NCBI GenBank assembly: GCA_963768305.1
Contig: CAVYHE010000003.1
Span: 276,253-340,252, forward strand
Length of the DNA stretch: 64,000 nucleotides
From: an uncultured bacterium
GTDB lineage: Bacteria; Margulisbacteria; WOR-1; CAVSGV01
Direction: 5' to 3'
Shown: one piece after another, positions 1-64,000 of the stretch
Numbering within the stretch: the first letter of the stretch is position 1
How the letters are laid out: the number at the start of each line of letters is the position of its first letter
Position numbers and translations under genes: made by a program
Notes under the pieces: model-generated
Database searches by the model: none
Told to the model about the DNA's origin: nothing
What the model saw: the letters and a program-made list of their open reading frames with translations, nothing else

Positions 1-63
1 GTCGCAAAAGACTGGAACGCAGAAAAGGATCGATATGCAAAGCAATAGAAATGTTCTTTTCAA
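1..63 (-). CDS. 5' end of secreted protein (partial, runs off window)
   Basis: TTG start at 63 after a G-rich RBS-like stretch; reads MKRTFLLLCISILFCVPVFCD, signal-peptide-like. Confidence 0.5.
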   Translation of the reverse strand, partial: MKRTFLLLCISILFCVPVFCD

Positions 64-106
64 AAGAAGCCCCCCAACATTCAATTATTATATCTTAAAC
101 AGGAGA

Positions 107-1810
107 TCATAGCCATCTGCTCGGCACAAGTTCGAAAGAGAAATTGAATTCAGACCTTAATTTGTCAACATCCCTTTTAAGGATGTAACTGAAAATGAGG
201 TTGTAACAATGCATCCCGAGCAGCAGTTCATAATCCACCTTGAAAAGGTCCCAGCTGGGCAGTTCATATGAAGCCTTCATCGAAAGATACGACCACCAGG
301 CATTCATCTTTACGCTGCCCGTGAACGTATCATAAGGCGAATACCAGTATCCCTCGAACAGATATGGCGAAAATCCCTCCTGATTTATATAATGCGAATG
401 GGCGTAAGTCAAGGTCAGGCGGTCGAAATACTTTTGTTCGAGCGCCAGCTTTTGTTCCGCCCTGTCCCATGACTCCGATGATCCGGTATCGCCGTTAAGA
501 TCGCCGTTAAGATCGCCGTAATGTGACGAAGCGGAGTCCACTCCCGCGTTGAATTTTCCAAGCCATCCCCAATTCGCGGAGTAAAGGATGTCCGCGTAAT
601 AATTTGTCATCGTGCCGGATGTGACATAACCCGTGGGGAGGGGCGATTCAGGTTCGGGGACCTCTTCCGAGACATTGGCCGTGCTTGCCTCCATGTAATA
701 AGTGAAAGGTTCCCCGAGCAGCGGAAGAGGTTGCCTGTTGGACCTGATCGTGACTTTGGGCGTATAGCTGACCCTTGTGAAGGGTCCTTCATTCGCGTCC
801 AGGTGGGGCCTTTCCCTGAGCGAATCCAGCAGCTCGAGTTCATAAGCATATTTTCCGCCGGGCTTATAGAATTCATAAACAAGCGAATCTTCATCGAATT
901 TTGAGAGCAATTTTGGTCCCAGCGAAATGAAATGCGTCCATCCGCCATAACCGCCTTCCATTTCATCGCTCCCGATCCGCAGCTCACCCTCCATCCTGTC
1001 GTTAAGAATGTAATTCGCGGCAAGCGATCCCCCAAAATGGTTGTTTCCCGAGTAGCTGAGGAGAGTTTTTGCGTATGACCTTGGAGTGAAATACCAGTTA
1101 AAGCCCTGCTTGATAAAGGTCCCGTCCACCGGGTTAGCCCCGATCTCCGGGACAGGCTGCTGAATATTGGCCTCTTCCTTTTTTGCCTGGCCTTCTTCCG
1201 ATAATTTCTTCGCTTTTGCTTTTTTGTCCGCATTCGCGAATTTGTCCTTCGGGACAGAAGCCGAATACACGAAAGTAGGAACGGGTATCACAGGCGCGAT
1301 CCACACCCATGTTGTGGCATAATACGCGACTATCAGTCCCGTCTCCGGATACAGGGTCACCTGTTGCGCGGAAATATGATAATGTTGTGACTGCGGCTGG
1401 TTGCTGCATCCCGTGAAATATCCGTCGTATATCTCGAATTTATCGGTATCAAGGGTCATGTACCGGCCGCCGAGAAAAGTCTCACCGAAATCTATCCGCA
1501 CTCTTTCCGCGTTGCCCGTATTTTTCCAGTAATAGTATTCCATGGAACTGCCGGAGATGCTGTAACCTTCTTTCTTGAATATGAACTGATCCATCGCAGA
1601 GATCTTCTCATCCTTGAAATATCTGATGACATACGGAGACTCTATCCGGAAGTCGGGCCCTTTTACGACGACATGGCCTTTTGCTATAAGAACATCGCGG
1701 TATTTATCATAATGCGTGTAATCAGCGGTTATCTTGATATTTTGCGCATAGCAATACCCGCAGCATACTATGATAAGGCAGACAAATAATGATAGCTTTT
1801 TCAAGTCCAC
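107..1810 (-). CDS. lptD: LptD-like LPS assembly outer-membrane protein
   Basis: Signal peptide, OstA-like N-terminus (ITADY..AKGHVVV), FTGC..HYHISA motif, beta-rich C-terminus; next to mla genes. Confidence 0.65.
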   Translation of the reverse strand: MDLKKLSLFVCLIIVCCGYCYAQNIKITADYTHYDKYRDVLIAKGHVVVKGPDFRIESPYVIRYFKDEKISAMDQFIFKKEGYSISGSSMEYYYWKNTGNAERVRIDFGETFLGGRYMTLDTDKFEIYDGYFTGCSNQPQSQHYHISAQQVTLYPETGLIVAYYATTWVWIAPVIPVPTFVYSASVPKDKFANADKKAKAKKLSEEGQAKKEEANIQQPVPEIGANPVDGTFIKQGFNWYFTPRSYAKTLLSYSGNNHFGGSLAANYILNDRMEGELRIGSDEMEGGYGGWTHFISLGPKLLSKFDEDSLVYEFYKPGGKYAYELELLDSLRERPHLDANEGPFTRVSYTPKVTIRSNRQPLPLLGEPFTYYMEASTANVSEEVPEPESPLPTGYVTSGTMTNYYADILYSANWGWLGKFNAGVDSASSHYGDLNGDLNGDTGSSESWDRAEQKLALEQKYFDRLTLTYAHSHYINQEGFSPYLFEGYWYSPYDTFTGSVKMNAWWSYLSMKASYELPSWDLFKVDYELLLGMHCYNLIFSYILKRDVDKLRSEFNFSFELVPSRWL

Positions 1811-1813
1811 AAT

Positions 1814-2614
1814 TTATTTAGAGTACCTTCTGAGCACCTTGCTTGCATCCGATGACGCTTGCCTTAATTCATTGAATGCGTCTTTCGCGTTCTTTACGGT
1901 ATCTTTCACGTTACCGATGAATTCGGGATCGCTTGTAAGTTTGTCCAGTGCCGATATTACGCCGTCCAGTTCTTTGCTGACCCTGTTAATGGTGTCCGAA
2001 GCGGTGCTCAGGCTTTTTATCAGGTCCCCGAAACCGCCCCTTGATATCGCATTAGAAAGTCCCGAAGTGATCTTGTTCAGCTCGGCGGTGGTTTTTTGCA
2101 TATTGATCAAGGTATCTTTCGCCGCTTTTTGGACGACAGGATCGTCAGTTATCTTCCTAACCGATTGAAGGATCCTTTTGCTTTCTTCCAGGTTCTGCGT
2201 GCCGACATCGATGAAATCCACCATCCCGAGCGTGCTGAAACCGGGAATTACGCTTTTATTCTTGAGCATGACCGTTGATACGCCCGGCATTATCTCCACG
2301 TATTTCTGGCCGATCAAACCGTCAAAAGCGACGCGAAGGGTGGAACCTTCCGGAACGTTAATGTTGGGCTGTATGATAAGATAAACCCTCACTTCCTCCG
2401 GGCTGGGTTCTATTCGGACGACCTTGCCTACCTGGTAACCGCGGTACCTGACCTCCGCTCCCGTCATGACCCCTCCCGCGTTGTCAAAGGACCCGATGAT
2501 CTCATAACCTTTCGCTTTAAGGAAGATATCCCCTTTCCAGATTATCATCGACGCAAGTATCATCATTGCCGCCAGCGCGATCATTCCGACCTTTGCCTGC
2601 AGGGATAATTTCAT
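1814..2614 (-). CDS. mlaD: MCE/MlaD family protein
   Basis: N-terminal TM, FDNAGGVMTGAEVRYRGYQVGKV MCE motif, GLIGQKYVEI. Confidence 0.9.
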   Translation of the reverse strand: MKLSLQAKVGMIALAAMMILASMIIWKGDIFLKAKGYEIIGSFDNAGGVMTGAEVRYRGYQVGKVVRIEPSPEEVRVYLIIQPNINVPEGSTLRVAFDGLIGQKYVEIMPGVSTVMLKNKSVIPGFSTLGMVDFIDVGTQNLEESKRILQSVRKITDDPVVQKAAKDTLINMQKTTAELNKITSGLSNAISRGGFGDLIKSLSTASDTINRVSKELDGVISALDKLTSDPEFIGNVKDTVKNAKDAFNELRQASSDASKVLRRYSK

Positions 2615-2633
2615 TTACATTACCTCCTCGTTA

Positions 2634-3410
2634 TTATGACGCTTTTCCCGTGACGAACTGTTTGATCACGGGATCCTTTGACGCAGCAGTTTCATCCGGA
2701 GTCCCCGCCTCAAGTATCTTCCCATTATGAAGCATAACTATCCTGTCGGCAATCTTATAAACCGTGCTCAACTGGTGCGTCACCACTATCGCGGAGGTAC
2801 CGAGCTTCCCGTGTATGTCCAGGATAAGGTCCTCGATCGATGTGGCCGTTGTTGGATCCAGCCCTGTTGTCGGCTCATCATAGAGGATGATCTCAGGTTC
2901 CGTGGCCAGTGCCCTGGCAAGACCCACTCTTTTTTGCATTCCGCCGGACAGCTCGGCCGGCATCAGGCTCTCAGACCCATTTAACCCCACCATTTCCAGT
3001 TTTTCCGACACTATCTGAAATATCTTTTTTTCGGGAAATTTAGAATGCTCTCTGAGACCGAATGCCACGTTCTCCCCAACCGTCAAAGAATCAAAAAGCG
3101 CCGAGGACTGGAATACCATGCCGATGCACCTTCTTGCGTTCACCATTTCTTCCTTGTCCATGCCGGCGATGTTAACGCCCTTGATCCTTATCTCTCCCGA
3201 TGTGGGAGGGAAAAGCCCTATGATCAGCCTTAATATAGTGCTTTTCCCGCATCCGGACGGCCCGATGATGGCCAGTGTTTCGCCTTTTTTAAGCGCAAGG
3301 TCCACTCCGTTTATGACGCTCTTTTCGTTAAAACTCTTATGAACATCGATCAATTCGATAACATTGCCGGACGGCTTTTCAGCTGAAATTGCTTTTTTGA
3401 CCTTTTTCAC
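2634..3410 (-). CDS. mlaF: MlaF-type ABC transporter ATPase
   Basis: GPSGCGKS, LSGGMQKRV, ILYDEPTTGLDP; lies between mlaE and mlaD. Confidence 0.9.
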   Translation of the reverse strand: MKKVKKAISAEKPSGNVIELIDVHKSFNEKSVINGVDLALKKGETLAIIGPSGCGKSTILRLIIGLFPPTSGEIRIKGVNIAGMDKEEMVNARRCIGMVFQSSALFDSLTVGENVAFGLREHSKFPEKKIFQIVSEKLEMVGLNGSESLMPAELSGGMQKRVGLARALATEPEIILYDEPTTGLDPTTATSIEDLILDIHGKLGTSAIVVTHQLSTVYKIADRIVMLHNGKILEAGTPDETAASKDPVIKQFVTGKAS

Positions 3411-3447
3411 TTGGTCGGTGAAAGATCTTTTTAATATCGAACATCCA

Positions 3448-4214
3448 TCACCTTTTAAATAATACCAGCGAAAGGAAATAATTCGCGACGAATATCGCCA
3501 TGAGGGAATAGACCACGGAATTCGTGGTGGCTTCCCCTACCCCTTTTGCGCCGCCTTTTGTCTTTAGTCCCATATAGCAGCCGATTATCGATATTATCAT
3601 CCCGAAAAAGATCGCTTTTATGATCCCGCCGGTGATGTCGCCCATACCAAGGAAAGAGGACGCAGAATCCATGTAACCGAAGGAATTGATCCCCACGACA
3701 TATACCGCGACCAAGTATCCCCCGAAGAAACCGACAATGTCCGCGAATATGGTAAGTATCGGGAGCATGAACGTGCTGGCGATGAACCTTGGAACGACAA
3801 GATGCTTTATCGGGTCGCTGCCCATGGCGTAAATGGCGTCTATTTGCTCCGTTACGGACATGGTGCCTATTTCGGCGGCAAATGACGAGCCGACCCGGCC
3901 CGCGATGACAACGGCCGTTAACGCCGGCGCGAGCTCCCTTGCCACCGCTATTCCCATTACGCCGCCCACCACATTGCCGGCGCCGAATTTCACGAATTCA
4001 GAGGCGATCTGGACCGCAAAGACCATTCCCACGAATGCCGCGGTCACCACTGCGACGGGAAGAGAATCAACCCCTATCCTCACCATCTGGGCAAGAAGGT
4101 CCCTGTAATTGAATATTCCCCTGAACGAATAAAGCAATGTTTGAAGGGAAAGGAAGGTGATCCCCCTGCTTCTTCGAACGCATTAATGATCCATTTCCCG
4201 ATATCATCCAACAT
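3448..4214 (-). CDS. mlaE: MlaE ABC permease (frameshift near 5' end)
   Basis: RELAPALTA, GSSFAAEIGTMSVTEQIDA, GGAKGVGEATT; N-terminus MLDDIGKW from 4214 in another frame. Confidence 0.88.
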
Positions 4215-4245
4215 TTTAATGTCTAACCTCTCTTGATAATGGATT

Positions 4246-5067
4246 TCATGTCTGCGGTATGGAATCGATTATATCACTTGCAATGACGCCGCGGTCGCCT
4301 TTTTTTGATGATGCGCGGTTGCCCGCCATGCCGTGAATGAAAGCCGCGGCCACGGCCGCATGGAAACTATCCACTCCCTGACCTATGAGGCTCGCGACGA
4401 TCCCTGTCAGAACATCCCCGGAACCGGCGGTGGCAAGTGCGGGATTTTTCACCGGATTGATGAATATCTTTCCTTTGCCGGCTATGACCGTTTCGGCGCC
4501 CTTCAGGACCACGGTCACGCCGAATTTCGATGCGAACGAGGCGGCTGAACCGGTCCTGTCATTCTGTATGGATCGAACGCTCTTTTTCGTCAGTCTGGAG
4601 AATTCTCCCGGATGCGGAGTGATGACCATATCTTTTCCGCTTTTCTTCAAGATCGACGGATCGGAAATAGCGTTCAGGCCATCGGCATCGATCACTATGG
4701 GAACTTTCACTTTTTTAGAAAGCAGGACCTTTTTCACGATCCCGGCGGCGGTATTCCCCCTTGAAAGCCCGGGGCCGATCGCTATGGCATCGAAATCCGT
4801 TAATTTATCGTTCAGCTGTGAAAAACCGGCGACGATAGTTTCCAGCGATATTGAATTGACGACATTCTTTATTTTATCCGGTACGCACAGTGTAACGAGG
4901 CCGGAGCCTGTTCTCAGGGCGGCGCGGGCGGTAAGGACAGCCGCCCCTATCATTCCGGATGAACCCGCAATGATAAGGACTTTTCCAAAATCGCCCTTAT
5001 TGGCGTCAGCCTTGCGCTTTGGAAGAACATTGGCCACATATTTGGAACTGGTGATAGATGTTTTCAT
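4246..5067 (-). CDS. nnrD: ADP-dependent NAD(P)H-hydrate dehydratase
   Basis: NKGDFGKVLIIAGS, IGPGL, DADGL, TPHPGEF, TAGSGDVL. Confidence 0.92.
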   Translation of the reverse strand: MKTSITSSKYVANVLPKRKADANKGDFGKVLIIAGSSGMIGAAVLTARAALRTGSGLVTLCVPDKIKNVVNSISLETIVAGFSQLNDKLTDFDAIAIGPGLSRGNTAAGIVKKVLLSKKVKVPIVIDADGLNAISDPSILKKSGKDMVITPHPGEFSRLTKKSVRSIQNDRTGSAASFASKFGVTVVLKGAETVIAGKGKIFINPVKNPALATAGSGDVLTGIVASLIGQGVDSFHAAVAAAFIHGMAGNRASSKKGDRGVIASDIIDSIPQT

Positions 5068-5070
5068 CCT

Positions 5071-5421
5071 TTAATTCACCATCACAACTGCGGTCGCGTA
5101 ATCCTTGCTGTGGGAAAGGCTCACCATCGCTCGTTTCACAAGCTTGCGGTTCACGTAAATATTGGGCTTCCCGAGGCAGTCGTTTATTACCTCTATCTCT
5201 TTCCAGTAGATGCCCTTTATGCCGGTGCCGATGGCTTTTGAATAGGCCTCTTTAGCGGCAAATCGGGCGGCGAGTTCGGGGAATTTAAGCGCTTTTTTGG
5301 ATGAGCAGTATTTCAGCTCTCTTTGGGTGAATATCCTTTTGAGGAATTTATCTTTGAACTGCTTGACGGCATCTTTGACCCTGTGTATCTCTATTATGTC
5401 GATCCCAATGCCTTTTTGCAC
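5071..5421 (-). CDS. acpS: Holo-ACP synthase
   Basis: GIGIDIIE, ARFAAKEAYSKAIGTG, VSLSHS. Confidence 0.95.
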   Translation of the reverse strand: MQKGIGIDIIEIHRVKDAVKQFKDKFLKRIFTQRELKYCSSKKALKFPELAARFAAKEAYSKAIGTGIKGIYWKEIEVINDCLGKPNIYVNRKLVKRAMVSLSHSKDYATAVVMVN

Positions 5422-5425
5422 GGCT

Positions 5426-6337
5426 TTAGCTTACCGCCGTGAGCCAATCCATGTATTTCGGGTCATCGCCTTTGACCGCTTTGAAATATACTTCCTGCAG
5501 TTTTTTTGACACGGGCCCGACGTTGCCGTCATTTATCGTTTTTCCGTCCACGCTGACTATGGGGGATATCTGGGCGCCCGTTCCGCAGAAGAAAAGCTCA
5601 TCCGCTCCGTAAAGTTCTTCTTTTTTAACGTGGCGCTCTATCGTTTCCACCCCGAGCTCTTTTTCGGCAAGCTCTATCAATGATACGCGGGTTATGCCGG
5701 GAAGGATTATTTCCGTCAGAGGAGGAGTTATCAATATCCCGTTCTTTACAAGGAAAAGATTCTCCCCCGATCCTTCCGCCACGGTCCCTTCCGGAGAAAG
5801 CAGGATCGCTTCGTCAAAGCCTTTTTCAAGCGCTTCCGCCTTGGCGAGAGAGGAATTGATATATGCGCCGGTTATCTTCGCTCCCTGAGGGAGCGACTGG
5901 GCGCCGATCCTTCTCCATGATGATATGCAGACATTTATCCCCTTGGATACGTCCAGATATTCGCCGAACGGGGCAACGAACATGCAGAAATCATCGGCTA
6001 TTCCTGTCAATCCCAGTCCGATCTTTTCTTCCGATTTGTATGCAAGCGGTCTAACATAAACATCTTCCTTGTAGTCATTGCGCTTGCAAAGCTCCGCGGT
6101 GATCCTTATCAATTCTTCAACGGAATATTTCAGCTTTATATTCACCGCAAGCGCGGAAACCTGGAGCCTTTCAAAATGCTCCTTGAGTTTTAAAAGGAAC
6201 ATCTGTTTTTTTCGGGGATTCCAGTAACCGCGTATGCCCTCAAAAACGCCCGTGCCGTAATTGAAAGCGTGGGTCATTATCCCGATCTTCGCGTCGGCAA
6301 AAGGAACGAATTTTCCCTGAAAGAACGCTGTTTTCAT
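5426..6337 (-). CDS. ilvE: Branched-chain amino acid aminotransferase
   Basis: HAFNYGTGVFEGIRGY, EGSGENLF, ILPGITR, FFCGTGA. Confidence 0.93.
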   Translation of the reverse strand: MKTAFFQGKFVPFADAKIGIMTHAFNYGTGVFEGIRGYWNPRKKQMFLLKLKEHFERLQVSALAVNIKLKYSVEELIRITAELCKRNDYKEDVYVRPLAYKSEEKIGLGLTGIADDFCMFVAPFGEYLDVSKGINVCISSWRRIGAQSLPQGAKITGAYINSSLAKAEALEKGFDEAILLSPEGTVAEGSGENLFLVKNGILITPPLTEIILPGITRVSLIELAEKELGVETIERHVKKEELYGADELFFCGTGAQISPIVSVDGKTINDGNVGPVSKKLQEVYFKAVKGDDPKYMDWLTAVS

Positions 6338-6355
6338 TTGCTCTCCGATCAAAAT

Positions 6356-7933
6356 TTACATGGATTCCGGAGCCGTTATTCCCAATAATTTTAACACATT
6401 CCTCAAAACTATTGAAGCCGATTTGACCAGCGCCAGCCTGGCTTTGGACAATTCTTTGTCATCGGTTATGACCCTTTCCTGGTGATAATAATTGTGGAAT
6501 ATCTGAGCAAGAGATTCCGCGTAGGCGGTCAATCTATGCGGTTGCATTGATAAAGCGGCGCTGATGACCTCGTCCTCGAAGTGCAGAAGTTTAAGCATCA
6601 ATTTTCTTTCCGGTTCGGCTTTAAGCAGCTCCATATGCGATGTCGATGGCGAAAGCCCGGCTTTTTTTGCCTCTTTCAGGATGCTTATGATCCTCGCGTG
6701 GGCATAGCCTACATAATATACAGGATTTTCAAGGGATTTTGATTTCGCGAGTTCAAGGTCAAAATCCAGGTGCGTGCTCGGGCTGTTCTTCACGAGGAAA
6801 TATCTTGCGGCGGGGGTCCCGATTTCATCGATAACCTCCTTAAGCGTTATCATCTCCCCTGTCCTTTTGCTCATTTTCACAAGTTCCTTGCCCCTGTAGA
6901 GCGCCACAAGCTGGCCGATGATTATTTCAAGGTTTTCGTCCGGGTATCCGAGCGCGGTCATCGCCGCTTTCAATCTTGCAACATAGCCGTGATGATCCGT
7001 TCCCCAGACATTGATTATCCTGTCATAGCCGCGGTCGAACTTGCCGGCATGATATGCTATATCGGCCGCGAAATAAGTGGTTTGGCCGTCCTCTTTTACA
7101 AGCACCCTGTTCTTGTCGTCACCGTACTGGCTGGACTTGAACCATAAAGCAGAACCTTCATGGAAAGTAAGACCCTTGTCTTCCAGGCGTTTTATGCATT
7201 TTTTAACTAGACCTTTTTTATGAAGTTCGCTCTCAAAAAACCATTTGTCGTAATTGACCCCCAGCTCTTTCAGGGTCTCTTTCTGATCTTCCAGGAGCAT
7301 CTTCAAGGATTCTTCCTTGACCCGGTTCTTATTCCTGATATGAGCGGCGACATCCTCGATGTATTTTCCGGCATATCCGTTTTCCGGGACCGGTTGCCCA
7401 TCCATTTTCGCTTTTACAGACGATACAAGGTTGTTTATCTGTTCGCCGACGTCATTCACGTAATATTCCCTGTCCACCTTGAATCCAACGGTTTTCATTA
7501 TGTTCGCAAGGCAGTCCCCTATTACCGCCCACCTGCCGTGGCCTATATGAAGCGGACCGGTTGGATTCGCGCTTACATATTCAAGGAGAACTTTTTTTCC
7601 TTTGCCGGCGTCAGAGCGACCATATTTCTCATCGTATTTAAGTATATCCGCGATATTCATTACAAGGACCAAGTCTTTGAGCTTAAAGTTTATGAATCCC
7701 TGTGGCGTAGCGTCGATCTTAGCGAAGAGCTTGCCGTTATCGATCTTCTTAATGCCGGAAACTATGATGTTCGCTGCATCGATCGGCGTGGACTTGTTGG
7801 CTCTGGCAATAAGCATTGCGATGTTAGTTGAATAATCGCCGTACTGCTCGTTCTTCGGGGTTTCTATCTCTACAGGAAGATCGGCGGCAATGTCGCTTTT
7901 AATGAGGGCTTTTATTTTCTGCTGGATCGGCAT
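6356..7933 (-). CDS. argS: Arginine-tRNA ligase
   Basis: EYVSANPTGPLHIGHGR, KMSKRTG, NPVYYVGYAHARI, APESM end. Confidence 0.97.
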   Translation of the reverse strand: MPIQQKIKALIKSDIAADLPVEIETPKNEQYGDYSTNIAMLIARANKSTPIDAANIIVSGIKKIDNGKLFAKIDATPQGFINFKLKDLVLVMNIADILKYDEKYGRSDAGKGKKVLLEYVSANPTGPLHIGHGRWAVIGDCLANIMKTVGFKVDREYYVNDVGEQINNLVSSVKAKMDGQPVPENGYAGKYIEDVAAHIRNKNRVKEESLKMLLEDQKETLKELGVNYDKWFFESELHKKGLVKKCIKRLEDKGLTFHEGSALWFKSSQYGDDKNRVLVKEDGQTTYFAADIAYHAGKFDRGYDRIINVWGTDHHGYVARLKAAMTALGYPDENLEIIIGQLVALYRGKELVKMSKRTGEMITLKEVIDEIGTPAARYFLVKNSPSTHLDFDLELAKSKSLENPVYYVGYAHARIISILKEAKKAGLSPSTSHMELLKAEPERKLMLKLLHFEDEVISAALSMQPHRLTAYAESLAQIFHNYYHQERVITDDKELSKARLALVKSASIVLRNVLKLLGITAPESM

Positions 7934-7949
7934 GGTTATGATAAGGCCG

Positions 7950-8795
7950 TCAGGAAGCTTTCGGATATGAGCCTAGCATCTTGAAGAAAGAAGCTTTCCC
8001 TTTGACCTCTTTTAACGCATCGGCGACCTTCTTGCCAGCCCTGTGGCCGTCGATATCGATGAAGAAAAAGTAATCCCCGAGCGTTCTTTTGGTCGGCCGC
8101 GACTCTATCTTTGTCAGATTTATGCCGCGTTTTGCGAACTCCCCGAGGATCGCGTAAAGGCCTCCCGGCCTGTCCTTCTTTATGGAGAATACTATTGATG
8201 TTTTATCTTTTCCCGTCTTAAGATGGTCCTTCTTTGCAAGAACGACGAATCTCGTGGCATTATGCGGGGAATCGTTCACATTTGAAGCTATTATCACCAA
8301 ATTATAGAGTTTCGCGGATATCTTGGAGCCGATGGCCGCGGGAACTTCCAGCCCCTTCACGATCCCCGCTTCAGCGACCTGCCTTGCGGCGTCAGCAGAG
8401 CTGAAAGCGAACCTTATCCTGGCCTTGGGAAGGTTCTTTCTTAAATAATGTTTGCACTGATCTATGATCTGGGGGAACGAGACGACCTCTGTGACCTTTG
8501 AGGGAGGAACTTGTATTTTTGACATCAAATAATGCTGGACCGGAATGACGAGCTCCTGTTTTATCTGGAGACGTACCTCGTTGACCAAAATATCGGTCAC
8601 TGTGCCGATGGTCCCTTCAACAGAGTTCTCGATCGGGACTATGCCTTCATCCAGCTTGCCTTTGTCCACATCCATGAGGACATCATGAAAAGTGGAGTAT
8701 GGGAGGAACTCCGCCTTACCGATCTTTTTCAGATAAACTGAGCTTGCTTCTTCCGAGAAGGTTCCTTCCGGGCCGAGATATCCTATTTTTAACAT
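7950..8795 (-). CDS. pheA: Prephenate dehydratase
   Basis: LGPEGTFS, VPIENSVEG, NATRF, ACT domain INLTKIESRP. Confidence 0.95.
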   Translation of the reverse strand: MLKIGYLGPEGTFSEEASSVYLKKIGKAEFLPYSTFHDVLMDVDKGKLDEGIVPIENSVEGTIGTVTDILVNEVRLQIKQELVIPVQHYLMSKIQVPPSKVTEVVSFPQIIDQCKHYLRKNLPKARIRFAFSSADAARQVAEAGIVKGLEVPAAIGSKISAKLYNLVIIASNVNDSPHNATRFVVLAKKDHLKTGKDKTSIVFSIKKDRPGGLYAILGEFAKRGINLTKIESRPTKRTLGDYFFFIDIDGHRAGKKVADALKEVKGKASFFKMLGSYPKAS

Positions 8796-8797
8796 GG

Positions 8798-9235
8798 CTA
8801 TCTCCTTTCAACTTTGATTTTCGATTCTTTCAGCATCTTTCGGGCAAGTTTATCGGGGTAATCGCCTTCATAAACAAGCCGCTTTATCCCAGAATTTATC
8901 ATCATTTTAACACAAATTATGCAGGGTTGGTAAGTTGCATACATGGTGGATCCTTCTATTTTCACCCCATGCCAGGCCGCCTGGATTATCGCGTTCTGTT
9001 CCGCGTGAAGACCTCTGCATAATTCGTGCCGCTGGCCGGAAGGAACTTTCAATTTTTTCCTGAGGCAGCCTGTCAAACTGCAATGTTCAATATCCTTTGG
9101 TGCGCCGTTGTAGCCGGTGGAAAGTATCCTGTGGTCCATCACGATGATAGCGCCGACCTGTCTTTTAAGGCAGGTGGAACGGACGGCTACATCCTTTGTG
9201 ATCTTCATGAAATATTCGTCCCAGGAAGGGCGCAT
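8798..9235 (-). CDS. dCMP deaminase (ComEB family)
   Basis: [15 protein letters not shown] and PCIIC zinc motifs. Confidence 0.93.
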
Positions 9236-9237
9236 CG

Positions 9238-10185
9238 TTATTTCCTCTTTATTACGCTTCGGACGGCGGAGCAGATGTCCTTTGAGGTAAGGCCGTATTT
9301 TTCAAGAAGCTCCTCCGGCTTTCCGGATTCGCCGAACATGTCCTTCATGCCGACCCTGGACATGGGAACGGGCATGTTCTCTCCCAGAACTTCGGCGACC
9401 GCGCCGCCAAGCCCCCCGACAATTGAATGCTCTTCAGCCGTGACAATCGCTCCGGTTTCCTGGGCGCACCTTATGATAAGCTCCCTGTCGAGAGGCTTTA
9501 TCGTGTGCATGTTCACGACCCTGGCGCTTATTCCTTCACTTGAGAGTTGTTCCGCCGCGACAAGCGCGTGATGGACCATTATCCCGGTCGCGATGATGGT
9601 GACATCGGTGCCCGGCCTCATTATAATTCCTTTGCCGATGTGAAGTTCATAATTGGCATTTTCGTGGACCAATGGAGTCGGCAGCCGCGGTATCCTGACA
9701 TATGAAGGACCATATTCATTCACAAGCATTTTTATCACACGCGCTGTTTCAATGGCGTCTGCGGGGACTATCACGGTCATGTTGGGGATAACCCTCATTA
9801 TGGCGATGTCCTCATTTGCCTGATGCGTCGCGCCGTCCTCGCCGGTGGTAATGCCTCCGTGCGTGACGACCAGCTTCACGTTCAACCTGGTGTAAGCCAT
9901 GGAAACCCTTACCTGGTCCCACGCGCGGCCTGAGCCGAAAACGGCGAAAGTGCTGGCAAAAACTATTTTCCCGCATGGCTGCGAGCCCTGCCGCTGTGCT
10001 TATCATGTCCTGCTCGGCGACGCCCATGTCAAAGAACCTGTCGGGGAATTCCTTCGCGAAAATGTTCGTTTTAGTCGAGGCGGAAAGGTCGGCATCAAGT
10101 ACGACAATGTCCTTATTGACCTTTCCGAGCTCCAAAGGAGCGTCTTTCCGTACGCGTCGCGCGATGATGCAAGAGTTTCTGCCAT
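9238..10185 (-). CDS. Transketolase C-terminal subunit (2 frameshifts)
   Basis: [34 protein letters not shown] across three frames. Confidence 0.9.
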
Positions 10186-11433
10186 CAGATAAGCTCCTCC
10201 AGCGCCTTGATCACTTCTTCTTTTGTCGGCGCCTTGCCGTGAAAATCCGTCGGCTTGCTTTCCATGAAAGAAACGCCTTTTCCTTTCACCGTCTCGGCGA
10301 TTATGATCGTTGGTTTTCCTTTGAAGTGTACGCCTTCTTCCAAAGCTTTCATTATTGATTTGATATCATGCCCGTTCACGTTATCTATTACATTGAACCT
10401 GAAGGCCTTCCATTTGTCAGCTATCGGCTGGATCCCCTTTATCTCCTCAACGCGGCCGTCTATCTGATACTTGTTGTGGTCAAGGATGACGGTAAGGTTA
10501 TCCAGTTTGTAATGGCCCGCGGTCATTGCAGCTTCCCAGATCTGGCCTTCCTGCGATTCTCCGTCCCCTATCATCGCGTAAACCCTGTAATTTTTTTTGT
10601 CCATTTTTCCAGCCAAAGCCATGCCGTTCGCGGCAGAAAGGCCCTGGCCGAGCGAGCCTGTGGACATTTCTATACCTGGAAGGCTTATCATGTCTACGTG
10701 ACCTTGAAGCGAACTCCCTATTTGCCGGAGCGTCTTAAGGTAACTCTTTCGTGCTTTCTTCCAAAGCTTTTATTATAGATCTCATATCATGCCCGTTCAC
10801 CTTATCAATGACGTTGAACCTGAAAGCTTTCCATTTATCCGCGATAGGCTCGATACCTTTTATATCCTCCACATGGCCGTCTATCTGATATTTGTTATGG
10901 TCCAGGATCACGGTCAAATTATCCAATTTATAATGACCGGCGGTCATCGCCGCTTCCCATATCTGGCCTTCCTGCGACTCTCCGTCCCCTACCATCGCGT
11001 AAACCCTGTAATTTTTTTTGTCCATTTTTCCGGCCAAAGCCATGCCGTTCGCGGCGGAAAGGCCCTGGCCGAGCGAGCCAGTGGACATTTCTATCCCCGG
11101 AAGGCTTATCATGTCCACGTGGCCTTGAAGCGAACTCCCTATCTGCCGGAGCGTCTTAAGATAGCTTTTTGGAAAATATCCCGCTTCCGCCAATGCGGCA
11201 TAAAGGACCGGAGCCGCATGGCCTTTTGAAAGGACAAACCTGTCCCTCTCAGGCCATTTGGGATCCTTTGGGTCATGGCGCAACTGATGAAAATAAAGGG
11301 CTGTAACGATATCTGCGGCTGAAAGGCTTCCGCCCGGGTGTCCGGAGCCGCACCGGCCGATCATCTCCACTATATGTCGGCGTATGACCTTTGCCTTGTC
11401 CTCAAGTTCTTTTATTTTTGCCGAATTTACCAT
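10185..11433 (-). CDS. Transketolase N-terminal subunit with internal ~140-codon tandem duplication
   Basis: SGHPGGSLS, LSKGH; STGSLGQG and GDGESQEG each present twice at 421-bp offset. Confidence 0.85.
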
Positions 11434-11443
11434 AAAAACCTCA

Positions 11444-12359
11444 TCAGAATAACATGTTGAGTTTGCCGCTGTCAACAAGCTCAAGTTCAAGTTTGACCTT
11501 GAACTTTTCATTTACACTGGATTTAACTTTACGAATCAAAGTTTTAACGTCCTTTGCCTTTGCCTGCCCGAGATTGATGATGAAATTCCCGTGTTTTTTT
11601 GAAACTTCCGCATCCCCCGCCCTTAATCCTTTGCATCCCGCCATATCTATCAATTTTCCCGCAGGAACATCTTTCGGATTCTTAAAGACAGATCCAGCGC
11701 TTGGCGCTGAAAGCGGCTGCATCTCTTTTCGCTTTGAGATAACTTCCTTCATCCTGTTCTGGATATTGACCTTGCTTTTGTTCGTCAATTTCAGCCCGAC
11801 GCCGGTCAGGATGCAATCATGGATATTGCTTTTCCTGTAAGAAAATTTCAGGTCTGATGCCGTCATTCTTTGCGTTTTGCCGTCCGCATCGATGATATCG
11901 GCATATTCACCAAGACTCCCGATATCCTGCCCGAAAGCTCCCATGTTCATAACAACAGCTCCTCCGACCGCGGCCGGGACCCCTGCTGAGAACTCCAATC
12001 CGGACAGACCGATCGATGCCAGTTTATTCAGCAGCGTGCTGCAGCAATGTTCCGGCACCGACATGGATCGATCTGCCGGCGCACTCAAAACCGTCCAATC
12101 CTCCGGATATTTTTATCACGATCCCCCTTATCCCGCCGTCAGGGATCAGAAGATTGGAGCCGTTGCCGATGACATATTTCTTCAGGCCCTTTGTCACGGC
12201 CAGAACATCCTGCAGTCCCAGCAAACTTTTTGGAACGACCAAAATATCCGCGGGCCCGCCTATCTTTAGAGTCGTATGGCGGCTGAGCGGCTCGTCTTTG
12301 CACGCTCTTACTGTTCTTAGCTTTTTAAGCTCCTTGAATATTTCCTGATTATTGGACAT
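11444..12359 (-). CDS. murB: UDP-N-acetylmuramate dehydrogenase (frameshift ~12050)
   Basis: HTTLKIGGPAD, GNGSNLL, MNMGAFG, SAGSVFKNP, KHGNFIIN. Confidence 0.92.
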
Positions 12360-13779
12360 TTCCCTTTAACCTGCTGTATATCTCTTTCCCGACATTATTG
12401 ATATCTCCCGCACCCATTGTGATGATAATGTCATTAGGGCGGGAGATCTCCACGATATAGCCGGCTATCAGCTCTCTTTTCTTGAAATACACCACTTCTT
12501 TATTGTATTTTTTTATTTCATTCAGGATCGTTTCCCCTGAGATACCAACTATAGGGTGTTCGCCGGCGCTGTAAATATCGGCCAGGATAACGACGTCAGC
12601 GTTCTGGAATGCGCTTCCGAATTCCTGAAAAAGGTGCGCGGTCCTGGTGAACCTGTGAGGCTGAAAAATGCAGATGACGCGCCTTTCGGGATATCCGAGC
12701 TTGGCGGCCTCGAGCGTTTTTGCCACTTCCGTGGGATGATGCCCGTAATCATCCACTATCATTATGTCGTTTATTTCCCCGACGATCTGGAACCTTCGCT
12801 TAGCTCCCGTGAACAACTGAAGGCCGCTGATGACCTGCTGGAATTCGCAGCCCAGCTGCGTTGTTACGGCTATCGTCGCAAGCGCGTTCTCAATGTTCTG
12901 ATTTCCCGGCACGCACAATGTACAGCTGCCGAGCATCGTACCCTTGTTGTGGACATCGAACTTGGACCTTCTTTCGCTGAATATGACATTGTCAGCCCAG
13001 AAATCCAGATCGTTCGACATGCCGTATGTGATGATCTTTTTATTCGGGATATTCTTTTTCAGCGCTTCCATTCCCTTCCCGTCCCCCCCCATCACGATAA
13101 AGCCGTCGCCAGGCACAAGGTCGGCAAAACGCGAAAATGAATCCACCACATTATCGAACGTTCCGAAATGCTCCATGTGATCGCACTCGACGTTCGTTAT
13201 CACTTCCACGGTAGGATGAAGCGTAAGGAACGAACCGTCGCTCTCATCGGCTTCAGCCACGACATATTCCTGCTCTCCCAGGCGCGCGTTCCCGTCCACG
13301 TCATTTGCTTCTCCTCCGATAAGGAAAGTGGGGTCCTTATCGCATCTCGAAAGCGCCATTGCGATCATGGAAGTCGTGGTCGTCTTCCCGTGAGTTCCCG
13401 CGACCGCGATCCTTATCTTGAACTGGTCCATTATCCAGGAAAGCATTTCGGCCCTTTTTTCAATGGGTATCCCGGACGAGATCGATTCTTCGATCTCAGC
13501 GTTGCCGGACGGGATCGCGGAGGAAACAACGGTCAGATCGGCGCCTCTCACATTTGTTCTGTCGTGGCCGATGAACACTTTCGCTCCCATGTCTTTCAGC
13601 CTTATCGTGTTCGCAGATTCTTTCAGGTCCGACCCCGTGACCTTATATCCTTTTTTAATGAGTATTTTGGCGATAGCGCTCATGCCGCACCCGCCGATGC
13701 CGACGAAATGCACGATGCGTATCTTGTTCATATCCGGCTTATTTGCCGGCACGTTTTTTTCTTTTTTTGTCATTGACAT
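12349..13779 (-). CDS. murC: UDP-N-acetylmuramate-L-alanine ligase
   Basis: HFVGIGGCGMS, GTHGKTTT, EADESDGSF, DDYGHHPTE. Confidence 0.96.
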   Translation of the reverse strand: MSMTKKEKNVPANKPDMNKIRIVHFVGIGGCGMSAIAKILIKKGYKVTGSDLKESANTIRLKDMGAKVFIGHDRTNVRGADLTVVSSAIPSGNAEIEESISSGIPIEKRAEMLSWIMDQFKIRIAVAGTHGKTTTTSMIAMALSRCDKDPTFLIGGEANDVDGNARLGEQEYVVAEADESDGSFLTLHPTVEVITNVECDHMEHFGTFDNVVDSFSRFADLVPGDGFIVMGGDGKGMEALKKNIPNKKIITYGMSNDLDFWADNVIFSERRSKFDVHNKGTMLGSCTLCVPGNQNIENALATIAVTTQLGCEFQQVISGLQLFTGAKRRFQIVGEINDIMIVDDYGHHPTEVAKTLEAAKLGYPERRVICIFQPHRFTRTAHLFQEFGSAFQNADVVILADIYSAGEHPIVGISGETILNEIKKYNKEVVYFKKRELIAGYIVEISRPNDIIITMGAGDINNVGKEIYSRLKGNVQ

Positions 13780-14872
13780 AAAGTTCAATCCCCATGATAT
13801 TGGCGATTATATCCACAAAATCTTTCGCCGCCTTCGGCCTTCCAAGCAATGCGCTTGCAGACGACATTTTCGCGTGCAATTCCCTGTCCTTGATTATCTT
13901 TTCGATATTCCGGATAAGGATATCCTTGTTCAATTCTTTGTCTTTAATAATGACCGCCGCACCGGAATCTTTTAACAGGCCGGCATTCCTGTCCTGATGG
14001 CCTTCCGCTGAGAACGGGAACGGGATCAGGATGGACGGCAATCCCCGGGCGATTATCTCTGATATGGCCGTAGCTCCAGCCCGGGAAACCACCAGATCAC
14101 ATGCGGCGAGCCCGTCCCATACATTATACATATAAGATATCAGGTGATAGAAGGGGTAATTTTCTTTAACTGTCCCTTTTATCCAGCCGTGGTCCCTCTC
14201 TCCGCAGACATGAACGACCTGGATGTTCATTTCCGCAAGCTCAGGCAATGCCTCAATGACCGCCTTATTTATTGATCTTGCTCCCTGGCTCCCTCCAAGA
14301 ATAAGCAGTATCTTTTGGTCCTGGCGCAGCCCCATTTTTTGTATCGCAATGCTTTTAACGGCTTGAACTATGTTTTTTCTTACAGGTCCTCCGACGCAAT
14401 ACACCTTTTTCCATTTAAAATATTTTCTTTGCGAATCAAATCCAATGTTGACCGCCGTGGCGAACCATTTGCATATCTTCGTCGCAAGCCCCGGGATAAG
14501 GTTGCCTTCATGGAGGATTATCGGTATTCTCCTGAAAGAACCGGCAAGAACTACAGGCAGGCTCACAAATCCGCCTGTGGCAACGATTATGTCAGGCTTG
14601 AACGTTTTAATGACGTTGAGAGAATCAAAAAATCCCGCGACCGCATAGAACGGCGACGTTATCGCTTTAAGCGACAGTTTCCTGAGCATCCCTCTTGCTT
14701 TTATGGTCACCAGCGAGAACCTTGCTTCGGGGACTATCTTTTCCTCTATTCCGCCCTCACTGCCCACAAAAAGGACCTGGCTGTCCAGCATCCTGTCCTG
14801 GATCGCTTCGGCGATCGCTATCGCAGGATAAATATGTCCGCCCGTCCCGCCGCCTACCATTAAAACTTTCAT
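13739..14872 (-). CDS. murG: MurG glycosyltransferase
   Basis: GGGTGGHIYP, GGSQGA, SRAGA. Confidence 0.96.
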   Translation of the reverse strand: MKVLMVGGGTGGHIYPAIAIAEAIQDRMLDSQVLFVGSEGGIEEKIVPEARFSLVTIKARGMLRKLSLKAITSPFYAVAGFFDSLNVIKTFKPDIIVATGGFVSLPVVLAGSFRRIPIILHEGNLIPGLATKICKWFATAVNIGFDSQRKYFKWKKVYCVGGPVRKNIVQAVKSIAIQKMGLRQDQKILLILGGSQGARSINKAVIEALPELAEMNIQVVHVCGERDHGWIKGTVKENYPFYHLISYMYNVWDGLAACDLVVSRAGATAISEIIARGLPSILIPFPFSAEGHQDRNAGLLKDSGAAVIIKDKELNKDILIRNIEKIIKDRELHAKMSSASALLGRPKAAKDFVDIIANIMGIELYVNDKKRKKRAGK

Positions 14873-14873
14873 G

Positions 14874-15974
14874 CTACGCTTTTTCCCCTCTCGGAGGCGC
14901 ATACCGTGAAACATTAAGAAGGATGCCGGCCCCGAAAAGTGCGGTCACAAGCGACGTTCCGCCGTAGCTGACGAACGGGAGCGGAATGCCTGTGGTCGGA
15001 AGTATCCCCATTACCACGCTCATGTTCAATACCGCCTGAAGGGATATCCATGCGACTATGCCCGCGCATAAAAGCATAAGGAACGGATCGGGCGCATTCC
15101 TTACAATGCGCACTCCGCGGGCCGCGAAGATAATGAAAAGAAAGATCAGGAAAAGAGCCCCGATCAAACCCATTTCCTCGCAATATATCGCAAAAATGAA
15201 ATCAGTGTAATTTTGCGGAAGATAGAAGAATTTCTGCCTGCTCCCTCCCAGTCCGAGGCCGAACAACCCTCCGCTGCCCACCGCGATCAGAGATTGGATT
15301 ATATGAAAACCTATCCCTCTTGGGTCTTCCCACGGGTCCCTGAAGGCCAGAAGCCGATTCACCCTGTAAGGGCTTTTAATGCTGATAAAAATGATTCCGA
15401 AGATCCCGGCAATAATGATTGACAAAAAATTCTTTCCGGGGGTTCCTGCAAGATAAAATATCACAAAAGCGACCATCGATATTACAATGGCTGTTCCTAT
15501 ATCCGGTTCCATTATAATGAGAAGAACGAAAGCCAGCGTCGCCGATAAAGCCGGTAATGCAGCCTTGGATAATGGTTTGGATGAAAGCTCTTTGGCCAGG
15601 TAAATTATCAGCGCCATCTTGGCGATCTCCGCCGGCTGGAACGAGAACAAGCTCGCGTTCAACCACCTGTGTGCGCCGCTTACCCTGATACCCGCACCCG
15701 GTATCAGAACGGCGAGAAGAAGGAAAAGTGCTGCAACGATAATATAAGCAGCCTTGTCCTTCAAAATATCCGGGTCAAGACGGAAGCCCGCGTACAATGC
15801 GACGAGACCCAGAGCCAGAGAAATAAGATGTTTTTTCAGATAAAAAAAGCTGTCGCCATGCCGCATCGCCATGGTAGGGCTTGCGGAAAATACCATGAGC
15901 ACGCCCACCGATAAAAGAGCGGCAATGACGAAGAGCAGCCAAAAATCCGGGCGCGATCTATAAATTCTTGACAA
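14874..15974 (-). CDS. ftsW: FtsW lipid II polymerase (start approximate)
   Basis: FQPAEIAK, YTDFIFAI, GIPLPFVSYGGTS; dcw cluster. Confidence 0.92.
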   Translation of the reverse strand: MSRIYRSRPDFWLLFVIAALLSVGVLMVFSASPTMAMRHGDSFFYLKKHLISLALGLVALYAGFRLDPDILKDKAAYIIVAALFLLLAVLIPGAGIRVSGAHRWLNASLFSFQPAEIAKMALIIYLAKELSSKPLSKAALPALSATLAFVLLIIMEPDIGTAIVISMVAFVIFYLAGTPGKNFLSIIIAGIFGIIFISIKSPYRVNRLLAFRDPWEDPRGIGFHIIQSLIAVGSGGLFGLGLGGSRQKFFYLPQNYTDFIFAIYCEEMGLIGALFLIFLFIIFAARGVRIVRNAPDPFLMLLCAGIVAWISLQAVLNMSVVMGILPTTGIPLPFVSYGGTSLVTALFGAGILLNVSRYAPPRGEKA

Positions 15975-17274
15975 TATGTTTAAAGATCCTTCCTCTTTCT
16001 TCAAAATCCCTGAACATGTCAAAGCTCGCGCAGGCGGGGGACAAAAGCACCGCGTCGCCGCAAGTCGCGGACTTATATGAACGTTCAACGGCTTCTTTGA
16101 AATTCTTCGCTTGATCGATGTTCTTAAAGCCCGATCTTATTAAAGCTTGCCGGAATCTGTCTTTTGCCTCTCCTATCAGAACAACATCTTTCACGTGGCT
16201 TCTTATCTCTTTGCAAAGGCCCGAAAGATCCGTCATCTTATCCCTGCCGCCCAGGATAAGGATTATACCGTGCGCTGGATAAAGGGCTTTGATCGCAACG
16301 ATAGTGGAATCCGGGTTCGTCCCTTTTGAATCATTGAAAAATGAGATCCCCTTTGTTTTTCTAACGAATTCTATCCTGTGTTCGACCCCTTTGAATCCCA
16401 TCAATGTCCTTTTGATCGATGACGCGGGGACTTTGCATATGACGGCAGCGGCGATCGCTGCAAGGCAATTTTCAATATTGTGAGCGCCTTTTATCTTTAT
16501 CTCGCCGACCTTACAGACACGTTTTGAGCCGTAAAAGATCGTTCCATTATCCACATAGGCGCCGTCCTTGACCCGCTTTTTTTGGCTGAAGCCTATTTTT
16601 TTACATTTCGCTTTTCGTGAGAGCGCGTCAACGCGTTCATCATCGCGGTTATAAACAAGGAAATCGCCCCTGCCCTGCCTGCCAAATATCCTTGATTTTG
16701 CGCTCACATACTCTTTCATGGTCCTGTGCCGAGTCAAATGGTCTTCTGTTATGTTCAAGATAATGCTTATCCACGGTCTGAAATCTTTCACTGTTTCCAG
16801 CTGATAGCTGCTTATCTCCGCTACTATCAGGTCCAGTTTCGCATCATTAACGGAGATAAGTGGTTTGCCGATATTACCGGCTATCGCGACCTTTCTGCCG
16901 TGATCTTTCAGTATCTGCCCGATGAGCGCTGTCGTGGTGGTCTTGCCGTTCGTTCCTGTCACTGCGATGATCGGCTTTGTAAGAAAAGAATACGCAAGCT
17001 CTATCTCGCCGATGATCGGGATATTCCTCCGTTTCGCTTTGCGCAGAACCGGGATATCCAGACTGATGCCGGGGCTGACGATTATCAGATCTGTGCCATC
17101 GAGAGCTTTTTCCGTGTGTCCGCCAAGTTCATATCGGATGCCAAATCTTTTTAATTCGGAGAAGGCCTTATTATCAAGATGCTTTTTCTCTTCCGTAAGA
17201 AAAACGGAATTGTTCCTGAGCTTTTTTGCCACGGCGATGCCGCTTTTCCCCGCCCCAAAAACAGCGATCTTCAT
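15958..17274 (-). CDS. murD: MurD ligase
   Basis: TGTNGKTTT, EISSYQL, NDSKGTN, LSPACASFD. Confidence 0.96.
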   Translation of the reverse strand: MKIAVFGAGKSGIAVAKKLRNNSVFLTEEKKHLDNKAFSELKRFGIRYELGGHTEKALDGTDLIIVSPGISLDIPVLRKAKRRNIPIIGEIELAYSFLTKPIIAVTGTNGKTTTTALIGQILKDHGRKVAIAGNIGKPLISVNDAKLDLIVAEISSYQLETVKDFRPWISIILNITEDHLTRHRTMKEYVSAKSRIFGRQGRGDFLVYNRDDERVDALSRKAKCKKIGFSQKKRVKDGAYVDNGTIFYGSKRVCKVGEIKIKGAHNIENCLAAIAAAVICKVPASSIKRTLMGFKGVEHRIEFVRKTKGISFFNDSKGTNPDSTIVAIKALYPAHGIILILGGRDKMTDLSGLCKEIRSHVKDVVLIGEAKDRFRQALIRSGFKNIDQAKNFKEAVERSYKSATCGDAVLLSPACASFDMFRDFEERGRIFKHIVKNL

Positions 17275-18230
17275 AATATGCCGCTACACACCACGCCTGC
17301 TATGGCAAATAATATCCCGAAGACCACGAACATGGCGACGACCAGAGGTTCAGACATCCCCAGAAGCTCAAAATGATGATGAAGCGGCGCCATTTTTAAC
17401 AGCCTTTTTCCGAATGCCTTGAAGAAAGAGACTTGCGCTATCACGGAAAGCGCTTCTATGAGAAAAACCCCGCCGATAATGGCCAGGACGATCTCCATGT
17501 GAAGTATGACGGCGACGCCTGCAAGGAGCGCGCCAAGCCCGAGCGCCCCCACATCGCCCATAAAGACCTCGGCGGGATAAATATTGAACCACAAGAACGC
17601 GAAACACGCTCCGGCGGCGGCCGATGTCACCACACCGGGATCATTGGCCTGGATATAAAAGGAGATCACCGCGAAAGCGGAAAAAGCCACCGTAAGAGTG
17701 CCGGCGGCAAGCCCGTCGAGCCCGTCAGTGAGATTGACCGCGTTCGCGGTCCCTACAATAACCAGGCAGATGAAAGGGAAATATATCCAAGGAACATCAA
17801 AATGGAGCTGCTTTAATATCCCGCTTACGTCGCTGTTGTGGCCGGTCCATATCAGCAGCAAAGCGAAGATGGCCGCAAAAACGAACTGCCAGAACAATTT
17901 CTGACGGGACGTCAGGCCTTCATTGTGCCGCGTACGTATCTTGATAAGGTCATCGACGAATCCAAGCATTGAAAAAGCCAGGAAAAGCAGGACCAGCGCA
18001 AAATATTTCAATTCCATGTCGATATTGATGAGGATTATTATGAACAAAAGGATCGCGACCATTATCGCTATCCCGCCCATAGTGGGGGTTCCGGCTTTCA
18101 TAAGGTGGGATGAAGGCCCTTCCTGGCGGATGGACTGGCCGATCTTAAATACCTTTAACACCCAAACAACAGGGAAGCTGATAAGCCAGCAGGCCATAGC
18201 GGAAAAAAGGAACGTGATAAGAAGGCTCAT
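17271..18230 (-). CDS. mraY: Phospho-MurNAc-pentapeptide translocase
   Basis: KAGTPTMGG, NAVNLTDGLDGL, FMGDVG, MAPLHHHFE. Confidence 0.97.
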   Translation of the reverse strand: MSLLITFLFSAMACWLISFPVVWVLKVFKIGQSIRQEGPSSHLMKAGTPTMGGIAIMVAILLFIIILINIDMELKYFALVLLFLAFSMLGFVDDLIKIRTRHNEGLTSRQKLFWQFVFAAIFALLLIWTGHNSDVSGILKQLHFDVPWIYFPFICLVIVGTANAVNLTDGLDGLAAGTLTVAFSAFAVISFYIQANDPGVVTSAAAGACFAFLWFNIYPAEVFMGDVGALGLGALLAGVAVILHMEIVLAIIGGVFLIEALSVIAQVSFFKAFGKRLLKMAPLHHHFELLGMSEPLVVAMFVVFGILFAIAGVVCSGIL

Positions 18231-18251
18231 ATATCGGGATTATATCAAAAT

Positions 18252-18289
18252 AAAAAACCCCCGTCTACATTCTGGTAAACGGGGGTTTT
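18252..18289 (-). terminator. Rho-independent terminator
   Basis: AAAACCCCCG...CGGGGGTTTT hairpin with T-tract, downstream of ORF 18308-18862. Confidence 0.75.
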
Positions 18290-18307
18290 ATCAGATGCAA
18301 TGCTTAT

Positions 18308-18862
18308 TTAGAAATCGAGATTTATGCCCAGCGAAATAAGCGTCGGAAGGCCTATTCCCAGCCTTGTCCTGACGTTATCTGTCAGAAGCCATTCATATCC
18401 CATTTCAGCGTTGAGGATGCCCAGCTCAACATAGGTCAAATGATTGACACCAAGCATGTTCCTCGCCTGGGTGGGGACGTCACTGTCGCTTATGCCGGGG
18501 TTGTTTTTCTTTACCGCTATTACGGCCGCTTTCATGTCCGCGACTGACGGATATCCGCTGAACCATGTATAGCCGAACCCTATCCCCGAGATCAATCCGT
18601 ATTCATCTCTCGGGAAGTCGATGCCGTCCTTGTCAACGAACCCTATTAAAGGGCTGCCGCCGAAACCAAGGCCGATAGTGAAATGGTTGGTGATGACGGA
18701 CGGATCTGCCGCTCCCAACGCCGGTTCAGCTGGCGGCGTCGGAGGCGTCACTACCTCAGCTTTTGGTTTTTCGGTGGTAGGCGCAGGTGCTCCCGCGAAT
18801 GCCGCCATTCCGAAGAGCGAAACAAAAACCGTAGCCATTAACACATACTTTGCTATCTTCAT
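18308..18862 (-). CDS. Secreted/outer-membrane hypothetical protein
   Basis: Signal peptide, Pro-rich linker, C-terminal GINLDF beta-signal. Confidence 0.7.
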   Translation of the reverse strand: MKIAKYVLMATVFVSLFGMAAFAGAPAPTTEKPKAEVVTPPTPPAEPALGAADPSVITNHFTIGLGFGGSPLIGFVDKDGIDFPRDEYGLISGIGFGYTWFSGYPSVADMKAAVIAVKKNNPGISDSDVPTQARNMLGVNHLTYVELGILNAEMGYEWLLTDNVRTRLGIGLPTLISLGINLDF

Positions 18863-18946
18863 TTTTTTACCCCCCTCAATTTATTTTGGAACTGTGTGAA
18901 TTATAAACCACGAGTAATATTTGTCAAGGGGGAATTTTGGCCAAAA

Positions 18947-18978
18947 GAAAAACCCCGGTTTTTACGCCGGGGTTTTCT
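18947..18978 (-). terminator. Rho-independent terminator
   Basis: AAAACCCCGG-loop-CCGGGGTTTT. Confidence 0.75.
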
Positions 18979-19010
18979 TGAGACTTAAATATATATAAGT
19001 CCTTCAGGAA

Positions 19011-19795
19011 CTAGAACATGTACACATAGCCGACTGAGAGACCGGAAACTGAGCTGGCAGAGCCATCCTTATCGCCTGTGGCCGAATGCCCATGCGCCGT
19101 GACCTCGCCCCAAGAATCATTTTCCGTATCATACTCAATTGCTACCGCCTGGTTATCGGCAATGCCGACATAAACGCCCAGGTTGAACATAAGGCCGGTA
19201 CCGGGGACGGCATCAACTTTTGAACCGCCAATAGTTTTCCCTAAATCCTGTGACAAGGATTTCAGGGCTACCCCTCCGTACGGCACGCAGATACCGATCT
19301 GCTTGCTGAATATCGCGGCAAGAGCATAGGTGGTCACAACGACTGATGTGTTTGAGAGGTTATCTGCCTTCAAGCCAACAGTGGACTGCTCATAGCCGAC
19401 CAATACCGCTGCATCGCAAGGTAACATGTTCACGGATTTCGGAAGCGTATATTTCACGCCTAAATCGAGAATGCTGCCGGATGTCTGTTTTACGCCTGGT
19501 AATATGTCATCCAATGCCGGGATGTTAACCAGAGTAGTAACAGCATAGCCGCCCACAACATCCAGTCCGTCCATTATTCCGTAGGTTCCTTTGACGCCTA
19601 AGCCTGTTGCATCCATAAATCTGGGGATCCATTTGGTTGTTATTTGCGATATTGCCATTATGGCTGCCTCCATAAACGCCCAACAGGTCCCAGTTGCCCT
19701 TGCCCACTCCATTGGCGGTCAAAAAGCTGACCGACGCGAATGAAGAAGCGGCGAACATCATGATTATCAGCTAATGCTAAAATTGTTTTCTTCAT
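19011..19795 (-). CDS. Outer-membrane beta-barrel protein (frameshifted)
   Basis: MKKTILALA signal from 19795 after GGAGG; alternating beta pattern; ends VGYVYMF. Confidence 0.65.
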
Positions 19796-19910
19796 AATTT
19801 TCCTCCATTTTTCATTTTGAAAAAACGGATTTCTTTTTCACCTCCTTTCATTTAAATTTGATTTAAAATGTAATGCCAGGATCGAACTAGCCGATCATGG
19901 CAACCGACCT

Positions 19911-20573
19911 TTACTTTGCTTTAAAAAGATTCGTCAGGAAATCCGCCGCAATGTCCTTGCAGCCAAGCCCGAAAGCTATGGCGAACGCAAGTCCCACGGC
20001 GCCTACTATCACGCTGAACGACGCGACTATTATCGCCGATGAGATCCCGAGTATCTCTATCGCCTTCAAAAAACCGAAAATATTAACGCTGTACTGAGCG
20101 ATCCTCGCAAGTGTCTTTGAGTTGGAAAGGCCCACATTGTTCGCTATGACCATCACTATGCCGGCAATGACAACGGAAAGAAAGATCGAAAGCCCCATAA
20201 TGAAAATGGCGGCAATGACAGCGACGGAATAATTAAGGAGCATGTTCAAGAGCTCTTTCGAATTCGCGGGGCCGTACGCCATCGCTATGGAAGTGACCGA
20301 GATGAATATAACGAGCCAGTACACCAATTCTCCCAGAAGTTCCGTCGGGGATCTCTTTATTTCGCCCCTTGTGAGGAACGGCGTGAAGCCTATGGATGCA
20401 AGGCCTTTATCAAGCATGGCGGCTTTTAATATGTATACAACGATGAGCTGGAGCCCTTTTGCGACAAGAAGAGCGACAAGCAGAAGCACCAGAGAGACCA
20501 GAAGATTGAGAAGCAAAGGAGAAATCGTGTTCGCGACATCCATTATCGGATTCAATATCATTTGTAAGTCCAT
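19911..20573 (-). CDS. CmpX/MscS-like TM-helix-repeat membrane protein
   Basis: Multi-TM; GLAFAIAFGLGCKD motif. Confidence 0.75.
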   Translation of the reverse strand: MDLQMILNPIMDVANTISPLLLNLLVSLVLLLVALLVAKGLQLIVVYILKAAMLDKGLASIGFTPFLTRGEIKRSPTELLGELVYWLVIFISVTSIAMAYGPANSKELLNMLLNYSVAVIAAIFIMGLSIFLSVVIAGIVMVIANNVGLSNSKTLARIAQYSVNIFGFLKAIEILGISSAIIVASFSVIVGAVGLAFAIAFGLGCKDIAADFLTNLFKAK

Positions 20574-20649
20574 TGTTTTATTCCCCTCTCGTGATTGAAC
20601 ATTGAAATAATTATGATAACTAGAACCTTAAGTTTTCGTTATCACCCCC

Positions 20650-20865
20650 TCAAGTGATGGACAGTATCAATGATATCAGCATAAATACGCCCGCGCAAGC
20701 ATAAGTTATCCTGTCCAGGCCTTCTTCAAGTCCCTTTTGAGTGCCGAACAATCTTGCCTGCCCGCCGATCCCGCCAAGACCTTCGCCTTTCGCGGAATGG
20801 AGTAATATCGCGACAATAAGGAAAAACGCGGAAAGAACTTGAATGGATAGCAATAAACCTTTCAT
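20650..20865 (-). CDS. secG: Preprotein translocase SecG
   Basis: ILLHSAKGEGLGGIGG, two TM; downstream of gpmI. Confidence 0.9.
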   Translation of the reverse strand: MKGLLLSIQVLSAFFLIVAILLHSAKGEGLGGIGGQARLFGTQKGLEEGLDRITYACAGVFMLISLILSIT

Positions 20866-20888
20866 TGAAGCCAAAGTTTAGCACAGGG

Positions 20889-22421
20889 CTACTTCTTGTC
20901 AAGGGCTATCAAAGTTCGCCCCGTCATTTCTTTCGGCTGTTTAATGGAAAGGAGCTGAAGGATCGTCGGCGCGATGTCGGCCAGTATGCCGTTATCCCTG
21001 AGACGAGCCTTGATATCATCTGAAACAATGATGAAAGGGACCCTGTTGCACGTGTGGGCGGTCCAAGGGCCTTTTGTCTCATAATTGTATTTTTGTTCGG
21101 CGTTCCCGTGGTCGGCTGTGATGAGCGTTATTCCGCCCTGTTTTTTTACAGCGTCCGCCACTCTTCCAACGCACTTGTTCACTGTCTCCACCGCCTTGAT
21201 GGTCGCATCCAGCATACCGGAGTGGCCTACCATGTCGCAATTGGCGTAATTCATCATTATCACGTCGTATTTTCCGCTTTCGATCTCCTTTATCACGCGG
21301 TCTGTGACTTCTGGCGCGCTCATTTCAGGTTTAAGGTCATATGTCGCCACTTTCGGGGAAGGAAGAAGTATCCTGTCCTCATTTGGGAACGGTTTTTCGA
21401 CTCCGCCGTTGAAGAAGAACGTAACATGCGCGTATTTTTCCGTTTCGGCGATGCGCAGCTGTTTCTTTCCGTTTTTGCTCAAAACATCGGCCAGAATATT
21501 TTTCAGTTCCTGCGGAGGGAACGCAACAGGCGCCTTGATCGTCACGTCATACTGCGTCAGGCAGACGAAATGGGTTTTCGGATGGATTTTTCTTGTGAAA
21601 CCGTCAAAGGGATCGTCGGTGAAGCATCTGGTTATTTCCCTCGCCCTGTCGCCCCTGAAATTGAAAAAGATCACAGAATCATTATCGGATATCGTAGCGC
21701 CGCCTTTTATGACGATCGGTTTTATGAACTCGTCGGTTTCTTTCCTGTCGTACGCGTTCTGCATTGCCTGGATAGGATCAGATCCCTCAACCCCTGCTCC
21801 ACTTGTCATCGCGTCATACGCCTGCGAAACTCTCTCCCATCTCTTGTCGCGGTCCATGGCGTAGTATCTTCCGATGATCGTTGCGATCTTCCCGGTGCCA
21901 AGTTCTTTCATTTTCTTCTGCAGTTCCTCGATATAACCTTTTCCGCTTTCGGGCGGCGTGTCCCTTCCGTCCATGAAGCAGTGGACATATACATTATTGA
22001 TGTTGTTTCGTTTGGCGAAGTCGAGGAGCGCGTAGAGGTGTTTGTTGTCGCTATGTACGCCGCCGTCGGAGAGAAGTCCCATTATATGAAGGTTCGACTT
22101 ATTTTTTTTAGCGTTGCCGACAGCGCCGAGGAGGACTTTATTCCTGAAAAAATCGCCGTCTTTTATCGATTTGGTAATTCTTGTCAATTCCTGATAAACG
22201 ATGCGGCCCGCGCCGATATTAAGGTGGCCCACTTCAGAGTTGCCCATTTGGCCTTCCGGCAGGCCGACGGATTCGCCGGAGCATCCGAGCGTTGTGGATG
22301 GATATTTTTTCGCGAGGTTATTGACGGTCTGGTCTTTGCAGAGTTTGATCGCGTTAAAGTCCGAGCTTTCTCTCACTCCCCAGCCGTCCATTATTATCAA
22401 TACGAGCGGTTTGTTTGGCAT
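20889..22421 (-). CDS. gpmI: 2,3-BPG-independent phosphoglycerate mutase
   Basis: GQMGNSEVGH, SDGGVHS, ETEKYAHVTFF, ADHGNAE. Confidence 0.97.
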   Translation of the reverse strand: MPNKPLVLIIMDGWGVRESSDFNAIKLCKDQTVNNLAKKYPSTTLGCSGESVGLPEGQMGNSEVGHLNIGAGRIVYQELTRITKSIKDGDFFRNKVLLGAVGNAKKNKSNLHIMGLLSDGGVHSDNKHLYALLDFAKRNNINNVYVHCFMDGRDTPPESGKGYIEELQKKMKELGTGKIATIIGRYYAMDRDKRWERVSQAYDAMTSGAGVEGSDPIQAMQNAYDRKETDEFIKPIVIKGGATISDNDSVIFFNFRGDRAREITRCFTDDPFDGFTRKIHPKTHFVCLTQYDVTIKAPVAFPPQELKNILADVLSKNGKKQLRIAETEKYAHVTFFFNGGVEKPFPNEDRILLPSPKVATYDLKPEMSAPEVTDRVIKEIESGKYDVIMMNYANCDMVGHSGMLDATIKAVETVNKCVGRVADAVKKQGGITLITADHGNAEQKYNYETKGPWTAHTCNRVPFIIVSDDIKARLRDNGILADIAPTILQLLSIKQPKEMTGRTLIALDKK

Positions 22422-22502
22422 TTGTTAAATGATAGTAGGAAAAATGGAATTAGTAAAGCGAGAGATGAGAGATGAGGATTCTTGAAGTCACAAATTGTGA
22501 CT

Positions 22503-22885
22503 TCAAGTTATCAAAAATCCCATATTATGCTTCCTGGTTGACCGCTCGATGGTCAACTTGCGTATATCTCGCACCAATTCGCTGATGTTCGCGTCGTGCT
22601 TGAAGACGCGCTTTTCGAGCTGTTCTATCTTATGAGCAAGCGCTTGATTGCCGGCTATCATCTGCCTCAGACGGATAAAAGCCCTCATTATCGCGACATT
22701 CACATACACGGCTCTTTTGCTACGAAGCACCCCTGACAACATGGCCACTCCCTGTTCAGTAAAGGCTAAAGGAAGATATCTGGAGCCGCCCCAACTTGAG
22801 GTGTAATTTTTGCACCTCAAGATCTCATTGAATTCTTCCTTGCTCAACTGGAACATAAAGTCGTCGGGAAATCGATCGATAGTTC
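22503..22885 (-). pseudogene. ORF6N-domain DNA-binding protein, 5' truncated
   Basis: RFPDDFMFQL..PLAFTEQGVAMLSGVLRSKRA..IMRAF; N-terminus missing, replaced by TATCCCCT repeats. Confidence 0.8.
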
Positions 22886-22895
22886 CTTTTTTTTC

Positions 22896-22933
22896 TATCC
22901 CCTTATCCCTATATTCCCTTATCCCCTACCCCC
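22896..22933. repeat. Short TATCCCCT-type tandem repeat
   Basis: About four imperfect 8-bp units. Confidence 0.6.
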
Positions 22934-22968
22934 TGCTTTATGCTACAATTCCTCCGAGGTGATGCTTT

Positions 22969-23193
22969 ATGAACAAGGCTCAAACGCTCGTCCTCTGGAT
23001 CGCAGGTCTTCTGATCACTGGGATCTTTTGCAACACAGGTCTTAATCTTCTCAGGCATGCGGCAGCGAACAAAGAACTGCTTGAAACGGGATATCCTTTC
23101 ACGGTTGTTATTGGGACGGCCTGGACCTTCATCGCGCCGATAATAATTGTAGGAGTATTACTGGCGGTTTCGTTGAAGGGGCATGAGAAATAA
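22969..23193 (+). CDS. Small two-TM hypothetical protein
   Basis: GAGGTG RBS, two hydrophobic segments. Confidence 0.6.
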   Translation: MNKAQTLVLWIAGLLITGIFCNTGLNLLRHAAANKELLETGYPFTVVIGTAWTFIAPIIIVGVLLAVSLKGHEK

Positions 23194-23236
23194 AGAGATC
23201 ACGATACAACTCAAAAATAAAAGGTGACATTTTCGT

Positions 23237-23869
23237 ATGAGTAATATAATTTCATTTTTCAGCTTATTCGTAGCCATTGCTTCATTTTTTAGGGATAAGA
23301 TTTTTGAGAACTTTAAGCCTGCATTAAAAATCGAAGCACAAAATAGATCTCCGGATTGCGTAAAAACCCCCTTTTATACTCCCGATAGAGTCGTGAAAAT
23401 TGATGGATATCAATTTCGCATAAGAATTATCAATGATAGTAAACAAGAAGCTACAAGAGTGAGGGTGACGGCAGAAAGGCTTGAGAAAATGGTTAATGGT
23501 AGTTTTGTTGCCGATAATAATTTTATCCCCTTATTTTTATTTTGGACCCATCATAGGACGACGGAAGTAAATATTTATAGTGAAACATATGCTTTTTGTG
23601 ACTTTGGTATCATATATCACCCGCAAGGCCGCTTCGAAATTTATGGGGACGATCCGACGCTACCTACAATATTGGAATTAGATACGACAGTAAAACCTTT
23701 CACAAAGAGCAATCTTATTCCACCAGGCAAATACTGGTTGACGATCAAAGTGTCGGGGTCAAATATTAAGCCTACAATCAAAAAGATTATTATTGATAAC
23801 AGTGGGAAATGGTTTGACGATGAACGGGAAATGTTAATTCAAGGTACAACAATTAAGGTTTTGGATTAG
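23237..23869 (+). CDS. Low-GC hypothetical protein with N-terminal TM
   Basis: 210-aa ORF, AAGGTG RBS. Confidence 0.65.
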   Translation: MSNIISFFSLFVAIASFFRDKIFENFKPALKIEAQNRSPDCVKTPFYTPDRVVKIDGYQFRIRIINDSKQEATRVRVTAERLEKMVNGSFVADNNFIPLFLFWTHHRTTEVNIYSETYAFCDFGIIYHPQGRFEIYGDDPTLPTILELDTTVKPFTKSNLIPPGKYWLTIKVSGSNIKPTIKKIIIDNSGKWFDDEREMLIQGTTIKVLD

Positions 23870-23912
23870 TATTGCTCGTTTATGTTTTTTGTCTCAACAC
23901 TCTATACATGCG

Positions 23913-24125
23913 TCATTTCAATCTTTCCCATATTTGTAAAACGAATCCTAATATAAGCAGAATGATTCCGGGCCAAAATACATACAAATTAATTATAGCA
24001 AAAGGGATGTTTATCGTATGCCACAAAAAATGACAGCCGGTTTCATAAGCCCCTGTGTTTTCAGAAACTGAAAAAGCAATAAATATACTTCCCAAAAAGT
24101 TTAAGATTAAACCTACTAAACCCAT
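23913..24125 (-). CDS. Small membrane hypothetical protein
   Basis: 70 aa, hydrophobic ends. Confidence 0.45.
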   Translation of the reverse strand: MGLVGLILNFLGSIFIAFSVSENTGAYETGCHFLWHTINIPFAIINLYVFWPGIILLILGFVLQIWERLK

Positions 24126-24200
24126 TTTATTGATTCGCTTTCTGCGCTCCCAAATAAATAGTATTCATATTTTGTGATTTCATTTATTGATGAAGTAAAA

Positions 24201-25125
24201 TGGGATTAAAGCCCCCTCCTCGAACTGTCAGCATCATTCTACAGAATACAATTCATGGGTGCAAGAAGCTGAATCTGGGCCGTTCAGGATGATCATCAGA
24301 TACTGTGAACTAACCTGGGAACTTCACAGTATCCCTTTATGCTCGACTGGAGCACACAGGCACGCACGCACGGGCGCAGGAGGCGCGGCCAGGCGCAAAC
24401 CAGATTAGATATTTTATTAATTAACACAAGACAGATACATTCAAACAGTTGATAGACAGATGTTGCTCTTTAGCGTGAGAGAATAGACAGAGGATCAATG
24501 ACGTTGGATACGAACACAAATGAGAGACAGAAGAACCTAACCCAATGAGTTGAAGACACGCTGGGAGCTTGAAGTTATTGCCGCTCAACTCCACCAAAGG
24601 AGCTTCTGGGATCCCCGAAAAGAAGACGCTACATTGCTGGCCTGCACGAATAACCATTCGGCTTGTGGCTCTTGCTGAATATGTTGATGACAGCTGCCGG
24701 CGCATAGAAAAAGAGCGACGGGTATTCGCAATCGTCATAGATAACCAAGCTGGTCGGACTGCTCTAACTGGTCGTTTCCAGAGAGGAATTAAGGCTTTGC
24801 TTGAACCTCCTCAAGTGATCGTTCGTTGTGTTCCTGTGTTGCCTTCTCCGTGGTCCCGCCAAAGGAGAATGACCTCTCCTTCGCTCTTCGAGCTACGAAG
24901 GGCTGGCAATTAAGGTGTGCTACGCACATTTGAAAGGGAAAGACCATAATTCCTGCTCCGCCTTCGGCGGTATTTAACTTCGTGTCTTGCCGCCCGCCAA
25001 TCCTTCGACAAGCTCAGGACAAGTGCCCGCCAAAAAAGAACCAAAGCTCCTGCTCCGACTTCGTCGGTATTTGACTTCGTGTTGTGCCGCCGCCCGCCAA
25101 ACCTCTCCCAAAATGATGGTGGGGG
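24201..25125 (+). repeat. attL plus ~925-bp P' arm (inverted copy at 40797-41715)
   Basis: Manual alignment: near-identical outer ~280 bp, more diverged centre. Confidence 0.95.
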
Positions 25126-25193
25126 AAAAACCTGGCACGTCATACTCAAAAAAAGTGGTGAAAAATGATACTAATTTAAGGCCGAAAAACCAC

Positions 25194-25254
25194 CGGTTAT
25201 TTCACAGTATCCTATCGGGTATTTCACAGTATCGAGCGGTTAGTTCACAGTAAG
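25194..25254 (+). promoter_or_regulatory. Three iteron-like direct repeats CGG(T/G)TA(T/G)TTCACAGTA
   Basis: TTCACAGTA at 25201, 25223, 25244 (22/21-bp spacing). Confidence 0.75.
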
Positions 25255-25291
25255 TTGACTTTGTTGGCCACCCAAGACCATAATTCCCCCC

Positions 25292-26764
25292 ATGGCTGAA
25301 GAGCTGGAATACTTAACTCTTAATGAGATAAAAGCTTTTCTTAACTCCATCGACGATATCCGCGACCGGGCGCTGATAACCCTATTTCTTAACACCGGCC
25401 TATTCCTGAACGAAATAACCTCGCTGAAAATTGATTCCGTCGACTGGAAGAATAAAATTCTGAATGTCCCCGGAAACCGTAAAAGGGCCATTCCTCTCAA
25501 CGACCAGGTTTTTGATGCGCTTGCCAAATGGTCGAAGGAGCGTCCCTCGGGCAATATCTCCGAGCTTTTTGTCACAACAAAAGGCGCGCTGAAAGATCTG
25601 ACCAGCCGCGGCGTAGATTATCTGATTAGAAAATACGCCGATCAAGCAGGCATCAAAAAAACGGGTCAATCCGCAGATACTTCGCAATACATTCGCAGTC
25701 CGGCTTTTCTCCGAAGAACCCTCCGTGGAAAAAGCTTCCGCCATTTTGGGCATATCCGATCTGGAATCGGTAAATCGCTATATAAGGGCCTCTAAATTGC
25801 CGCCGGCCAGGGTAGAGATAACTGAAAATCTTGAGCATATCGATACTCGCCATCCCCTTGTCAAAGCCGTTTCCAAAATGTTCCCGACAAAACCCAAAGC
25901 CGTTAAGCCGACGACCGAAATAAAAGGCCCAATAACTCCCAGCCCCGAAGAAGTGATCTTCGGAAGGGATAACATAATCGCCGACATAAAAGCCGATATC
26001 GCCAAAGGCCAGTCTGTTTTATTGACGGGTCCTCTGGGAATAGGCAAAACGCATTTATTGAAGCACATGTTAAAAGTGCTTGGTCCTAATACAATATATA
26101 TATCATCCCCAACCCCGCTTAAAACCGCCCTGATGCAAATACTCGTAAAACTTGATCCTGAATGGAATAAGACGCTGAATACAAGAGCTTCAACGAAAGA
26201 TATAACCGACTATATTGTGAAAGATAAAAGGGGAAAAGCCTCCCGTCCTGCTTATCGACAATTTAAATAATATCAAGATTTCTGATATTGATCCTGTTTT
26301 AAGCTTTTTGAATAACTTCCCCGTACTTGCCGCGGCTGATGAAACAAAGCCCAAGCTGAAGCAGATATGGTGGCAGCTCAAACAGGTCGCGCTTCCGCCG
26401 TTAAATGAAGATGCCTCAAAGGAACTTATCAAATATCTTACGCAGAACCTTACTATCAGCGATTATGAAATGCTTGAAACAAGGATATCTGACCCTTTCA
26501 AGCGGCCTTCCCATCGCGATCGTAGATATGGTCCGTCAAATAAGTCATATCCGGAAGATTTCAGTTGATGTTATTCGTGATGTTTATCACGAAGCCGGGA
26601 TTCAATATCGCGACTGGACGATGGTAATAATCTTCATTTACTGGATAGCCGTCATTTTCAGGTTCCTTGCGCTCGGCACGAAAAGCTATGAGGCGTATTT
26701 CCTTGCAGGTTTCGGCGTAACTTTATTGATGATATTAAAAAATGTTATGTCAATGTTGAGGTAA
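25292..26764 (+). CDS. Degenerate tyrosine-recombinase catalytic domain + P-loop ATPase + C-terminal TM fusion (~490 aa, 3 frameshifts)
   Basis: RDRALITLFLNTGLFLNEI, NPQILRNTFA, LGISDLESVNRY; Walker A GPLGIGKT; Walker B-like VLLIDN; two TM at the end; frames join at ~25655, ~26230, ~26487. Confidence 0.72.
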
Positions 26765-26815
26765 AGGAGGGAGTTAAAAGAATTTAAGGGCTCAAATAAT
26801 AAGAGGTGATAATAA

Positions 26816-27271
26816 ATGACAAGAAGAGAATTTATTGAAAAATGTTTTGGCAACAAACTTCAGGCAATCCCTTACAGTGAAGGCGACCATTTTAATGCTT
26901 TAGAGGAGGTCGAATCGCTACTTACTAAGCAAGGGCTTATTAATTTAGATGAGAATGATATTGAGCAAATAACCAGTACAAGCGACAAGTTAGTGGCGAT
27001 TTCTGCTGAGGCCCACGGAAAACATCGGTCGCACAGACTTGGTCACAAAATCCTTTCAAACATACCTGATTTCTTTTGGGATAAGAAACCCACAAATGCA
27101 TTATTTAATATCACGGGAAGTCCCGATATAACACTAAATGAGGTTAATGATGTTGCTGAACACATTTACGATTCAGTGAATCCCCACGCGAATATCATTT
27201 TTGGCGCGATTATCGATGAAAATAAAACCGATTACTTAAAAGCCACCGTGATATTCGGCGGCAAAAAATAG
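26816..27271 (+). CDS. Stand-alone FtsZ C-terminal domain protein
   Basis: GLINLDEND (T7-loop-like), LFNITGSPDITLNEV, ANIIFGAIIDE, ATVIFGG; no GGGTG GTPase motif. Confidence 0.8.
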   Translation: MTRREFIEKCFGNKLQAIPYSEGDHFNALEEVESLLTKQGLINLDENDIEQITSTSDKLVAISAEAHGKHRSHRLGHKILSNIPDFFWDKKPTNALFNITGSPDITLNEVNDVAEHIYDSVNPHANIIFGAIIDENKTDYLKATVIFGGKK

Positions 27272-27288
27272 AAATGTGAGGTTAAAAT

Positions 27289-27855
27289 ATGGAACCAATT
27301 TTTACTTTATCCTTTCCGGAATATAAGGTTGTTCTGAAGTTATTGGGGCTCTATAAGCCAAAATATGGCTATTCAATATTATTGCCGTTGAGCAGGCAGC
27401 AAAAAGGCTTCGATCTGCTAATTTACAATTTAAATAAACATAGATCTGCTTCAATCCAGGTAAAAGGCTCTCGCTCATATGACGGACATAAAAACGATCC
27501 GCATGATTATAATCTTTGGTTTAAGAGGTTTAAATATAAAGAGGGTATGGCCGATTTTTATATTCTGTTTAGTGTATATCCCCAATTGGCTTCTAATATA
27601 AAGCGTCTCGATCATTCAAGAAATACATCGCGTTACAGCTATTTATTCATGCTATTAAAAGATGTTGAGATGGAGAAGCTCTTGGTTAACCTTAAAACTA
27701 AAAAAGGGAAAAGGGATAACTCTTTTCAGTTCGGTTTTGACTCTTCTGGCAGAAATATATTTCTGACCAGAGGTATTGGTAGGCAGAAAGAGAAGCCCTA
27801 TAATAAATATCTGCTGGAGAACAGGGTCGATTTGATAAAGAAATTTCTGAAATAG
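27289..27855 (+). CDS. PD-(D/E)xK nuclease-fold protein
   Basis: QKGFDLL..SIQVKGSR. Confidence 0.65.
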   Translation: MEPIFTLSFPEYKVVLKLLGLYKPKYGYSILLPLSRQQKGFDLLIYNLNKHRSASIQVKGSRSYDGHKNDPHDYNLWFKRFKYKEGMADFYILFSVYPQLASNIKRLDHSRNTSRYSYLFMLLKDVEMEKLLVNLKTKKGKRDNSFQFGFDSSGRNIFLTRGIGRQKEKPYNKYLLENRVDLIKKFLK

Positions 27856-27862
27856 GTAAATT

Positions 27863-29199
27863 ATGCTCGCACCCACCCATAGCGTATTCGGCATCTTTTT
27901 AACGCTGATATTCCTGGCGGTGTTCGGGATTCAGTGGAGCCTGCATTGGACGATAATTCTTGTTGCCATTTTTGGCTCGATCGTTCCCGACATTGACCAT
28001 CCCCGTTCCGTCATAGGCAAGCTCTTCCCCTATATCTCCATCCCCTTAGAGCGCAGATACGGCCATAGAACGATAACCCATTCCTTCATCGGCTGGATAA
28101 TTTCAACTGTCATTTTTGCTTTTCTTGTCTTGCTTGTAGTTTTGATATTTAAATTTGTTTCGATTCTCGGACTTCCGTTTCGGGTTTTATCTTGGGCGGA
28201 GTCGAGGGCTTGGCTCCCCGCTGGATAGCCGCATTTTCAATATCTTATTTTTCCCACCTGCTTTTGGACATGTTCAACAAGCGCGGCAGCCAGATGTTCT
28301 GGCCTAACCTCAGTCGTGATGTTATCCCGAAAAATCCAAAATACCGCCCTGAATCGGGCTCAAGCGTTGAGCCTTTTATCTTCATTATTCTTTTCATATT
28401 GATGCTTTTTGCTTTCCCGATCTCCAAATACGGGATAGCAAGTTCGCTTCGCTGGCTTATGGCTACTCCCGGCTCCGCCATGCAAGAATTCCAGTCCCTC
28501 AAGACCCATTCCTATGTTGATTTCAACGGCTATTACACGGAAACAAAAGAGCCGCTTGAAGGGACCGCAGAAATACTTGATGTAGACAAAGGACGGCTGG
28601 TAGTACTTTATAAGACCAAGATTTACACGTTAAGTGACGCTCTAGCCGCCGATATAACCGCCTCCCATGTCCGGCTGAAAAGGACGGATATTCCAATTAA
28701 TATCACGCAGAAGATATTTAAGGATGAAAACCGCGATGAGTTGCTTGCTCAAATTCCTGCAGGCGCGCTTGTTTCGGGAACAGTTAAGCTCCCGGAAGGA
28801 ATGGAGCTTCAATTCCCCGCCTTCCCCGGCTCTTATAAGCCAATGGATCAGAAAAGCGGGAACCTGATCCTTTTATTCGCCTCAAAAGACCAAATTGAGA
28901 AGCTTGCCCTCACGGAAACCTTCGATCTGCTAAAAAGAAAGGACCAGGCCGACCTCGCCCAGCTGTACGCGCAGGCGGATAAGCTCAAAAGCCAGATATC
29001 GGAAGCGGAAACTGGCGGCGGACTAACTCCTTTGGGCCAGGAGCTTATGATGAACAAGGATGACATCCAAAAGCAAAAAGCCCAGCTTGCCGATTTGAAA
29101 GGCCAGCTTGATGAAATAAATGTTAAAATTGAAGAGCTTCAATTGAAGATAAAGGCCAGAAAGTTCGTTTTTTCAGGAGAGGTTTATTTAAGGCAATAA
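27863..29199 (+). CDS. YdjM-like metal-dependent membrane hydrolase with soluble coiled-coil extension (frameshift ~28190)
   Basis: THS, PDIDH, GHRTITHS, SHLLLD motifs. Confidence 0.75.
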
Positions 29200-29210
29200 G
29201 GAGGCCTGAT

Positions 29211-29742
29211 ATGAGAAAATTAGTCGTTTATCTTGTAATAATGAGTTTATTGTCCCCGCTTATCGGCTCTATTGCTTATGCTTTTGAGTATACCCTCGCC
29301 CCAAATGATACTCTTGAAGATCAAATTAATGCCAAAAGGACATGGATACAAAGCAAACTATCGCTCCGGATGGCACAATTTCGCTTCCCTTCCTCGGAAG
29401 GGTCCAGCCTCAGGGCAAAACGCTCAGTGAATTTCAAACCTATTTAACAACCGAACTTGCCAAATATGTGAACAAGCCTCAGCTTGTCGTTTATCTTAAC
29501 GCCAAGATCGATATATGTCGTTCAGCATAATCTCAAGACGAATCTTTCAGAGGTAAGGAAGCTAAATCCATTGACAGAAGCTAAAGCATTATGCTGGCGA
29601 GGATTACACAAAAGAGATCAAATATGGCGATGTTATAACCGTCGATGTCGGCATTCAGCCTGATTGGTGGGAAACTAACTGGTACAAGGTCATATCCGCA
29701 ACGGCTGTGCTCGTAGGAATAGATGCGGCATTAAAGAAATAG
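29211..29742 (+). CDS. Polysaccharide-export (Wza-like Poly_export) domain protein (frameshifted)
   Basis: Signal peptide, YTLAPNDTL, IAPDGTISLPFLGRV, KYVNKPQLVV, C-terminal amphipathic helix. Confidence 0.7.
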
Positions 29743-29756
29743 GAGGGAGGTGACAA

Positions 29757-30524
29757 ATGAGCCCTAAACAAAGACCTGTAAACTTCGGCTGGATTCCTGA
29801 TATCCCCGACCATCGCGATCATTTGTATGCCGCGCCTCTTGAATGGATCGCAAAACTTCCCGCAAAGGTAGACCTCCGTCTCCAATGCCCTGATGTATAC
29901 GATCAAGGCCAGTTAGGAAGCTGCACGGCGAACGCAATTGCCGGGGCAATGGAATTTGAGCAGATAAAGCAGAAAGAAAAATATTTCATGCCCTCTCGCC
30001 TGTTCATTTACTATAACGAGCGAGCGATGGAACATACCGTCGAGTCCGACAGCGGCGCGCAGATCCGCGATGGGATCAAAAGCGTCGGAAAGCAGGGTGA
30101 TTGTCCCGAAAAGCTATGGCCGTATGATATAGCGAAATTCTCCCAGAAGCCGCCGGCGCCGTGCTACAAGAACGCCGTCAAGCACAAGGCGGTCTTATAC
30201 CAGCGCGTAAGCCGTATTGCGAACCAGATGAAGGGATGTCTTGCGTCGGGATATCCGTTCGTGTTCGGATTTTCCGTATATGATAGCTTTATGAGCCCGG
30301 ATGTAGCCAAGACCGGGCATGCCAAGATGCCGGAGCCGAAGGATAAACTGGAAGGCGGTCATGCGGTAATGGCGGTCGGATATGATGATGAGAATCAATG
30401 GTTTATTGTCAGGAATTCGTGGGGAACGGGATGGGGAATGAAAGGATATTTTACCCTGCCTTATGCATATCTGGCAGAAGAAAATCTTTCGGATGATTTT
30501 TGGACAATACGAATAGTGGAATAG
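29757..30524 (+). CDS. C1 (papain-family) cysteine peptidase
   Basis: QGQLGSCTANA, GGHAV, RNSWG catalytic motifs. Confidence 0.92.
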   Translation: MSPKQRPVNFGWIPDIPDHRDHLYAAPLEWIAKLPAKVDLRLQCPDVYDQGQLGSCTANAIAGAMEFEQIKQKEKYFMPSRLFIYYNERAMEHTVESDSGAQIRDGIKSVGKQGDCPEKLWPYDIAKFSQKPPAPCYKNAVKHKAVLYQRVSRIANQMKGCLASGYPFVFGFSVYDSFMSPDVAKTGHAKMPEPKDKLEGGHAVMAVGYDDENQWFIVRNSWGTGWGMKGYFTLPYAYLAEENLSDDFWTIRIVE

Positions 30525-30638
30525 AGGGTTTGGGTAAGGGGGCTCAAAAGATCGTTCTTCCGGTAGTTCCTCGAACTTAATTGAAAGATTGATAAGAAGT
30601 ATATTAAGGTATATTATCGATAGAATAAATATTTTGTT

Positions 30639-31211
30639 ATGAGAAAGGCCAAAAGAATAAAAACCAATACCACAAGCTCAACCATACGAGAGAAGCTTCA
30701 AAGTCTTTCAGAAGACGATCTTAGGGTGTCCATAATCATTCCATTACTATATGCACTAGGATGCACCGAAGTAAGAGATAATTGTGGCCCTGATGAGAAA
30801 GGTAAAGATATTATTTATAGTACTCCTCACTTATTGGGAGCTAATATATATGGTGCGGTAATATTAAAAAATGATCGCAACCTCGGATTAGGTAAGATGG
30901 ACAATTTGCGTTCACAAGCTCTTCGTGCCTTGAATGCATTCGGAAATCCCAGAGATCCTCGTATTGAAACGAAAGTGCATGAATTAATTTTTGTTACCTC
31001 ATTTGACATTACAAGTGACGTTAGAGATTTCTTAGTGAAGAATTGTGGCAGTAATTTTCCAAATATGCATTTTGTTGACGGCGTCAGACTTGAGCTTTTA
31101 ATAAGAAAAATAATTGATTTGTTCAAGAAACTCACTGGCAGAACATATGTCTTCGATATTACCTCCTTTGCGGGAATGTGCGATAAAGTTAGGGAATGTA
31201 ATTCGGAATAA
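30639..31211 (+). CDS. Mrr-like restriction endonuclease-fold protein
   Basis: IIPLLYALG, GPDEKGKDII, FVDGVRL. Confidence 0.6.
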   Translation: MRKAKRIKTNTTSSTIREKLQSLSEDDLRVSIIIPLLYALGCTEVRDNCGPDEKGKDIIYSTPHLLGANIYGAVILKNDRNLGLGKMDNLRSQALRALNAFGNPRDPRIETKVHELIFVTSFDITSDVRDFLVKNCGSNFPNMHFVDGVRLELLIRKIIDLFKKLTGRTYVFDITSFAGMCDKVRECNSE

Positions 31212-31214
31212 AAT

Positions 31215-34200
31215 ATGAGTAAACACGGGCAAAACAATCAAAAAGGAGTATTCGCCCAAAATTGGGCTGCTCTGTCATTGTTTCTCCAATTCTATAAAGA
31301 TCCGAAGTTTTCGTACATTCAACTTGAACCAAACACTTCGGAAGATTTTGATCTCGTCTTTAATGATGGGAAAAAGATTGTTTGCGAAACAAAATACAGG
31401 ATAAAGAAGTTCAATTATGCAGATTTAAAGCTTTTACTTTCAAAGATATTGGACCGGAAATCGATATCAGAGCAGGATGAAATATTAATAGTTTGTCGAT
31501 CTGTTAATGAAACCTTAGCTTCGGATGTCAAAAATATCAGATTCTTTAATCGTTTAGAAGAGAAATTCCTAGAGAAGAATTTTAATAAGCAAATGATAGG
31601 ATTGATTCCAAGGGTTAGTTTTTGGGTTATTAATAAATCGTTACATAAGGACATTAATTTACCATTAATATCACAAGCAATAAATCTATGGCTTCCCCAA
31701 CAAGACCTGAAGAAATTTACCGACCATATTATGCAAGATAAAATAATGCGATTGTCGACGCAAGGAAGAGCGTATAGCCGAAATGATTTTAATAATGAAA
31801 TCAACAATCTAAATGCATATGTCTTGCAAAGCAGCGATAAGTTCAATAAAAGGTTAACACGAAAAGAGAAACAATTCAAAATGTTGGAAGACGATGTAAA
31901 CAGGAACAAAGGGATTAAGTGGGGAACGGCCTCATCATCCGCCATTTCTGCTCAATGGGATTTAATGTCTTTTGTTTTAACAAAATTAAGGAAGAGAAAC
32001 GATCTTGATCTCAAGAAATGGGATGATTTGTGGCAACTCAAAAGTGCTTTTCAGTTTATTTATACCGTTTTCGATATCTTTAAAAATAATATGGGGACTG
32101 AACAAAATATGACATATATCCTTGGATATATTCAAAGAGATATCAAGGGAATACGTGGTTTCTATGGCCATTCGGACTTCTTTAATCATGGAGTTGTTGA
32201 GCTTGTGACAAAGATAATTGATGCCCCAAGCGGGCATAAATATCTGAAAGAAGCATTTGCCATTGTTAAATATCTTATTAATTTCAATAAAGATGAATAT
32301 TTCTATCTTAAAGATCGCGACCAGGATCGGGGCCAGTGGGAAAAGGAAGAAATATGTAAGTTAATAACGAAGATATATAAAATTGCCCCCCCTGAGATTA
32401 AGGAATCTGTTTTCCAGCTAATTACATCGGGATTTAACCTCACGGAAGACGAAGGTGAATTTAGCCATTATGCGCCAAGAGAAGCTTTCGAAATTATCAG
32501 GGAGTGGTTAAATGAAGATTTTGTTAATAGAATCACTCCGCTAGTAAATATAATTGTAGATCAATATAAAAGGTTTTATAAGAAGTTTGGGAAAAATATT
32601 GAATTTAAAGGCTGGGAGCTTATGGGCGGTGGAGTCGGAATCTGGGAGGGGAATTATCGTGTTTCAGATCGTCATTTTATTGAATATATCTTGTCACCAG
32701 CTATCAGAAAATATTATGAATCAAATAAAGCTGCCGGTTGGCAATTAATACTAGATAAGTTTATTAGTAAGACAGCACAAGTTAGTTCTCACCAACCTGA
32801 TTTCTTAAATAGAGCCGTTTTCGATATTGTATGCGAAAGATATGCAGAAGGAGATGAAAATTCTAATCGCCAAGCTTTCAAGATTCTTAAAGAGTTCATT
32901 CTTTCCCCCAAAGGGATTCCACATAAATCCGAACTAATCTATCAGAACATAGATCGCCCAACAATGTCTGACGAAAAGAAATGGAAGCTGGTTAAGATTA
33001 TGACCGATAAATATGACATTCCTGCCAATCCTTTTATTGAGCCAATAGTTGCTGGACTAGTAAAGAAAGGGCATCCCAAAGCCAAACAGTTATTAATAGG
33101 GTGGTTTATGAACCCGAAATTCTATCCTCGATTCCCTTTTGATGGCAGATATATCTCTACAATTAAGGGATTAATTGAAACAAACTTAGATTTATCAATT
33201 GATTTATTTAAAATCATAATGCGGAGTGAATATATTAAAACGGCAAAATCAGAGCATTATGATGTTTATGATGTTGCAAACATATTATTTGAGATATTGA
33301 AAAGAGATTATGTGCAAGGTTTATCCATTATTCGAATGTTGGAATCCGAGAAGGCATTGAGCATCGATCAACAGATTATCTACACTTATAGCTTATGCAA
33401 TTATCGTGGGAATGAAGACTCAGATGATTTAAATCTACTTATTAAAGTGTATGCCGATATTGTTGATCCATTTCTGACAAGGATGCATGATGATATTAAT
33501 TCTATTAACCATGTATTGACTTTTGATAATAGCAGAGAAGCATTAATACAGTTTGCCTCAAGGTTGGCTGCTAAGGGCAAAATCCATGAGGCATTAAGAA
33601 TAGTTAAAGTCTTTTTAGATGATACCGATCCATATCTACCTTCTAACGCCCCAGTGGGTTATAAAATTGAATATAATGAACACCAAAGAATCGAAAGAGG
33701 AGAAGCGCCACTCACAATTACATCTGTGAGAGGATGGTGTGCGTGGACTTTGATGAGATGTTCGGTTTTGTCTGGAAGAGAATACATCCCAATGGTAATT
33801 GAATTTACAAAGAAGTTGATTGAAGACAATAACTATTATGTTGTTCATTTGGCATGTAATGCATTGGCTCACCTAGCTAGAAACCGTCTGACAGTATTGC
33901 CAAAGAATAGTGATATTATGTTCTTTAACGATGATAAGCGAAAAGCTCTGGAAATGGCAAAAGATGTCGAAAAAATTGCTTTTTCACTCCTAGATAGGTT
34001 TGTTGGCTGGCCAACTCCAGTTCAAAAGGCACTTATTAAAGATGTAATATATGTATTTGATAACATTACTCAGCTGAACGAATCAGATGCTACAAAATTA
34101 GTTACCAAATTAATAGGCTTGCCGAAGGAGGCCGTTGCAGAATCTGCCCCATTATTAATATTCTTTGCTGAAACGAGAAGAGATTGTTATGCAAAATGGA

Positions 34201-34844
34201 ACACATATTATCCAGGATTATATGATGATCTTGGACCTGATAAATATAACTCAGACATTTTCAAGAAGATTCTTACTGACACGATTAAATCCTTGATGAA
34301 GGATAATCCCAAAAATTGCTTTCGATTTGCCTCCACTTTTGAACACATGTTGCGTCATGATGTCGAAAGAAAAGCCGACGCCGAGCAATCTACAAAACTG
34401 GGACTGAAATATTTTAGACTTTTGATGGAGCCTTACTCTCATTCAATTTATAACATTATCTTTCAGGTTATTCAAGATAGGATGAAAAATCCGGATAAAT
34501 ATTTAGATGAATGGTTTTTATTGTTCATAGAATGCTTAAATCTCGAAAACAGATACTATGATAATGCGGTTAAAATGGGGAATCTTGAAAAGGTATTTTG
34601 GTTTCCTTCTTTCTATCATTCAGATATATTAGAATTAATCTATAAAGGAATGGGCCAAGATAAATTTATGAGGGCTGCAAAGATATTCTTTAATTTTCCA
34701 AAAGGAATGCAACTAGAAGAATCTTCAAAACTTGTTAATATAATTAAAGAATTATCAAAATCAGATAAAGAAGCGCAAAGGATCATTAAAACTCTAATCA
34801 AAAACAATCCTGGTAAATATTGGGATTTAAAAGAGAAGAAGTAA
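31215..34844 (+). CDS. 1209-aa protein: N-terminal PD-(D/E)xK (Cap4-like) nuclease + long helical region
   Basis: KGVFAQ..EPNTSEDFDL..VCETKY; low GC; no Walker A seen. Confidence 0.65.
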   Translation: MSKHGQNNQKGVFAQNWAALSLFLQFYKDPKFSYIQLEPNTSEDFDLVFNDGKKIVCETKYRIKKFNYADLKLLLSKILDRKSISEQDEILIVCRSVNETLASDVKNIRFFNRLEEKFLEKNFNKQMIGLIPRVSFWVINKSLHKDINLPLISQAINLWLPQQDLKKFTDHIMQDKIMRLSTQGRAYSRNDFNNEINNLNAYVLQSSDKFNKRLTRKEKQFKMLEDDVNRNKGIKWGTASSSAISAQWDLMSFVLTKLRKRNDLDLKKWDDLWQLKSAFQFIYTVFDIFKNNMGTEQNMTYILGYIQRDIKGIRGFYGHSDFFNHGVVELVTKIIDAPSGHKYLKEAFAIVKYLINFNKDEYFYLKDRDQDRGQWEKEEICKLITKIYKIAPPEIKESVFQLITSGFNLTEDEGEFSHYAPREAFEIIREWLNEDFVNRITPLVNIIVDQYKRFYKKFGKNIEFKGWELMGGGVGIWEGNYRVSDRHFIEYILSPAIRKYYESNKAAGWQLILDKFISKTAQVSSHQPDFLNRAVFDIVCERYAEGDENSNRQAFKILKEFILSPKGIPHKSELIYQNIDRPTMSDEKKWKLVKIMTDKYDIPANPFIEPIVAGLVKKGHPKAKQLLIGWFMNPKFYPRFPFDGRYISTIKGLIETNLDLSIDLFKIIMRSEYIKTAKSEHYDVYDVANILFEILKRDYVQGLSIIRMLESEKALSIDQQIIYTYSLCNYRGNEDSDDLNLLIKVYADIVDPFLTRMHDDINSINHVLTFDNSREALIQFASRLAAKGKIHEALRIVKVFLDDTDPYLPSNAPVGYKIEYNEHQRIERGEAPLTITSVRGWCAWTLMRCSVLSGREYIPMVIEFTKKLIEDNNYYVVHLACNALAHLARNRLTVLPKNSDIMFFNDDKRKALEMAKDVEKIAFSLLDRFVGWPTPVQKALIKDVIYVFDNITQLNESDATKLVTKLIGLPKEAVAESAPLLIFFAETRRDCYAKWNTYYPGLYDDLGPDKYNSDIFKKILTDTIKSLMKDNPKNCFRFASTFEHMLRHDVERKADAEQSTKLGLKYFRLLMEPYSHSIYNIIFQVIQDRMKNPDKYLDEWFLLFIECLNLENRYYDNAVKMGNLEKVFWFPSFYHSDILELIYKGMGQDKFMRAAKIFFNFPKGMQLEESSKLVNIIKELSKSDKEAQRIIKTLIKNNPGKYWDLKEKK

Positions 34845-34886
34845 CTACTTTTTTCGCTCCTAGTGCCTCAACCTTAACATGACAGT

Positions 34887-37800
34887 TTATTTCCTAAGAA
34901 AATCAATCTCATCGATCTCTTTCATGATTCTGTATGTTTCTGTCAGGGCAACAATCATTTTCTGATAATGTTCAATATCTTCATTTGATAGTTCCCGGCC
35001 TTTACGGTCCTTAAGCCATTTTTGTGCGGGCTGATAACCGCCGATGTAAAAGTTCCACGCAATTTCCGGCACTTTTCCAAAATATTGCTCTGCATTAATG
35101 TATATCTTGCCATCTTTATAGGTTACCTTTTCAACAGTATCTGAGCCGGAAGCGGGATATGTAGTAATATATTTATCCACTTTAGGAGATTCAAGCAGAT
35201 GTAGTTCCCGCAACTCTGTCCCAAGTTTTACTAACTTTTTGAATGTTTTTGTGTCTTTCGGATATGGCACACGAGGAAAATCTATTTTCAAGAATTCTTT
35301 ATACTTATTACGGTATCTAGGCGAATACAGAACAGCATAAATATAATCATAAATATCTTCCGGATTTGTTTGGCCGATTATACTTTCTATTTTAATGGTA
35401 ATTTCTTTGTTAAGGTTTGATACTCTTTCATCCCCTACAGGGTAAAGATAAAGTGGAAAAACATATGTTTGATCACTAGCAGCATGAATATCGGCAATAG
35501 ATTTAGAAACATATGCCCTATCAAAAGGTTGATTGGCCGGCATTGAACGCGAAGAGAGTAAGGTGATATTATCTCTGCCAACAACATTCACATTTGTTTT
35601 TTCTCTTGGATATGCAATAAAGCCTTTTGAATTTCCACTATATGCTGTGTACCGCACATCAAAAGGACGATAAAGTATTTGTTCAATACTATACTTCTTG
35701 CTCAAATCCTCTTTTGCCCATTCGACTTTCCAATCTCGCCCATCTTCTGGCAATTGGTATTTACTTCTTATTTCTAAATCAGACAATGTTTGGAAATCAT
35801 CAATTACTTTTTTAATGTCCTTTTTTGAAAATTGCACAGTAGTATCATCGCGTTTCGTTTGAATGCCAGAATTGTATTCGTGAAATATTTCAGTTAAAGA
35901 AACCCCGTTTTTATATTGCTCTTCTAGCCCAAAATCCTTAGGAACAAAGAAATAATAAGGATCGTTATATTCAATGTTTTTCCATTTCACCTTTTCTATT
36001 TCGGTTTCACTGAGTATTTCATATTTCGCTTCCCGGCTGCCATATAACTCTGAATGATAAACGACTCCTAGTCCCGTTTTATTTTCGCTTTTGCGGACAA
36101 ATATCGAAATAGCCACTCCTTGTTGTATATCAAATACATTTTTATCTTCTTTATTCAGCTCTTTCTTTCTTGAACTCCCATGAAGATCAAGCACATATAT
36201 CTTTTCAAAGGTTTCAAGCAAATGCTTCCTCATTTGGCGATGTGTAATACCATCCAAGAAAGAGTTATTAGTAATCATTGCAACAATGCCAGTTTTGTTT
36301 TTTTCAATAAAATGCTCTGCAAGTCGAATAAATTTAATATAATCATCATCCAAGTTTATCTTTTTTTCGCCAAGACCTTTTTTGTAATCATCTAGTTTAG
36401 ATAATATCCATGCCCCTTTATTCTTTGATTTTACATTGTAAGGTGGATTACCCATGACCACCATAATCGGAGTTTCATTTTTAATCATATTCTGCCTGCT
36501 TTGGCCTCTTCTGCAATGCTTTCTGCCAAACCAAAAGCAAATCATAGCTTGTTGGTTTGCGCCTTCCTCAAGTGAATTAGTTAAATAAATTCCAAGACGA
36601 TTATTAAACATTCTAAAATCCGATAATTTAAGTGCAATACTTAATTTAAGATGAGCGATAGTATATGGAGTCATCATTAATTCAAAGCCATGTAGACGCG
36701 GCAAAAGGTCATTATGTACATATGCTGGCCAGCTGCCCATCTTGGCCCTGTTCATTTGAGATATTCATATATGTTCCTGAATAGTTTCACTAATAAATGT
36801 CCCTGTGCCGACTGCCGGATCAAGAATTTGCACACGATGTTTCCCATTCGGTAGTTTTGATGCATCAGCAAGCCCATCTCGAAGCTGAAATCTTTTGCAA
36901 AATATGATCAACAGCATCGAACAATAAAATCGAACAACCGGCAATGGTGTATAAAACGCCCCCATTTTCTTATCGAAGTTCAGGATCATATTCTTTTAAA
37001 AAGTCCTCGTAAAAATGAATCACAGGATCTGGTGCATTCTTGTTTACCCACATAATCATCCCTATAAGTACTTCTATTAGTTATTTGAGTTTGCATGATG
37101 AAACAGATATCACAATTCATCAACGATAAACTTAAGCGCTTATCAAAATCGGCCCCGGCGATATGATCAAAAAAATGTCTTAAAAATGGGTTAGATGCGG
37201 GAATTAAATCTCTTGCGCTTCTGACGTGAAAAAGTATCAGGGGTTTCATCGTAATATCTTGCAACAAATAAGCCATAGACTAGAGTTTGGGCATACATAT
37301 CGGCAAAAGCATTCCTGAGTCAGTCGTGAACAAGAGCTTTTTTATCGTTTCATATACACGCAATATCTCTGTATTTTTTTTGAATCTAAATCTGAAGAAA
37401 GATAATGCCTAATATTGTCCCTTATTCTTTGAGCCTTACCTCCCATGATCTTTGCAAGGTGCTCACCTGACTTGATTGGCTCTTTTTGTGATTGTGTAAA
37501 GTCGATAAGGGTTTTCGCGACATGTTCATAATTTTCCGGTAAAGGTGCAATTGAACGTGTCTTAAGGTCATATTCTGCTATTTTTATTGGTTCTTCATAA
37601 CGTTCTCCATTCCTATAAAACCTGAAATTCAAGATAATCCGTAAGAACTAAATTCGTATAGCCATAATATCTTGCCATTTGCTCAGATTTTTCAACTTTA
37701 TCTAATGGAACACCAATATCTTTTGCTTCAATATAGAGAATAGGGACACTATTGTTGATTACGACAAAATCCGGTTTATTCCCTTCTGCTGCTCTTTCAT

Positions 37801-37957
37801 CGTGGCCTATGCGTTGAACCTTTATCGTCTCAAATATTCCGTTTAACAATATTTCAAAATCGGTACGGTAGCCCATCTCGCTTGTTTCTGTGTGGGTAAA
37901 TTTAGAGGCAACAGACTTTAGATATTTGGACATTAAATCTTTTGTATTTTCTGCCAT
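34887..37957 (-). CDS. Type IIG/ISP-like restriction-modification enzyme (N6 MTase + nuclease + TRD; several frameshifts)
   Basis: KPDF..YIEAKD, GAFYTP, ILDPAVGTGTF, GNPPY, GGYQPAQKWLKDRKGR. Confidence 0.85.
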
Positions 37958-38472
37958 TGCTTTGAATTATACGCCCATAAGAAAAGAGAGTAAAGATTAG
38001 AAGTTCTTGCTCCCAGCCTTTTCTGTTTTGAATTTTATCCGTCGCTTTCTGTTGAAAACCACAAAACAGTGTTAATGAAATCGACGGCATCTTCAAGCGA
38101 AAACCCCAATTCCATGAGGAATTCGATTTTTCCCATCATTGTTATCACCTTTGATTAGTATTATTTTGCTCCCCAGCCTTTCCAGTATAGCATTTTACCG
38201 CCTTTTCCCTGTAAAGAGCGCTCACGTTAGGACTTCGTATAAAGCTCTCTGTCCCGAAAAAATCCTCATCCTTGCGGATTTTTTCGGGGATTAGTTCGCG
38301 CTCTCCTCCAGTCGCCCGCCTCCGGCGAGGCTCCTTCCGGCCCTCCGCTCGTTGCGCTCTCTCGCCCATATATTAGCTTTAGGTAGGCTCAATCGCTCCA
38401 CTCGCTTCGGGTGACAGGGGCGGTAAAATGCTGTTCCTTCCTATGTTTTCATTTCATAGGGAGGTGGTTTTC

Positions 38473-39005
38473 ATGTCTCGTTTGGCAGGTGTCATTGGTT
38501 CTCGTTCATTGCCCGCTTCTTTTGCTCCGCTTGTTTCCCGCGTTGTTTCTCTTCTTCTTTCCCGTGGCTACAGCATTGCCTCCGGCGGCGCCGTGGGCGC
38601 TGATTCATTTGCTCTTGAGGCTGTCATTCAGCAGGGGGCGGCTTCACGCGGCATCATTCATTCAGCTTGGGCTTCTGCTTCTGGCTTTCCTAGCGTCCGT
38701 TCAGCCTCAGGTTTCTCGCTTTCATTGCTTCCGGCGGTCAGGTTGTTTGGGGCTCGGCTCAGCCGGGTCAGTCCCGTTCTGCTGTTGTTTCAGCTCTTCT
38801 CGGCAGGAACAGGCGGCTTGTTTCTGCTTCCTCGGTTGTTGTTGCTTTCCTTCACGGCCAGTCTCGCGGCTCTCTTTACACAGTCCGTCAGGCCATTGAG
38901 CAGGGCGTTCCGGTCATTGTGTTCCTTTGCGGCGGCGGGGCGTCTTTGCCGGCTGATTTGGCTTCCAGGTGTTTAGTATTTACGGAAAAGGAGGTGTTAT
39001 TATGA
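38473..39005 (+). CDS. DprA/SLOG family protein (frameshifts ~38690-38725)
   Basis: GVIGSRS, SGGAVGAD, then LLGRNRRLVSAS..SRGSLYTVRQA..GVPVIVF; GGAGG RBS; ATGA overlap with next gene. Confidence 0.78.
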
Positions 39006-39169
39006 GAATTTGCAGAGTGTGCGGTTCATTCCTCGTTCCTTGCAACGAAGGAATAGATCATATCGTCTTCTATCATCCTATCCTTCATAGGCATGTTTAT
39101 ATCTGTCAGACCTGTCTTACAGAGATTCAGAATATCCTCGAGTACGGCTTCCTCGCTCCCTGCGCTTAA
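39002..39169 (+). CDS. Small zinc-finger protein
   Basis: AGGAGG RBS; CRVC..CQTC. Confidence 0.6.
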   Translation: MRICRVCGSFLVPCNEGIDHIVFYHPILHRHVYICQTCLTEIQNILEYGFLAPCA

Positions 39170-39170
39170 C

Positions 39171-39210
39171 CCAAAAGGCCTGATTCATCAAGAAACAGGC
39201 CTCTTTTTGG
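39171..39210 (+). terminator. Rho-independent terminator
   Basis: AGGCCTG..CAGGCCT followed by CTTTTT. Confidence 0.6.
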
Positions 39211-39296
39211 TCGCTACTCAGATTTGTTCTCACATATTACCAAATACATATTTTGTTATATAAAACCGTCATAATTTAAGATAATATTAGTGTACT

Positions 39297-40052
39297 ATGA
39301 AATATGTTTATTTTGACGATAGCATTCATGATAGAGGCGGATTTATTATTGGGGCATTTGTCTCTTTAACAAAAGACCCAGATACTGATCTATCAAATAT
39401 ATTAATCAATAATGGATTTGATCCCAACAATGATGAGTTTAAAAGTAGCACGCATTTTAAAGAATGTCCGAAAATGATTGATGTAAGAGATCAGCTGAAA
39501 TCATATGTTAGAAATAATTGTGGAATAAGTATCATTGTGCTGCCCAGAAAAAATAGAGATAAATTAGGAGCTGAGACTATTAATGCCTTTCATAAAATGG
39601 TTCAATTCAATACAATAAACGATCCGATGAGCATATATTTTGACGAAGGGATATTCAAAAACATTAAAGATGGGCAGAAAATAGCCTCTCAATATTCTTT
39701 TGATAGATGCAACTTTAATTTTAAAACGAGCTCTGTAACATGCAAAGGGATACAGCTTGCCGATTTAGTTGCACATACTTGTTCGGTAATGTTATTAGAT
39801 CAAATGGGCTTGATTAACAAAACAATAAAAGCAGGAGATAATTCTGGATATGCTCCTGACACGGATATTGAATTGGGTTTTGAATTGTGGGCCTCTATAA
39901 GAGGGAATTTCTTTTGCAAGCAGAAAGCCGTTTCGTCTCCTTATTATATAGTTGAGCCATATGGATTATATATTTCTCACTTATGTAGCAACTCCTTATC
40001 AATTAAAGCTCGAGAACGCTTTGGTGAAACATATCGCGGCTGTATTCACTAA
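39297..40052 (+). CDS. DUF3800-like (RNase H fold) protein
   Basis: YVYFDDS, IYFDE, GIQLADLVA. Confidence 0.75.
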   Translation: MKYVYFDDSIHDRGGFIIGAFVSLTKDPDTDLSNILINNGFDPNNDEFKSSTHFKECPKMIDVRDQLKSYVRNNCGISIIVLPRKNRDKLGAETINAFHKMVQFNTINDPMSIYFDEGIFKNIKDGQKIASQYSFDRCNFNFKTSSVTCKGIQLADLVAHTCSVMLLDQMGLINKTIKAGDNSGYAPDTDIELGFELWASIRGNFFCKQKAVSSPYYIVEPYGLYISHLCSNSLSIKARERFGETYRGCIH

Positions 40053-40151
40053 CGCCTGCTTATTTGGATTGACTTGCAGTATCGTTTACCCTAATTCATA
40101 ATGCTGAAAATAAGATAAAGTCAAGGATAGAAAAGGGGTAATGAAAGGAAA

Positions 40152-40733
40152 ATGATGATGCTGGTTTTGATAAAATTAGCAATTTATTTGTTTTCGATAT
40201 TTGTATTTTTTAAAGTCTTATCTTTATATTATGAATATCGTTCAACAATAGTAACGGTTGCTAGCCATAACATTGGGGGGGGAGGCATAGGAACATTTTT
40301 AGGGGAATTAAAATGGAAGTTATTACGCTTTTGGGAAAAATTCAGAGTCTTTGTCCTCTTTATTCTTATTGCATATATTATTTTTGTGGCATTTGGGGAT
40401 TATTGGACACGGATAATTTCATTTGCATTTTCTGTATATACCTTTGTAATTAATAGGGATGCTTTTGATTTGTTAAGTTCTTATGGGTATGAAAAAAACA
40501 AAGATAAGTTAGCGATTGTTGAGAGATATTTATGGACACATTATAAAGATGGCTGTTTTGAGAATTATGATATGGATTTAAGGAAAAGAGTAAATGGGTT
40601 TGATATCTATATAAAGATAGGCAAATATGATGTTGCCACTGAAGAAGCTAAACATAATCTTGAAAAATATGTGAGGGAAGCTTGTGGAATAGTTGGCCTC
40701 AATCTAAAATCAGTTATTGTTAATATTCACTAA
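40152..40733 (+). CDS. Low-GC membrane hypothetical protein
   Basis: 193 aa, about three TM. Confidence 0.6.
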   Translation: MMMLVLIKLAIYLFSIFVFFKVLSLYYEYRSTIVTVASHNIGGGGIGTFLGELKWKLLRFWEKFRVFVLFILIAYIIFVAFGDYWTRIISFAFSVYTFVINRDAFDLLSSYGYEKNKDKLAIVERYLWTHYKDGCFENYDMDLRKRVNGFDIYIKIGKYDVATEEAKHNLEKYVREACGIVGLNLKSVIVNIH

Positions 40734-40796
40734 TGAATGCCTTTGTTACTGTCCAGATCCCATTTGTTTAGCCACTTTTTCAATACAAAATCCCCT

Positions 40797-41843
40797 CCCC
40801 CACCATCATTTTGGGAGAGGTTTGGCGGGCGGCGGCACAACACGAAGACAAATACCGCCGAAGGCGGAGCAGGAGCTTTGGTTCTTTTTTAGCGGGCTTT
40901 ACCCTGAACTTGTCGAAGGATTGGCGGGCGGCAAGACACGAAATTAAATACCGCCGAAGGCGGAGCAGGAATTATGGTCTTTCCCTTTCAAATGTGCGTA
41001 GCACACCTTGATTGCCAGCCCTTCATAGCTCGAAAAGCGAAGGAGAGGTCATTCTCCTTTGGCGAGATTACGGAGAAGGCAACACAGGAACACAACAAAC
41101 GATCACTTGAGGAGTTTCAAGCAAAGCCTTAATTCCTCTCTGGAAACAACCAATTAGAGCAGTCCGACTAGCTTGGTTATCTATGACAATTGCGAATACC
41201 CATCGCTCTTTTTCTTGCGCTGGCAATGGTCATCAACATATTGAGCAAGAGCCACAAGCTGAATGGTTATCATGCAGGTTAGAAATTAGCGTCTTCTTTT
41301 CAAGGATCTCAAGAGCTTCTTTGGTGAGTTGAGTGGTAATAGCTTCAAGCTCCCAGCGTATCTTCAACTCATTGGGTTAGGTTCCTCTGTCTCACATTTG
41401 TATTCATATCCAATGTCATTGATCCTTCGTCTTTCTTTCACGCTAAAGAGCAACATCTGTCTATCAACTGTTTGAATGTATCTGTCTTGTGTTAATTAAT
41501 AAAATATCTAATCTGGTTTGCGCCTGGCCGCGCCTGCTGCGCCCGTGCGTGCGTGCCTGTGTGCTCCAGTCGAGCATAAAGGGATACTGTGAAGTTCCCA
41601 GGTTAGTTCACAGTATCTGATGATCATCCTGAACGGCCCAGATTCAGCTTCTTGCACCCATGAATTGTATTCTGTAGAATGATGCTGACAGTTCGAGGAG
41701 GGGGCTTTAATCCCACATAATTATAGCTGCGAACCGCTGTGTTTTCTAAACCGGCGGTTTTTTCTTTGCGGGAAATAGCGCGGCGGGCGGCGTTTGCCGC
41801 TACCCAAACGCCGCCCGCCGAATGTTCGCCGCGTCGGGACACA
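40797..41843 (-). repeat. Internal inverted intact attP-like copy (P arm + TGG + P' arm, ~1047 bp)
   Basis: Reverse complement matches 43972-44100 + TGG + 24204-25125. Confidence 0.92.
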
Positions 41844-41869
41844 TTGTTGTTTTAGATGAGGTTTGAATT

Positions 41870-42385
41870 TTATTCGCTTTTATCTTTATCGAACATAGCC
41901 CCATAGCTGCCTCTATATCTCGATAATAAATCTCTAGCAAAATTAAAGTTCTTTCTATTGCTATACCATTTCTTCCCAAAAGCATCTTCAATAATAATAT
42001 CTTTTACTTTATTTTCATCATTTTCTAGATATGGCGAATCAAAGCTTATGTATCCATGAGCAGGGATCATTACAGGGAAAACAAGTTTTACGCCATTATT
42101 ATAATAACTATTATATTCGCTTATTTTATTTGACTCTTTATCACGATAAAGCATCCTCATTATCGTCTCGACTTTATTCCCCTGATTAACAAGAACAATT
42201 TGTGCACTCTTTTTATCGGAATATCTTGGAGACGAAGCAATGATAATCTTGATATTGCGACGTTCCTGCCTAAGGGCCAGCCAAAGTGAAACAAATACTG
42301 CAGCCATTGTCCCTATTGCTGATAATGCATGCCAGTTTATGTTGGCCGTCCATATTAGCTTAATCATCTCAATTAAATTAATCAT
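41870..42385 (-). CDS. Hypothetical protein with N-terminal TM
   Basis: 171 aa, starts 1 bp after the HTH gene stop. Confidence 0.65.
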   Translation of the reverse strand: MINLIEMIKLIWTANINWHALSAIGTMAAVFVSLWLALRQERRNIKIIIASSPRYSDKKSAQIVLVNQGNKVETIMRMLYRDKESNKISEYNSYYNNGVKLVFPVMIPAHGYISFDSPYLENDENKVKDIIIEDAFGKKWYSNRKNFNFARDLLSRYRGSYGAMFDKDKSE

Positions 42386-42386
42386 C

Positions 42387-42584
42387 TTATTTCACAAGTT
42401 TATCAATTGATACATTAAGAGCTTTAGCGATCTTATGAAGGGTGTTGATCCCAATATCCTTATATTTGCGATAAAGGATTTTTTGAAGCGTATATTGTGA
42501 TATTAAGGCTTTTTGGGCAAGTTTCGCGATAGATACTTTCCGGTATTTATTAATGTTTCTTGCAATATTCTCAATCAAGCTCAC
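42387..42584 (-). CDS. XRE/Cro HTH regulator
   Basis: SIAKLAQKALISQYTLQKIL..TLHKIAKALNVSIDKLV; GTG 7 nt after a TATAAT; divergent from integrase. Confidence 0.82.
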   Translation of the reverse strand: MSLIENIARNINKYRKVSIAKLAQKALISQYTLQKILYRKYKDIGINTLHKIAKALNVSIDKLVK

Positions 42585-42612
42585 AAATGAAATTATATCA
42601 CCCACTTGAAGC

Positions 42613-42641
42613 TTGACAATGTAGCCGTATAGGACTATATT
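42613..42641 (+). promoter_or_regulatory. Sigma70 promoter of serine recombinase
   Basis: TTGACA-17-TATATT, then AGGAGG RBS before ATG 42668. Confidence 0.75.
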
Positions 42642-42667
42642 CCTCGCATAAAAGGAGGTAATAACCA

Positions 42668-44128
42668 ATGAATAAAATGAAAATTGGCATCTATACCCGC
42701 GTTTCCACCGATGGACAGGCCGAAGTGGAGTTCAACTCCTGCGAGGCTCAGGAAGCCAAGATAAAAGCCTTTATCTCCAGCCAGGACAATATGGAGATAT
42801 ATAAAACATATTCTGACCAGGGTTACAGCGGAGCCGACACTAATCGCCCCGCCCTTATGGATTTGCTAACGGATATTCGGCAAGGCAGCATAAACTCTGT
42901 TATTGCTTATAAGATCGACCGGCTTACAAGGTCGCCGAAGGATTTCTATCAGCTTATCGAAGTATTCGAACAGCATGATGTCAGCTTCATATCGGTAACT
43001 GAGAGGTTCGATACCTCTACGCCGTCAGGTCGTCTCCTCAGAAATATAATGCTTACTTTCGCGCAGTTCGAGCGCGAGCTTATAAGCGAAAGGATAAGGG
43101 ATAAAATGCTCGAACGCGCGAAAAAAGGGCTCTGGAATTCTGGTATTACCCCGCTCGGCTATGGCAGAGAAAATAAGAAACTGATCATCAACGCCAATGA
43201 AACTAAGATAGTAAAAACCATCTATGATACCTATTCTAAAACCGGATCGATGGCTGCTGTATACCATAAGCTAAAAGACCAGGGAATTAGGGGAAGGAAC
43301 GGCAAGATTTTTCCAAATGTAACATTATCCACAATTTTGAGAAATAGGCTTTATACCGGCAAGATAACTCATCGCGGCCAAACATATCAGGGCATCCATG
43401 AACCGATCATTTCAGAAGAGCTTTTCAGCAAAGTTCAATTGCTTCACAAGGAAAAGGTTAAAAAGGCGAAGGTTTACAACTATTCCCTTTTCACCGGGCT
43501 TGTGAACTGTAAAGAATGCGGTTCAAAAATGACTTTTGTTTTCACTAACAAAAGCAGGAAGCAGCCCGGTCCCAAACTGAGGTATTATTATTATCGCTGT
43601 ACCAGCATTTCAAAAAGGGATTTTTCTGTTTGTTCCACCAGACAGGTGAGCATGGATCGGCTTGACGATTTTGTCATAGAAAATCTCTCAAGGATCGCCG
43701 CCGATCCTAATTATGTCGACAGTTTGATTTTCAGGAACAACCACCCGGTTAATGGTCCCCGGAGCGGGATCGAAATGAAGGGGTCAACATCTCCGATGTC
43801 GCCGGAAATAGTCAAAGAAACTCTCAATAAGGTGATCGAAGCCGCTAAAATAAAAGACCTTTCGGAGAGAAAAAATATCATCAGGAAATATGTTAACGGC
43901 ATAAATTATTCAAAAGAAAATATTGAAGTAGTAATGAATTATTATGATAAGGACAGCGAAAATATGGAGGTTGTGTCCCGACGCGGCGAACATTCGGCGG
44001 GCGGCGTTTGGGTAGCGGCAAACGCCGCCCGCCGCGCTATTTCCCGCAAAGAAAAAACCGCCGGTTTAGAAAACACAGCGGTTCGCAGCTATAAATTATG
44101 TGGAGCCGGAGCGGGATCGAACCGCTGA
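42668..44128 (+). CDS. Large serine recombinase (integrase)
   Basis: IYTRVST catalytic Ser, DRLTRS, FAQFERELISER, recombinase domain, zinc ribbon CKECG..YYRC; reads through attR. Confidence 0.95.
   Translation: MNKMKIGIYTRVSTDGQAEVEFNSCEAQEAKIKAFISSQDNMEIYKTYSDQGYSGADTNRPALMDLLTDIRQGSINSVIAYKIDRLTRSPKDFYQLIEVFEQHDVSFISVTERFDTSTPSGRLLRNIMLTFAQFERELISERIRDKMLERAKKGLWNSGITPLGYGRENKKLIINANETKIVKTIYDTYSKTGSMAAVYHKLKDQGIRGRNGKIFPNVTLSTILRNRLYTGKITHRGQTYQGIHEPIISEELFSKVQLLHKEKVKKAKVYNYSLFTGLVNCKECGSKMTFVFTNKSRKQPGPKLRYYYYRCTSISKRDFSVCSTRQVSMDRLDDFVIENLSRIAADPNYVDSLIFRNNHPVNGPRSGIEMKGSTSPMSPEIVKETLNKVIEAAKIKDLSERKNIIRKYVNGINYSKENIEVVMNYYDKDSENMEVVSRRGEHSAGGVWVAANAARRAISRKEKTAGLENTAVRSYKLCGAGAGSNR
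43972..44103 (+). repeat. P arm + attR core (inverted copy at 41713-41843)
   Basis: 129 vs 128 bp, identical except one indel; contains a 16-bp perfect GC hairpin at 43995-44034. Confidence 0.93.
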
Positions 44129-44174
44129 CCTCCTCTTGCGAAGCGAGGCGTTCTCCCAGCTGAACTACGGCCCC
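44101..44174 (-). tRNA. tRNA-Ala(CGC), apparent small indels in anticodon arm and near 3' end
   Basis: GGGGCCG/CGGCTCC acceptor stem with G3:U70, D-arm GTTCAGCTGGGAGAAC, T-loop GGTTCGA; anticodon read from the duplicate 5' half. Confidence 0.88.
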
Positions 44175-44182
44175 ATTGATAT

Positions 44183-44214
44183 AATTATACCCTTATTATT
44201 AATTATCTCGCAAG
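44183..44214 (-). promoter_or_regulatory. Sigma70-like promoter for tRNA-Ala
   Basis: TTGCGA-18-TATAAT just upstream of the tRNA. Confidence 0.6.
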
Positions 44215-44310
44215 GTATTTAGGAGTTTCTTATATTTCTGTTCTCGTTGGCTGTAATGGTTGACTAGATAAATCTCGTTGGCGTCTATAGTCGAAAAAGC
44301 CTCTTATCTT

Positions 44311-44946
44311 TTACTCTGAAACTGGCGGACTTCCCTTTTTGCCCTGCATATCCGCCAGCGATATTTCGATAGGGACATTTCCGCTTATTACGCCGACCTC
44401 CTCAACACGCTGTGCCATCGATTTTATGATTTCCGATGAAACAGATGAACGCTCCGCTTCATCAAAAAATAATCTTCCAGCTTGCTTAATGTCTCTGAAA
44501 AATGCGTGAATGCCCAATAGAGTTTTAAACTCACATGTTATATCTTTCGAATCTGAAAAAGGTTTAAGATGGGCTTCGCCTATTTGTAGATGAGTAAATA
44601 GATATTTAGATTTGTGCTTGTACATCTCTGTATATCCATGGACTAACCCACAACGGAGATGATTATATAATCCAACATCATCATATCTGGGATCGACTTT
44701 TTGGAGATATTCCCTGATAAACCTTTTATATCTTTCGCTCTGGTGGTGCTCGATACCCATAAAGCAATAGCCCGCCAAATAATCAAGAATGCAAGAACAC
44801 AGAATAAAAGCTCCATAATGAGCAATGCCTCGACCCTCGTTTACTGAAAGTATTGCCTCAACCTGCTCGATGGCACTGTCGATGTTCTTTTTTGCGGAAG
44901 CGATAGTCTTTGCTTTATCTGGGATTTTTTCCATGGTGAAAAGCAT
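44311..44946 (-). CDS. Putative HEPN-domain protein
   Basis: YNHLRCGLVHGY = Rx4H motif; helical; low GC. Confidence 0.6.
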   Translation of the reverse strand: MLFTMEKIPDKAKTIASAKKNIDSAIEQVEAILSVNEGRGIAHYGAFILCSCILDYLAGYCFMGIEHHQSERYKRFIREYLQKVDPRYDDVGLYNHLRCGLVHGYTEMYKHKSKYLFTHLQIGEAHLKPFSDSKDITCEFKTLLGIHAFFRDIKQAGRLFFDEAERSSVSSEIIKSMAQRVEEVGVISGNVPIEISLADMQGKKGSPPVSE

Positions 44947-44974
44947 ATATCCTTATCCAGAATTATTCAATTTC

Positions 44975-45010
44975 GCGAACGAGGCGTTCTCCCAGCTGAA
45001 CTACGGCCCC
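44975..45010 (-). repeat. Duplicated 5' half of tRNA-Ala (nt 1-36)
   Basis: GGGGCCGTAGTTCAGCTGGGAGAACGCCTCGTTCGC, ends exactly at anticodon CGC. Confidence 0.9.
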
Positions 45011-45025
45011 ATACCCACTAGAAAA

Positions 45026-46218
45026 TTACGCGTCTTGAAGTACTGCAATACCCGGAAGCTCTTTTCCTTCAAAAAACTCGAGTGAAGCTCCGCCGCCGGT
45101 GGAAATGTGCGTTATCTTGTTCGCGACCCCCGCCTGCTCCACCGCCGCCGCCGAATCTCCCCCGCCGATTATCGATATGGCCTTCGAATCAGCCAAAGCT
45201 CTCGCGATCTCATTCGTCCCCTTCGCGAACTTCGGTATCTCAAATACCCCTACCGGCCCGTTCCAGATAACCGTTCCCGCATTCTTTATCACATCTTTGA
45301 TTATCTTTATAGTTTCCGGCCCGGCATCAACGCCCATCATGTCCGCGGGTATATTTTCAACCTTAACTATCTTCGTCATCGCTTTATCAGACATCTCGCT
45401 GGCGACAACAACATCTGTCGCGAATATGACCTTCGCTTTTCCCGCTTCCGCCTGCGCCATGAAAACTTTCGCCTGGTCTATCGATTTGTCCTCGACAAGC
45501 GATTTCCCGACTTCAAGGCCTTTCGCTTTCAGGAACGTGTAAACCATTCCTCCGCCGATTATCAAAGTGTCAACTTTATTAAGGAGATTTTTCAGAACGG
45601 CGATCTTGGTCGATATTTTCGCGCCGCCGATGATCGCGACAAAAGGACGCTTCGGGTCCTTTAACGCCTTCCCCATCACATCCAGTTCTTTCTGTATCAA
45701 AAATCCCGCGTACGCCGGAAGGAACTGCGCTACGCCCGCCGTGGATGCGTGCGCCCTGTGCGCCGTCCCGAACGCGTCATTTACATATATATCAGCCAGG
45801 TCGGCGAGCTTCCTGGCGAACTGCTCGTCATTGTCTTCTTCTTCCTTGTAGAACCTGATGTTCTCAAGCATCACCACATCGCCGTCGTTCATCTTTGATA
45901 TCGCCTGCTCCACTTCCTCGCCCACGGAATCATCCAGCTTCATGACTTTCTTTTTCAAAAGCTCTTCCAGCCGCTTTGCTATGGGGTTCAACCTGCAGGT
46001 CTTCGGTCACGCCGGTCGGGGCGGCCCAGATGGGAAACGAGTATCACCTTCGCGCCTTTTTCGATGAGGTAATTTATAGTGCGGAGCGATTCCCTTATCC
46101 TGGTGTCGTCGGTGATCTTTTTTTCCTTGTCCATCGGAACGTTAAAATCAACGCGGACAAGGACCCTCTTGCCTTTCAGGTCCTTCTCGCTGAGATCGGC
46201 AATGGATTTTTTTGCCAT
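45026..46218 (-). CDS. pgk: Phosphoglycerate kinase (frameshift ~46010)
   Basis: [39 protein letters not shown]. Confidence 0.95.
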
Positions 46219-46228
46219 GGCCGGCTCC

Positions 46229-47319
<1,091 letters not shown>

Positions 47320-47388
47320 TTACACGGAAGAAAAGTATAACATCCGCCAAATAGGGTGTCAATTGTCTGAATCTGATATAATCCCTTC

Positions 47389-48523
47389 ATGCGCAAAAAG
47401 CCGTCATTATCTTATCGGCAATTATCATCGCGATATTGGCCGTCATCTTCATCGTCAGGGCCAGCGATAAGATCGATCTCATCCAGACCTTTGTCCCCGA
47501 AAAGATAATAATTTTCAAGAACATTCACATGTCGGGTGTTGAGGGGGAAAATTCGTGGGAAATATCCGCAAGCGAGGGGTGGACGGGCAGGAACAGGCGC
47601 GAGACCACGCTGGAATTCATTTCTGACGCAAAAATAAATAAGGGCGCCAGGCCGCTGATAAAGGACCTGTCGGCAAGAAGATTAAGGATAACGAACAGGA
47701 AAGATATTACGGTCCTGAAAAAAGCCGATGAAAGCAATGACGGCAAGCAGTACCTTGCGCGCGCTGATCGATTTTAACGCCGTATCGAACCGCAGGAAGA
47801 GACCGGATTTCGCTTCCCTTACCGCCGACAGGATAGATTTTAATCCTGACTCAAAAAAAGCCGCCATTCAGGGGAATGCGGAAATATCCAGGGGCAAGCT
47901 GCTCATAAGGTCCGACAGGATAGATCTCGATATAGATAAGAACACCGCGACATTCGAGGGAAGGAGCGTTTTTTCGGATAAGGGCTCAAGGCTGGCAGTC
48001 TAATTCCGCCACGGCTTTCTTCGACGAGGACAGGATAGATATGAGCGGAAGTATAGAGGTGATCCAGAAGAACAAGACCGTATTTTCGGACAAAGCGATC
48101 TATTATGACGATCACGGGTCCATAGTACTGTCATCGAACGTTAAAGCCGTCATAAAAAAGCTTAAGAACATCATAAAAAAGAAAAGTTCGGAGAAGATCA
48201 AAGGGGAGGAAGCAAAAAAAACCCTGCAGGAAACCACCGTCATCAACTGCGACAAGCTCACCGTCTCAACTGATAACGGCGACTGCACTGCTTCCGGGAA
48301 TGTCCTCGTGACGCAGAAAGAACAAGAAGCCAAGGCCGACAATGCGGTTTATACCGAGAAGGGGGAGAACATTGTCATGACCGGCAACGTTTACATGAAA
48401 AGGAAGGATGCCTGGGTGAAGGCCAACAAGGTCATTGTGCATGTTGAGAACGGGATATTCGAGGCAAAAGGACAAGTGGAAACGGAATTTACTGTGAAGA
48501 AAGGGGCGAGGAAGATCCAGTGA
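47389..48523 (+). CDS. LptC/LptA (OstA-like) beta-jellyroll protein (frameshifted)
   Basis: N-terminal TM, SWEISA, repeated ADxxxY/GNV motifs. Confidence 0.65.
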
Positions 48524-48551
48524 ACAGCAAACTCAGCCCGTTCATCGAACA

Positions 48552-49379
48552 TTAATAATATTTGACCGCTATCCTCGTAAATTCTTCAATTAATTCATTC
48601 GTGAACAAAGATAATGGGGCATTAGGATTGAATTGTCCCATGGCTTTTTTATAAAGCGAAATAAATTCGTCGCTTTTTTCCAGATCGGTGACCTTGTAAG
48701 ATGCCTCTTTCCGATAATCGATCTTTTCATAACCAAGCGACTTGAGGTTGTCGAACGTGAATTGTCCGCAAACATTATATAATGATCCGGACAGCTCGAT
48801 TTTTGTTCCTTTGGGCAGTATTCTTGATAACATTTTATCGTCCTCTTTCCAGAAATAGCCGCTCCCGAACTGAGAATATATATAATAGACGTTATTTTTA
48901 TTCGCAAAGAGGCCATTGAAGTATTTTATCGCGCCGTTCGCGGTCCTGGCCTGGTCCAAAACCAGGATCACGGGTTCTTTTGCCTTTGACAATGATTTTA
49001 AATAGTTCATTGTTTTAGTTGTTTCAAAGGCATATTTCATGAAAATCCGGCTTTTACCGGGATCATTGTCTTTTAGTTGATATGATCTTGATAACAGAGT
49101 GGTTATGATTTCCTGCGGCGATTTTAAGGCGTGTTCTTCCGACCTGTCATATGTTATCCCCAATACCATTGTCAGGTCGTCGCTGTAAACATTAAAAAAT
49201 GGATGAGTGACAATGAATATTTTTTCCGAGTTTATTTTAAACCCTTTCTTTTTTGCTGCTTCTTTTATGTCGGTCAAAGACAGAACGTTGTCTTTGTTCT
49301 TTTTCTTTTGTGGTCTGGTCGCGGAAATACGTGAGGCGCGATCAATGGGGCCGTTTTTTGGGTCAACTATATTCGTCAT
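48552..49379 (-). CDS. Hypothetical protein (lower GC)
   Basis: 275-aa ORF. Confidence 0.65.
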   Translation of the reverse strand: MTNIVDPKNGPIDRASRISATRPQKKKNKDNVLSLTDIKEAAKKKGFKINSEKIFIVTHPFFNVYSDDLTMVLGITYDRSEEHALKSPQEIITTLLSRSYQLKDNDPGKSRIFMKYAFETTKTMNYLKSLSKAKEPVILVLDQARTANGAIKYFNGLFANKNNVYYIYSQFGSGYFWKEDDKMLSRILPKGTKIELSGSLYNVCGQFTFDNLKSLGYEKIDYRKEASYKVTDLEKSDEFISLYKKAMGQFNPNAPLSLFTNELIEEFTRIAVKYY

Positions 49380-49445
49380 GTTTAAATAGTCCCTATATAT
49401 TTATCGGGATAAATTAGAGGGAACTTGCATAAAAATCAGTTCATG

Positions 49446-49670
49446 TTATTCGGCTAATTTCCGGATCAGTCCCTGTATCTTCTCTTTTTCGTCCTTCGTC
49501 TTCTTATCCTTAACTTCCAGCTTGAAAGAGATAACATCCCCTTCCCTGCTGTCCGGGGGCAGAAGATCTTTGGATATTTCGACGGTATCGCCGTCTTCTC
49601 CGGCAAGGATCACAGCTGTATCGCCCTCTATCCTGTCCAAGGTCCCAAAAAAATTATTTGTTTTTTTCAT
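49446..49670 (-). CDS. DUF3006-like protein
   Basis: LDRIEGDTAVI..LLPPDSREGDVI. Confidence 0.8.
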   Translation of the reverse strand: MKKTNNFFGTLDRIEGDTAVILAGEDGDTVEISKDLLPPDSREGDVISFKLEVKDKKTKDEKEKIQGLIRKLAE

Positions 49671-49727
49671 GCTTATACAGGCCTCGAAGGAATTTTGCGG
49701 CCCCGAGAAAATATTTGAATAGATTTA

Positions 49728-50972
49728 TTAAAATAATAGCTTATGCCTTCTCATCGCGATGCTCTGAAGTATGCCGATAGCGCACATGTTCGTGACAAGC
49801 GCGGTCCCTCCGAAGCTGAAGAAAGGCAGCGGCACTCCTACAACAGGCAGAAGCCCCAGCGTCATGCCGATATTGATGATCATCTGGACGCTGAACATGA
49901 CCGCTATGCCCGCCGCGAGCATGCTGCCGAAAAAATCCCTCGCTTCCACGGCGAGGATTATCGCCCTGTAGATCACGATCACGAAAAGAGCGAGCTCATG
50001 ATCATGGAACCCAGAAAACCGAATTCCTCGCCAAGCGCCGAGAAAATGAAATCGGTGAACTGCTGGGGGATGAACGCCAGCTGCGTCTGCGTCCCGTGCA
50101 TGAATCCCTTTCCGAAAAATCCGCCGCTGCCGACGGCGATCTTCGCCTGGATGCTGTGGTAACCGATGCCCAGCGGATCGCTTTCGGGATTAAGGAATAT
50201 CATCAGCCGCGCCTTCTGGTAATCTTTTAGCATGCCCCATGTCTTCGCTACCGCGTAGCCGATGCCGATATTGCCGAGCATTATGATGGCATAATCCACC
50301 CACCTGATCCTTATCTGGCGCATGTAGACGGCAAGAGCCGCCAGATACAGCAGCCATATATATGTATGCGACTTGAGCAGGATGCTCAGGAGCGGCGTGA
50401 CCATGAATATGAGCAACGTGGCCGATGTTTCGGCCCAGATGAGCATCCCGGTAAAAATGGAAAAAAGGATTATAGAGGTGCCGAGGTCCGGCTGCTTGAA
50501 TATCAGGATGAAAGGGATCCCCACTATGATCAGCGGCAAAATAAGGCTAAGAACGCTCTGTATCTGCCCCCTTCTCTCGCCCAAAAAAGCCGCCAGCGCG
50601 ATCAACAGGATCAAGCTTGGATATTTCGGACGGCTGGAAAGTGACAGGGCCAAGTGCTATCCATCTTTGCGCGCCGAGCATCATGAATCCCTTGAACAGG
50701 ACTATGAAAAGAAAAATAACGGCTAAGGCGTACAGGAACCATGAAGCGGTCTTCAAATGCGCGTAATCAAGATAAGTGAAAATGGAAAGCCCGACCAGTC
50801 CGATGATGAAAGCGATAAGCTGTTTTGTAACGTAATAATACGGATCATCCCCTTCGCGAGATCTCTGGGAGAATGTGCAGCTGAATATCATCATGATGCC
50901 GACGATTATCAAAAGAGCGACGCTTATCCAGAGGATAATATCGGAGTGTCGCAACATCCTGAAATTTATCAT
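49728..50972 (-). CDS. rodA: Rod shape-determining protein RodA (2 frameshifts)
   Basis: [37 protein letters not shown]. Confidence 0.9.
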
Positions 50973-50976
50973 TGGT

Positions 50977-52452
50977 TCATCCCTGCGACAGTTCTATGGC
51001 TTTTAAAAGCGCTTTTGCCTTGTTGACGGTCTCCTCGTATTCCTTGGACGGGACAGAATCCGCGACAATGCCCGCCCCCGCCTGAACGTACGCGTCCTTT
51101 CCTTTAAGTAAAATAGTCCTGATGGTTATGCAGGTGTCAAGGTTGCCGTAAAAATCGAAATAGCCCACGGCTCCCGCGTAGGTGCCTCTTTTCACATTCT
51201 CTATCTCATCGATTATCTCCATCGCGCGGATCTTCGGCGCTCCCGTGACCGTTCCCGCGGGGAAAGAAGCGGCGATCAGGTCGAAAGCGTCCTTGCCGCG
51301 CGACAGCTTTCCGGTAACGTCGGAAACGATGTGCATCACGTGGGAATATTTTTCGATGACCATGAATTCATTTATCTTTACGCTGCCCGGCTCACAGACC
51401 CTGCCCAGGTCATTCCTTCCCAGGTCCACCAGCATGATGTGCTCGGCCCTTTCCTTTTCGTCGGCAAGCAGTTCTTTTTCAAGCAAAAGGTCCTGCGCGT
51501 CCGTCTCTCCCCTGCTCCTCGTTCCCGCTATGGGACGCACGTTCGCAATGCCGTCCTCCAGGCGGACCATTGTCTCAGGGGACGAACCTATGAGCCTCAT
51601 GCCGCCGAATTTCAGATAATACATGTAAGGGGACGGGTTCAGCGTCCGGAGGACCCTGTAGACCCTGAACGGATCGCCCTTGATGCTTGTGCTGAACCTT
51701 TGCGACGGGACCACCTGGATGACATCGCCGTTCTTTACGTGGCCTATCGCTTTGCGGACCGCTTTCTCGAACTGCGCTTTGCTGAAGTTGGACTTCACCT
51801 TAAGTTTCTTCGAGCTTTTCATTTTGATCTCCGCTGTCTTAAGCGGCTTCGCGAGTTTTGCGGCGAGCGCATCTATCTTTTTGATCGCCGAATCATATGC
51901 TTTCCCGGCATTCCCTTCCGCCAGGACATTGGATATTATGCTTATCTTGCGCCGTACATGGTCGAATGCCAGGATAGTGTCGGTAAGGAGGAACTGCATG
52001 TCGGGAAGCTTAAGGTCGTCGGGATTCTTATCGGGAAGCTTTTCCAGACTCCTTACGACATCGTAGCTTAAATATCCTACAAGGCCGCCGTGGAAACGCG
52101 GGAGCCCTTTTATTTTGACCGGCTTGTATTTTGACATCAGTTCTTTCAGAGCGGCCAGCGGATCCCCTTTCGTTCTCTCTACTTTTCCCTTTGAATGTAT
52201 CTCTATGCTGTCGCCCTTGCTCTTTAATATCATGACGGGATCAATGCCAAGAAAGGAATATCTGCCGATATTTTCGCCGCCCTCAACGCTTTCAAGCAGG
52301 TAGGCATATTCAACTTCCTTTTTTTCAGAGGCGAATATCTTTTCGAACGCGGAAACCGGCGTTTCCATATCGGCCATCATTTCCCTGTAAACGGGGATGA
52401 GATTCCCTTTTTTGGATAGTTCTATGAATTCTTTTTTAGCAGGGTAATACAT
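50977..52452 (-). CDS. trpE: Anthranilate synthase component I
   Basis: LLESVEGG, NPSPYMY, PIAGT, AEHIMLVDLGRND. Confidence 0.95.
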   Translation of the reverse strand: MYYPAKKEFIELSKKGNLIPVYREMMADMETPVSAFEKIFASEKKEVEYAYLLESVEGGENIGRYSFLGIDPVMILKSKGDSIEIHSKGKVERTKGDPLAALKELMSKYKPVKIKGLPRFHGGLVGYLSYDVVRSLEKLPDKNPDDLKLPDMQFLLTDTILAFDHVRRKISIISNVLAEGNAGKAYDSAIKKIDALAAKLAKPLKTAEIKMKSSKKLKVKSNFSKAQFEKAVRKAIGHVKNGDVIQVVPSQRFSTSIKGDPFRVYRVLRTLNPSPYMYYLKFGGMRLIGSSPETMVRLEDGIANVRPIAGTRSRGETDAQDLLLEKELLADEKERAEHIMLVDLGRNDLGRVCEPGSVKINEFMVIEKYSHVMHIVSDVTGKLSRGKDAFDLIAASFPAGTVTGAPKIRAMEIIDEIENVKRGTYAGAVGYFDFYGNLDTCITIRTILLKGKDAYVQAGAGIVADSVPSKEYEETVNKAKALLKAIELSQG

Positions 52453-52454
52453 GT

Positions 52455-52808
52455 TTAAAACAGCAGCCTCACAGCGATGACGATCAGGTAAACCGCGAAC
52501 ATCCTTCTCAGGATAATGTCAGGTATCGGCTGGACGATGACGGCGCCCAAAAATCCGCCGACAAAAAATCCCAGGGCAGTATACAGGGCGATATCGATCG
52601 CCACGTTCCCGCTCTGATAATATCTAAGCGCGGCAAAAAAGCCGACTGGCAGGAGCAGTGCGGCGATGGCCGTTCCCTGCGCCTGATGCTGGGAATACTT
52701 GAAGAAAAAAATGAAAGCGGGCACCATTATGGTGGCGCCGCCTATCCCGAACATTCCGCCGAATATCCCGGCGACTACGCCGGTTAATACCGAGATGATA
52801 ATATTCAT
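52455..52808 (-). CDS. TauE/SafE family permease (half-size)
   Basis: GGMFGIGGATIMVP, QHQAQGT. Confidence 0.85.
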   Translation of the reverse strand: MNIIISVLTGVVAGIFGGMFGIGGATIMVPAFIFFFKYSQHQAQGTAIAALLLPVGFFAALRYYQSGNVAIDIALYTALGFFVGGFLGAVIVQPIPDIILRRMFAVYLIVIAVRLLF

Positions 52809-53492
52809 TTATTTGGCCCTTTGATTCAATATCGACTCCGCTATCGCGACATCCTCGATCGTGGTTATTTTAATGTTATCGTACGAACCCATTATCATTT
52901 TAACAGGAATTCCCATCCTCTCAACGAGCTTTGAATCGTCGGTCGCGCGGTAATTTATCTTCTGCGCCCGTTCGTATGCCTGTTTGATGATCGATAACTG
53001 GAAGACCTGAGGCGTCTGAACCAGCCATAATGAGCCTCTATCCAATGTTTCGAGAGTCATATTGTCCGGTGTAACCGTTTTTATCGTATCTTTCGCGGGG
53101 ACTCCGACCACAACTGCCTTCGAAACTTTTGCTTCAGTCACGGCTTTAGAGATTATTTCTTTGGTTATCAATGGCCTTGCGCCGTCATGGATGACCACCA
53201 GATCATCGTCGGATTCTTTTGATATGTCCTTCAATCCGTTGTAAACCGAGTCCTGCCGCTCCGGGCCGCCTTCGACGATGTCGCGGATCTTCCTGAAACT
53301 TTTCAGCATTTCTTTTACAGCTTCAATGTCATCGCGCGCGGCGACAACAATGATATCGTCAATCGACTGGCAATCTTCAAAAACGGAAACGGTTATAGAA
53401 AGAAGCGGTTTGCCGTTGATCTCGAGGAATTGTTTTTTGAGGTTCATCCTTTTCCCGGCGCCGGCAGCCGGAATGACAGCGGTGACTTTCAT
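52809..53492 (-). CDS. ispD: MEP cytidylyltransferase
   Basis: PAAGAGKRM, GGPERQDSV, HDGARP, QTPQ, NIKITT. Confidence 0.95.
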   Translation of the reverse strand: MKVTAVIPAAGAGKRMNLKKQFLEINGKPLLSITVSVFEDCQSIDDIIVVAARDDIEAVKEMLKSFRKIRDIVEGGPERQDSVYNGLKDISKESDDDLVVIHDGARPLITKEIISKAVTEAKVSKAVVVGVPAKDTIKTVTPDNMTLETLDRGSLWLVQTPQVFQLSIIKQAYERAQKINYRATDDSKLVERMGIPVKMIMGSYDNIKITTIEDVAIAESILNQRAK

Positions 53493-54515
53493 ATTACCGC
53501 CAGTTCCTTGGGAGATTTTGTCAGGATCTCGCAACCGCCTTTTGTGACCAGGACCATGTCCTCCACCCTGAACCCGCCGAACCCGCGCAGGTAAACTCCC
53601 GGTTCCACCGTGATGACCATCCCTTCTTTCAGGATATCCTTGCTGGCCAATGACACTCGCGGCCCTTCGTGGACCTGAAGCCCTATGCCGTGGCCCGTTG
53701 CATGGTCGAAATATTTGTCAAGTTTTTCTTGTTTAAGCGAATCTCTCGCTGCTTTATCCACTTCCGAAGCTGTTACGCCCGCCCTGACTTTGGATATCGC
53801 ATTCAACTGGGCGCGAAGAACGGCATCATATATCTTTCGCGTCTTTTCGGACGGTTTGCCTATAGAGACCATCCTTGTTATGTCGCTGTTGTACCCTTTG
53901 TACTTTCGCCCCGAAATCCATCACAAGATGGTCCCCTTTCTTCACTTTCTTGTCCGTCGGCTTCCCGTGGGCGTGCGCCGATAGTTTCCCGGAGGACACG
54001 AGGGTTTCAAATGACGGCAGGTCGCCCTTGAAGGTCTTGATCAGATAATCGATATGGGCGGATATCTCAAGCTCAGTCATCCCGGCCTTGATTATCCTTG
54101 TGATGCAGTCGAATGTGAGGTCGGCGATGAGAGCGGCCTTCCTGATGAGGTCGATCTCTTTTTTGATTTTTACCATCCTCTTGCCGCGCAGCTCATCGCT
54201 GATGGAGCGGAACTTGACGCCAGGGAATTTTGCCTTCAGCTTATTGAACGATTCCACTGTCATCCTGTCGTCCTCATATCCGATCTCGCGGACTTTTTCT
54301 TTTTTCAGGATATCGATCGCCTTATCAAGGAGAGATAGAATGCAGCGGCGCCTGTACACATTGATGCCCTCGTAGGCTTCGGATCGCGCCTGTATGGTAT
54401 ATCTGCCGTCGACTATCAGGGTTGAGGATCTGTCGCGTTCGATAAGAAGCGCAACGCTTCCGGTGAACCCGGAAAAATAACGGATGTTCGGTTCGCTTGT
54501 GATGAGCCTTATCAT
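53489..54515 (-). CDS. Xaa-Pro aminopeptidase (M24; frameshifted)
   Basis: YFSGFTGS, HATGHGIGLQVHE, TVEPGVY, RVEDM. Confidence 0.9.
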
Positions 54516-54953
54516 TATTTTATGAGGTCGATCGCGGCTTTAAGTCCGAGAAGGTAACTGTTCTTCCCGAAACCGGATATCTGGCCGGCAGCTACCGGAG
54601 CGATCACGGATGTCTGCCGGAATTCTTCGCGCGCGTATATGTTCGAAAGGTGCACTTCCACCGTCGGGATCTTAACGGATGAGATAGCGTCGCGTATGGC
54701 CACGGAAGAGTGCGTATATCCTCCGGGGTTGATCACTATGGCGCCGTATTTCTTTTTTGCTTTCTGGATGTGATCTATTATCTCCCCTTCGATGTTGGTC
54801 TGGACCGTGTCGATGAGAGACGCCTTCTTTTTTCGCAAGTTTTTTGAGCTCGGCGTTTATCTTATCAAGCGTGACCTTGCCGTAGACGTTCGGCTCCCTC
54901 TCTCCCAGGAGGTTCAGGTTCGGGCCATGGATGATGAGTATTTTCTTTGCCAT
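54515..54953 (-). CDS. aroQ: Type II 3-dehydroquinate dehydratase (frameshifted)
   Basis: [29 protein letters not shown]. Confidence 0.93.
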
Positions 54954-55003
54954 TGGGGGGATTATAACAGGGAAAATATGCGGAAACAATATTGAATTGG
55001 AAT

Positions 55004-55731
55004 GTTACCTTTTATTCCGGAACATCAGGTCCCTGTTCTTTAAGATCATTTTGTCCAGCAATTTCATTAATCTCTTGTCATTATAATAGATCATTTGTTG
55101 TAAGTATCCCAGTCGGGTCTCACGGCATATCTTGAAAGCCAGGCGTACGCTGATCTTCCATACGCTTGGTGGGAAGCCAAAGCCTGTCCATAAGTGTCCG
55201 GCTTGCTTCGCTGTTGTCCTTAAGTCCGATCATGAGGGAAGCAAGATAAATGGACATGTTGAAAGCGTTATTATTGATGTCTTTAGCCCTTTGGTCAACA
55301 TCGATCACATGATTGAATATCTCGTACCACTTGCGCCTGATGTCGGCGGGCTGTGAACGCTCAAGAAGCTTTTCTAGTCACTTCTTCATAGCCGAATACA
55401 TTTGCAGAGTTCGACCGGTCTGTTTTTGAAATCCCGAACGGTTTGAATTGTTTTCGGATCACAGATGATCACTTTGGGATGAAATCAAGCGGATGCGGAA
55501 GACCGATGATGTAAGAAAGGTCATGGGCTAATTTGTCATCAAGCTCCCTGTCGTCCTTGTTAAAACATCCGTCCGTGTAAACGGACCCATTTTTCGCGCT
55601 CGGCAAAGCGGATACGTTTTCGCCAAGTGTTTGGATGCGCGCGTCCCCAATTTTTTCCGCAAAACATCCCCGATCGGGAGCTTGCTGTGAAGCATCCCAT
55701 TGCGGGATTTAAATGTGATCGGACCGTTCAT
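55004..55731 (-). other. Fragmented hypothetical gene (extent uncertain)
   Basis: Short minus-strand ORF pieces starting MNGPITFK at 55731. Confidence 0.35.
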
Positions 55732-55821
55732 ACATTATATTATCCGCAAAAATGCGTGAAAATTTCACTTTTCCCCATTCCCTCGCTAGTCAGAATTATG
55801 ATATAATTTCGCTCTGATTTT

Positions 55822-57871
55822 ATGCCAAGGATAAATTTTCACGATCTGAATATTTTGAAGAAGCTCGGCCCTGTCCTGCCGAAAGAAAGAAGCAACAGGA
55901 TCATACTGTACTTCATAATTTTAGCGGCGATATTAAGCGGCCTGTTCCTTCAGATATTGACCCAGCTTCCGAACGTGGAAACGATAAGCGTGTTCTCCCC
56001 TTCCGAAACCACCGAAATATACGCTTCGGACGGGACGGTCCTGGCCAAAGCTTCACAGGGAAGAGAACCGATACGTTATCCCGCTTGAAAAGATATCGCC
56101 CATACTCCAGAAGGCGGTCATCGCCATAGAAGATGAAAGATTTTACCATCACAGAGGGATAGATCTTTACGGCATAGCCAGGGCCGCCGCGACAAATGTC
56201 ATAAAGAAAAAAGTCGAAGAAGGCGGAAGCACGATTACCCAGCAATTGGCGCGGAATCTTTTCCTCACAAAAAAGAAATCCATCACAAGAAAGATAGCCG
56301 AAATCGTCCTTGCCCTGCAGATAGAGAGAAGATACACGAAATCGGAAATACTCGAACTATATTTAAATCAGATCTACTGGGGCCATAACGCTTACGGCAT
56401 AGAATCCGCTTCCCAGCTTTACTTTAACAAGCACGCATCCGACCTTAACCTCGCTGAAGCGTCCATGCTGGCGGGGATAATCGAGGGGCCCGAAAAATAT
56501 TCCCCCTACAAGAACCCGGATGGCGCCAAGCAAAGACAGGAGACCGTTCTTTCGAAAATGGTGGAGCTCGGCGTCATCACAGAAGCTTCTGCGAACGCGG
56601 CAAAAAGACAGCCGCTCATGCTCTCCACCGAAACGCCGAACAGGTATAAATATATCGCTCCATATTTTACGACCTATGTCATAAACCAGCTCATAGACAA
56701 GTTCGGCGAATACACCGTTTACAACGGAGGTTTAAGGGTGTACACGACCCTGGACATGAACAAACAGAAAGTCGCCGACGACGTCGTGCATAAATTTCTT
56801 TCGGAAGAAGGCCCGACTTATAATTTTTCCCAGGCGGCGCTGGTCTCTATTGATCCCCGAACAGGATACATCCGCGCGATGGTCGGAGGCGCCAGCTTCG
56901 AGGTTTCCGAATTCAACAGGGCATGGCAGTCCAAAAGGCAGCCCGGTTCATCCTTCAAGGCTTACGTTTACACCGCCGCAATGGAATTGGGCGTGTCACC
57001 GGGATTCATTCTGGATGACTCACCCGTAACATACGAGGTCCCCGCAGATGAATGGAACCCGGAGGGAAAATGGGAGCCGAAGAATTTTGATGAAAAATAC
57101 AGAGGCAAGGTCACCGTGCAGATGGCTTTTGAGCGTTCGCTCAACATCCCTTCCGTAAGGTTGATAGACAAGATCGGCGTGGGCAATGTCATTGACGTTG
57201 CAAAAAGGATGGGGATAACAAGCCCGCTAAAGAGATCGCTCGGCCTCACTTTGGGAATATCAGAAGTATCTGTCCTTGAAATGACATCCGCGTACGGCGT
57301 CTTCGCTAACGGGGGCATCCGCGTGGAACCGACCGCGATAATCAGGATAGAAGGCCCGCGCCATCAGCTTATCTACAATCACACGATCGCCGAAAAGAGA
57401 GTGCTTGATAAGAACATTGCCGCGGTTATGGTGGACCTGATGCAGGGCGTCCTCCTGCGCGGCACAGGCGTAAGGGGGAACATAGACCGGCCGGCGGGGG
57501 CCAAGACCGGAACCACGGAGGAATTCAAGGACGCGTGGTTCATTGGATATGTCCCCCAGCTTGTCACGGGAATATGGGTTGGCAATGACAATAATGAGCC
57601 GATGGAAGGCGTGACCGAAGTCGCCGTTACCCCGAGGATGTGGAAAGCGTTCATGTCGAACGTACTCTTCGACGAGCCCGTCATTGATTTCCCGAAGCCC
57701 GAAGGCCTGGTCGAAGAAGCAATATGCCTGGATTCCGGCAAACTCCCGAACGAGTACTGCCCCGGCGACAGGATAGTAAAAGCCAAGTTCTGGTGGAACG
57801 ACAGGCCCACGGAAAAATGCACCTATCACCCCACAACGGAAGCCCAGCCTGACTACGTCAACGGGAAATAA
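55822..57871 (+). CDS. Class A penicillin-binding protein (PBP1A family; frameshift ~56050)
   Basis: EDERFY, GGSTITQQL, RQPGSSFK, SLN, KTGT. Confidence 0.93.
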
Positions 57872-57873
57872 AA

Positions 57874-59284
57874 ATGATAAAATTCGGGACTGACGGATGG
57901 CGCGCCGTAATTTCCGATGAGTTCACTTTTGAAAATGTCAGGAAAGTAGCCCAGGCATACTGCAATTATTTAATAAAGAACAGCCTTGCCGGTCCGGGCA
58001 TAGCTATCGGCTATGATAACAGGTTCGAATCCGAGAATTTCGCCCTGGAATCCGCGAAGGTCGCGGCGGCGAACAAGATCAAGGTTTTTCTCGCGGAACA
58101 TTCTGTCCCCTCTCCCGTCGTTTCATTTGTCGTAAAAAACAGGTCATTAGGCGGCGGGATAATGATGACCGCGTCGCACAATCCTCCGCGAATGGAACGG
58201 CTTCAAGATAAAATCCCAGTTCGCGTGTTCGGCTTCGCAGGAAATAACCAGGGCGGTCGAAGCCGAGCTTTCCAATGTGAAAGAGCCTTTAATATCAACA
58301 AAGCCTTCAGATCTTATCCAAAAGATCGATCCAAGAAAAGAATATTTTGATCATATTTCCGGTTTCGTTGATCTCGGCAAGATAAAACAAGCCGGGCTCA
58401 AGATAGTCATTGACCCGATGCACGGCAGCGCGGCCGGCTATGTAAAGGACATTCTTTCGAGCAATGGGATCGCCTGTCAGCAGATCAATGAAACAAGAGA
58501 TCCTTTGTTCGGCGGCGTTAACCCCGAACCGATTCCAGTCAATTTGATGGAGCTATCGGATGTCATAAAAGACGGAAGCCTTCAGGAACAGGGAATTTGG
58601 ATCGGGCTTGCCACCGACGGTGACGGCGATAGGATAGGCGGAGTGGACGGCCATGGCGGGTTCCTGACATCACATGATATGTTTGTCCTGCTTCTCAAGC
58701 ATCTTGTGGAGAACAAAAAACTTTCCGGTTCGGTCATAAAAACTTTCAATATCACGAACCTTGTCGTGATGATGGCGAAAAAATACGGCCTGACAGTTCA
58801 CGAAACACCCATCGGCTTCAAATATATCGCCGACTACATGTTAAAAGAGGATGTTCTGATCGGCGGCGAGGAATCAGGCGGCATCGGGATCAAAGGCCAC
58901 ATACCCGAGCGCGACGGCGTGCTTAATTCGCTGCTGATACTTGAGTGTTTAGCGAGTTTTAAAAAGGAAGCAAGAGAGATATTGAACAATGTCATGGATG
59001 AGTTCGGTCATTTCTATTATGACAGGATCGACATTCATTTGACCGAAGAACAAAGAGATAAGGCCAGAACGAAACTCGCCGGATTCAAACCTGATAAGTT
59101 CATAGGCGAAAAGGTAGTTGATATCCAAACTATGGACGGCGTAAAGATGTTCTTGAAAGATAAAAGCTGGATACTTTTCAGATTGTCAGGGACCGAGCCG
59201 CTTATCAGGATCTACTCCGAAGCCACCTCGCCCGAAAGAACTAAACTGATGCTGTCTGAGGGGGAAAAGCTTCTGCTCGGCTGA
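57874..59284 (+). CDS. Phosphoglucomutase/phosphomannomutase (frameshift ~58190)
   Basis: FGTDGWR, TASHNP, DGDGDR, GGEESGG, SGTEP. Confidence 0.93.
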
Positions 59285-59292
59285 TCATCTGT

Positions 59293-59360
59293 CGGAACCC
59301 GCGAATAAATTCGCGGTTCCGTGACACTTGACTGGAACCGAGACTTTAGTCTCAGGTTCC
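59293..59360. repeat. Two REP-like hairpins between convergent genes
   Basis: GGAACCCGCGAATAAATTCGCGGTTCC and GGAACCGAGACTTTAGTCTCAGGTTCC. Confidence 0.6.
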
Positions 59361-59373
59361 AAAGCATCTCTGA

Positions 59374-60763
59374 TCACTGCCCCGTTTTTTGCTGGATCTC
59401 TTTCTCGAATTTCTCTTTCTTGGCTATCCTCGCAAGCTCGGACCGCTCGTTTGCCGCGTCGGATGCGGCGCCTATCTTGTCGAATATTTTTTCAAGACTC
59501 CTTATGCATGTCCTTGTTGTCGCCCGCGATAAGGGAAGCTTTCCTGAAGCATGGTGAGAGCGGATTCTTTTTTACCGAGTTCTGGTATGCTTCGCCGACG
59601 GCTATGAGGATGCCCGTGTCGGCGCCGCTCAGGTCCGCGGCTTTTCCGTATTCCAGCGACGGCAAGTTCATTGTTCTTCGCGCATCCTGTACGCGTGCCC
59701 CAGCAAAAGGTGAACATAGGGATTTGAAGGGTCTTCCATCGCCGCCTGATTATAAGCTGAGATGGCTTCGCTCAGTTTCCCGGAAGCTAAAAGCGAATTG
59801 GCCTTGATCAAAGGGTCGTTGATCTCGATCTTAACTTGTCTTGAAAGCGTCATCCTGCCAATTCTTAACGGCCTGATCCTGCTTTTCGGCAAGGATGACT
59901 CTCGTTCATATCTTTTCCTTTTGTATTGATCTTCCTTAGCCGGGAATCTTCAAGCTGGATTATATGATAGCCGAAATCGGTTCTTACTACATCGCTCACT
60001 TCGCCTGGCTTTAACGCAAAAACCGCTTTTTCGAACTCCGGAAGCATCATCCCTGTCGTGAAATATCCCAGGTCCCCGCCTTTCCAGGCGGTCCCCTCAT
60101 CGTCGGAATATTTGGCGGCAAGCGATGCAAAATTCCCGCCCTGTTTGATCTTCATCAGCAATTCTTCCGCTTTTTTGCTTCAACTCCTTATCTTCTTTCA
60201 TGCCCCGGCGCCTTGAAAGCGATCAATATATGCCTTGCCCTAACTTCCCTCAGATCATCGGCCGATATGGTCACACCCGACTTAATTTTGTCGCTCATTT
60301 TTGCCAGATAGATATCATTCTTGATCATCTCCCTAAAATCGTCGTAATTCAGCCCGTTTTGAGCAAGAGCGCGCTTTAATGTTTCCGTGTCTTTTATCTT
60401 GTTCGCCTCCATTATCTTGCCGACGGCCTGGTCCACTTCTCCCCCGCTGACCCCAACATGTTTTTTTGCGTCATTCAGCATTACGGTCTGGGTTATTACC
60501 TGCTGAAGAGCCGCGGCCTGATACATCATTAATGTTTCCGGCGTTACCGTCCCTTTTGCCCGCGACAGTCATGTCCTGTAAACCTGCTCGAATTTTTTAT
60601 GGTCTATCTCATTTCCGTTTACGGTCGCAATTGAGCCCTTTTTTGGGCTTTCTTTAACGTTCTTTATCCCCATATAGCCGATCCCGTAGAACATCGTCGC
60701 CCCGAAAAGCACCGCAACTATCACCATTATCGTTTTCATTTTCCTTCTCAAATACGAAAGCAT
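59374..60763 (-). CDS. SurA/PrsA-like parvulin PPIase with C-terminal TPR (frameshifted)
   Basis: VRARHILI, FASLAAKYSDD, GGDLG, FGYHII; TPR-like tail. Confidence 0.85.
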
Positions 60764-60777
60764 TTAGTTCCCTCCTC

Positions 60778-61665
60778 TTAATCGAATTCCTTCAGAGACT
60801 TTGAAACTGAAATATACCCGCCCATCATCCCCAGGACCACGCCAACGCATCCCACGATAAGATACACAGCTATGAGATGCCTCTGATCGCTTATCAGAGG
60901 CAGGAACGGCATGGCCAGGCTCAGCTGCATAAGGACAACATCATACGATATTTTCAGGATAACGAATGAGAATACCGCCCCGATAAGCCCTATTAACAAT
61001 CCTTCGATAATGAACGGCCACTTGATGAACGCGTCGGTCGCGCCGACAAGTTTCATGATGGATATGTCTTTTTCGCGCGCGATGACCGTTAATCTTATCG
61101 TGTTTATCACTATCAACAGGGTCGCTACAGAAAGCATGCATACCAGTATCAATCCCCCGACCCTGACAGCGGAAGCGAGCGACTCCACCTGCCCGATGAG
61201 CTTCCCGCTGTACCTGACCTCGGATATTAAAGGCACAGAGGATACGTGTTTGGCGACCTCCGGGACCAGCTCCGGGACCTGGACTTCAATAATGAACGTG
61301 TCCGGAAGAGGGTTGTCGGACATGACATCATCAAGGTTGAGGGTGCCGCTGTATTCTTTCTTGAATTTTTGCCACGCTTCATCCCTGGGAACATAGCTGA
61401 CATTCGACACGCCTCTTATCATTGAAATGCGGTTGATGATGCTGTCAACTTCATATTTTTCGAGCGACCTGTCCACGTAAGCGGATACCTGAACATTGCT
61501 GCTTATCGTCCCGATAATGCTGCCCAGGTTCACAACTCCCATAAGGAAGACGCCGAAGATCGTGAGAGAGACAATGACCGTGCCTATGGCCACAAAGCTC
61601 ATTATCCCGCTCCTTTTGAACCCGGTCCACGCTTCGCTTACGAAAAATTCAAGGCTGTTTAGCAT
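60778..61665 (-). CDS. ftsX: Cell division permease FtsX
   Basis: NPLPDTF, INTIRL, IMKLVGAT, PFIIEG. Confidence 0.92.
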   Translation of the reverse strand: MLNSLEFFVSEAWTGFKRSGIMSFVAIGTVIVSLTIFGVFLMGVVNLGSIIGTISSNVQVSAYVDRSLEKYEVDSIINRISMIRGVSNVSYVPRDEAWQKFKKEYSGTLNLDDVMSDNPLPDTFIIEVQVPELVPEVAKHVSSVPLISEVRYSGKLIGQVESLASAVRVGGLILVCMLSVATLLIVINTIRLTVIAREKDISIMKLVGATDAFIKWPFIIEGLLIGLIGAVFSFVILKISYDVVLMQLSLAMPFLPLISDQRHLIAVYLIVGCVGVVLGMMGGYISVSKSLKEFD

Positions 61666-62342
61666 GCCCGTAAACCCCCAGCTGTTCATCCCTTATTATC
61701 TGGCCTGCTTCAAGCGCTATGACGCGCTTGCGCATTATGTCGACGATGTTCTTGTTGTGCGTGGTAACAATGACCGTGGTCTTTCTCCTGTTGATCTTGT
61801 CCAGTAAATTGATGATCTCCCACGATGTGGCCGGGTCCAGGTTGCCGGTCGGCTCATCTGCTATAAGCAGAGGAGGATTATTGACAATGGCCCTTGCGAT
61901 GCAGGCCCTCTGCTGTTCCCCTCCGGAAAGGTCCGCGGGAAAACTGTCCGCTTTTTTTTGCAGGCCGACAAGTTCAAGTGCCAGGCCAACATGCCTTCTT
62001 ATGGCAGACCTTGGATGCCCCATCACCTGCATTGCGAACGCGATGTTCTCCGATATTGTCCGTCTGGGCAGCAGCTTAAAGTCCTGAAAAACAATGCCCA
62101 TATTTCTTCTTAAATACGGAACCTGATAATGCTTCAAGTTCGGCCACATTGATCTTGTCCACAAAGACCTGGCCGGATGTAGGGAATTCTTCACGATATA
62201 GAAGCTTCATCAATGTGGTCTTTCCCGAGCCGCTCGTCCCGACGATAAAAACGAATTCTTCTTTGCCGATATGGAGGCTCACGTTGTGAAGCGCTTCAAA
62301 ACCGTTCGGGTAGACCTTGGAAACGCCAATAAGTTTGATCAT
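61649..62342 (-). CDS. ftsE: Cell division ATPase FtsE (frameshifted)
   Basis: GTSGSGKT, VFQDFKLL, LSGGEQQR, ADEPTGNLD. Confidence 0.92.
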
Positions 62343-62345
62343 TTA

Positions 62346-63614
62346 TTAACTGTTATAAAGAGGGAATTTTTTACAGAGTTCTTTGATCGACGAAGCCACT
62401 TCAAGCTTTATTTTCTCGTCATCCGGATTTGAAAGTCTTTTGTTAATGAATGAGCCGATCAGTTTCATTTCATTCTCTTTCATTCCCCTTGTGGTAAGCG
62501 CCGGCGTGCCTATCCTGATGCCGGAAGCGACCGATGCCGCCGCGGTCTCGAACGGGATGGTATTCTTGTTAACGGTTATTCCGATCTCATCCAGCATTAT
62601 TTCAGCCTGTTTTCCGGTCAGTTTTTTATTTCTCAGGTCCACAAGCATTAAATGCGTGTCGGTGCCGTTGGAAACAAGCCTGAACCCGTGTTTCATAAGT
62701 TCATCGGACAATGTTTTCGCGTTCTTGATTATCTGCTCCTGATATTTTTTAAATTCCGGTTTAAGCGCTTCGCCGAAAGCCACCGCTTTCGCGGCGATAA
62801 CGTGCATCAAGGGCCCGCCCTGGATCCCGGGAAAAATAGCTTTATTCACCTGTTTCGCGTAAATTTCCGGGCAGAATATCGCGCCGCCTCTCGGGCCCCG
62901 CAAAGTTTTATGCGTGGTGGTCGTTACCACATGCGAGCACGGTATCGGGGACGGATGAAGTCCGGCCGCGATGAGCCCCGCGATATGCGCCATATCAATG
63001 AAAAGGAATGCGCCGACTTCGTCGCATATCTCGCGCATTTTGACAAAATCGATGATCCTGGGATAAGCCGTGGCGCCTCCGACGATCATCTTCGGCCTGT
63101 GTTCTTTTGCCAGAGCCCGCATCTGGTCGTAATCCAGGAATTCATTGTCCTGCCTTACGCCGTATGAAATGAAATGGAAATACATTCCGGAAATATTCAC
63201 GGGGCTGCCGTGGGTAAGGTGCCCGCCGTGGGAAAGATTAAGCCCCATCACCGTATCGCCGGGTTTGATGAACGCCATGTACGCGGCCAGGTTCGCCTGG
63301 GAGCCGGAATGCGGCTGGACGTTGGCGTGTTCACAGTGAAAAATCTTTTTTGCTCTTTCTATTGCCAGTGTTTCGACTATGTCAACATATTCGCAGCCGC
63401 CGTAATATCTTTTTCCCGGATAGCCTTCCGCGTATTTGTTGGTGAGGACGGTGCCCTGAGCTTCCATAACGGCGCGGCTTGTGAAATTTTCCGAGGCGAT
63501 CATCTCCAGCTTGTTCTGCTGGCGGTCGAATTCAAGATCAATTGCTTTGGCAACTTCAGGGTCGAGCTTCCTGATATGGTCGATATTGAAATGCATTTGA
63601 AAATATTTTACCAC
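62346..63614 (-). CDS. glyA: Serine hydroxymethyltransferase
   Basis: [27 protein letters not shown]. Confidence 0.97.
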
Positions 63615-63629
63615 GAAGGCGGAACTCCG

Positions 63630-64000
63630 TCAATTTCTAGGCTTTACCACGGGTATTGTTGTTCTGTGTTTTGCAGAAGCGGAAGAAACGCCGAACTGGG
63701 AATTATCAATTTTAATGTCATCCAGGAACCAGCCTCTGAACCCATTATACTCTTGATCAACAGTGTCGAATGTAAATTTTATCTGTATGACCTTCCCGGC
63801 ATAAGCAGAGAGATCGAAAACATGGTTCACCCATATTCCAGGCTGATTGAACCCGCCGGAAGTATATGCTTCCCAGCTTGCGCCGTTGACGGGATCTTGA
63901 GTGGGGTTTAAGCTTCCAATTGGGACCCAGGTCGTGTATGGGCTTTGCAAAACATAAATATTCATGGAATCATAGCCCGATGATGGATTTCTTGATTCTA
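63630..64000 (-). CDS. 3' part of extracellular beta-sandwich protein (partial)
   Basis: FDLSAYAGKVIQIKFTFD..GWFLDDIKI (MAM/cleaved-adhesin-like). Confidence 0.6.
   Translation of the reverse strand, partial: ESRNPSSGYDSMNIYVLQSPYTTWVPIGSLNPTQDPVNGASWEAYTSGGFNQPGIWVNHVFDLSAYAGKVIQIKFTFDTVDQEYNGFRGWFLDDIKIDNSQFGVSSASAKHRTTIPVVKPRN

Follow-up and report, generated by a model that had tools for sequence, protein, structure and literature searches.

The textbook serine integrase works in one direction and with one attP. Such enzymes are main tools for inserting large DNA, and the elements that depend on them are described with a single attP. Prophages and islands of the phiC31, Bxb1, A118/LI and SPbeta SprA types encode large serine recombinases (LSRs) with resolvase, recombinase and zinc-ribbon domains, and recombine over a very short core common to the element and host sites. 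Parallels in geometry come from other systems. The yeast 2-micron plasmid is a ring in which two inverted repeats lie between two unique segments, and it has its own site-specific recombinase, a tyrosine recombinase of the FLP type that inverts the segment between the repeats, besides its own origin and its own replication or partition functions. In the Hin/Gin segments the gene for a serine recombinase of about 190 aa sits inside inverted repeats bearing its sites, and natural segments are found in either orientation; these invertases have a C-terminal HTH and act on 26-bp sites with an enhancer. The dif-like sites of CTXphi lie close together, pair in the single-stranded phage genome and serve the host XerCD tyrosine recombinases, which exchange one pair of strands. 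The attachment region of this mobile element is described, in the part of the account drawn on here, as two inverted copies of the site (PMC3442271). An inverted attP pair also serves phiC31 cassette exchange in the MiMIC landing sites, according to excerpts of two sources (PMC4379497; bioRxiv 10.1101/2020.08.13.249656).

The window (the whole stretch of 64,000 nt analysed here, from an uncultured bacterium of the Margulisiibacteriota) contains a mobile island of 19.9 kb (24201-44103), integrated at the 3' end of a tRNA-Arg(TCG) gene (Table 1). The island shares with known LSR elements the domain set of the recombinase, the very short core and attL/attR hybrids that follow the expected logic. 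It differs in that a second complete attP is kept inverted inside, throughout the clade, in that at least 11 different tRNAs are targeted within the clade, at their extreme 3' ends, and in that the LSR frame crosses the crossover point. The predicted ring has the geometry of the 2-micron plasmid, but the recombinase is a serine integrase, for which the known rules forbid attP x attP recombination. Unlike Hin/Gin, the enzyme is a 486-aa integrase type, and the repeats are the attP halves of a mobile island, one of which abuts the host target. Whereas the CTXphi copies lie close together, those of the island are separated by 2.1 kb and 15.7 kb, and its serine recombinase cuts both strands. MiMIC likewise places two inverted attP sites for one serine integrase around a DNA segment, but it is man-made and its donor carries two attB sites, whereas the natural islands meet a single attB. 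A search of the full-text literature found no description of such spare-inverted-attP islands, and the family is apparently undescribed. We consider it probable that this is an LSR-integrated island of a family that keeps its S-core-L unit twice, in inverted orientation, with either copy usable.

Table 1. Features of the island and its flanks (positions in the window)
Feature	Position	Strand	Basis
Left flank H, between iPGM gene and island	22425..24200	.	composition and ORFs
Core TGG of attL (H/TGG/L)	24201..24203	.	junction reading
Long arm L, outer copy	24204..25126	+	inverted-repeat blocks; apparently non-coding
Promoter-like box in L, facing core and out of island (TTGCAC, 17 nt, TAGAAT)	24236..24264	-	alignment
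Cargo segment, 15.7 kb	25127..40795	.	ORF list, family searches
Tyrosine-recombinase-like domain, P-loop ATPase and C-terminal hydrophobic stretch	25292..26764	+	family search, relatives ~489 aa
YdjM-like membrane protein, here two ORFs (437-461 aa in relatives)	27863..29199	+	family search
Type ISP restriction-modification enzyme gene, here four ORFs (1028 aa in G004b)	34887..37957	-	family search
DprA-like gene, 182 aa	38428..38976	+	family search
Long arm L, internal inverted copy	40796..41712	-	inverted-repeat blocks
Same promoter-like box, internal copy	41652-41680	+	alignment
Core of internal unrecombined attP (CCA on plus strand)	41713..41715	.	junction reading
Short arm S, internal inverted copy	41716..41843	-	inverted-repeat block
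ORF, 171 aa	41870..42385	-	ORF list, family search
Cro/C1-type HTH regulator	42387..42668	-	family search
Overlapping divergent promoter-like pair, HTH gene and LSR gene	42592..42641	.	promoter scan, 11/12 matches each
Large serine recombinase (LSR), 486 aa	42668..44128	+	Pfam domains, phrog_95
Short arm S, outer copy, attR side	43972..44100	+	inverted-repeat block; junction reading
13-bp hairpin and U-run in S, terminator-like	44046..44084	-	RNA folding, z = -4.1 and -3.3
Core TGG of attR (S/TGG/tRNA)	44101..44103	.	junction reading
tRNA-Arg(TCG), integration target, crossover at 3' end	44100-44174 (Rfam 44101-44174)	-	tRNA prediction and Rfam

Inverted-repeat comparison yields eight collinear inverted blocks across the island. 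The long arm at 24201-25126 pairs with 40796-41715 in blocks of 99, 90, 85, 85, 95 and 96% identity (94% overall, with a middle stretch of 85-90%), and the short arm at 43972-44094 pairs with 41721-41843 over 123 nt at 100%; per 20-nt bin, the internal and outer S copies are 95-100% identical out to 120 nt. The core TGG is common to 24201-24203, 44101-44103 and, as CCA, 41713-41715. From these shared junctions and the block pairing it follows that the internal unit, 40796-41843, is exactly the reverse complement of S-TGG-L. One attP copy has been used and is now split as attL (H/L, the last bases of flank H being the host half) and attR (S/tRNA), and the other is whole inside the island. Chance does not remotely account for a repeat of 1 kb with 94-100% identity, and the 1.05-kb unit was found at only these three places in the whole 1.53-Mb assembly. 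The earlier note had placed attL, attR and a complete inverted attP within a serine-integrase element; all are present, at coordinates that were correct to 1-3 bases, and the layout recurs with independent cores in relatives. Its description of the second attP as intact holds for the whole S-TGG-L unit, with the caveat of a 1-nt difference 7 nt from the core, where the attR copy reads TATAAATTATG before TGG and the internal copy, one A shorter, reads TATAATTATG. This difference, if real, could affect binding. A terminal-inverted-repeat or composite transposon was rejected: the island ORFs include no transposase, and the junctions share a crossover core with the internal site rather than a target duplication.

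The two copies divide the element in two: S'-regulator-LSR-S, here called module X, and L-cargo-L', the cargo segment. The LSR of module X contains Pfam domains PF00239 Resolvase (residues 8-155, E = 2.2e-38), PF07508 Recombinase (residues 177-261, E = 2.1e-18) and PF13408 Zn_ribbon_recom (residues 274-340, E = 1e-12), and matches the phrog_95 integrase family at E = 5.9e-113; its N-terminus reads YTRVSTDGQ, a motif that we take to hold the catalytic Ser. A Hin/Gin-type invertase was rejected on the length of the protein and its integrase-type extra domains, and the phrog_125 'DNA invertase' profile (254 positions) matches residues 2-258 only, far more weakly than the integrase profile. The LSR frame passes through S and the core to a stop 25 nt inside the antisense tRNA, the outer S encoding residues ~435 to 478. 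To judge from the sequence, the LSR looks intact and both attP-derived units look whole. The HTH regulator probably has its true start downstream of the promoter pair. No recombination directionality factor, which serine integrases need for excision, was identified in the island; candidates are the DprA-like protein, the 171-aa ORF (without a family match, and not conserved, no homologue having been found in related islands) and, in small islands, ORFs of 63-74 aa.

Both arms carry signals that bear on transcription at the target. The outer copy of L holds 96-nt-spaced repeats with small G+C hairpins, and its small ORFs show more conservation at the DNA level than in their translations. At the position of the promoter-like box in L, a TAnAAT-type box is kept in 12 of the 14 aligned islands; the consensus promoter scan did not list it in this island, where it has 8/12 matches. 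The hairpin in S, which folding of the S arm of this island predicts and the terminator scan did not list, is oriented against transcripts entering from the core side, i.e. tRNA read-through, and in the internal copy it faces the L promoter-like box. S would thus end transcripts running off the tRNA and the outward L box would restart transcription of the downstream sequence, so that the arms would repair the unit that integration interrupts. From these signals, the arms appear to be designed so that the tRNA transcription unit still functions after its interruption.

A single copy throughout the relatives, which would have spoken against the reading in the earlier note, was not seen: they consistently have two. 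On the sequences compared, the layout is standard for a whole family of islands: it occurs in ~31 related islands, among them three loci of a one-contig relative (G004) and two of G012, a genome titled 'curated_complete', and 13 islands (this one and 12 others) are complete with both S and L repeats. The H/L, inverted S/L and S/T junctions share CTGGG in G004a, and three junctions share TAGC in G004b, TG in G016a/G012a and GGCTCC in L056; in L049/L053, where only the S/T and S/L junctions were read, these share TGGCTC. Core length in the family is 2-6 nt, core and target both being particular to each island (the targets are the 3' ends of eleven different tRNAs, or a protein gene), and the second attP measures 0.25-1.4 kb across the clade. 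The S repeat flanks the LSR at 10 of 17 metagenome loci, the remaining 7 being cut by a contig end; loci L049 and L053 combined also show it. When the flanks of class-genome loci were extended, it was present at the LSR in 15 of 22, with three lacking it and four unjudgeable. The loci without an S repeat are G015:C4 (IS-disrupted), G023:C10 and L129 (40%-identity LSR), and none was found at the 12 loci with LSR identity <=39% and adequate flanks. Unoccupied targets were seen for tRNA-Arg in G004 and for tRNA-Glu(TTC) in the genome of this island itself.

The element occurs in both orientations at its target. In 29 islands it is the 3' end of the LSR that lies against the target, and in 3 it is the regulator or DprA-like side (L048, L049/L053 and L152), in counts of islands that are not independent (7 of the 29, for example, are at tRNA-Asn). 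The LSR of L048 is the nearest relative found of the LSR of this island (77%). The four longest cargo ORFs of L152 all run towards its LSR, which matches the ring deduced from normal-orientation small islands and implies a turn of the entire element and not of X alone. In all five of the large complete islands the LSR faces the target and the tyrosine-recombinase-like gene faces the outer L. The suggestion in the earlier note of integration via either site, or of flip-flop, thus gains comparative support from three related islands reversed at their tRNA. The two orientations fit use of either attP copy, or flipping, and the 29:3 bias argues against free, equal use of both sites.

Within an island the two S copies match closely, at 95-100% identity across their first 100 nt in 22 of the 25 islands, whereas the LSRs of different islands are only ~52-77% identical; in three islands the S copies have drifted to 40-90%. 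Islands with drifted copies or with no S repeat indicate that an island can persist without a perfect spare site. Since the whole clade keeps a near-identical second attP, some process must maintain the design, maybe orientation-independent integration, a flip switch or a folded intermediate. Gene conversion between the inverted repeats would keep the copies identical, and inverted repeats, unlike direct ones, can recombine without deletion. In the favoured reading, attL x attR excision would yield a ring with two inverted attP sites; these being practically identical, either could recombine with attB, which would permit entry in either orientation. With its sites defined, the design is directly testable now. 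Amplification in the manner of the 2-micron plasmid, which the earlier note had entertained, has no support: no replication origin was found, and no replication-related family appeared among the ORFs of this island or in six small islands that were scanned. Catalytic residues are, besides, missing from the tyrosine-recombinase-like protein. In all 8 homologues it has Phe for the first catalytic Arg and the His residues are missing; the gene, here broken into three pieces by three 1-nt insertions, is absent from small islands that share the repeat layout.

The internal attP may instead never integrate, X and, independently, the cargo flipping between the inverted repeats, either through homologous recombination or because the LSR carries out an unusual reaction of the attP x attR type; the spare copy would then be kept for the effect of the flip, e.g. 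on LSR expression versus tRNA read-through, or be merely harmless. We think this unlikely, if worth serious consideration. Near-identical S copies (22/25 islands) are expected with frequent recombination, a flipped X is locally indistinguishable from integration via the other site, and one relative (G011) keeps an S/S' hairpin stub where X has been lost, which shows that the S repeats do interact. In L152, however, the cargo is also turned, so that two independent flips are needed, and frequent flipping would make the 29:3 bias unexpected. To our knowledge, moreover, canonical LSRs recombine attP neither with attR nor with attP.

That the spare attP serves a new route of transfer or establishment via a single-stranded or otherwise folded intermediate, or else that this clade does carry out attP x attP recombination, is improbable when the two are taken jointly. 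If the folded route is true, the copies pair and restore attP and the promoter as duplexes, the adenine-poor DprA-like gene and the LSR are expressed, and integration precedes ordinary replication; if attP x attP recombination is true, the island is a self-flipping switch.

The structure can also be read formally as two adjacent units with terminal inverted repeats, each moving alone through a palindromic ring junction (S-core-S' or L'-core-L); S'-X-S would be a recombinase cassette that is autonomous, and L-cargo-L' a cargo cassette that is not. L-bounded cargo without an LSR occurs in G001 and G011, and a GGTTYG-like motif lies ~20-23 nt from the core in both the S and L half-sites, so that the LSR may bind either. 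We nevertheless hold this to be very improbable: no solitary S'-X-S unit was found, the L arm lies opposite S across the core in 14 of 14 aligned islands, and the S/S' stub of G011 points to deletion of X from a normal island. Lone excision would, in addition, need a palindromic central dinucleotide, which TGG cannot supply.

Slimmer still are the chances of a single-stranded stage, in which the inverted copies pair as a stem. Such a stem would restore attP and the promoter in double-stranded form, and both the DprA-like protein and the LSR could then be made before a second strand exists. A DprA-like homologue is present in all related islands examined, and in the small islands the gene follows immediately downstream of L'-core-S' and runs in the direction of the promoter-like box; its coding strand here is only 8.9% A, and its leader pairs over ~230 nt when folded as single-stranded DNA. 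Passage through a stem could also explain the near-perfect repeat identity, and precedents, as far as the excerpted sources describe them, exist in the folded attP of CTXphi (PMC3442271) and in Frpo, a single-strand promoter of plasmid F (PMC9849209). Against this, recombination of a hairpin stem with attB by an enzyme that cuts both strands would break the chromosome instead of inserting the island. Among the ORFs searched there was no relaxase, rolling-circle or packaging gene. In this island, moreover, a terminator separates the box from X, and X does not include the DprA-like gene.

The layout is not an assembly artefact: merging of circular and integrated forms, or of two strains, could be suspected in a source assembly that is 86% complete in 16 contigs and has several frameshifted genes, but this explanation is close to refuted by L copies that differ at ~6% of positions in a mosaic pattern, by the absence of the unit elsewhere in the assembly, and by recurrence of the layout, each time with its own sequences, in the ~31 islands, one-contig and curated-complete genomes included.

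As a clade with a second, inverted, near-identical attP, the family offers dozens of naturally diverged LSR/attP/attB sets whose sites can be read from three junctions, and whose targets are the ends of a wide variety of tRNA genes. In these small, uncultured Margulisiibacteriota genomes the islands are also the main carriers of the restriction and other defence genes observed. With several cargo genes broken, the copy described here may be decaying. Flank H, to its left, has a lower G+C (0.37) and contains an ORF6N-domain fragment and a 210-aa ORF; on these features it may be the leftover of an earlier insertion. In the relative G001, the PGK, tRNA-Arg and iPGM genes all lie inside ~1.5 kb.

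The 19.9-kb island at the 3' end of tRNA-Arg(TCG) (24201-44103) is bounded by a long (L) and a short (S) attachment arm, and also contains inverted copies of both (L' and S'). A repeat finder returned eight collinear inverted blocks in the window, in which 24201-25126 pairs with 40796-41715 (L and L'), and 43972-44094 pairs with 41721-41843 (S and S', 123 nt, 100% identity). The L copies are 99% identical in the core-proximal 283 nt, 85-90% in the next ~230 nt and 95-96% in the remainder. Near the core the units differ only by a single A, which the internal S copy lacks in an A-run 7 nt from TGG. Because the three junctions read alike around TGG, the internal unit is exactly S, core and L, the arrangement of an attP. 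The earlier note's claim of an attL and attR accompanied by a complete inverted internal attP is thus borne out, both by the inverted blocks and by TGG at all three junctions. The S-core-L unit is found at only three places in the whole assembly (1.53 Mb, 16 contigs). In an Rfam scan of 23500-45000 at E <= 1 the tRNA was the sole match, the L arm matching no known RNA family.

Junctions and principal features of the island in the window
Feature	Position	Strand	Reading or size	Basis
attL junction	24201-24203		host...GTAAAA|TGG|GATTAAAG...	sequence reading
Internal junction	41713-41715	minus	...ATTATG|TGG|GATTAAAG...	sequence reading
attR junction	44101-44103		...ATTATG|TGG|AGCCGG (tRNA)	sequence reading
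Divergent promoter-like pair	42592-42641		overlapping, strong	promoter scan
Large serine recombinase (LSR) ORF	42668-44128		486 aa	three large-serine-recombinase domains; PHROG integrase family, E = 5.9e-113
tRNA-Arg(TCG)	44100-44174	minus		tRNA call and Rfam

The recombinase module consists of S', a regulator, the LSR and S. The N-terminus of the LSR reads YTRVSTDGQ, and its frame crosses S and the core to end 25 nt within the antisense tRNA. The region upstream of the LSR holds, in divergent orientation, a gene for a Cro/C1-type HTH protein and an ORF of 171 aa that has no relatives.

Comparison of the 1.05-kb unit with related genomes, a check proposed in the earlier note, revealed that the dual-copy layout recurs, two copies being present in two islands of genome G004 (G004a and G004b) and in one island each of G012 and G016. 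When the unit was sought as DNA in 41 genomes, the window's own and 40 relatives, inverted pairs of it turned up in G004 (twice), G001 and G011. The G004 assembly is one 1.77-Mb contig, in which self-comparison gave L copies of 921 nt at 99.1% and S copies of 197 nt at 97.5% for G004a, adjoining tRNA-Gln(CTG), and L copies of 1292 nt and S copies of 153 nt, each at 100%, for G004b, adjoining tRNA-Glu(TTC). The core is common to the three junctions of an island and differs by island, being CTGGG in G004a and TAGC in G004b. The layout is also kept in one island each of G012 (one contig, titled 'curated_complete') and G016, where the LSR is only 34% identical and the target is a protein-coding gene. 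In large islands the gene order is likewise kept: L, a tyrosine-recombinase-like (YR-like)/ATPase gene, a small coiled-coil gene, a YdjM-like gene, a Poly_export gene, variable cargo (restriction-modification, GmrSD, a PD-(D/E)XK nuclease, two-component systems and a 3552-aa surface protein), a DprA-like gene, L', S', regulator, LSR, S and the target.

The layout was then counted at LSR loci. Of 17 metagenome loci whose LSR shares at least 40% identity with that of the window, 10 have an inverted repeat of the 3' end of the LSR gene on the far side of the module, and the remaining seven are cut on one side by a contig end; contigs very often end exactly at S, as a repeat makes them do in short-read assemblies. 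Two of the cut loci (L049 and L053) are 100% identical over their overlap and, when joined, contain the repeat. At 22 loci in genomes of the class the S repeat is present in 13 within +/-1.5 kb and in two more with longer flanks, absent in three and not scorable in four. The three exceptions are G015:C4, where the HTH gene has an IS as its neighbour, G023:C10, in which an L repeat of 67 nt persists, and L129, the LSR of which is 40% identical. As a control, 12 LSR loci from the same scan at <= 39% identity had adequate flanks, and an LSR-flanking repeat was found in none. In six small islands (5-9 kb) the L repeat was recovered by a short-word search, as inverted stretches of 37-62 nt at the far ends that copy the sequence to the left of S'. 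Their module comprises a DprA-like gene, a small ORF and the LSR, and their cargo, restriction-modification and other defence-type genes, is all directed away from the module. In total, the S repeat occurs in ~31 islands, and both repeats in 13 islands seen complete. The target is a protein gene or a tRNA gene (Arg, Gln, Glu, Met, Lys, Val, Ile, Ala, Leu, Tyr or Asn), the latter always at its 3' end. No island occupies tRNA-Arg(TCG) in G004, and in the genome of the window both tRNA-Glu(TTC) and tRNA-Gln(CTG) are likewise free; because neighbouring genes are rearranged between genomes, these loci are not base-for-base empty sites, and no exact attB was derived.

A complete second attP raises the matter of orientation, the earlier note having proposed flip-flop isomers and integration via either site. 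Both orientations do exist among relatives: the target adjoins the 3' end of the LSR in 29 islands and the opposite side of the module in three, a count that covers islands related to each other. The 29:3 bias shows unequal use of the two sites, or selection for one outcome. In the three reversed islands the LSR frame runs via S and core into L. They are L048, at tRNA-Ala, with the closest relative found of the window's LSR (77%), the joined L049/L053, at tRNA-Gln, with the core TGGCTC at both junctions read, and L152, in G037 at tRNA-Tyr. The four longest cargo ORFs of L152 converge on the LSR. This is the polarity predicted for the ring, the deduced excised circle, from small islands of normal orientation, where all cargo genes point off the module. 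If cargo polarity is conserved, the arrangement of this single island fits better with entry of the whole element via the other attP than with a flip of the module only.

The two S copies of 25 islands were aligned from the core outward and scored per 20 nt; identity across the first 100 nt is 95-100% in 22 islands, and in three (L114, L120 and L121) the copies have diverged to 40-90%. Arms from different islands can hardly be aligned, and the LSRs are ~52-77% identical. Since the S copies are near-identical within islands but the arms have diverged between them, the two copies evolve together, for which gene conversion between the inverted repeats would be the simplest cause.

Each arm contains features suggestive of a role in transcription. 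In the window, transcripts of S entering from the core side would form a 13-bp hairpin with a U-run behind it and, farther on, one of 16 bp (RNA folds, z = -4.1 and -3.3); the 13-bp hairpin was not among the calls of a simple terminator scan. At attR these hairpins face read-through from the tRNA gene, which has a promoter-like site at 44213-44184. The L arm has a block ~35-65 nt from the core whose conservation extends over genera and families. Of 14 aligned islands, 12 keep a TAnAAT-type box at this place, with a TTGCAC-like box before it and a GGTTYG motif after it, ~22 nt from the core; the promoter-like box is directed outward over the core. The window's version (TTGCAC, 17 nt, TAGAAT) has only 8/12 consensus matches and is therefore absent from the promoter-scan listing. 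In G028 a tRNA-Val gene, parted from tRNA-Met by the insertion, lies 4 nt downstream of the outer L, and an outward promoter in L would restore tRNA-Val expression. S could thus serve as a terminator and L as a promoter, together mending the interrupted transcription unit, and at the internal attP the two would merely face each other. The possibility that L mimics a tRNA 3' end, as an attB-like half-site, was set aside, the shared GTTCG-like motif lying 3-4 nt farther from the core in L than in tRNA; because of this difference in spacing L looks like an element-type half-site.

The cargo of the window's island (25127-40795) has a G+C content below that of the flanks. Its YR-like/ATPase gene is split into three pieces, its YdjM-like gene into two and its Type ISP restriction gene into four, and it also has a papain-like peptidase, an ORF of 1209 aa without a family, a DUF3800 gene and a DprA-like gene. 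The YR-like/ATPase family (window 25292-26764; alignment of eight homologues) comprises proteins of ~489 aa with an N-terminal YR-like domain, a P-loop ATPase and a hydrophobic C-terminus, and genes for the small coiled-coil, YdjM-like and Poly_export-domain proteins always come after it. It is present in 20 of 65 genomes of the class, and an all-species scan (11 strong hits among 18 loci) found it exclusively in records with Margulisiibacteriota, WOR-1, Saganbacteria or 'uncultured bacterium' in their titles. The idea that this protein acts on the L arms in the manner of FLP was discarded, given that in 8/8 homologues the first catalytic Arg is replaced by Phe and the conserved His residues are absent, and that small islands with the same repeats are without the gene.

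Set against intact homologues, each of the three breaks in the window's YR-like/ATPase gene is a 1-nt insertion, only one of them at a homopolymer, and may reflect decay or assembly error. An alternative genetic code (table 25) for the fragmented cargo genes was rejected: it yielded no real gene of greater length, and comparison with intact homologues traces the fragments to 1-nt insertions. A PGK ORF (45026-45991; 20865-22800 was also noted) begins at position 68 of 379 in the profile, the N-terminal part being absent or in another frame; indel errors in the assembly may underlie both this truncation and the broken island genes. A 151-aa ORF (26816-27271) matches only the C-terminal domain of FtsZ; since G004a has a homologue of similar size (147 aa), it is no fragment but one of the conserved small genes of these islands. 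The DprA-like gene (38428-38976) has 8.9% A on the coding strand versus 20-36% in the six neighbouring stretches measured, and its product is nearly devoid of Lys, Asn, Asp and Glu. In its leader (38180-38430), folded as single-stranded DNA, the start-codon region pairs with a stretch ~230 nt upstream (z = -4.8).

No replication, relaxase or packaging genes were found among the ORFs of the island, in the relatives' islands examined or in the six small islands, leaving the proposed amplification in the manner of the 2-micron plasmid without support. An LSR scan of viral contigs gave no locus with a relative, and thus nothing suggests a phage. A full-text literature search outside subscription journals and supplements, which covered serine integrases with a pair of attP sites or an internal or inverted one, islands at tRNA genes that have inverted repeats at their flanks, and elements of Margulisbacteria or Patescibacteria, retrieved no natural element of such design, and within the same literature 'inverted attP' referred to engineered Drosophila landing sites only. 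What is said here of the role of the spare attP we infer throughout from comparative anatomy.

Several loci depart from the standard layout. In G001 (L025/L026, C3 84771-105297), L-bounded cargo without an LSR is nested in an outer inverted repeat (~510 nt, 80%), which overlaps a PGAP1-like hydrolase gene in its 3' part. G011 has, between tRNA-Tyr and the L arm (L027, C6 16126-16190), a perfect hairpin of 17 bp, its loop 27 nt long, that looks like an S/S' remnant, as might be left after loss of the entire recombinase module. At L148 (G023:C10 126390-138749) a 735-nt direct repeat (93.5%) spans a tRNA 3' end, S and the 3' part of the LSR, its copies adjoining tRNA-Ile and, 11.6 kb away, tRNA-Ala; the arrangement suggests a tandem pair of islands, of which the second has shrunk to a piece of the LSR. 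Finally, the surroundings of tRNA-Glu(TTC) and tRNA-Gln(CTG) differ between the window's own genome (C8:221100-223200 and C6:17600-24500) and G004:C1, the tRNA genes being inverted relative to their neighbours. The gene-order breakpoints coincide with the island sites of G004, and islands whose arms are homologous may be drivers of chromosomal rearrangement.

Follow-up and report, generated by a model that had tools for sequence, protein, structure and literature searches.

A putative membrane-anchored DNA reader with a catalytically degenerate tyrosine-recombinase fold in a tRNA-integrated island of Margulisiibacteriota

What might a tyrosine-recombinase fold be doing in a protein that has exchanged most of its catalytic residues and gained an ATPase and a membrane anchor? 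The question is raised by a gene at positions 25292-26764 (plus strand) of the window, a stretch of 64,000 nucleotides from an uncultured bacterium of the Margulisbacteria. Frame shifts split the gene into four pieces, namely A (25292-25657), B (25656-26249), C (26245-26484) and D (26480-26761), which a sequence-only reading had joined into one fusion and interpreted as a repurposed DNA-binding module, a putative translocase or coupling protein, partition factor or DNA sensor. All features named there were recovered by frame pieces, Pfam and motif location, with further support from homologues and an AlphaFold2 model. The recombinase-like catalytic fold extends from 25292 to about 25800 and contains the motifs TGLF (25394-25405), QILRN (25674-25688), LGIS (25746-25757) and NRY (25773-25781). 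After a linker, a P-loop domain plus lid follows at about 25940-26590, with the Walker A motif GPLGIGKT at 26028-26051 and VLLIDN at 26245-26262, and the C-terminal transmembrane (TM) hairpin (26624-26737) consists of two hydrophobic helices (26624-26674 and 26693-26737), all on the plus strand.

The Pfam family Phage_integrase (PF00589) matches piece A over profile positions 2-124 of 172 (E 3.7e-15) and carries on in piece B over positions 126-169 (E 0.0099), so that a single domain runs across the first frame break. The match begins at residue 7 of the protein and position 2 of the profile, and a core-binding domain is absent; alignments to XerA start only at XerA residue 138, and those to 4a8e at residue 103 of that structure. 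The Int-like part superposes on XerA (5hxy) with an rmsd of 1.9 Å over 164 columns at 25% identity (Foldseek). Intact homologues of 484-512 aa with the same domain order are common, confirming that the fusion is one gene. The best of them, P0001, is 87% identical to the window protein, and its AlphaFold2 model places two helices at the C-terminus (residues 442-462 and 465-488). Judged by sequence and homology, the gene product is an inner-membrane protein of ~489 aa in which a predicted Int fold is followed by a P-loop domain of AAA+/STAND-like type, including its lid, and by a TM hairpin.

The frame breaks could reflect either assembly errors or decay. Relative to three intact homologous genes (L033, L034 and L038), all three breaks are single-base insertions, and the frame order 2, 0, 1, 2 makes each of them a +1 shift. 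The first extra base lies at 25654 (+), its placement being ambiguous by 4 nt to either side, the second at 26223 (+) and the third at 26488 (+). Contigs assembled from four public short-read runs omit the base wherever they cover a break: X1, X2 and X3 at 25654, 25655 or 25658, X3 as the sole covering contig at 26223, and X3 and X2 at 26487 or 26489. One contig is 97% identical, and the runs, which contain only 5% of the window's words, represent relatives and not the source strain. The same kind of break occurs in the core genome, where, of 37 G085 reference proteins with a match in the window beyond the island, 12 need at least two frames to align; PGK has one break and its neighbour two. 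Since core genes are broken alike and the relatives' contigs lack the extra bases, the breaks are most likely assembly errors, and the possibility that the pieces are separate reading frames is not borne out by these reads.

A pseudogene left behind in a dying island is accordingly a very improbable explanation. Three breaks fall within 1.47 kb, a density above the core average (~0.7 per kb at 45-64 kb and ~0.15 per kb at 1-22 kb), and adjacent island genes are broken too (those for the YdjM and Poly_export proteins and a type ISP enzyme in five pieces). Real decay of this single copy thus keeps some weight. Against it stand the broken core genes, the relatives' contigs and the four pieces themselves, which contain no in-frame stops or deletions and have a closest homologue as similar as P0001.

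Further evidence against decay comes from the catalytic residues, whose positions were set by alignment to XerD (1a0p) and counted in 51 aligned homologues. Of 146 Margulisiibacteriota genomes, at least 29 encode intact homologues of about 490 aa, and this clade has substitutions at four of the six catalytic positions. The first arginine (R-I) is F in 46 sequences (Y in two, T in two, L in one), in agreement with the reported change of TGLR to TGLF. K-beta has given way to P in 25 sequences and to S in 15; its loss is a further change beyond those originally listed. H-II is Q in 38 and H in none, and H-III is I in 49, as read from LGI in place of LGH. R-II and the nucleophile-position Tyr of NRY are each retained in 51 of 51, so that the description of HxxR as QILR holds for the histidine only, the arginine being kept. 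The substitutions asked of full-length homologues are thus family-wide within the clade.

The Int-like domain evolves with a dN/dS of 0.050-0.079 (four pairs; about 0.06), similar to the ATPase domain, indicating strong purifying selection and no decay. According to a tree on which the catalytic set was labelled by a strict pattern expression, with at least one member (P0350) mislabelled, all 26 members of the window's clade are degenerate and 30 of 37 fusions outside it keep the full R/H set. This distribution argues for one ancient loss at the base of the clade. With its substitutions clade-wide and under purifying selection, the domain is a repurposed recombinase domain and not a decaying integrase. 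Retained R/H residues in homologues had been named as a sign of a decaying integrase; they do occur in the wider family, while within the clade the substitutions are universal and under selection.

Which known systems does the protein resemble? By sequence and fold, residues 1-170 match XerA/XerC/XerD best (XerA_Arch NCBIfam E 7e-31; 5hxy PDB profile E 5.5e-22), yet at 107.7 bits the protein is far below the XerA family cut-off of 220 bits, and it differs from Xer proteins by the missing core-binding domain, the four replaced positions and the additional ATPase and TM segments. To our knowledge, very few exapted, catalytically silenced recombinases have been found, TnsF among them. In Tn6022-like Tn7 transposons, the inactivated recombinase TnsF selects DNA targets (Faure et al., 2023, PMC10293859). 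As described in the available sections of that paper, TnsF resembles the window protein in being derived from a tyrosine recombinase, having lost catalysis and being kept by a mobile element; it is a sequence-specific DNA reader that works with the AAA+ ATPase TnsC and has an active-site-bearing relative, Tsy (PMC10293859). The same sections give TnsF N-terminal zinc fingers, two core-binding-like domains and an ATPase that is a separate protein (PMC10293859). In contrast, the window protein has the catalytic fold only, at its N-terminus, and joins it to the ATPase and the hairpin in a single chain. Pfam scans of its neighbours detected no TnsA, TnsB, TnsC or TniQ.

A second comparison is offered by recombinase-like relaxases, of which we know only three described members. 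MobK, TcpM and MpsA consist of a catalytic domain without core-binding or arm-binding domain and are encoded by small plasmids or islands, similar to the window protein (PMC8152469, available parts). Their cis site (oriT), made of inverted and direct repeats, is located immediately upstream of the gene's promoter, as reported for MobK (PMC8152469, available parts). In the window, the comparable feature consists of repeats upstream of the gene. They differ in being soluble proteins of about 28 kDa that use a host type IV system and are described, in the same parts, as keeping the pentad and the Tyr (PMC8152469). The window's clade has lost four of six catalytic positions and added the ATPase and membrane anchor. 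Sequence and fold searches with the window protein lead to XerA/XerD; the three relaxases are set apart on the basis of their descriptions.

We next consider the ATPase domain. GPLGIGKT agrees with the Walker A pattern GxxGxGK[ST], and its Lys is found in 49 of 51 homologues. In Walker B, the Asp is invariant (51/51) and is followed by N in 46, H in three, G in one and D in one, so the catalytic Glu is missing. Piece B scores below the gathering cut-offs of AAA_16 (26.9 against 32.6) and AAA_22 (23.1 against 27), and precomputed Pfam lists name PF13401 and PF13191 for homologues. In Foldseek searches with the model, the ATPase part matches RFC, RuvB, RuvBL and NLR chains at E about 1e-7. Furthermore, a sensor-2-like GNPR motif of the sister clade reads GLPLAI in the window's clade. 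The Walker B motif without Glu favours an ATP switch over a motor, and together with the loss of GNPR it argues against a DNA pump. Type IV coupling proteins and TraB likewise combine an element-encoded membrane anchor with a P-loop ATPase, but they are FtsK/RecA-type motors with N-terminal TM helices, whereas the window protein has a C-terminal hairpin, a clamp-loader/STAND-type AAA+ fold and a Walker B without Glu. TraB reads short 8-bp repeats on its own plasmid. The Streptomyces plasmid TraB is named in the available parts of PMC8152469.

The STAND-like character of the NTPase raises the option of defence or exclusion, in which the recombinase-like domain would sense DNA and the protein's own hairpin, the YdjM-domain membrane protein encoded nearby, or both would damage the membrane. 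Consistent with this, the P-loop weakly matches AAA_16, nSTAND and NB-ARC models and, by fold, NLR resistosomes. PADLOC returns P-loop-level matches only, to mad8 (E 2.5e-5, restricted to the P-loop region) and Avs2 (E 0.0047), and neighbours and cargo slots carry AbiE, Schlafen/AlbA, HD and type ISP restriction enzymes. Conversely, the partner proteins have no PADLOC match, the gene sits at the element head in all elements examined, and the module occurs on 8-kb replicons with almost no other genes. The cognate sites lie on the element's own DNA and co-vary with the protein, which points to self-recognition and away from defence. Taken together, we regard a defence function as distinctly unlikely.

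The island is integrated at a tRNA gene and encodes a large serine recombinase of its own. Within its inverted repeat of ~0.9 kb, the Int-like gene comes first. The non-coding left arm (24201-25126, 926 bp) is 94% complementary to the right arm (40796-41715). In the left arm, a palindromic site GATACTGTGAA-N13-TTCACAGTATC (24299-24333) has 11-bp arms and a 13-bp spacer, and its mirror copy is found at 41583-41617. The core site of a tyrosine recombinase consists of two inverted half-sites with a usual spacer of 6-8 bp. Between arm and gene, three direct TTCACAGTA(TC) sites (25201-25252, +), spaced 22 and 21 bp start to start, abut the best sigma-70-like site of the region (TTGACT-18-CATAAT, 25255-25284, +), a consensus match only (10/12) in a region where seven such sites were found against 6.2 expected. 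The TTCACAGTA repeats themselves proved real: the window contains eight exact copies against 0.16 expected, none of 100 shuffles reaches eight, and seven of the eight are inside the element. No Rfam match at E<=1 was obtained for 23800-25400, and the reading frames within the repeat arms are junk-like.

The arrangement recurs in relatives. The triple sites are conserved in all four family-f1 elements, and other clades have triple sites of their own at the same spacing, TTCGCnnATC in G129/G132 and TTCCGCAAT in L046. Hence the site sequence varies with the protein clade and the 21-22-bp phasing stays constant. A palindrome-like pair is similarly far upstream in G085a (-990/-968) and G085b (-1361/-1338), and G082 has one half only. 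Repeat arms were also found in G085 (914 bp at 99% and 1292 bp at 100%), G082 (641 bp), G129 (586 bp) and G132 (623 bp). Arms are 94-100% alike inside an element and about 72-78% alike between elements, suggesting that they interact or are homogenised.

This similarity, the matching palindromes in both arms, the overlap of the sites with the gene's own promoter-like site and the switch-like Walker B motif would all suit a role in maintenance or control. The protein might then be an autorepressor or an architectural factor that pairs the arms, controls the directionality of the serine recombinase or resolves or segregates the excised circle, or it might tether that circle to the membrane for partition. 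Such a role is unlikely in our assessment. A regulator could do without a membrane hairpin and without conserved partners in the membrane and outer membrane, and ParA and toxin-antitoxin genes are already present on replicons of the sister clade. Moreover, the Int-like gene is far from the serine recombinase, at the opposite end and in the same orientation, in all five elements in which gene, arms and recombinase were located, with no sign of flipping in these five.

The remainder of the island separates into variable and conserved parts. Directly downstream, a variable cargo slot (26816-27855, +) encodes a 151-aa FtsZ_C-like protein (26816-27271) and a 188-aa protein without family (27289-27855); in other elements it holds HD, DUF2971, Bro-N, 23S-IVP, DUF559 or other genes. 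It is followed by a conserved partner, c1 (27863-29199, +), a YdjM-domain membrane protein with a beta domain and a coiled-coil hairpin, broken once near 28192-28228, and by c4 (29211-29720, +), a small Poly_export-family protein with a signal peptide, also broken in the window. Other conserved genes encode a 182-aa DprA-like protein and a small CxxC protein (38428-39169, +). The integration module (41713-44103) is bounded by 131/132-bp inverted repeats (41713-41843 and 43972-44103, 99%) and comprises an HTH gene (42387-42668, -) and the large serine recombinase gene (42668-44128, +); a tRNA-Arg(TCG) gene (44100-44174, -) abuts the island end. The island's HTH protein or another factor are alternative candidate readers of the repeats. 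Repeat arms, serine recombinase and tRNA are combined in the window, G085 (twice), G129 and G132, and the abutting tRNAs of relatives are tRNA-Gln and tRNA-Glu for the G085 elements and tRNA-Glu for the G145 element.

Partners near the Int-like gene are frequent, with YdjM at 15 and Poly_export at 13 of 17 loci, and both the Int-like and YdjM genes are present in 25 of 34 genomes that have either. Two of the 17 loci (L037 and L045) lack both partners, which counts against a partner module. The YdjM partner has no Foldseek match at E<=0.001. Apart from a beta domain resembling TrmB (Z 10.3), VIA-align returns nothing but helical hairpins of a generic kind (CHMP4B Z 10.5, HlyD Z 9.1); kinship with membrane-fusion proteins or ESCRT-III was therefore dropped, and the lack of a specific match counts against an adaptor role for this partner. 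Complex prediction with the TM hairpin (residues 425-489) and the YdjM membrane domain (1-200) gave a score of 0.01 against a mark of 0.32 and speaks neither for nor against contact. A preprint pursued as a lead on DUF457/YdjM (bioRxiv 10.1101/2025.11.13.688252) was set aside, as its available text treats DUF4579 and the match was a word-start artefact.

The sister clade keeps both the full catalytic set and the YdjM partner (51 of 55 loci). Its loci are circular replicons of 8.2-14.1 kb whose replication modules are of three unrelated types (primase-helicase, Rep_1 and Rep3); ParA is present on some, and toxin-antitoxin genes occur as well. Beside the sister-clade genes, a half-TolC OEP protein is encoded (12 of 18 members match PF02321), and in one copy that is integrated (L109), a classical integrase is encoded separately and adjoins tRNA-Pro. 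Because these replicons bring their own Rep modules, in some cases ParA, and L109 its own integrase, the Int-like protein is not the element's integrase, replicase or partition protein. A replication initiator, considered because AAA+ domain and iteron-like repeats occur together, was ruled out by the three different Rep modules.

By its sequence, the window gene belongs to an undescribed protein family that is widespread on plasmids and islands. Searching with a profile of the ATPase and TM parts collects 1635 representatives at 50% identity, and 428 loci encoding a relative were found in a scan of metagenome contigs. An IMG/VR scan with the family alignment gave 21 pattern matches with no relative among them. 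Among the literature matches listed, no description of an Int-like/AAA+/2TM fusion was found.

We tentatively favour, at slightly less than even confidence, a putative reader, anchored in the membrane, that recognises DNA of its own element and works in an envelope module which may serve DNA transfer. The recombinase-like domain would have lost recombination and would read the element's 11-bp sites, namely the three phased copies at its own promoter and the palindrome in each repeat arm. ATP binding, given a Walker B of D-N type, would drive assembly and not pumping, and the hairpin would keep the DNA-protein complex at the inner membrane beside the YdjM/coiled-coil protein and an outer-membrane component. 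The most likely purpose would be to hand element DNA to the envelope for mobilisation or transfer, and autoregulation of the gene's own promoter would be a by-product. The annotated parts of the elements contain no type IV secretion or pilus genes, which counts against the transfer reading.

A bolder version is doubtful but conceivable from the gene content. Together with the YdjM/coiled-coil protein of the inner membrane and the small outer-membrane-channel-family protein, the Int-like/AAA+/TM protein might make up a minimal machine that spans the envelope and transfers DNA, with no relation to type IV secretion. Its carriers would be integrative plasmids of 8-14 kb and tRNA islands, a large and so far undescribed family in diderms, and the recombinase-like domain would be its built-in relaxase or DNA reader. 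The outer-membrane component would be Poly_export in Margulisiibacteriota islands and the half-TolC protein on small replicons. The Margulisiibacteriota version of the recombinase-like domain would then act either as a pure reader, with transfer of uncut DNA, or through chemistry of the Tyr alone.

A pure binding role leaves the invariant Tyr without account. Could the domain still cut? Tyrosine recombinases are considered unable to cleave without R-I, K-beta and both His, which argues against it. In an altered chemistry, the Tyr and R-II, perhaps with a metal, might nick one strand at the repeats by analogy with the Mg-dependent relaxase MobK. Both residues are invariant although four other catalytic positions have changed, the sister clade has the full set, and MobK requires its Tyr and Mg2+ (PMC8152469, available parts). 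On the other hand, the pentad is described as kept in MobK, TcpM and MpsA (same parts of PMC8152469), and the Tyr may be retained for the fold or for a DNA contact. Residual nicking thus appears improbable.

For the reader of element DNA that we favour, the family provides two natural versions, one with an intact and one with a lost catalytic set, and thus a ready experiment on what recombinase chemistry contributes. Current databases name these genes 'tyrosine-type recombinase/integrase' or 'EcfA2', and annotators should be aware that neither name fits. Throughout, the family is linked to mobile DNA, the membrane, a conserved membrane partner and an outer-membrane-type protein. Should the module prove to move DNA at the envelope or anchor it there, uncultured diderm phyla would have a new route by which plasmids or islands are transferred or maintained.

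The Int-like gene at 25292-26764 (+) is read in the window as four open plus-strand pieces, A to D (25292-25657, 25656-26249, 26245-26484 and 26480-26761; ORF list and three-frame translation), which lie in frames 2, 0, 1 and 2, so that every break is a +1 shift. The Phage_integrase catalytic domain starts on piece A (Pfam E 3.7e-15, profile positions 2-124 of 172) and ends on piece B (Pfam E 0.0099, positions 126-169). Hence, one domain spans the first break. Piece B also holds the P-loop, with weak matches to AAA_16, AAA_22 and TsaE, all below the Pfam cut-offs. The sequence-only reading had described here a degenerate tyrosine-recombinase domain fused to an ATPase and a membrane anchor, and every motif was found at its place. 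Among longer proteins, piece B matched 88, most of them 484-512 aa long with PF00589 and PF13401/PF13191; homologues are named 'tyrosine-type recombinase/integrase' (Margulisiibacteriota, WOR-1, Saganbacteria) or 'EcfA2' in the database. The best homologue is intact and 87% identical, and the four pieces align end to end on intact homologues. The proposed single fusion gene is thus matched by the intact full-length fusions that were sought.

Three single-base insertions, near 25654, 26223 and 26488, are the only indels of the window copy relative to three intact homologous genes (78-82% DNA identity), which come from related genomes. Housekeeping genes of the window are damaged likewise, with Pfam domains divided among overlapping ORFs (transketolase, MurB, peptidase M24, dehydroquinase II, a PBP, phosphoglucomutase and FtsE); PGK changes frame past residue ~65 (one break) and its 353-aa neighbour has two breaks. 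Among reference proteins of the complete related genome G085 that match the window outside the island, 12/37 align in at least two frames, namely 9/15 in 45-64 kb (13-14 frame changes) and 3/22 in 1-22 kb. Contigs from four public runs, which represent relatives and not the source strain (only 5% of sampled words are present in them), are one base shorter at all three breaks wherever they cover them, and one of these contigs is 97% identical to the window. Separate ORFs, which would have spoken against a fusion, were not seen in these relatives. Given the intact homologues, the broken core genes and the relatives' contigs without the extra bases, the three breaks are very probably assembly errors. 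A smaller share of probability goes to true decay of the window copy alone, for which the density of three breaks in 1.47 kb speaks, as it exceeds the core average. Single-base frame breaks are frequent in essential genes at 1-22400 and 45000-64000, and pseudogene calls in the source genome need reads.

AlphaFold2, run on a 51-row alignment headed by the intact homologue P0001 (mean pLDDT 79.6, pTM 0.53), predicted a compact N-terminal domain that a low-confidence linker (172-215) joins to an alpha/beta P-loop core, which has a helical lid, and two C-terminal helices (442-462 and 465-488). This Xer-type fold, P-loop domain and pair of terminal helices agree with what had been read from the sequence. 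The top Foldseek match is XerA (rmsd 1.9 A, 164 columns, 25% identity), and the ATPase part matches RFC small subunits, RuvB, RuvBL1/2 and plant NLR resistosomes. The predicted fold places the ATPase among AAA+/STAND switches, a match that stops short of a subfamily.

Catalytic positions were assigned unambiguously by profile alignment to XerD (1a0p) and XerA (5hxy) and counted over 51 homologues. The R-I position is F in 46 (Y 2, T 2, L 1), K-beta is P in 25, S in 15 and another residue in 11, H-II is Q in 38, K in 5, another residue in 8 and His in none, and H-III is I in 49. R-II is R in all 51, the His position next after it is N in 44, and the catalytic Tyr is Tyr in all 51. Walker A keeps its Lys in 49, and Walker B its D in 51, followed by N in 46. 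The substitutions first noted in the window are conserved clade-wide, although that list had missed the loss of K-beta and the retention of R-II. dN/dS of the Int-like domain is 0.050-0.079 (four pairs, intact genes), the same range as in the ATPase domain (0.034-0.102). By these sequence measures, the Int-like domain is under selection that maintains it. A role as a repurposed DNA-binding module does not account for the invariant Tyr; a live alternative is that the domain would carry out Tyr-dependent nicking chemistry.

At least 29 of 146 phylum genomes (species-level genome set) have a match reaching past the integrase domain and the remaining ones have ~300-aa Xer-type proteins only, both among the matches listed. 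Several Margulisiibacteriota genomes hold 2-4 fusion copies, and many fusion genes of the phylum are at the end of a contig. Two C-terminal patterns, applied to all prokaryotes (one genome per species), gave 29 loci; those with a taxon label belong to Margulisiibacteriota, WOR-1, Saganbacteria or Marinamargulisbacteria, except for one 2-kb Acetomicrobium-labelled contig. A scan of IMG/VR found no relative of the window protein. A profile restricted to the ATPase and TM part matched 1635 representatives (E<=0.001). Some are stand-alone forms of ~300 aa, mostly labelled cyanobacterial in the protein atlas, which is no more than a lead; others are ~500-aa fusions at a greater distance, with a far stronger PF00589 (E down to 5e-40) and a complete GLRVSE, HxLRH, LGH and Y set. 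The window clade forms a single branch (support 100) in a 77-row FastTree of the ATPase and TM part, which is rooted at the midpoint and has SH-like support only. All 26/26 members of the window clade are degenerate, whereas 30/37 fusions outside it keep the full set (strict motif test); homologues retaining the R/H residues, which the sequence-only reading had named as a sign of a decaying integrase, thus exist in the wider family. Because this uniformly degenerate branch stands among fusions keeping the set, the tree indicates that the pentad was lost in one old event and the loss then conserved.

The window and 16 related loci (17 loci) share conserved partners. The Int-like gene is followed in 15/17 by a protein of ~450 aa whose N-terminal part is a YdjM domain, and in 13/17 by a Poly_export-family protein of ~176 aa that has a signal peptide. 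Between conserved genes, 0-2 unrelated genes are inserted, varying by locus (HD, DUF2971, Bro-N, AbiE, Schlafen/AlbA, DUF559, HNH, 23S-IVP; in the window an FtsZ_C-like protein). Of 146 genomes, 30 encode the YdjM protein, and 25/34 genomes having either it or the Int-like gene have both, most exceptions being contig-end fragments. Five membrane helices, a beta domain and a helical hairpin of ~85 residues make up the model of the YdjM protein (pLDDT 74); fold searches with this partner found nothing specific. Its C-terminal part is probably periplasmic, because of the positive-inside rule in a consensus reading.

A relative is encoded at 428 metagenome loci, where the sister clade (fusions with the full catalytic set, on small circular replicons) is abundant; 78 loci were kept and 55 analysed. 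The YdjM protein adjoins the Int-like gene in 51/55 and is homologous to that of the window (46/46 long members matched by BLASTP). A ~230-aa signal-peptide protein is present in 46/55, and 12/18 of its members match the TolC-type OEP family (best E 1e-8). Both clades thus add an outer-membrane-channel-type protein of a different family, Poly_export versus OEP, which looks like one machine part replaced. Four sister-clade contigs are circular replicons: three are assembled as direct repeats (periods 8164, 9639 and 9547 bp) and the fourth, whose ends overlap by 127 bp, closes to 14.1 kb. Their replication modules are unrelated (DnaG-zinc/VapE primase-helicase, Rep_1 or Rep3), and some also carry ParA, ParE, methyltransferases or restriction genes. 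In a single case, the chromosomal copy L109, a classical integrase is encoded separately, next to tRNA-Pro. The 21196 bp metagenome contig L120 repeats an 8.16-kb circular replicon as a concatemer; in it, a 505-aa ORF (438-1955, 18625-20142) interrupts two module-gene copies, probably as an insertion sequence within the Int-like gene.

The stretch of the window that holds the island, at ~22.5-45 kb, lies between gpmI and pgk and is missing at that place in G085. A 926-bp inverted repeat (24201-25126 and 40796-41715, 94%) has the Int-like gene as the first gene within its left arm. Directly outside the right arm, 131/132-bp inverted repeats flank an HTH gene and a large serine recombinase (CcrB/XisF-like), and a tRNA-Arg adjoins this integration module. 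G085 holds two elements, of 18 and 41 kb, with arms 99-100% identical, which abut tRNA-Gln and tRNA-Glu. Arms also occur in G082, G129 and G132 (586-623 bp in the latter two), and the serine recombinase lies just beyond the right arm in G085, G129 and G132. A small element in G145 has the Int-like gene, the serine recombinase and tRNA-Glu, with no detectable long repeat. The arms are non-coding on inspection by eye and match no Rfam family. In the window and in G129/G132 they carry GC-rich hairpins of the CCGCC-GAAG-GCGG type, and the right window arm has a 52-nt direct repeat (40831-40882 and 40927-40978). Arms are 94-100% alike inside one element and only ~72-78% across elements, and are therefore homogenised. 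Between tRNA-Arg and pgk, an exact 33-nt direct repeat of the tRNA-Arg 5' part (44144-44176 and 44980-45012) flanks an 836-bp stretch, which holds a 211-aa ORF (44311-44946, -) without a Pfam family and may be the leftover of another integration. The cargo includes a 1209-aa ORF (31215-34844) that matches nothing in Pfam, NCBIfam or PADLOC and has a homologue in the G089 island (L044, 777-4403), and a type ISP restriction-modification gene (34887-37957, -) in five pieces with a 1028-aa homologue in the second G085 island (G085b). FtsZ C-terminal-part proteins of 147-151 aa (FtsZ_C E 5e-15; TIGR00065 positions 197-323) recur as cargo, at 26816-27271 in the window and at G085:C1:881032-881475 and G085:C1:889775-890221; one is nearer to true FtsZ than the others.

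The site TTCACAGTA has 8 copies in the window versus 0.16 expected. Three direct copies are spaced 22 and 21 bp, the last ending 3 bp ahead of a promoter-like site (TTGACT-18-CATAAT, the best one of the region), and each repeat arm has one inverted pair. This layout is common to 4/4 window-type elements. G129/G132 and locus L046 keep the spacing of the three sites, each with a site sequence of its own. Thus, the site sequence shifts with the protein clade, which fits candidate recognition by some element-encoded protein, whichever that is. On different sister-type replicons (L120, L132, L089, L165), GGTAAG / GGTAAC / CTTACC heptamer arrays in both orientations lie upstream of the Int-like gene, between it and the primase-helicase gene, and may be an origin or sites of the Int-like protein.

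The nearest described concept is TnsF, an inactivated recombinase that selects DNA together with an AAA+ partner (PMC10293859). In the architecture of the DNA-handling domain, the recombinase-like relaxases MobK, TcpM and MpsA come closest; they consist of the catalytic domain only, the MobK site lying just upstream of the mobK promoter (PMC8152469). The window protein is outside both groups, and no description of the fusion, its partners or the islands was found in the literature searched. A role of the module as replicase, partition system or integrase is unlikely: it does not depend on the type of replication, and it is found alongside ParA, toxin-antitoxin genes and integrases encoded separately. 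Three options are left, namely mobilisation or transfer, maintenance or control, and exclusion or defence. Against a motor that pumps DNA stands the Walker B without a catalytic acid in both clades; for this reason, and because the GNPR motif of the sister clade is gone from the window clade, we propose that ATP binding would work as an assembly switch for the Int-like/AAA+ protein. We favor a reading in which the module would hand DNA over at the envelope, in mobilisation or transfer, because of the relaxase precedent, the anchoring of the protein in the inner membrane, the constant YdjM partner with its large, probably periplasmic domain, and the outer-membrane-channel-type protein.

Follow-up and report, generated by a model that had tools for sequence, protein, structure and literature searches.

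A separately encoded FtsZ C-terminal domain in a genomic island of Saganbacteria/WOR-1 as a candidate modulator of host FtsZ

Canonical FtsZ carries a GTPase domain, a C-terminal (GTPase-activating) domain and a C-terminal tail within one polypeptide. The locus described here raises the question of what a gene that encodes the C-terminal domain by itself might do in a bacterium that also has a complete ftsZ. This gene lies in a stretch of 64,000 nucleotides (hereafter the window) from an uncultured bacterium of the WOR-1 lineage, and its product is designated P0001. A preliminary description made from the sequence had presented the gene as a mobile-element-encoded FtsZ C-terminal domain and had proposed that the protein caps host FtsZ filaments or activates their GTPase, and in this way blocks host division during transfer or abortive infection. 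To evaluate these proposals, we examined the protein, its relatives and their genomic surroundings, and weighed several explanations of the gene against one another.

The open reading frame is intact and is preceded by its own ribosome-binding site (Table 1). P0001 is not the tail of the preceding open reading frame, despite the reading frame common to both, because three in-frame stops (TGA TAA TAA) stand directly upstream of its ATG. In a Pfam scan with E values up to 1, FtsZ_C (PF12327) alone matched P0001, at E 5.4e-15 and 55.9 bits over residues 93-149 (the gathering cut-off is 27 bits); the same scan found no Tubulin/FtsZ GTPase domain (PF00091, with the glycine-rich nucleotide loop) and no SulA or other described inhibitor family. 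Profile-profile comparison (hhalign) of the P0001 family with 16 FtsZ orthologues gave a probability of 99.8 and an E value of 3.9e-30, and paired residues 29-148 with residues 192-312 of host FtsZ, a part that runs from the C-terminal half of helix H7 through the T7 loop and on from H8 to S10. In P0001 the T7 motif is QGLINLDEND, in host FtsZ it is PGLINLDFAD, and the T7 synergy loop N-x-D-x-x-D is present as N43-L-D45-E-N-D48, these three residues aligning with N206, D208 and D211 of host FtsZ. At its C-terminus (...VIFGGKK) the chain stops 2-3 residues past strand S10; host FtsZ extends about 40 residues farther, to ...LPAFLKNV, and P0001 has neither the disordered linker nor the conserved C-terminal peptide for membrane tethers. 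Residues 1-28 contain a family motif, F-x-N-K-(L/V)-x-x-x-P, and had no significant match to FtsZ in hhalign. An equivalence of this N-terminus with FtsZ residues 150-178 (the NDKL region), suggested by MAFFT, was not upheld by hhalign. The preliminary description was accurate on all of these features, namely the intact 151-residue frame with its own ribosome-binding site, the non-FtsZ N-terminus, the T7-like loop GLINLDEND with the FtsZ_C motifs, and the absence of a GTPase domain and C-terminal tail, and P0001 is confirmed as an FtsZ C-domain that truly stands alone and has a T7 loop.

Table 1. Positions of the FtsZ C-domain gene, its neighbours and the island border in the window
Feature	Position	Strand	Basis or remark
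Stand-alone FtsZ C-terminal (GTPase-activating) domain gene, P0001, 151 aa	26816..27271	+	ORF, Pfam, AF2, Foldseek, hhalign, VIA-align
Shine-Dalgarno-like AGAGGTG, 7 nt 5' of ATG	26802..26808	+	Direct sequence reading
T7-loop codons QGLINLDEND, P0001 residues 39-48	26930..26959	+	Sequence and alignment
Integrase-like + P-loop ATPase + TM gene, left slot border	25292..26764	+	489-491 aa, intact in relatives
PD-(D/E)XK-fold protein, 188 aa, second cargo gene, 17 nt after P0001 gene	27289..27855	+	Model and conserved residues
YdjM-like membrane hydrolase + coiled coil, right slot border	27863..29199	+	437-461 aa in relatives
Truncated Poly_export-like gene, conserved backbone	29211..29447	+	176 aa in relatives
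Large serine recombinase, far end of low-GC island, abuts tRNA-Arg	42668..44128	+	
tRNA-Arg	44100-44174	-	Beside large serine recombinase

An AlphaFold2 model of P0001, built from an 18-sequence family alignment, had a mean pLDDT of 88.8 and a pTM of 0.84. The top Foldseek matches of this model were all FtsZ structures (E about 1e-11), and VIA-align placed its residues 21-150 on residues 182-313 of Spiroplasma FtsZ with Z 16.5 and an rmsd of 2.2 A over 128 residues. As modelled, P0001 is a folded C-terminal (GTPase-activating) FtsZ subdomain with a short family-specific N-terminal cap. It has the same fold as the C-subdomain of FtsZ in solved structures (Spiroplasma melliferum 8GRW, S. aureus 3VOA) and is homologous to it from the end of H7 through S10, including N-x-D-x-x-D. 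In contrast to that subdomain, P0001 is a whole protein, with a 28-residue N-terminus of its own, a diverged H8-S7-H9 region, and no GTPase domain, linker or C-terminal peptide.

A gene of this kind might be a recent truncation or an assembly artefact of host ftsZ, as the common T7 motif and 39% identity with host FtsZ over 120 residues could suggest. However, host ftsZ is intact (351 aa), adjoins ftsQ and lies on a different contig of the genome (1.53 Mb, 16 contigs, 86% complete), and FtsZ orthologues across the class are 76-92% identical among themselves as compared with the 39% of P0001. Homologues of similar length with the same non-FtsZ N-terminus are found in four other genomes, G004 (two copies, at 56% and 45% identity), G001 (42%), G007 (39%) and G054 (one more). 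P0001 aligns over its full length with four genomic homologues at 36-56% identity and with 12 database representatives. Fragments of real FtsZ have a different appearance: all eight near-length, FtsZ_C-only database matches that were examined on long contigs proved to be pieces of real FtsZ, each with an FtsZ-type H7 sequence and four also with an IPAFLRR tail. A recent truncation of host ftsZ, the origin against which the preliminary description had itself cautioned, is effectively excluded.

The family to which P0001 belongs is recognizable by a length of ~145-155 aa, the N-terminal F-x-N-K-(L/V)...P motif, the H7 end, the T7 loop and the FtsZ_C core, with the tail absent, and P0001 fits this pattern. 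Among 65 genomes of the class five carry it, and among 146 of the phylum also five. When 1.84 billion representative proteins were searched with a family profile, the matches were 12 full-length family representatives (145-155 aa), one 103-aa partial sequence and one 296-aa fusion, with thousands of ordinary FtsZ proteins ranked below them. The source names of family members are 'Candidatus Saganbacteria' and 'candidate division WOR-1', and their public record titles read 'hypothetical' or 'FtsZ C-terminal domain-containing'. Scanning 185,579 species genomes with the N-terminal motif gave 37 pattern matches, among which two were relatives, both already known and both from Saganbacteria/WOR-1, and a metagenome scan with the N-terminal alignment returned five loci, all of them full-length FtsZ genes (364-427 aa). 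In the ESM Atlas, a 142-aa 'FtsZ_C-containing' cluster (53 members, score 0.93) is among the nearest clusters that lack a GTPase domain; this is a lead only.

A dN/dS comparison among homologues had been proposed in the preliminary description, and the values obtained (Nei-Gojobori) point to purifying selection. The ratio was 0.14 at dS 1.07 for the least saturated pair, G004b and G001, and 0.15 for the P0001 gene and G004a, for which dS, at about 2, is close to saturation. Judged by these substitution patterns, the stand-alone family is under purifying selection in Saganbacteria/WOR-1. A neighbour-joining tree with 60 bootstraps set the family apart from FtsZ in 28 of 60 replicates, or 36 of 60 when the database protein P0137 was included, and does not place the origin of the family. 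P0137 (658 aa) is itself unusual, in that its C-terminal half resembles a complete FtsZ whose nucleotide loop is degenerate and whose T7 loop, PGLINLDIDD, is intact; its N-terminus gave a weak, sub-threshold match to a CAP12/Pycsar TIR-like domain (E 0.0024).

The distribution of conserved residues, examined in an alignment of 18 family members and 16 FtsZ orthologues, bears on the parts of the domain that might be in use. Columns that are both kept in the family and identical to FtsZ fall in the T7 loop (P39, G40, L41, I42, D48), at G68, in S8 (F97, V99, G101), in the S8-H10 loop (T106, L107), in H10 (V110, N111, A114, Y118) and in S9 (A125, I127, F129, G130, A131, I133, D134). The P-G-L-I of the T7 loop is kept in 14-17 of the 18 members; at the S8-H10 loop, 17 members have G101 and 16 have T106, and L107, the sole invariant column of the family, is present in all 18. 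The H8-S7-H9 third of the domain has strongly diverged from FtsZ. On this alignment, the elements of the bottom face are the best-kept parts of the family. L107 aligns with L270 of host FtsZ, which we take to be L272 in E. coli numbering. L272E is cited in an excerpt of PMC12754632 as a polymerisation-interface mutation that keeps FtsZ monomeric.

The catalytic positions of the T7 loop are less uniform. In S. aureus FtsZ, according to an excerpt of PMC8936486, the subunit interface has a K+ ion and the catalytic water, both held by N208, D210 and D213. Within the family, the Asn (N43) is kept in 10 of 18 members and the middle Asp (D45) in 7 of 18, being otherwise E, T or N, and the last Asp (D48) alone is kept family-wide (16/18). 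A conserved GTPase-activating role is doubtful because two of the three catalytic positions vary, and for the same reason docking is likelier than catalysis to be the conserved activity. The genome of the window (G000) also encodes a second FtsZ-C paralogue of 112 aa (contig 7, L028:85-423, minus strand) that has no T7 loop, and the GTPase-activating part of the preliminary proposal is further weakened by it. This paralogue directly follows an intact tyrosine integrase at the contig end, and another integrase lies 5.6 kb away.

The mechanism that we favour uses the bottom face as a docking surface. Excerpts of two studies provide its background: GTP hydrolysis needs the T7 loop of one FtsZ subunit in the nucleotide pocket of the next (PMC7010359), and filaments grow at the end on which T7 is exposed, to which monomers add via their GTP-bound top face (PMC8936486). 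P0001 would present the same 'bottom' face (T7 loop and S8-H10 loop) as a growing filament end and, because of this likeness, may dock on the GTP-bound 'top' face of host FtsZ, either in a free monomer or in the subunit that occupies the shrinking end. As it is without a top face and a tail, it could be neither extended nor anchored, so that the pool of assembly-competent FtsZ would become smaller. P0001 would compete with growing ends for GTP-FtsZ monomers or sit on the shrinking end, and Z-ring assembly would be slowed or blocked by monomer sequestration or filament capping. The window copy, in which N-x-D-x-x-D is kept, might also trigger futile GTP hydrolysis. It would be expressed with the island operon, and other members through WYL-type stress- or phage-responsive regulators; the outcome would be that division stops when phages attack, DNA is damaged or the element is active. 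WYL regulators that switch on division inhibitors are described in an excerpt of PMC13010146 (DdaA-AciT in Acinetobacter, DriD in Caulobacter).

That P0001 docks its T7 face on GTP-bound FtsZ and thereby sequesters or caps it is a tentative reading of the sequence evidence, to which we assign a probability of about 0.45. It is favoured by the fold, the homology, the conservation of the bottom face, the purifying selection, and the status of FtsZ as the sole tubulin-type GTPase: in all five carrier genomes the only PF00091 protein is canonical FtsZ, apart from two sub-threshold matches. Nor did these five genomes yield a separately encoded N-domain partner for the module. Against it stand the variable Asn and middle Asp, the paralogue without a T7 loop and the diverged H8-S7-H9 region. 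The closest experimental parallel is an engineered C-fragment of S. aureus FtsZ that keeps the central helix H7 and, in the excerpted account of PMC4496089, needs GTP to bind an N-fragment head-to-tail, as is proposed for P0001. That fragment is a laboratory construct of real FtsZ, whereas P0001 is natural, diverged and separately encoded, and its binding is a proposal. The 'capper' mutants L178E and L272E (excerpts of PMC12754632 and PMC8936486) poison assembly with one working longitudinal face, as P0001 is proposed to do. These are point mutants of full-length FtsZ; P0001, in contrast, is without the whole top half and for that reason would act on monomers or at the shrinking end. A further point against the docking reading is published reasoning that fragments with no top face would act at the less sensitive filament end, because mutants of the top interface are less toxic in the excerpted part of PMC8936486.

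The genomic setting of the window copy supports the description of the gene as mobile. The conserved backbone order, found at 25292-29700 of the window and in G001 and G004, is the integrase-ATPase gene, a variable slot, the YdjM-like gene and the Poly_export-like gene, followed in the window and G001 by a C1 peptidase gene. Slot content differs in each of the four copies, comprising an ORF of about 75 aa in G001, an ORF of about 95 aa in the first copy of G004, a 477-aa gene in its second copy, and the FtsZ-C gene with the 188-aa gene downstream in the window. The GC content of the cargo is 36-38%, compared with 44-49% in the backbone. Of 146 phylum genomes, 27 carry the integrase-ATPase gene, frequently in multiple copies and near contig ends, and the backbone module looks like a cassette-capturing or hotspot system. 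This module is located in a mostly low-GC island (~22.5 to 44.2 kb) between a phosphoglycerate mutase gene and tRNA-Arg/pgk; the island also contains a type ISP/IIG restriction-modification fragment, a DprA/SLOG-like gene, a DUF3800 gene and the large serine recombinase beside the tRNA. The label 'mobile-element-encoded' is reasonable because of this island-like stretch with a serine recombinase at a tRNA-Arg border and a variable cargo slot by an integrase-like gene. The proposed block of division during transfer fares less well, since nothing points specifically to conjugative transfer.

Two other parts of the island deserve mention. The non-coding segment 24299-24501, 5' of the integrase-like gene, has 74-78% identity in all three related modules; an Rfam search of 22-31 kb of the window, including this segment, gave no match, and matches in a promoter scan were at chance level. 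A 1209-aa ORF at 31215-34844 (plus strand), in a stretch of 33-37% GC, has no Pfam, PADLOC or PHROG match and adjoins the type ISP/IIG fragment (622 aa, 34887-36755, minus strand).

Three backbone genes around the window copy are disrupted. The integrase-ATPase gene has three 1-nt insertions (at about 25654-25662, 26223 and 26487), the YdjM-like gene is split into two ORFs (break region 28028-28200) and the Poly_export-like gene is truncated (disruption in region 29320-29590). Because these flanking genes are pseudogenes, expression of the window copy is uncertain, and P0001 might itself be a decaying, non-functional remnant in a degrading island. We consider this very unlikely. Both cargo ORFs are intact over 1.04 kb next to flanks that carry ~one indel per 400 nt, for which a rough estimate puts the chance of escape at about 0.08. 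Moreover, P0001 aligns over its full length with relatives without a frameshift, its ribosome-binding site is intact, and the family is under purifying selection.

The second cargo gene encodes a protein with 14 database relatives and conserved E11, D42 and Q57-x-K59. The closest solved fold to its model (pLDDT 84.1) is I-Ssp6803I, a homing endonuclease of the PD-(D/E)XK type (Z 10.2 with an rmsd of 3.6 A across 124 residues), followed by PrfA, Hjc resolvases and restriction enzymes at Z 5-7. Going by this model, the 188-aa protein may be an effector, or merely a selfish nuclease that moves the gene pair. One of its relatives is named from a Nanoarchaeota MAG, which points to cross-domain spread of this small gene.

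The surroundings of the family were compared at seven loci from five related genomes, which are not independent of one another. The first G004 locus (G004a) has a type IIG restriction-modification gene and a Cas4-like nuclease nearby, then a WYL-WCX regulator, FtsZ-C, ClpP and a ShosA-like SLOG gene, and farther on CapP/CapH-like genes and a serine recombinase, with canonical ftsZ about 8 kb away. The second (G004b) has type II restriction-modification, GIY-YIG and OLD/GajA-like ATPase-TOPRIM genes before FtsZ-C. In G007 the order is WYL-WCX, AbiU/AIPR, FtsZ-C and a 102-aa Cys-rich protein, and in G054 it is WYL-WCX, two small proteins (one with a D...EVK motif), FtsZ-C and a 112-aa Cys-rich homologue. 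The G001 gene follows a PDDEXK_5 protein, and upstream is a 92-aa ORF (L026:10715-10990, minus strand) that begins with a remnant of another family N-terminus, MKEKEFADQCFSNKLPG, and then diverges, which suggests recombination at the 5' ends of cassettes. WYL-WCX genes head the operon in three of the seven loci, and none lies beside the window copy. No PADLOC-DB 2.0 family matched P0001 at E up to 0.001, whereas neighbours in related loci did match. The FtsZ-C family is one that rides in variable slots of genomic and defence islands, among anti-phage genes.

These neighbours allow a different account, in which the module is an FtsZ-mimic decoy sensor that copies the FtsZ face attacked by phage division inhibitors: such an inhibitor would bind it, and a linked nuclease or other effector would be released or activated. 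Most examined loci are in defence islands (AbiU/AIPR, OLD/GajA-like ATPase-TOPRIM, type II and IIG restriction-modification), with the Cas4-like nuclease, CapP/CapH, the ShosA-like protein and WYL regulators also nearby. The 296-aa database fusion, P0135, joins an HNH endonuclease and a coiled coil to a complete FtsZ-C module that includes the family N-terminal motif, and small PD-(D/E)XK-type proteins adjoin the gene in the window and G001 (Pfam PDDEXK_5), the G054 neighbour having the motif only. A role in sensing or targeting accounts for P0135 and for the small nucleases that recur as neighbours no less well than plain inhibition does. Nevertheless, no PADLOC model matches P0001, the partners are non-homologous and vary by locus, the 188-aa neighbour is most like a homing endonuclease and perhaps a cassette vehicle and not an effector, and no phage trigger is known for this uncultivated lineage. 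We regard a decoy function as unlikely. In a more elaborate version, which seems to us distinctly unlikely, the FtsZ C-domain would have been domesticated into a portable module of immunity, with phage division inhibitors sensed by this integrated decoy and linked nucleases fired in response; the nucleases would be the HNH domain of the fusion and the PD-(D/E)XK, OLD and AbiU neighbours.

The domain might also have been re-purposed for a role unrelated to host FtsZ, as an adaptor or regulatory subunit for a nuclease, an ATPase or ClpP, or as a binder of phage tubulin. In all seven loci FtsZ-C lies downstream of a gene for a nuclease, ATPase or recombinase and reads in the same direction, and much of its surface has diverged from FtsZ. 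In G004a the ClpP-family gene that follows (L024:9491-10072, 15 nt after FtsZ-C, with the ShosA/DprA-like SLOG gene next) encodes an apparently active enzyme, as its catalytic Ser/His/Asp motifs are present by eye. FtsZ is a substrate of ClpP in other bacteria, and a targeting role beside ClpP is conceivable on that ground. In two loci the next gene encodes a conserved Cys-rich (CxH...CxxC) protein of ~100 aa (L027:5275-5583 and L034:10273-10611; 56% identity). This Cys-rich protein has weak matches to phage zinc-finger PHROGs. A low probability is likewise given to this re-purposing, since the parts of the module identical to FtsZ form the longitudinal interface, beyond the hydrophobic core alone, and no one partner gene is common to all loci. 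Nor was a family member found in the viral collections searched. No PHROGs family matched P0001, P0121 or the 112-aa paralogue, and 128 pattern matches from a scan of IMG/VR with the family alignment included no relative. The 18 phage records found by tblastn were 26-33% identical, covered residues 20/29-149 only and were FtsZ-like, one being annotated ftsZ, with the family N-terminus in none.

Sequestration or capping of FtsZ, our preferred reading, would set P0001 beside several known systems and yet apart from them. The bottom face of FtsZ is where SulA, MciZ and phage lambda Kil bind, whereas P0001 would itself copy that face. To our knowledge, the FtsZ inhibitors described so far are unrelated small proteins or peptides. 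SulA (in the excerpted part of PMC13010146), MciZ and Kil resemble P0001 as small, often stress-induced or mobile-element-encoded blockers of Z-ring assembly, but have no sequence or fold relation to it. The DdaA-AciT and DriD systems in the same excerpt are WYL-regulated division inhibitors, and in three of the seven family loci an HTH-WYL-WCX gene lies upstream of the small putative division inhibitor; AciT, however, is membrane-anchored and unrelated to FtsZ, and no WYL gene adjoins the window copy. Truncated FtsZ paralogues of Hyphomicrobiales (excerpt of bioRxiv 10.1101/2025.09.29.679267) are extra, shortened FtsZ-derived genes, one of which inhibits division when over-expressed, but they keep the GTPase domain and represent the opposite truncation to P0001. 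No description of stand-alone FtsZ-C proteins was found in the full-text literature searched. The domain as such is known; what that literature does not describe is a conserved FtsZ C-domain encoded by a gene of its own on an island.

If the proposed mechanism is true, a selected gene that is the rear half of FtsZ would represent a new means of sabotaging or controlling cell division, through a dominant-negative fragment that is built in. Its location among anti-phage genes would tie cytoskeletal mimicry to bacterial immunity and, should the decoy account prove true instead, would give bacteria a counterpart of the decoy domains in plant immune receptors. P0001 would in addition provide a ready-made natural reagent for the study of filament polarity and of the isolated GTPase-activating face of FtsZ.
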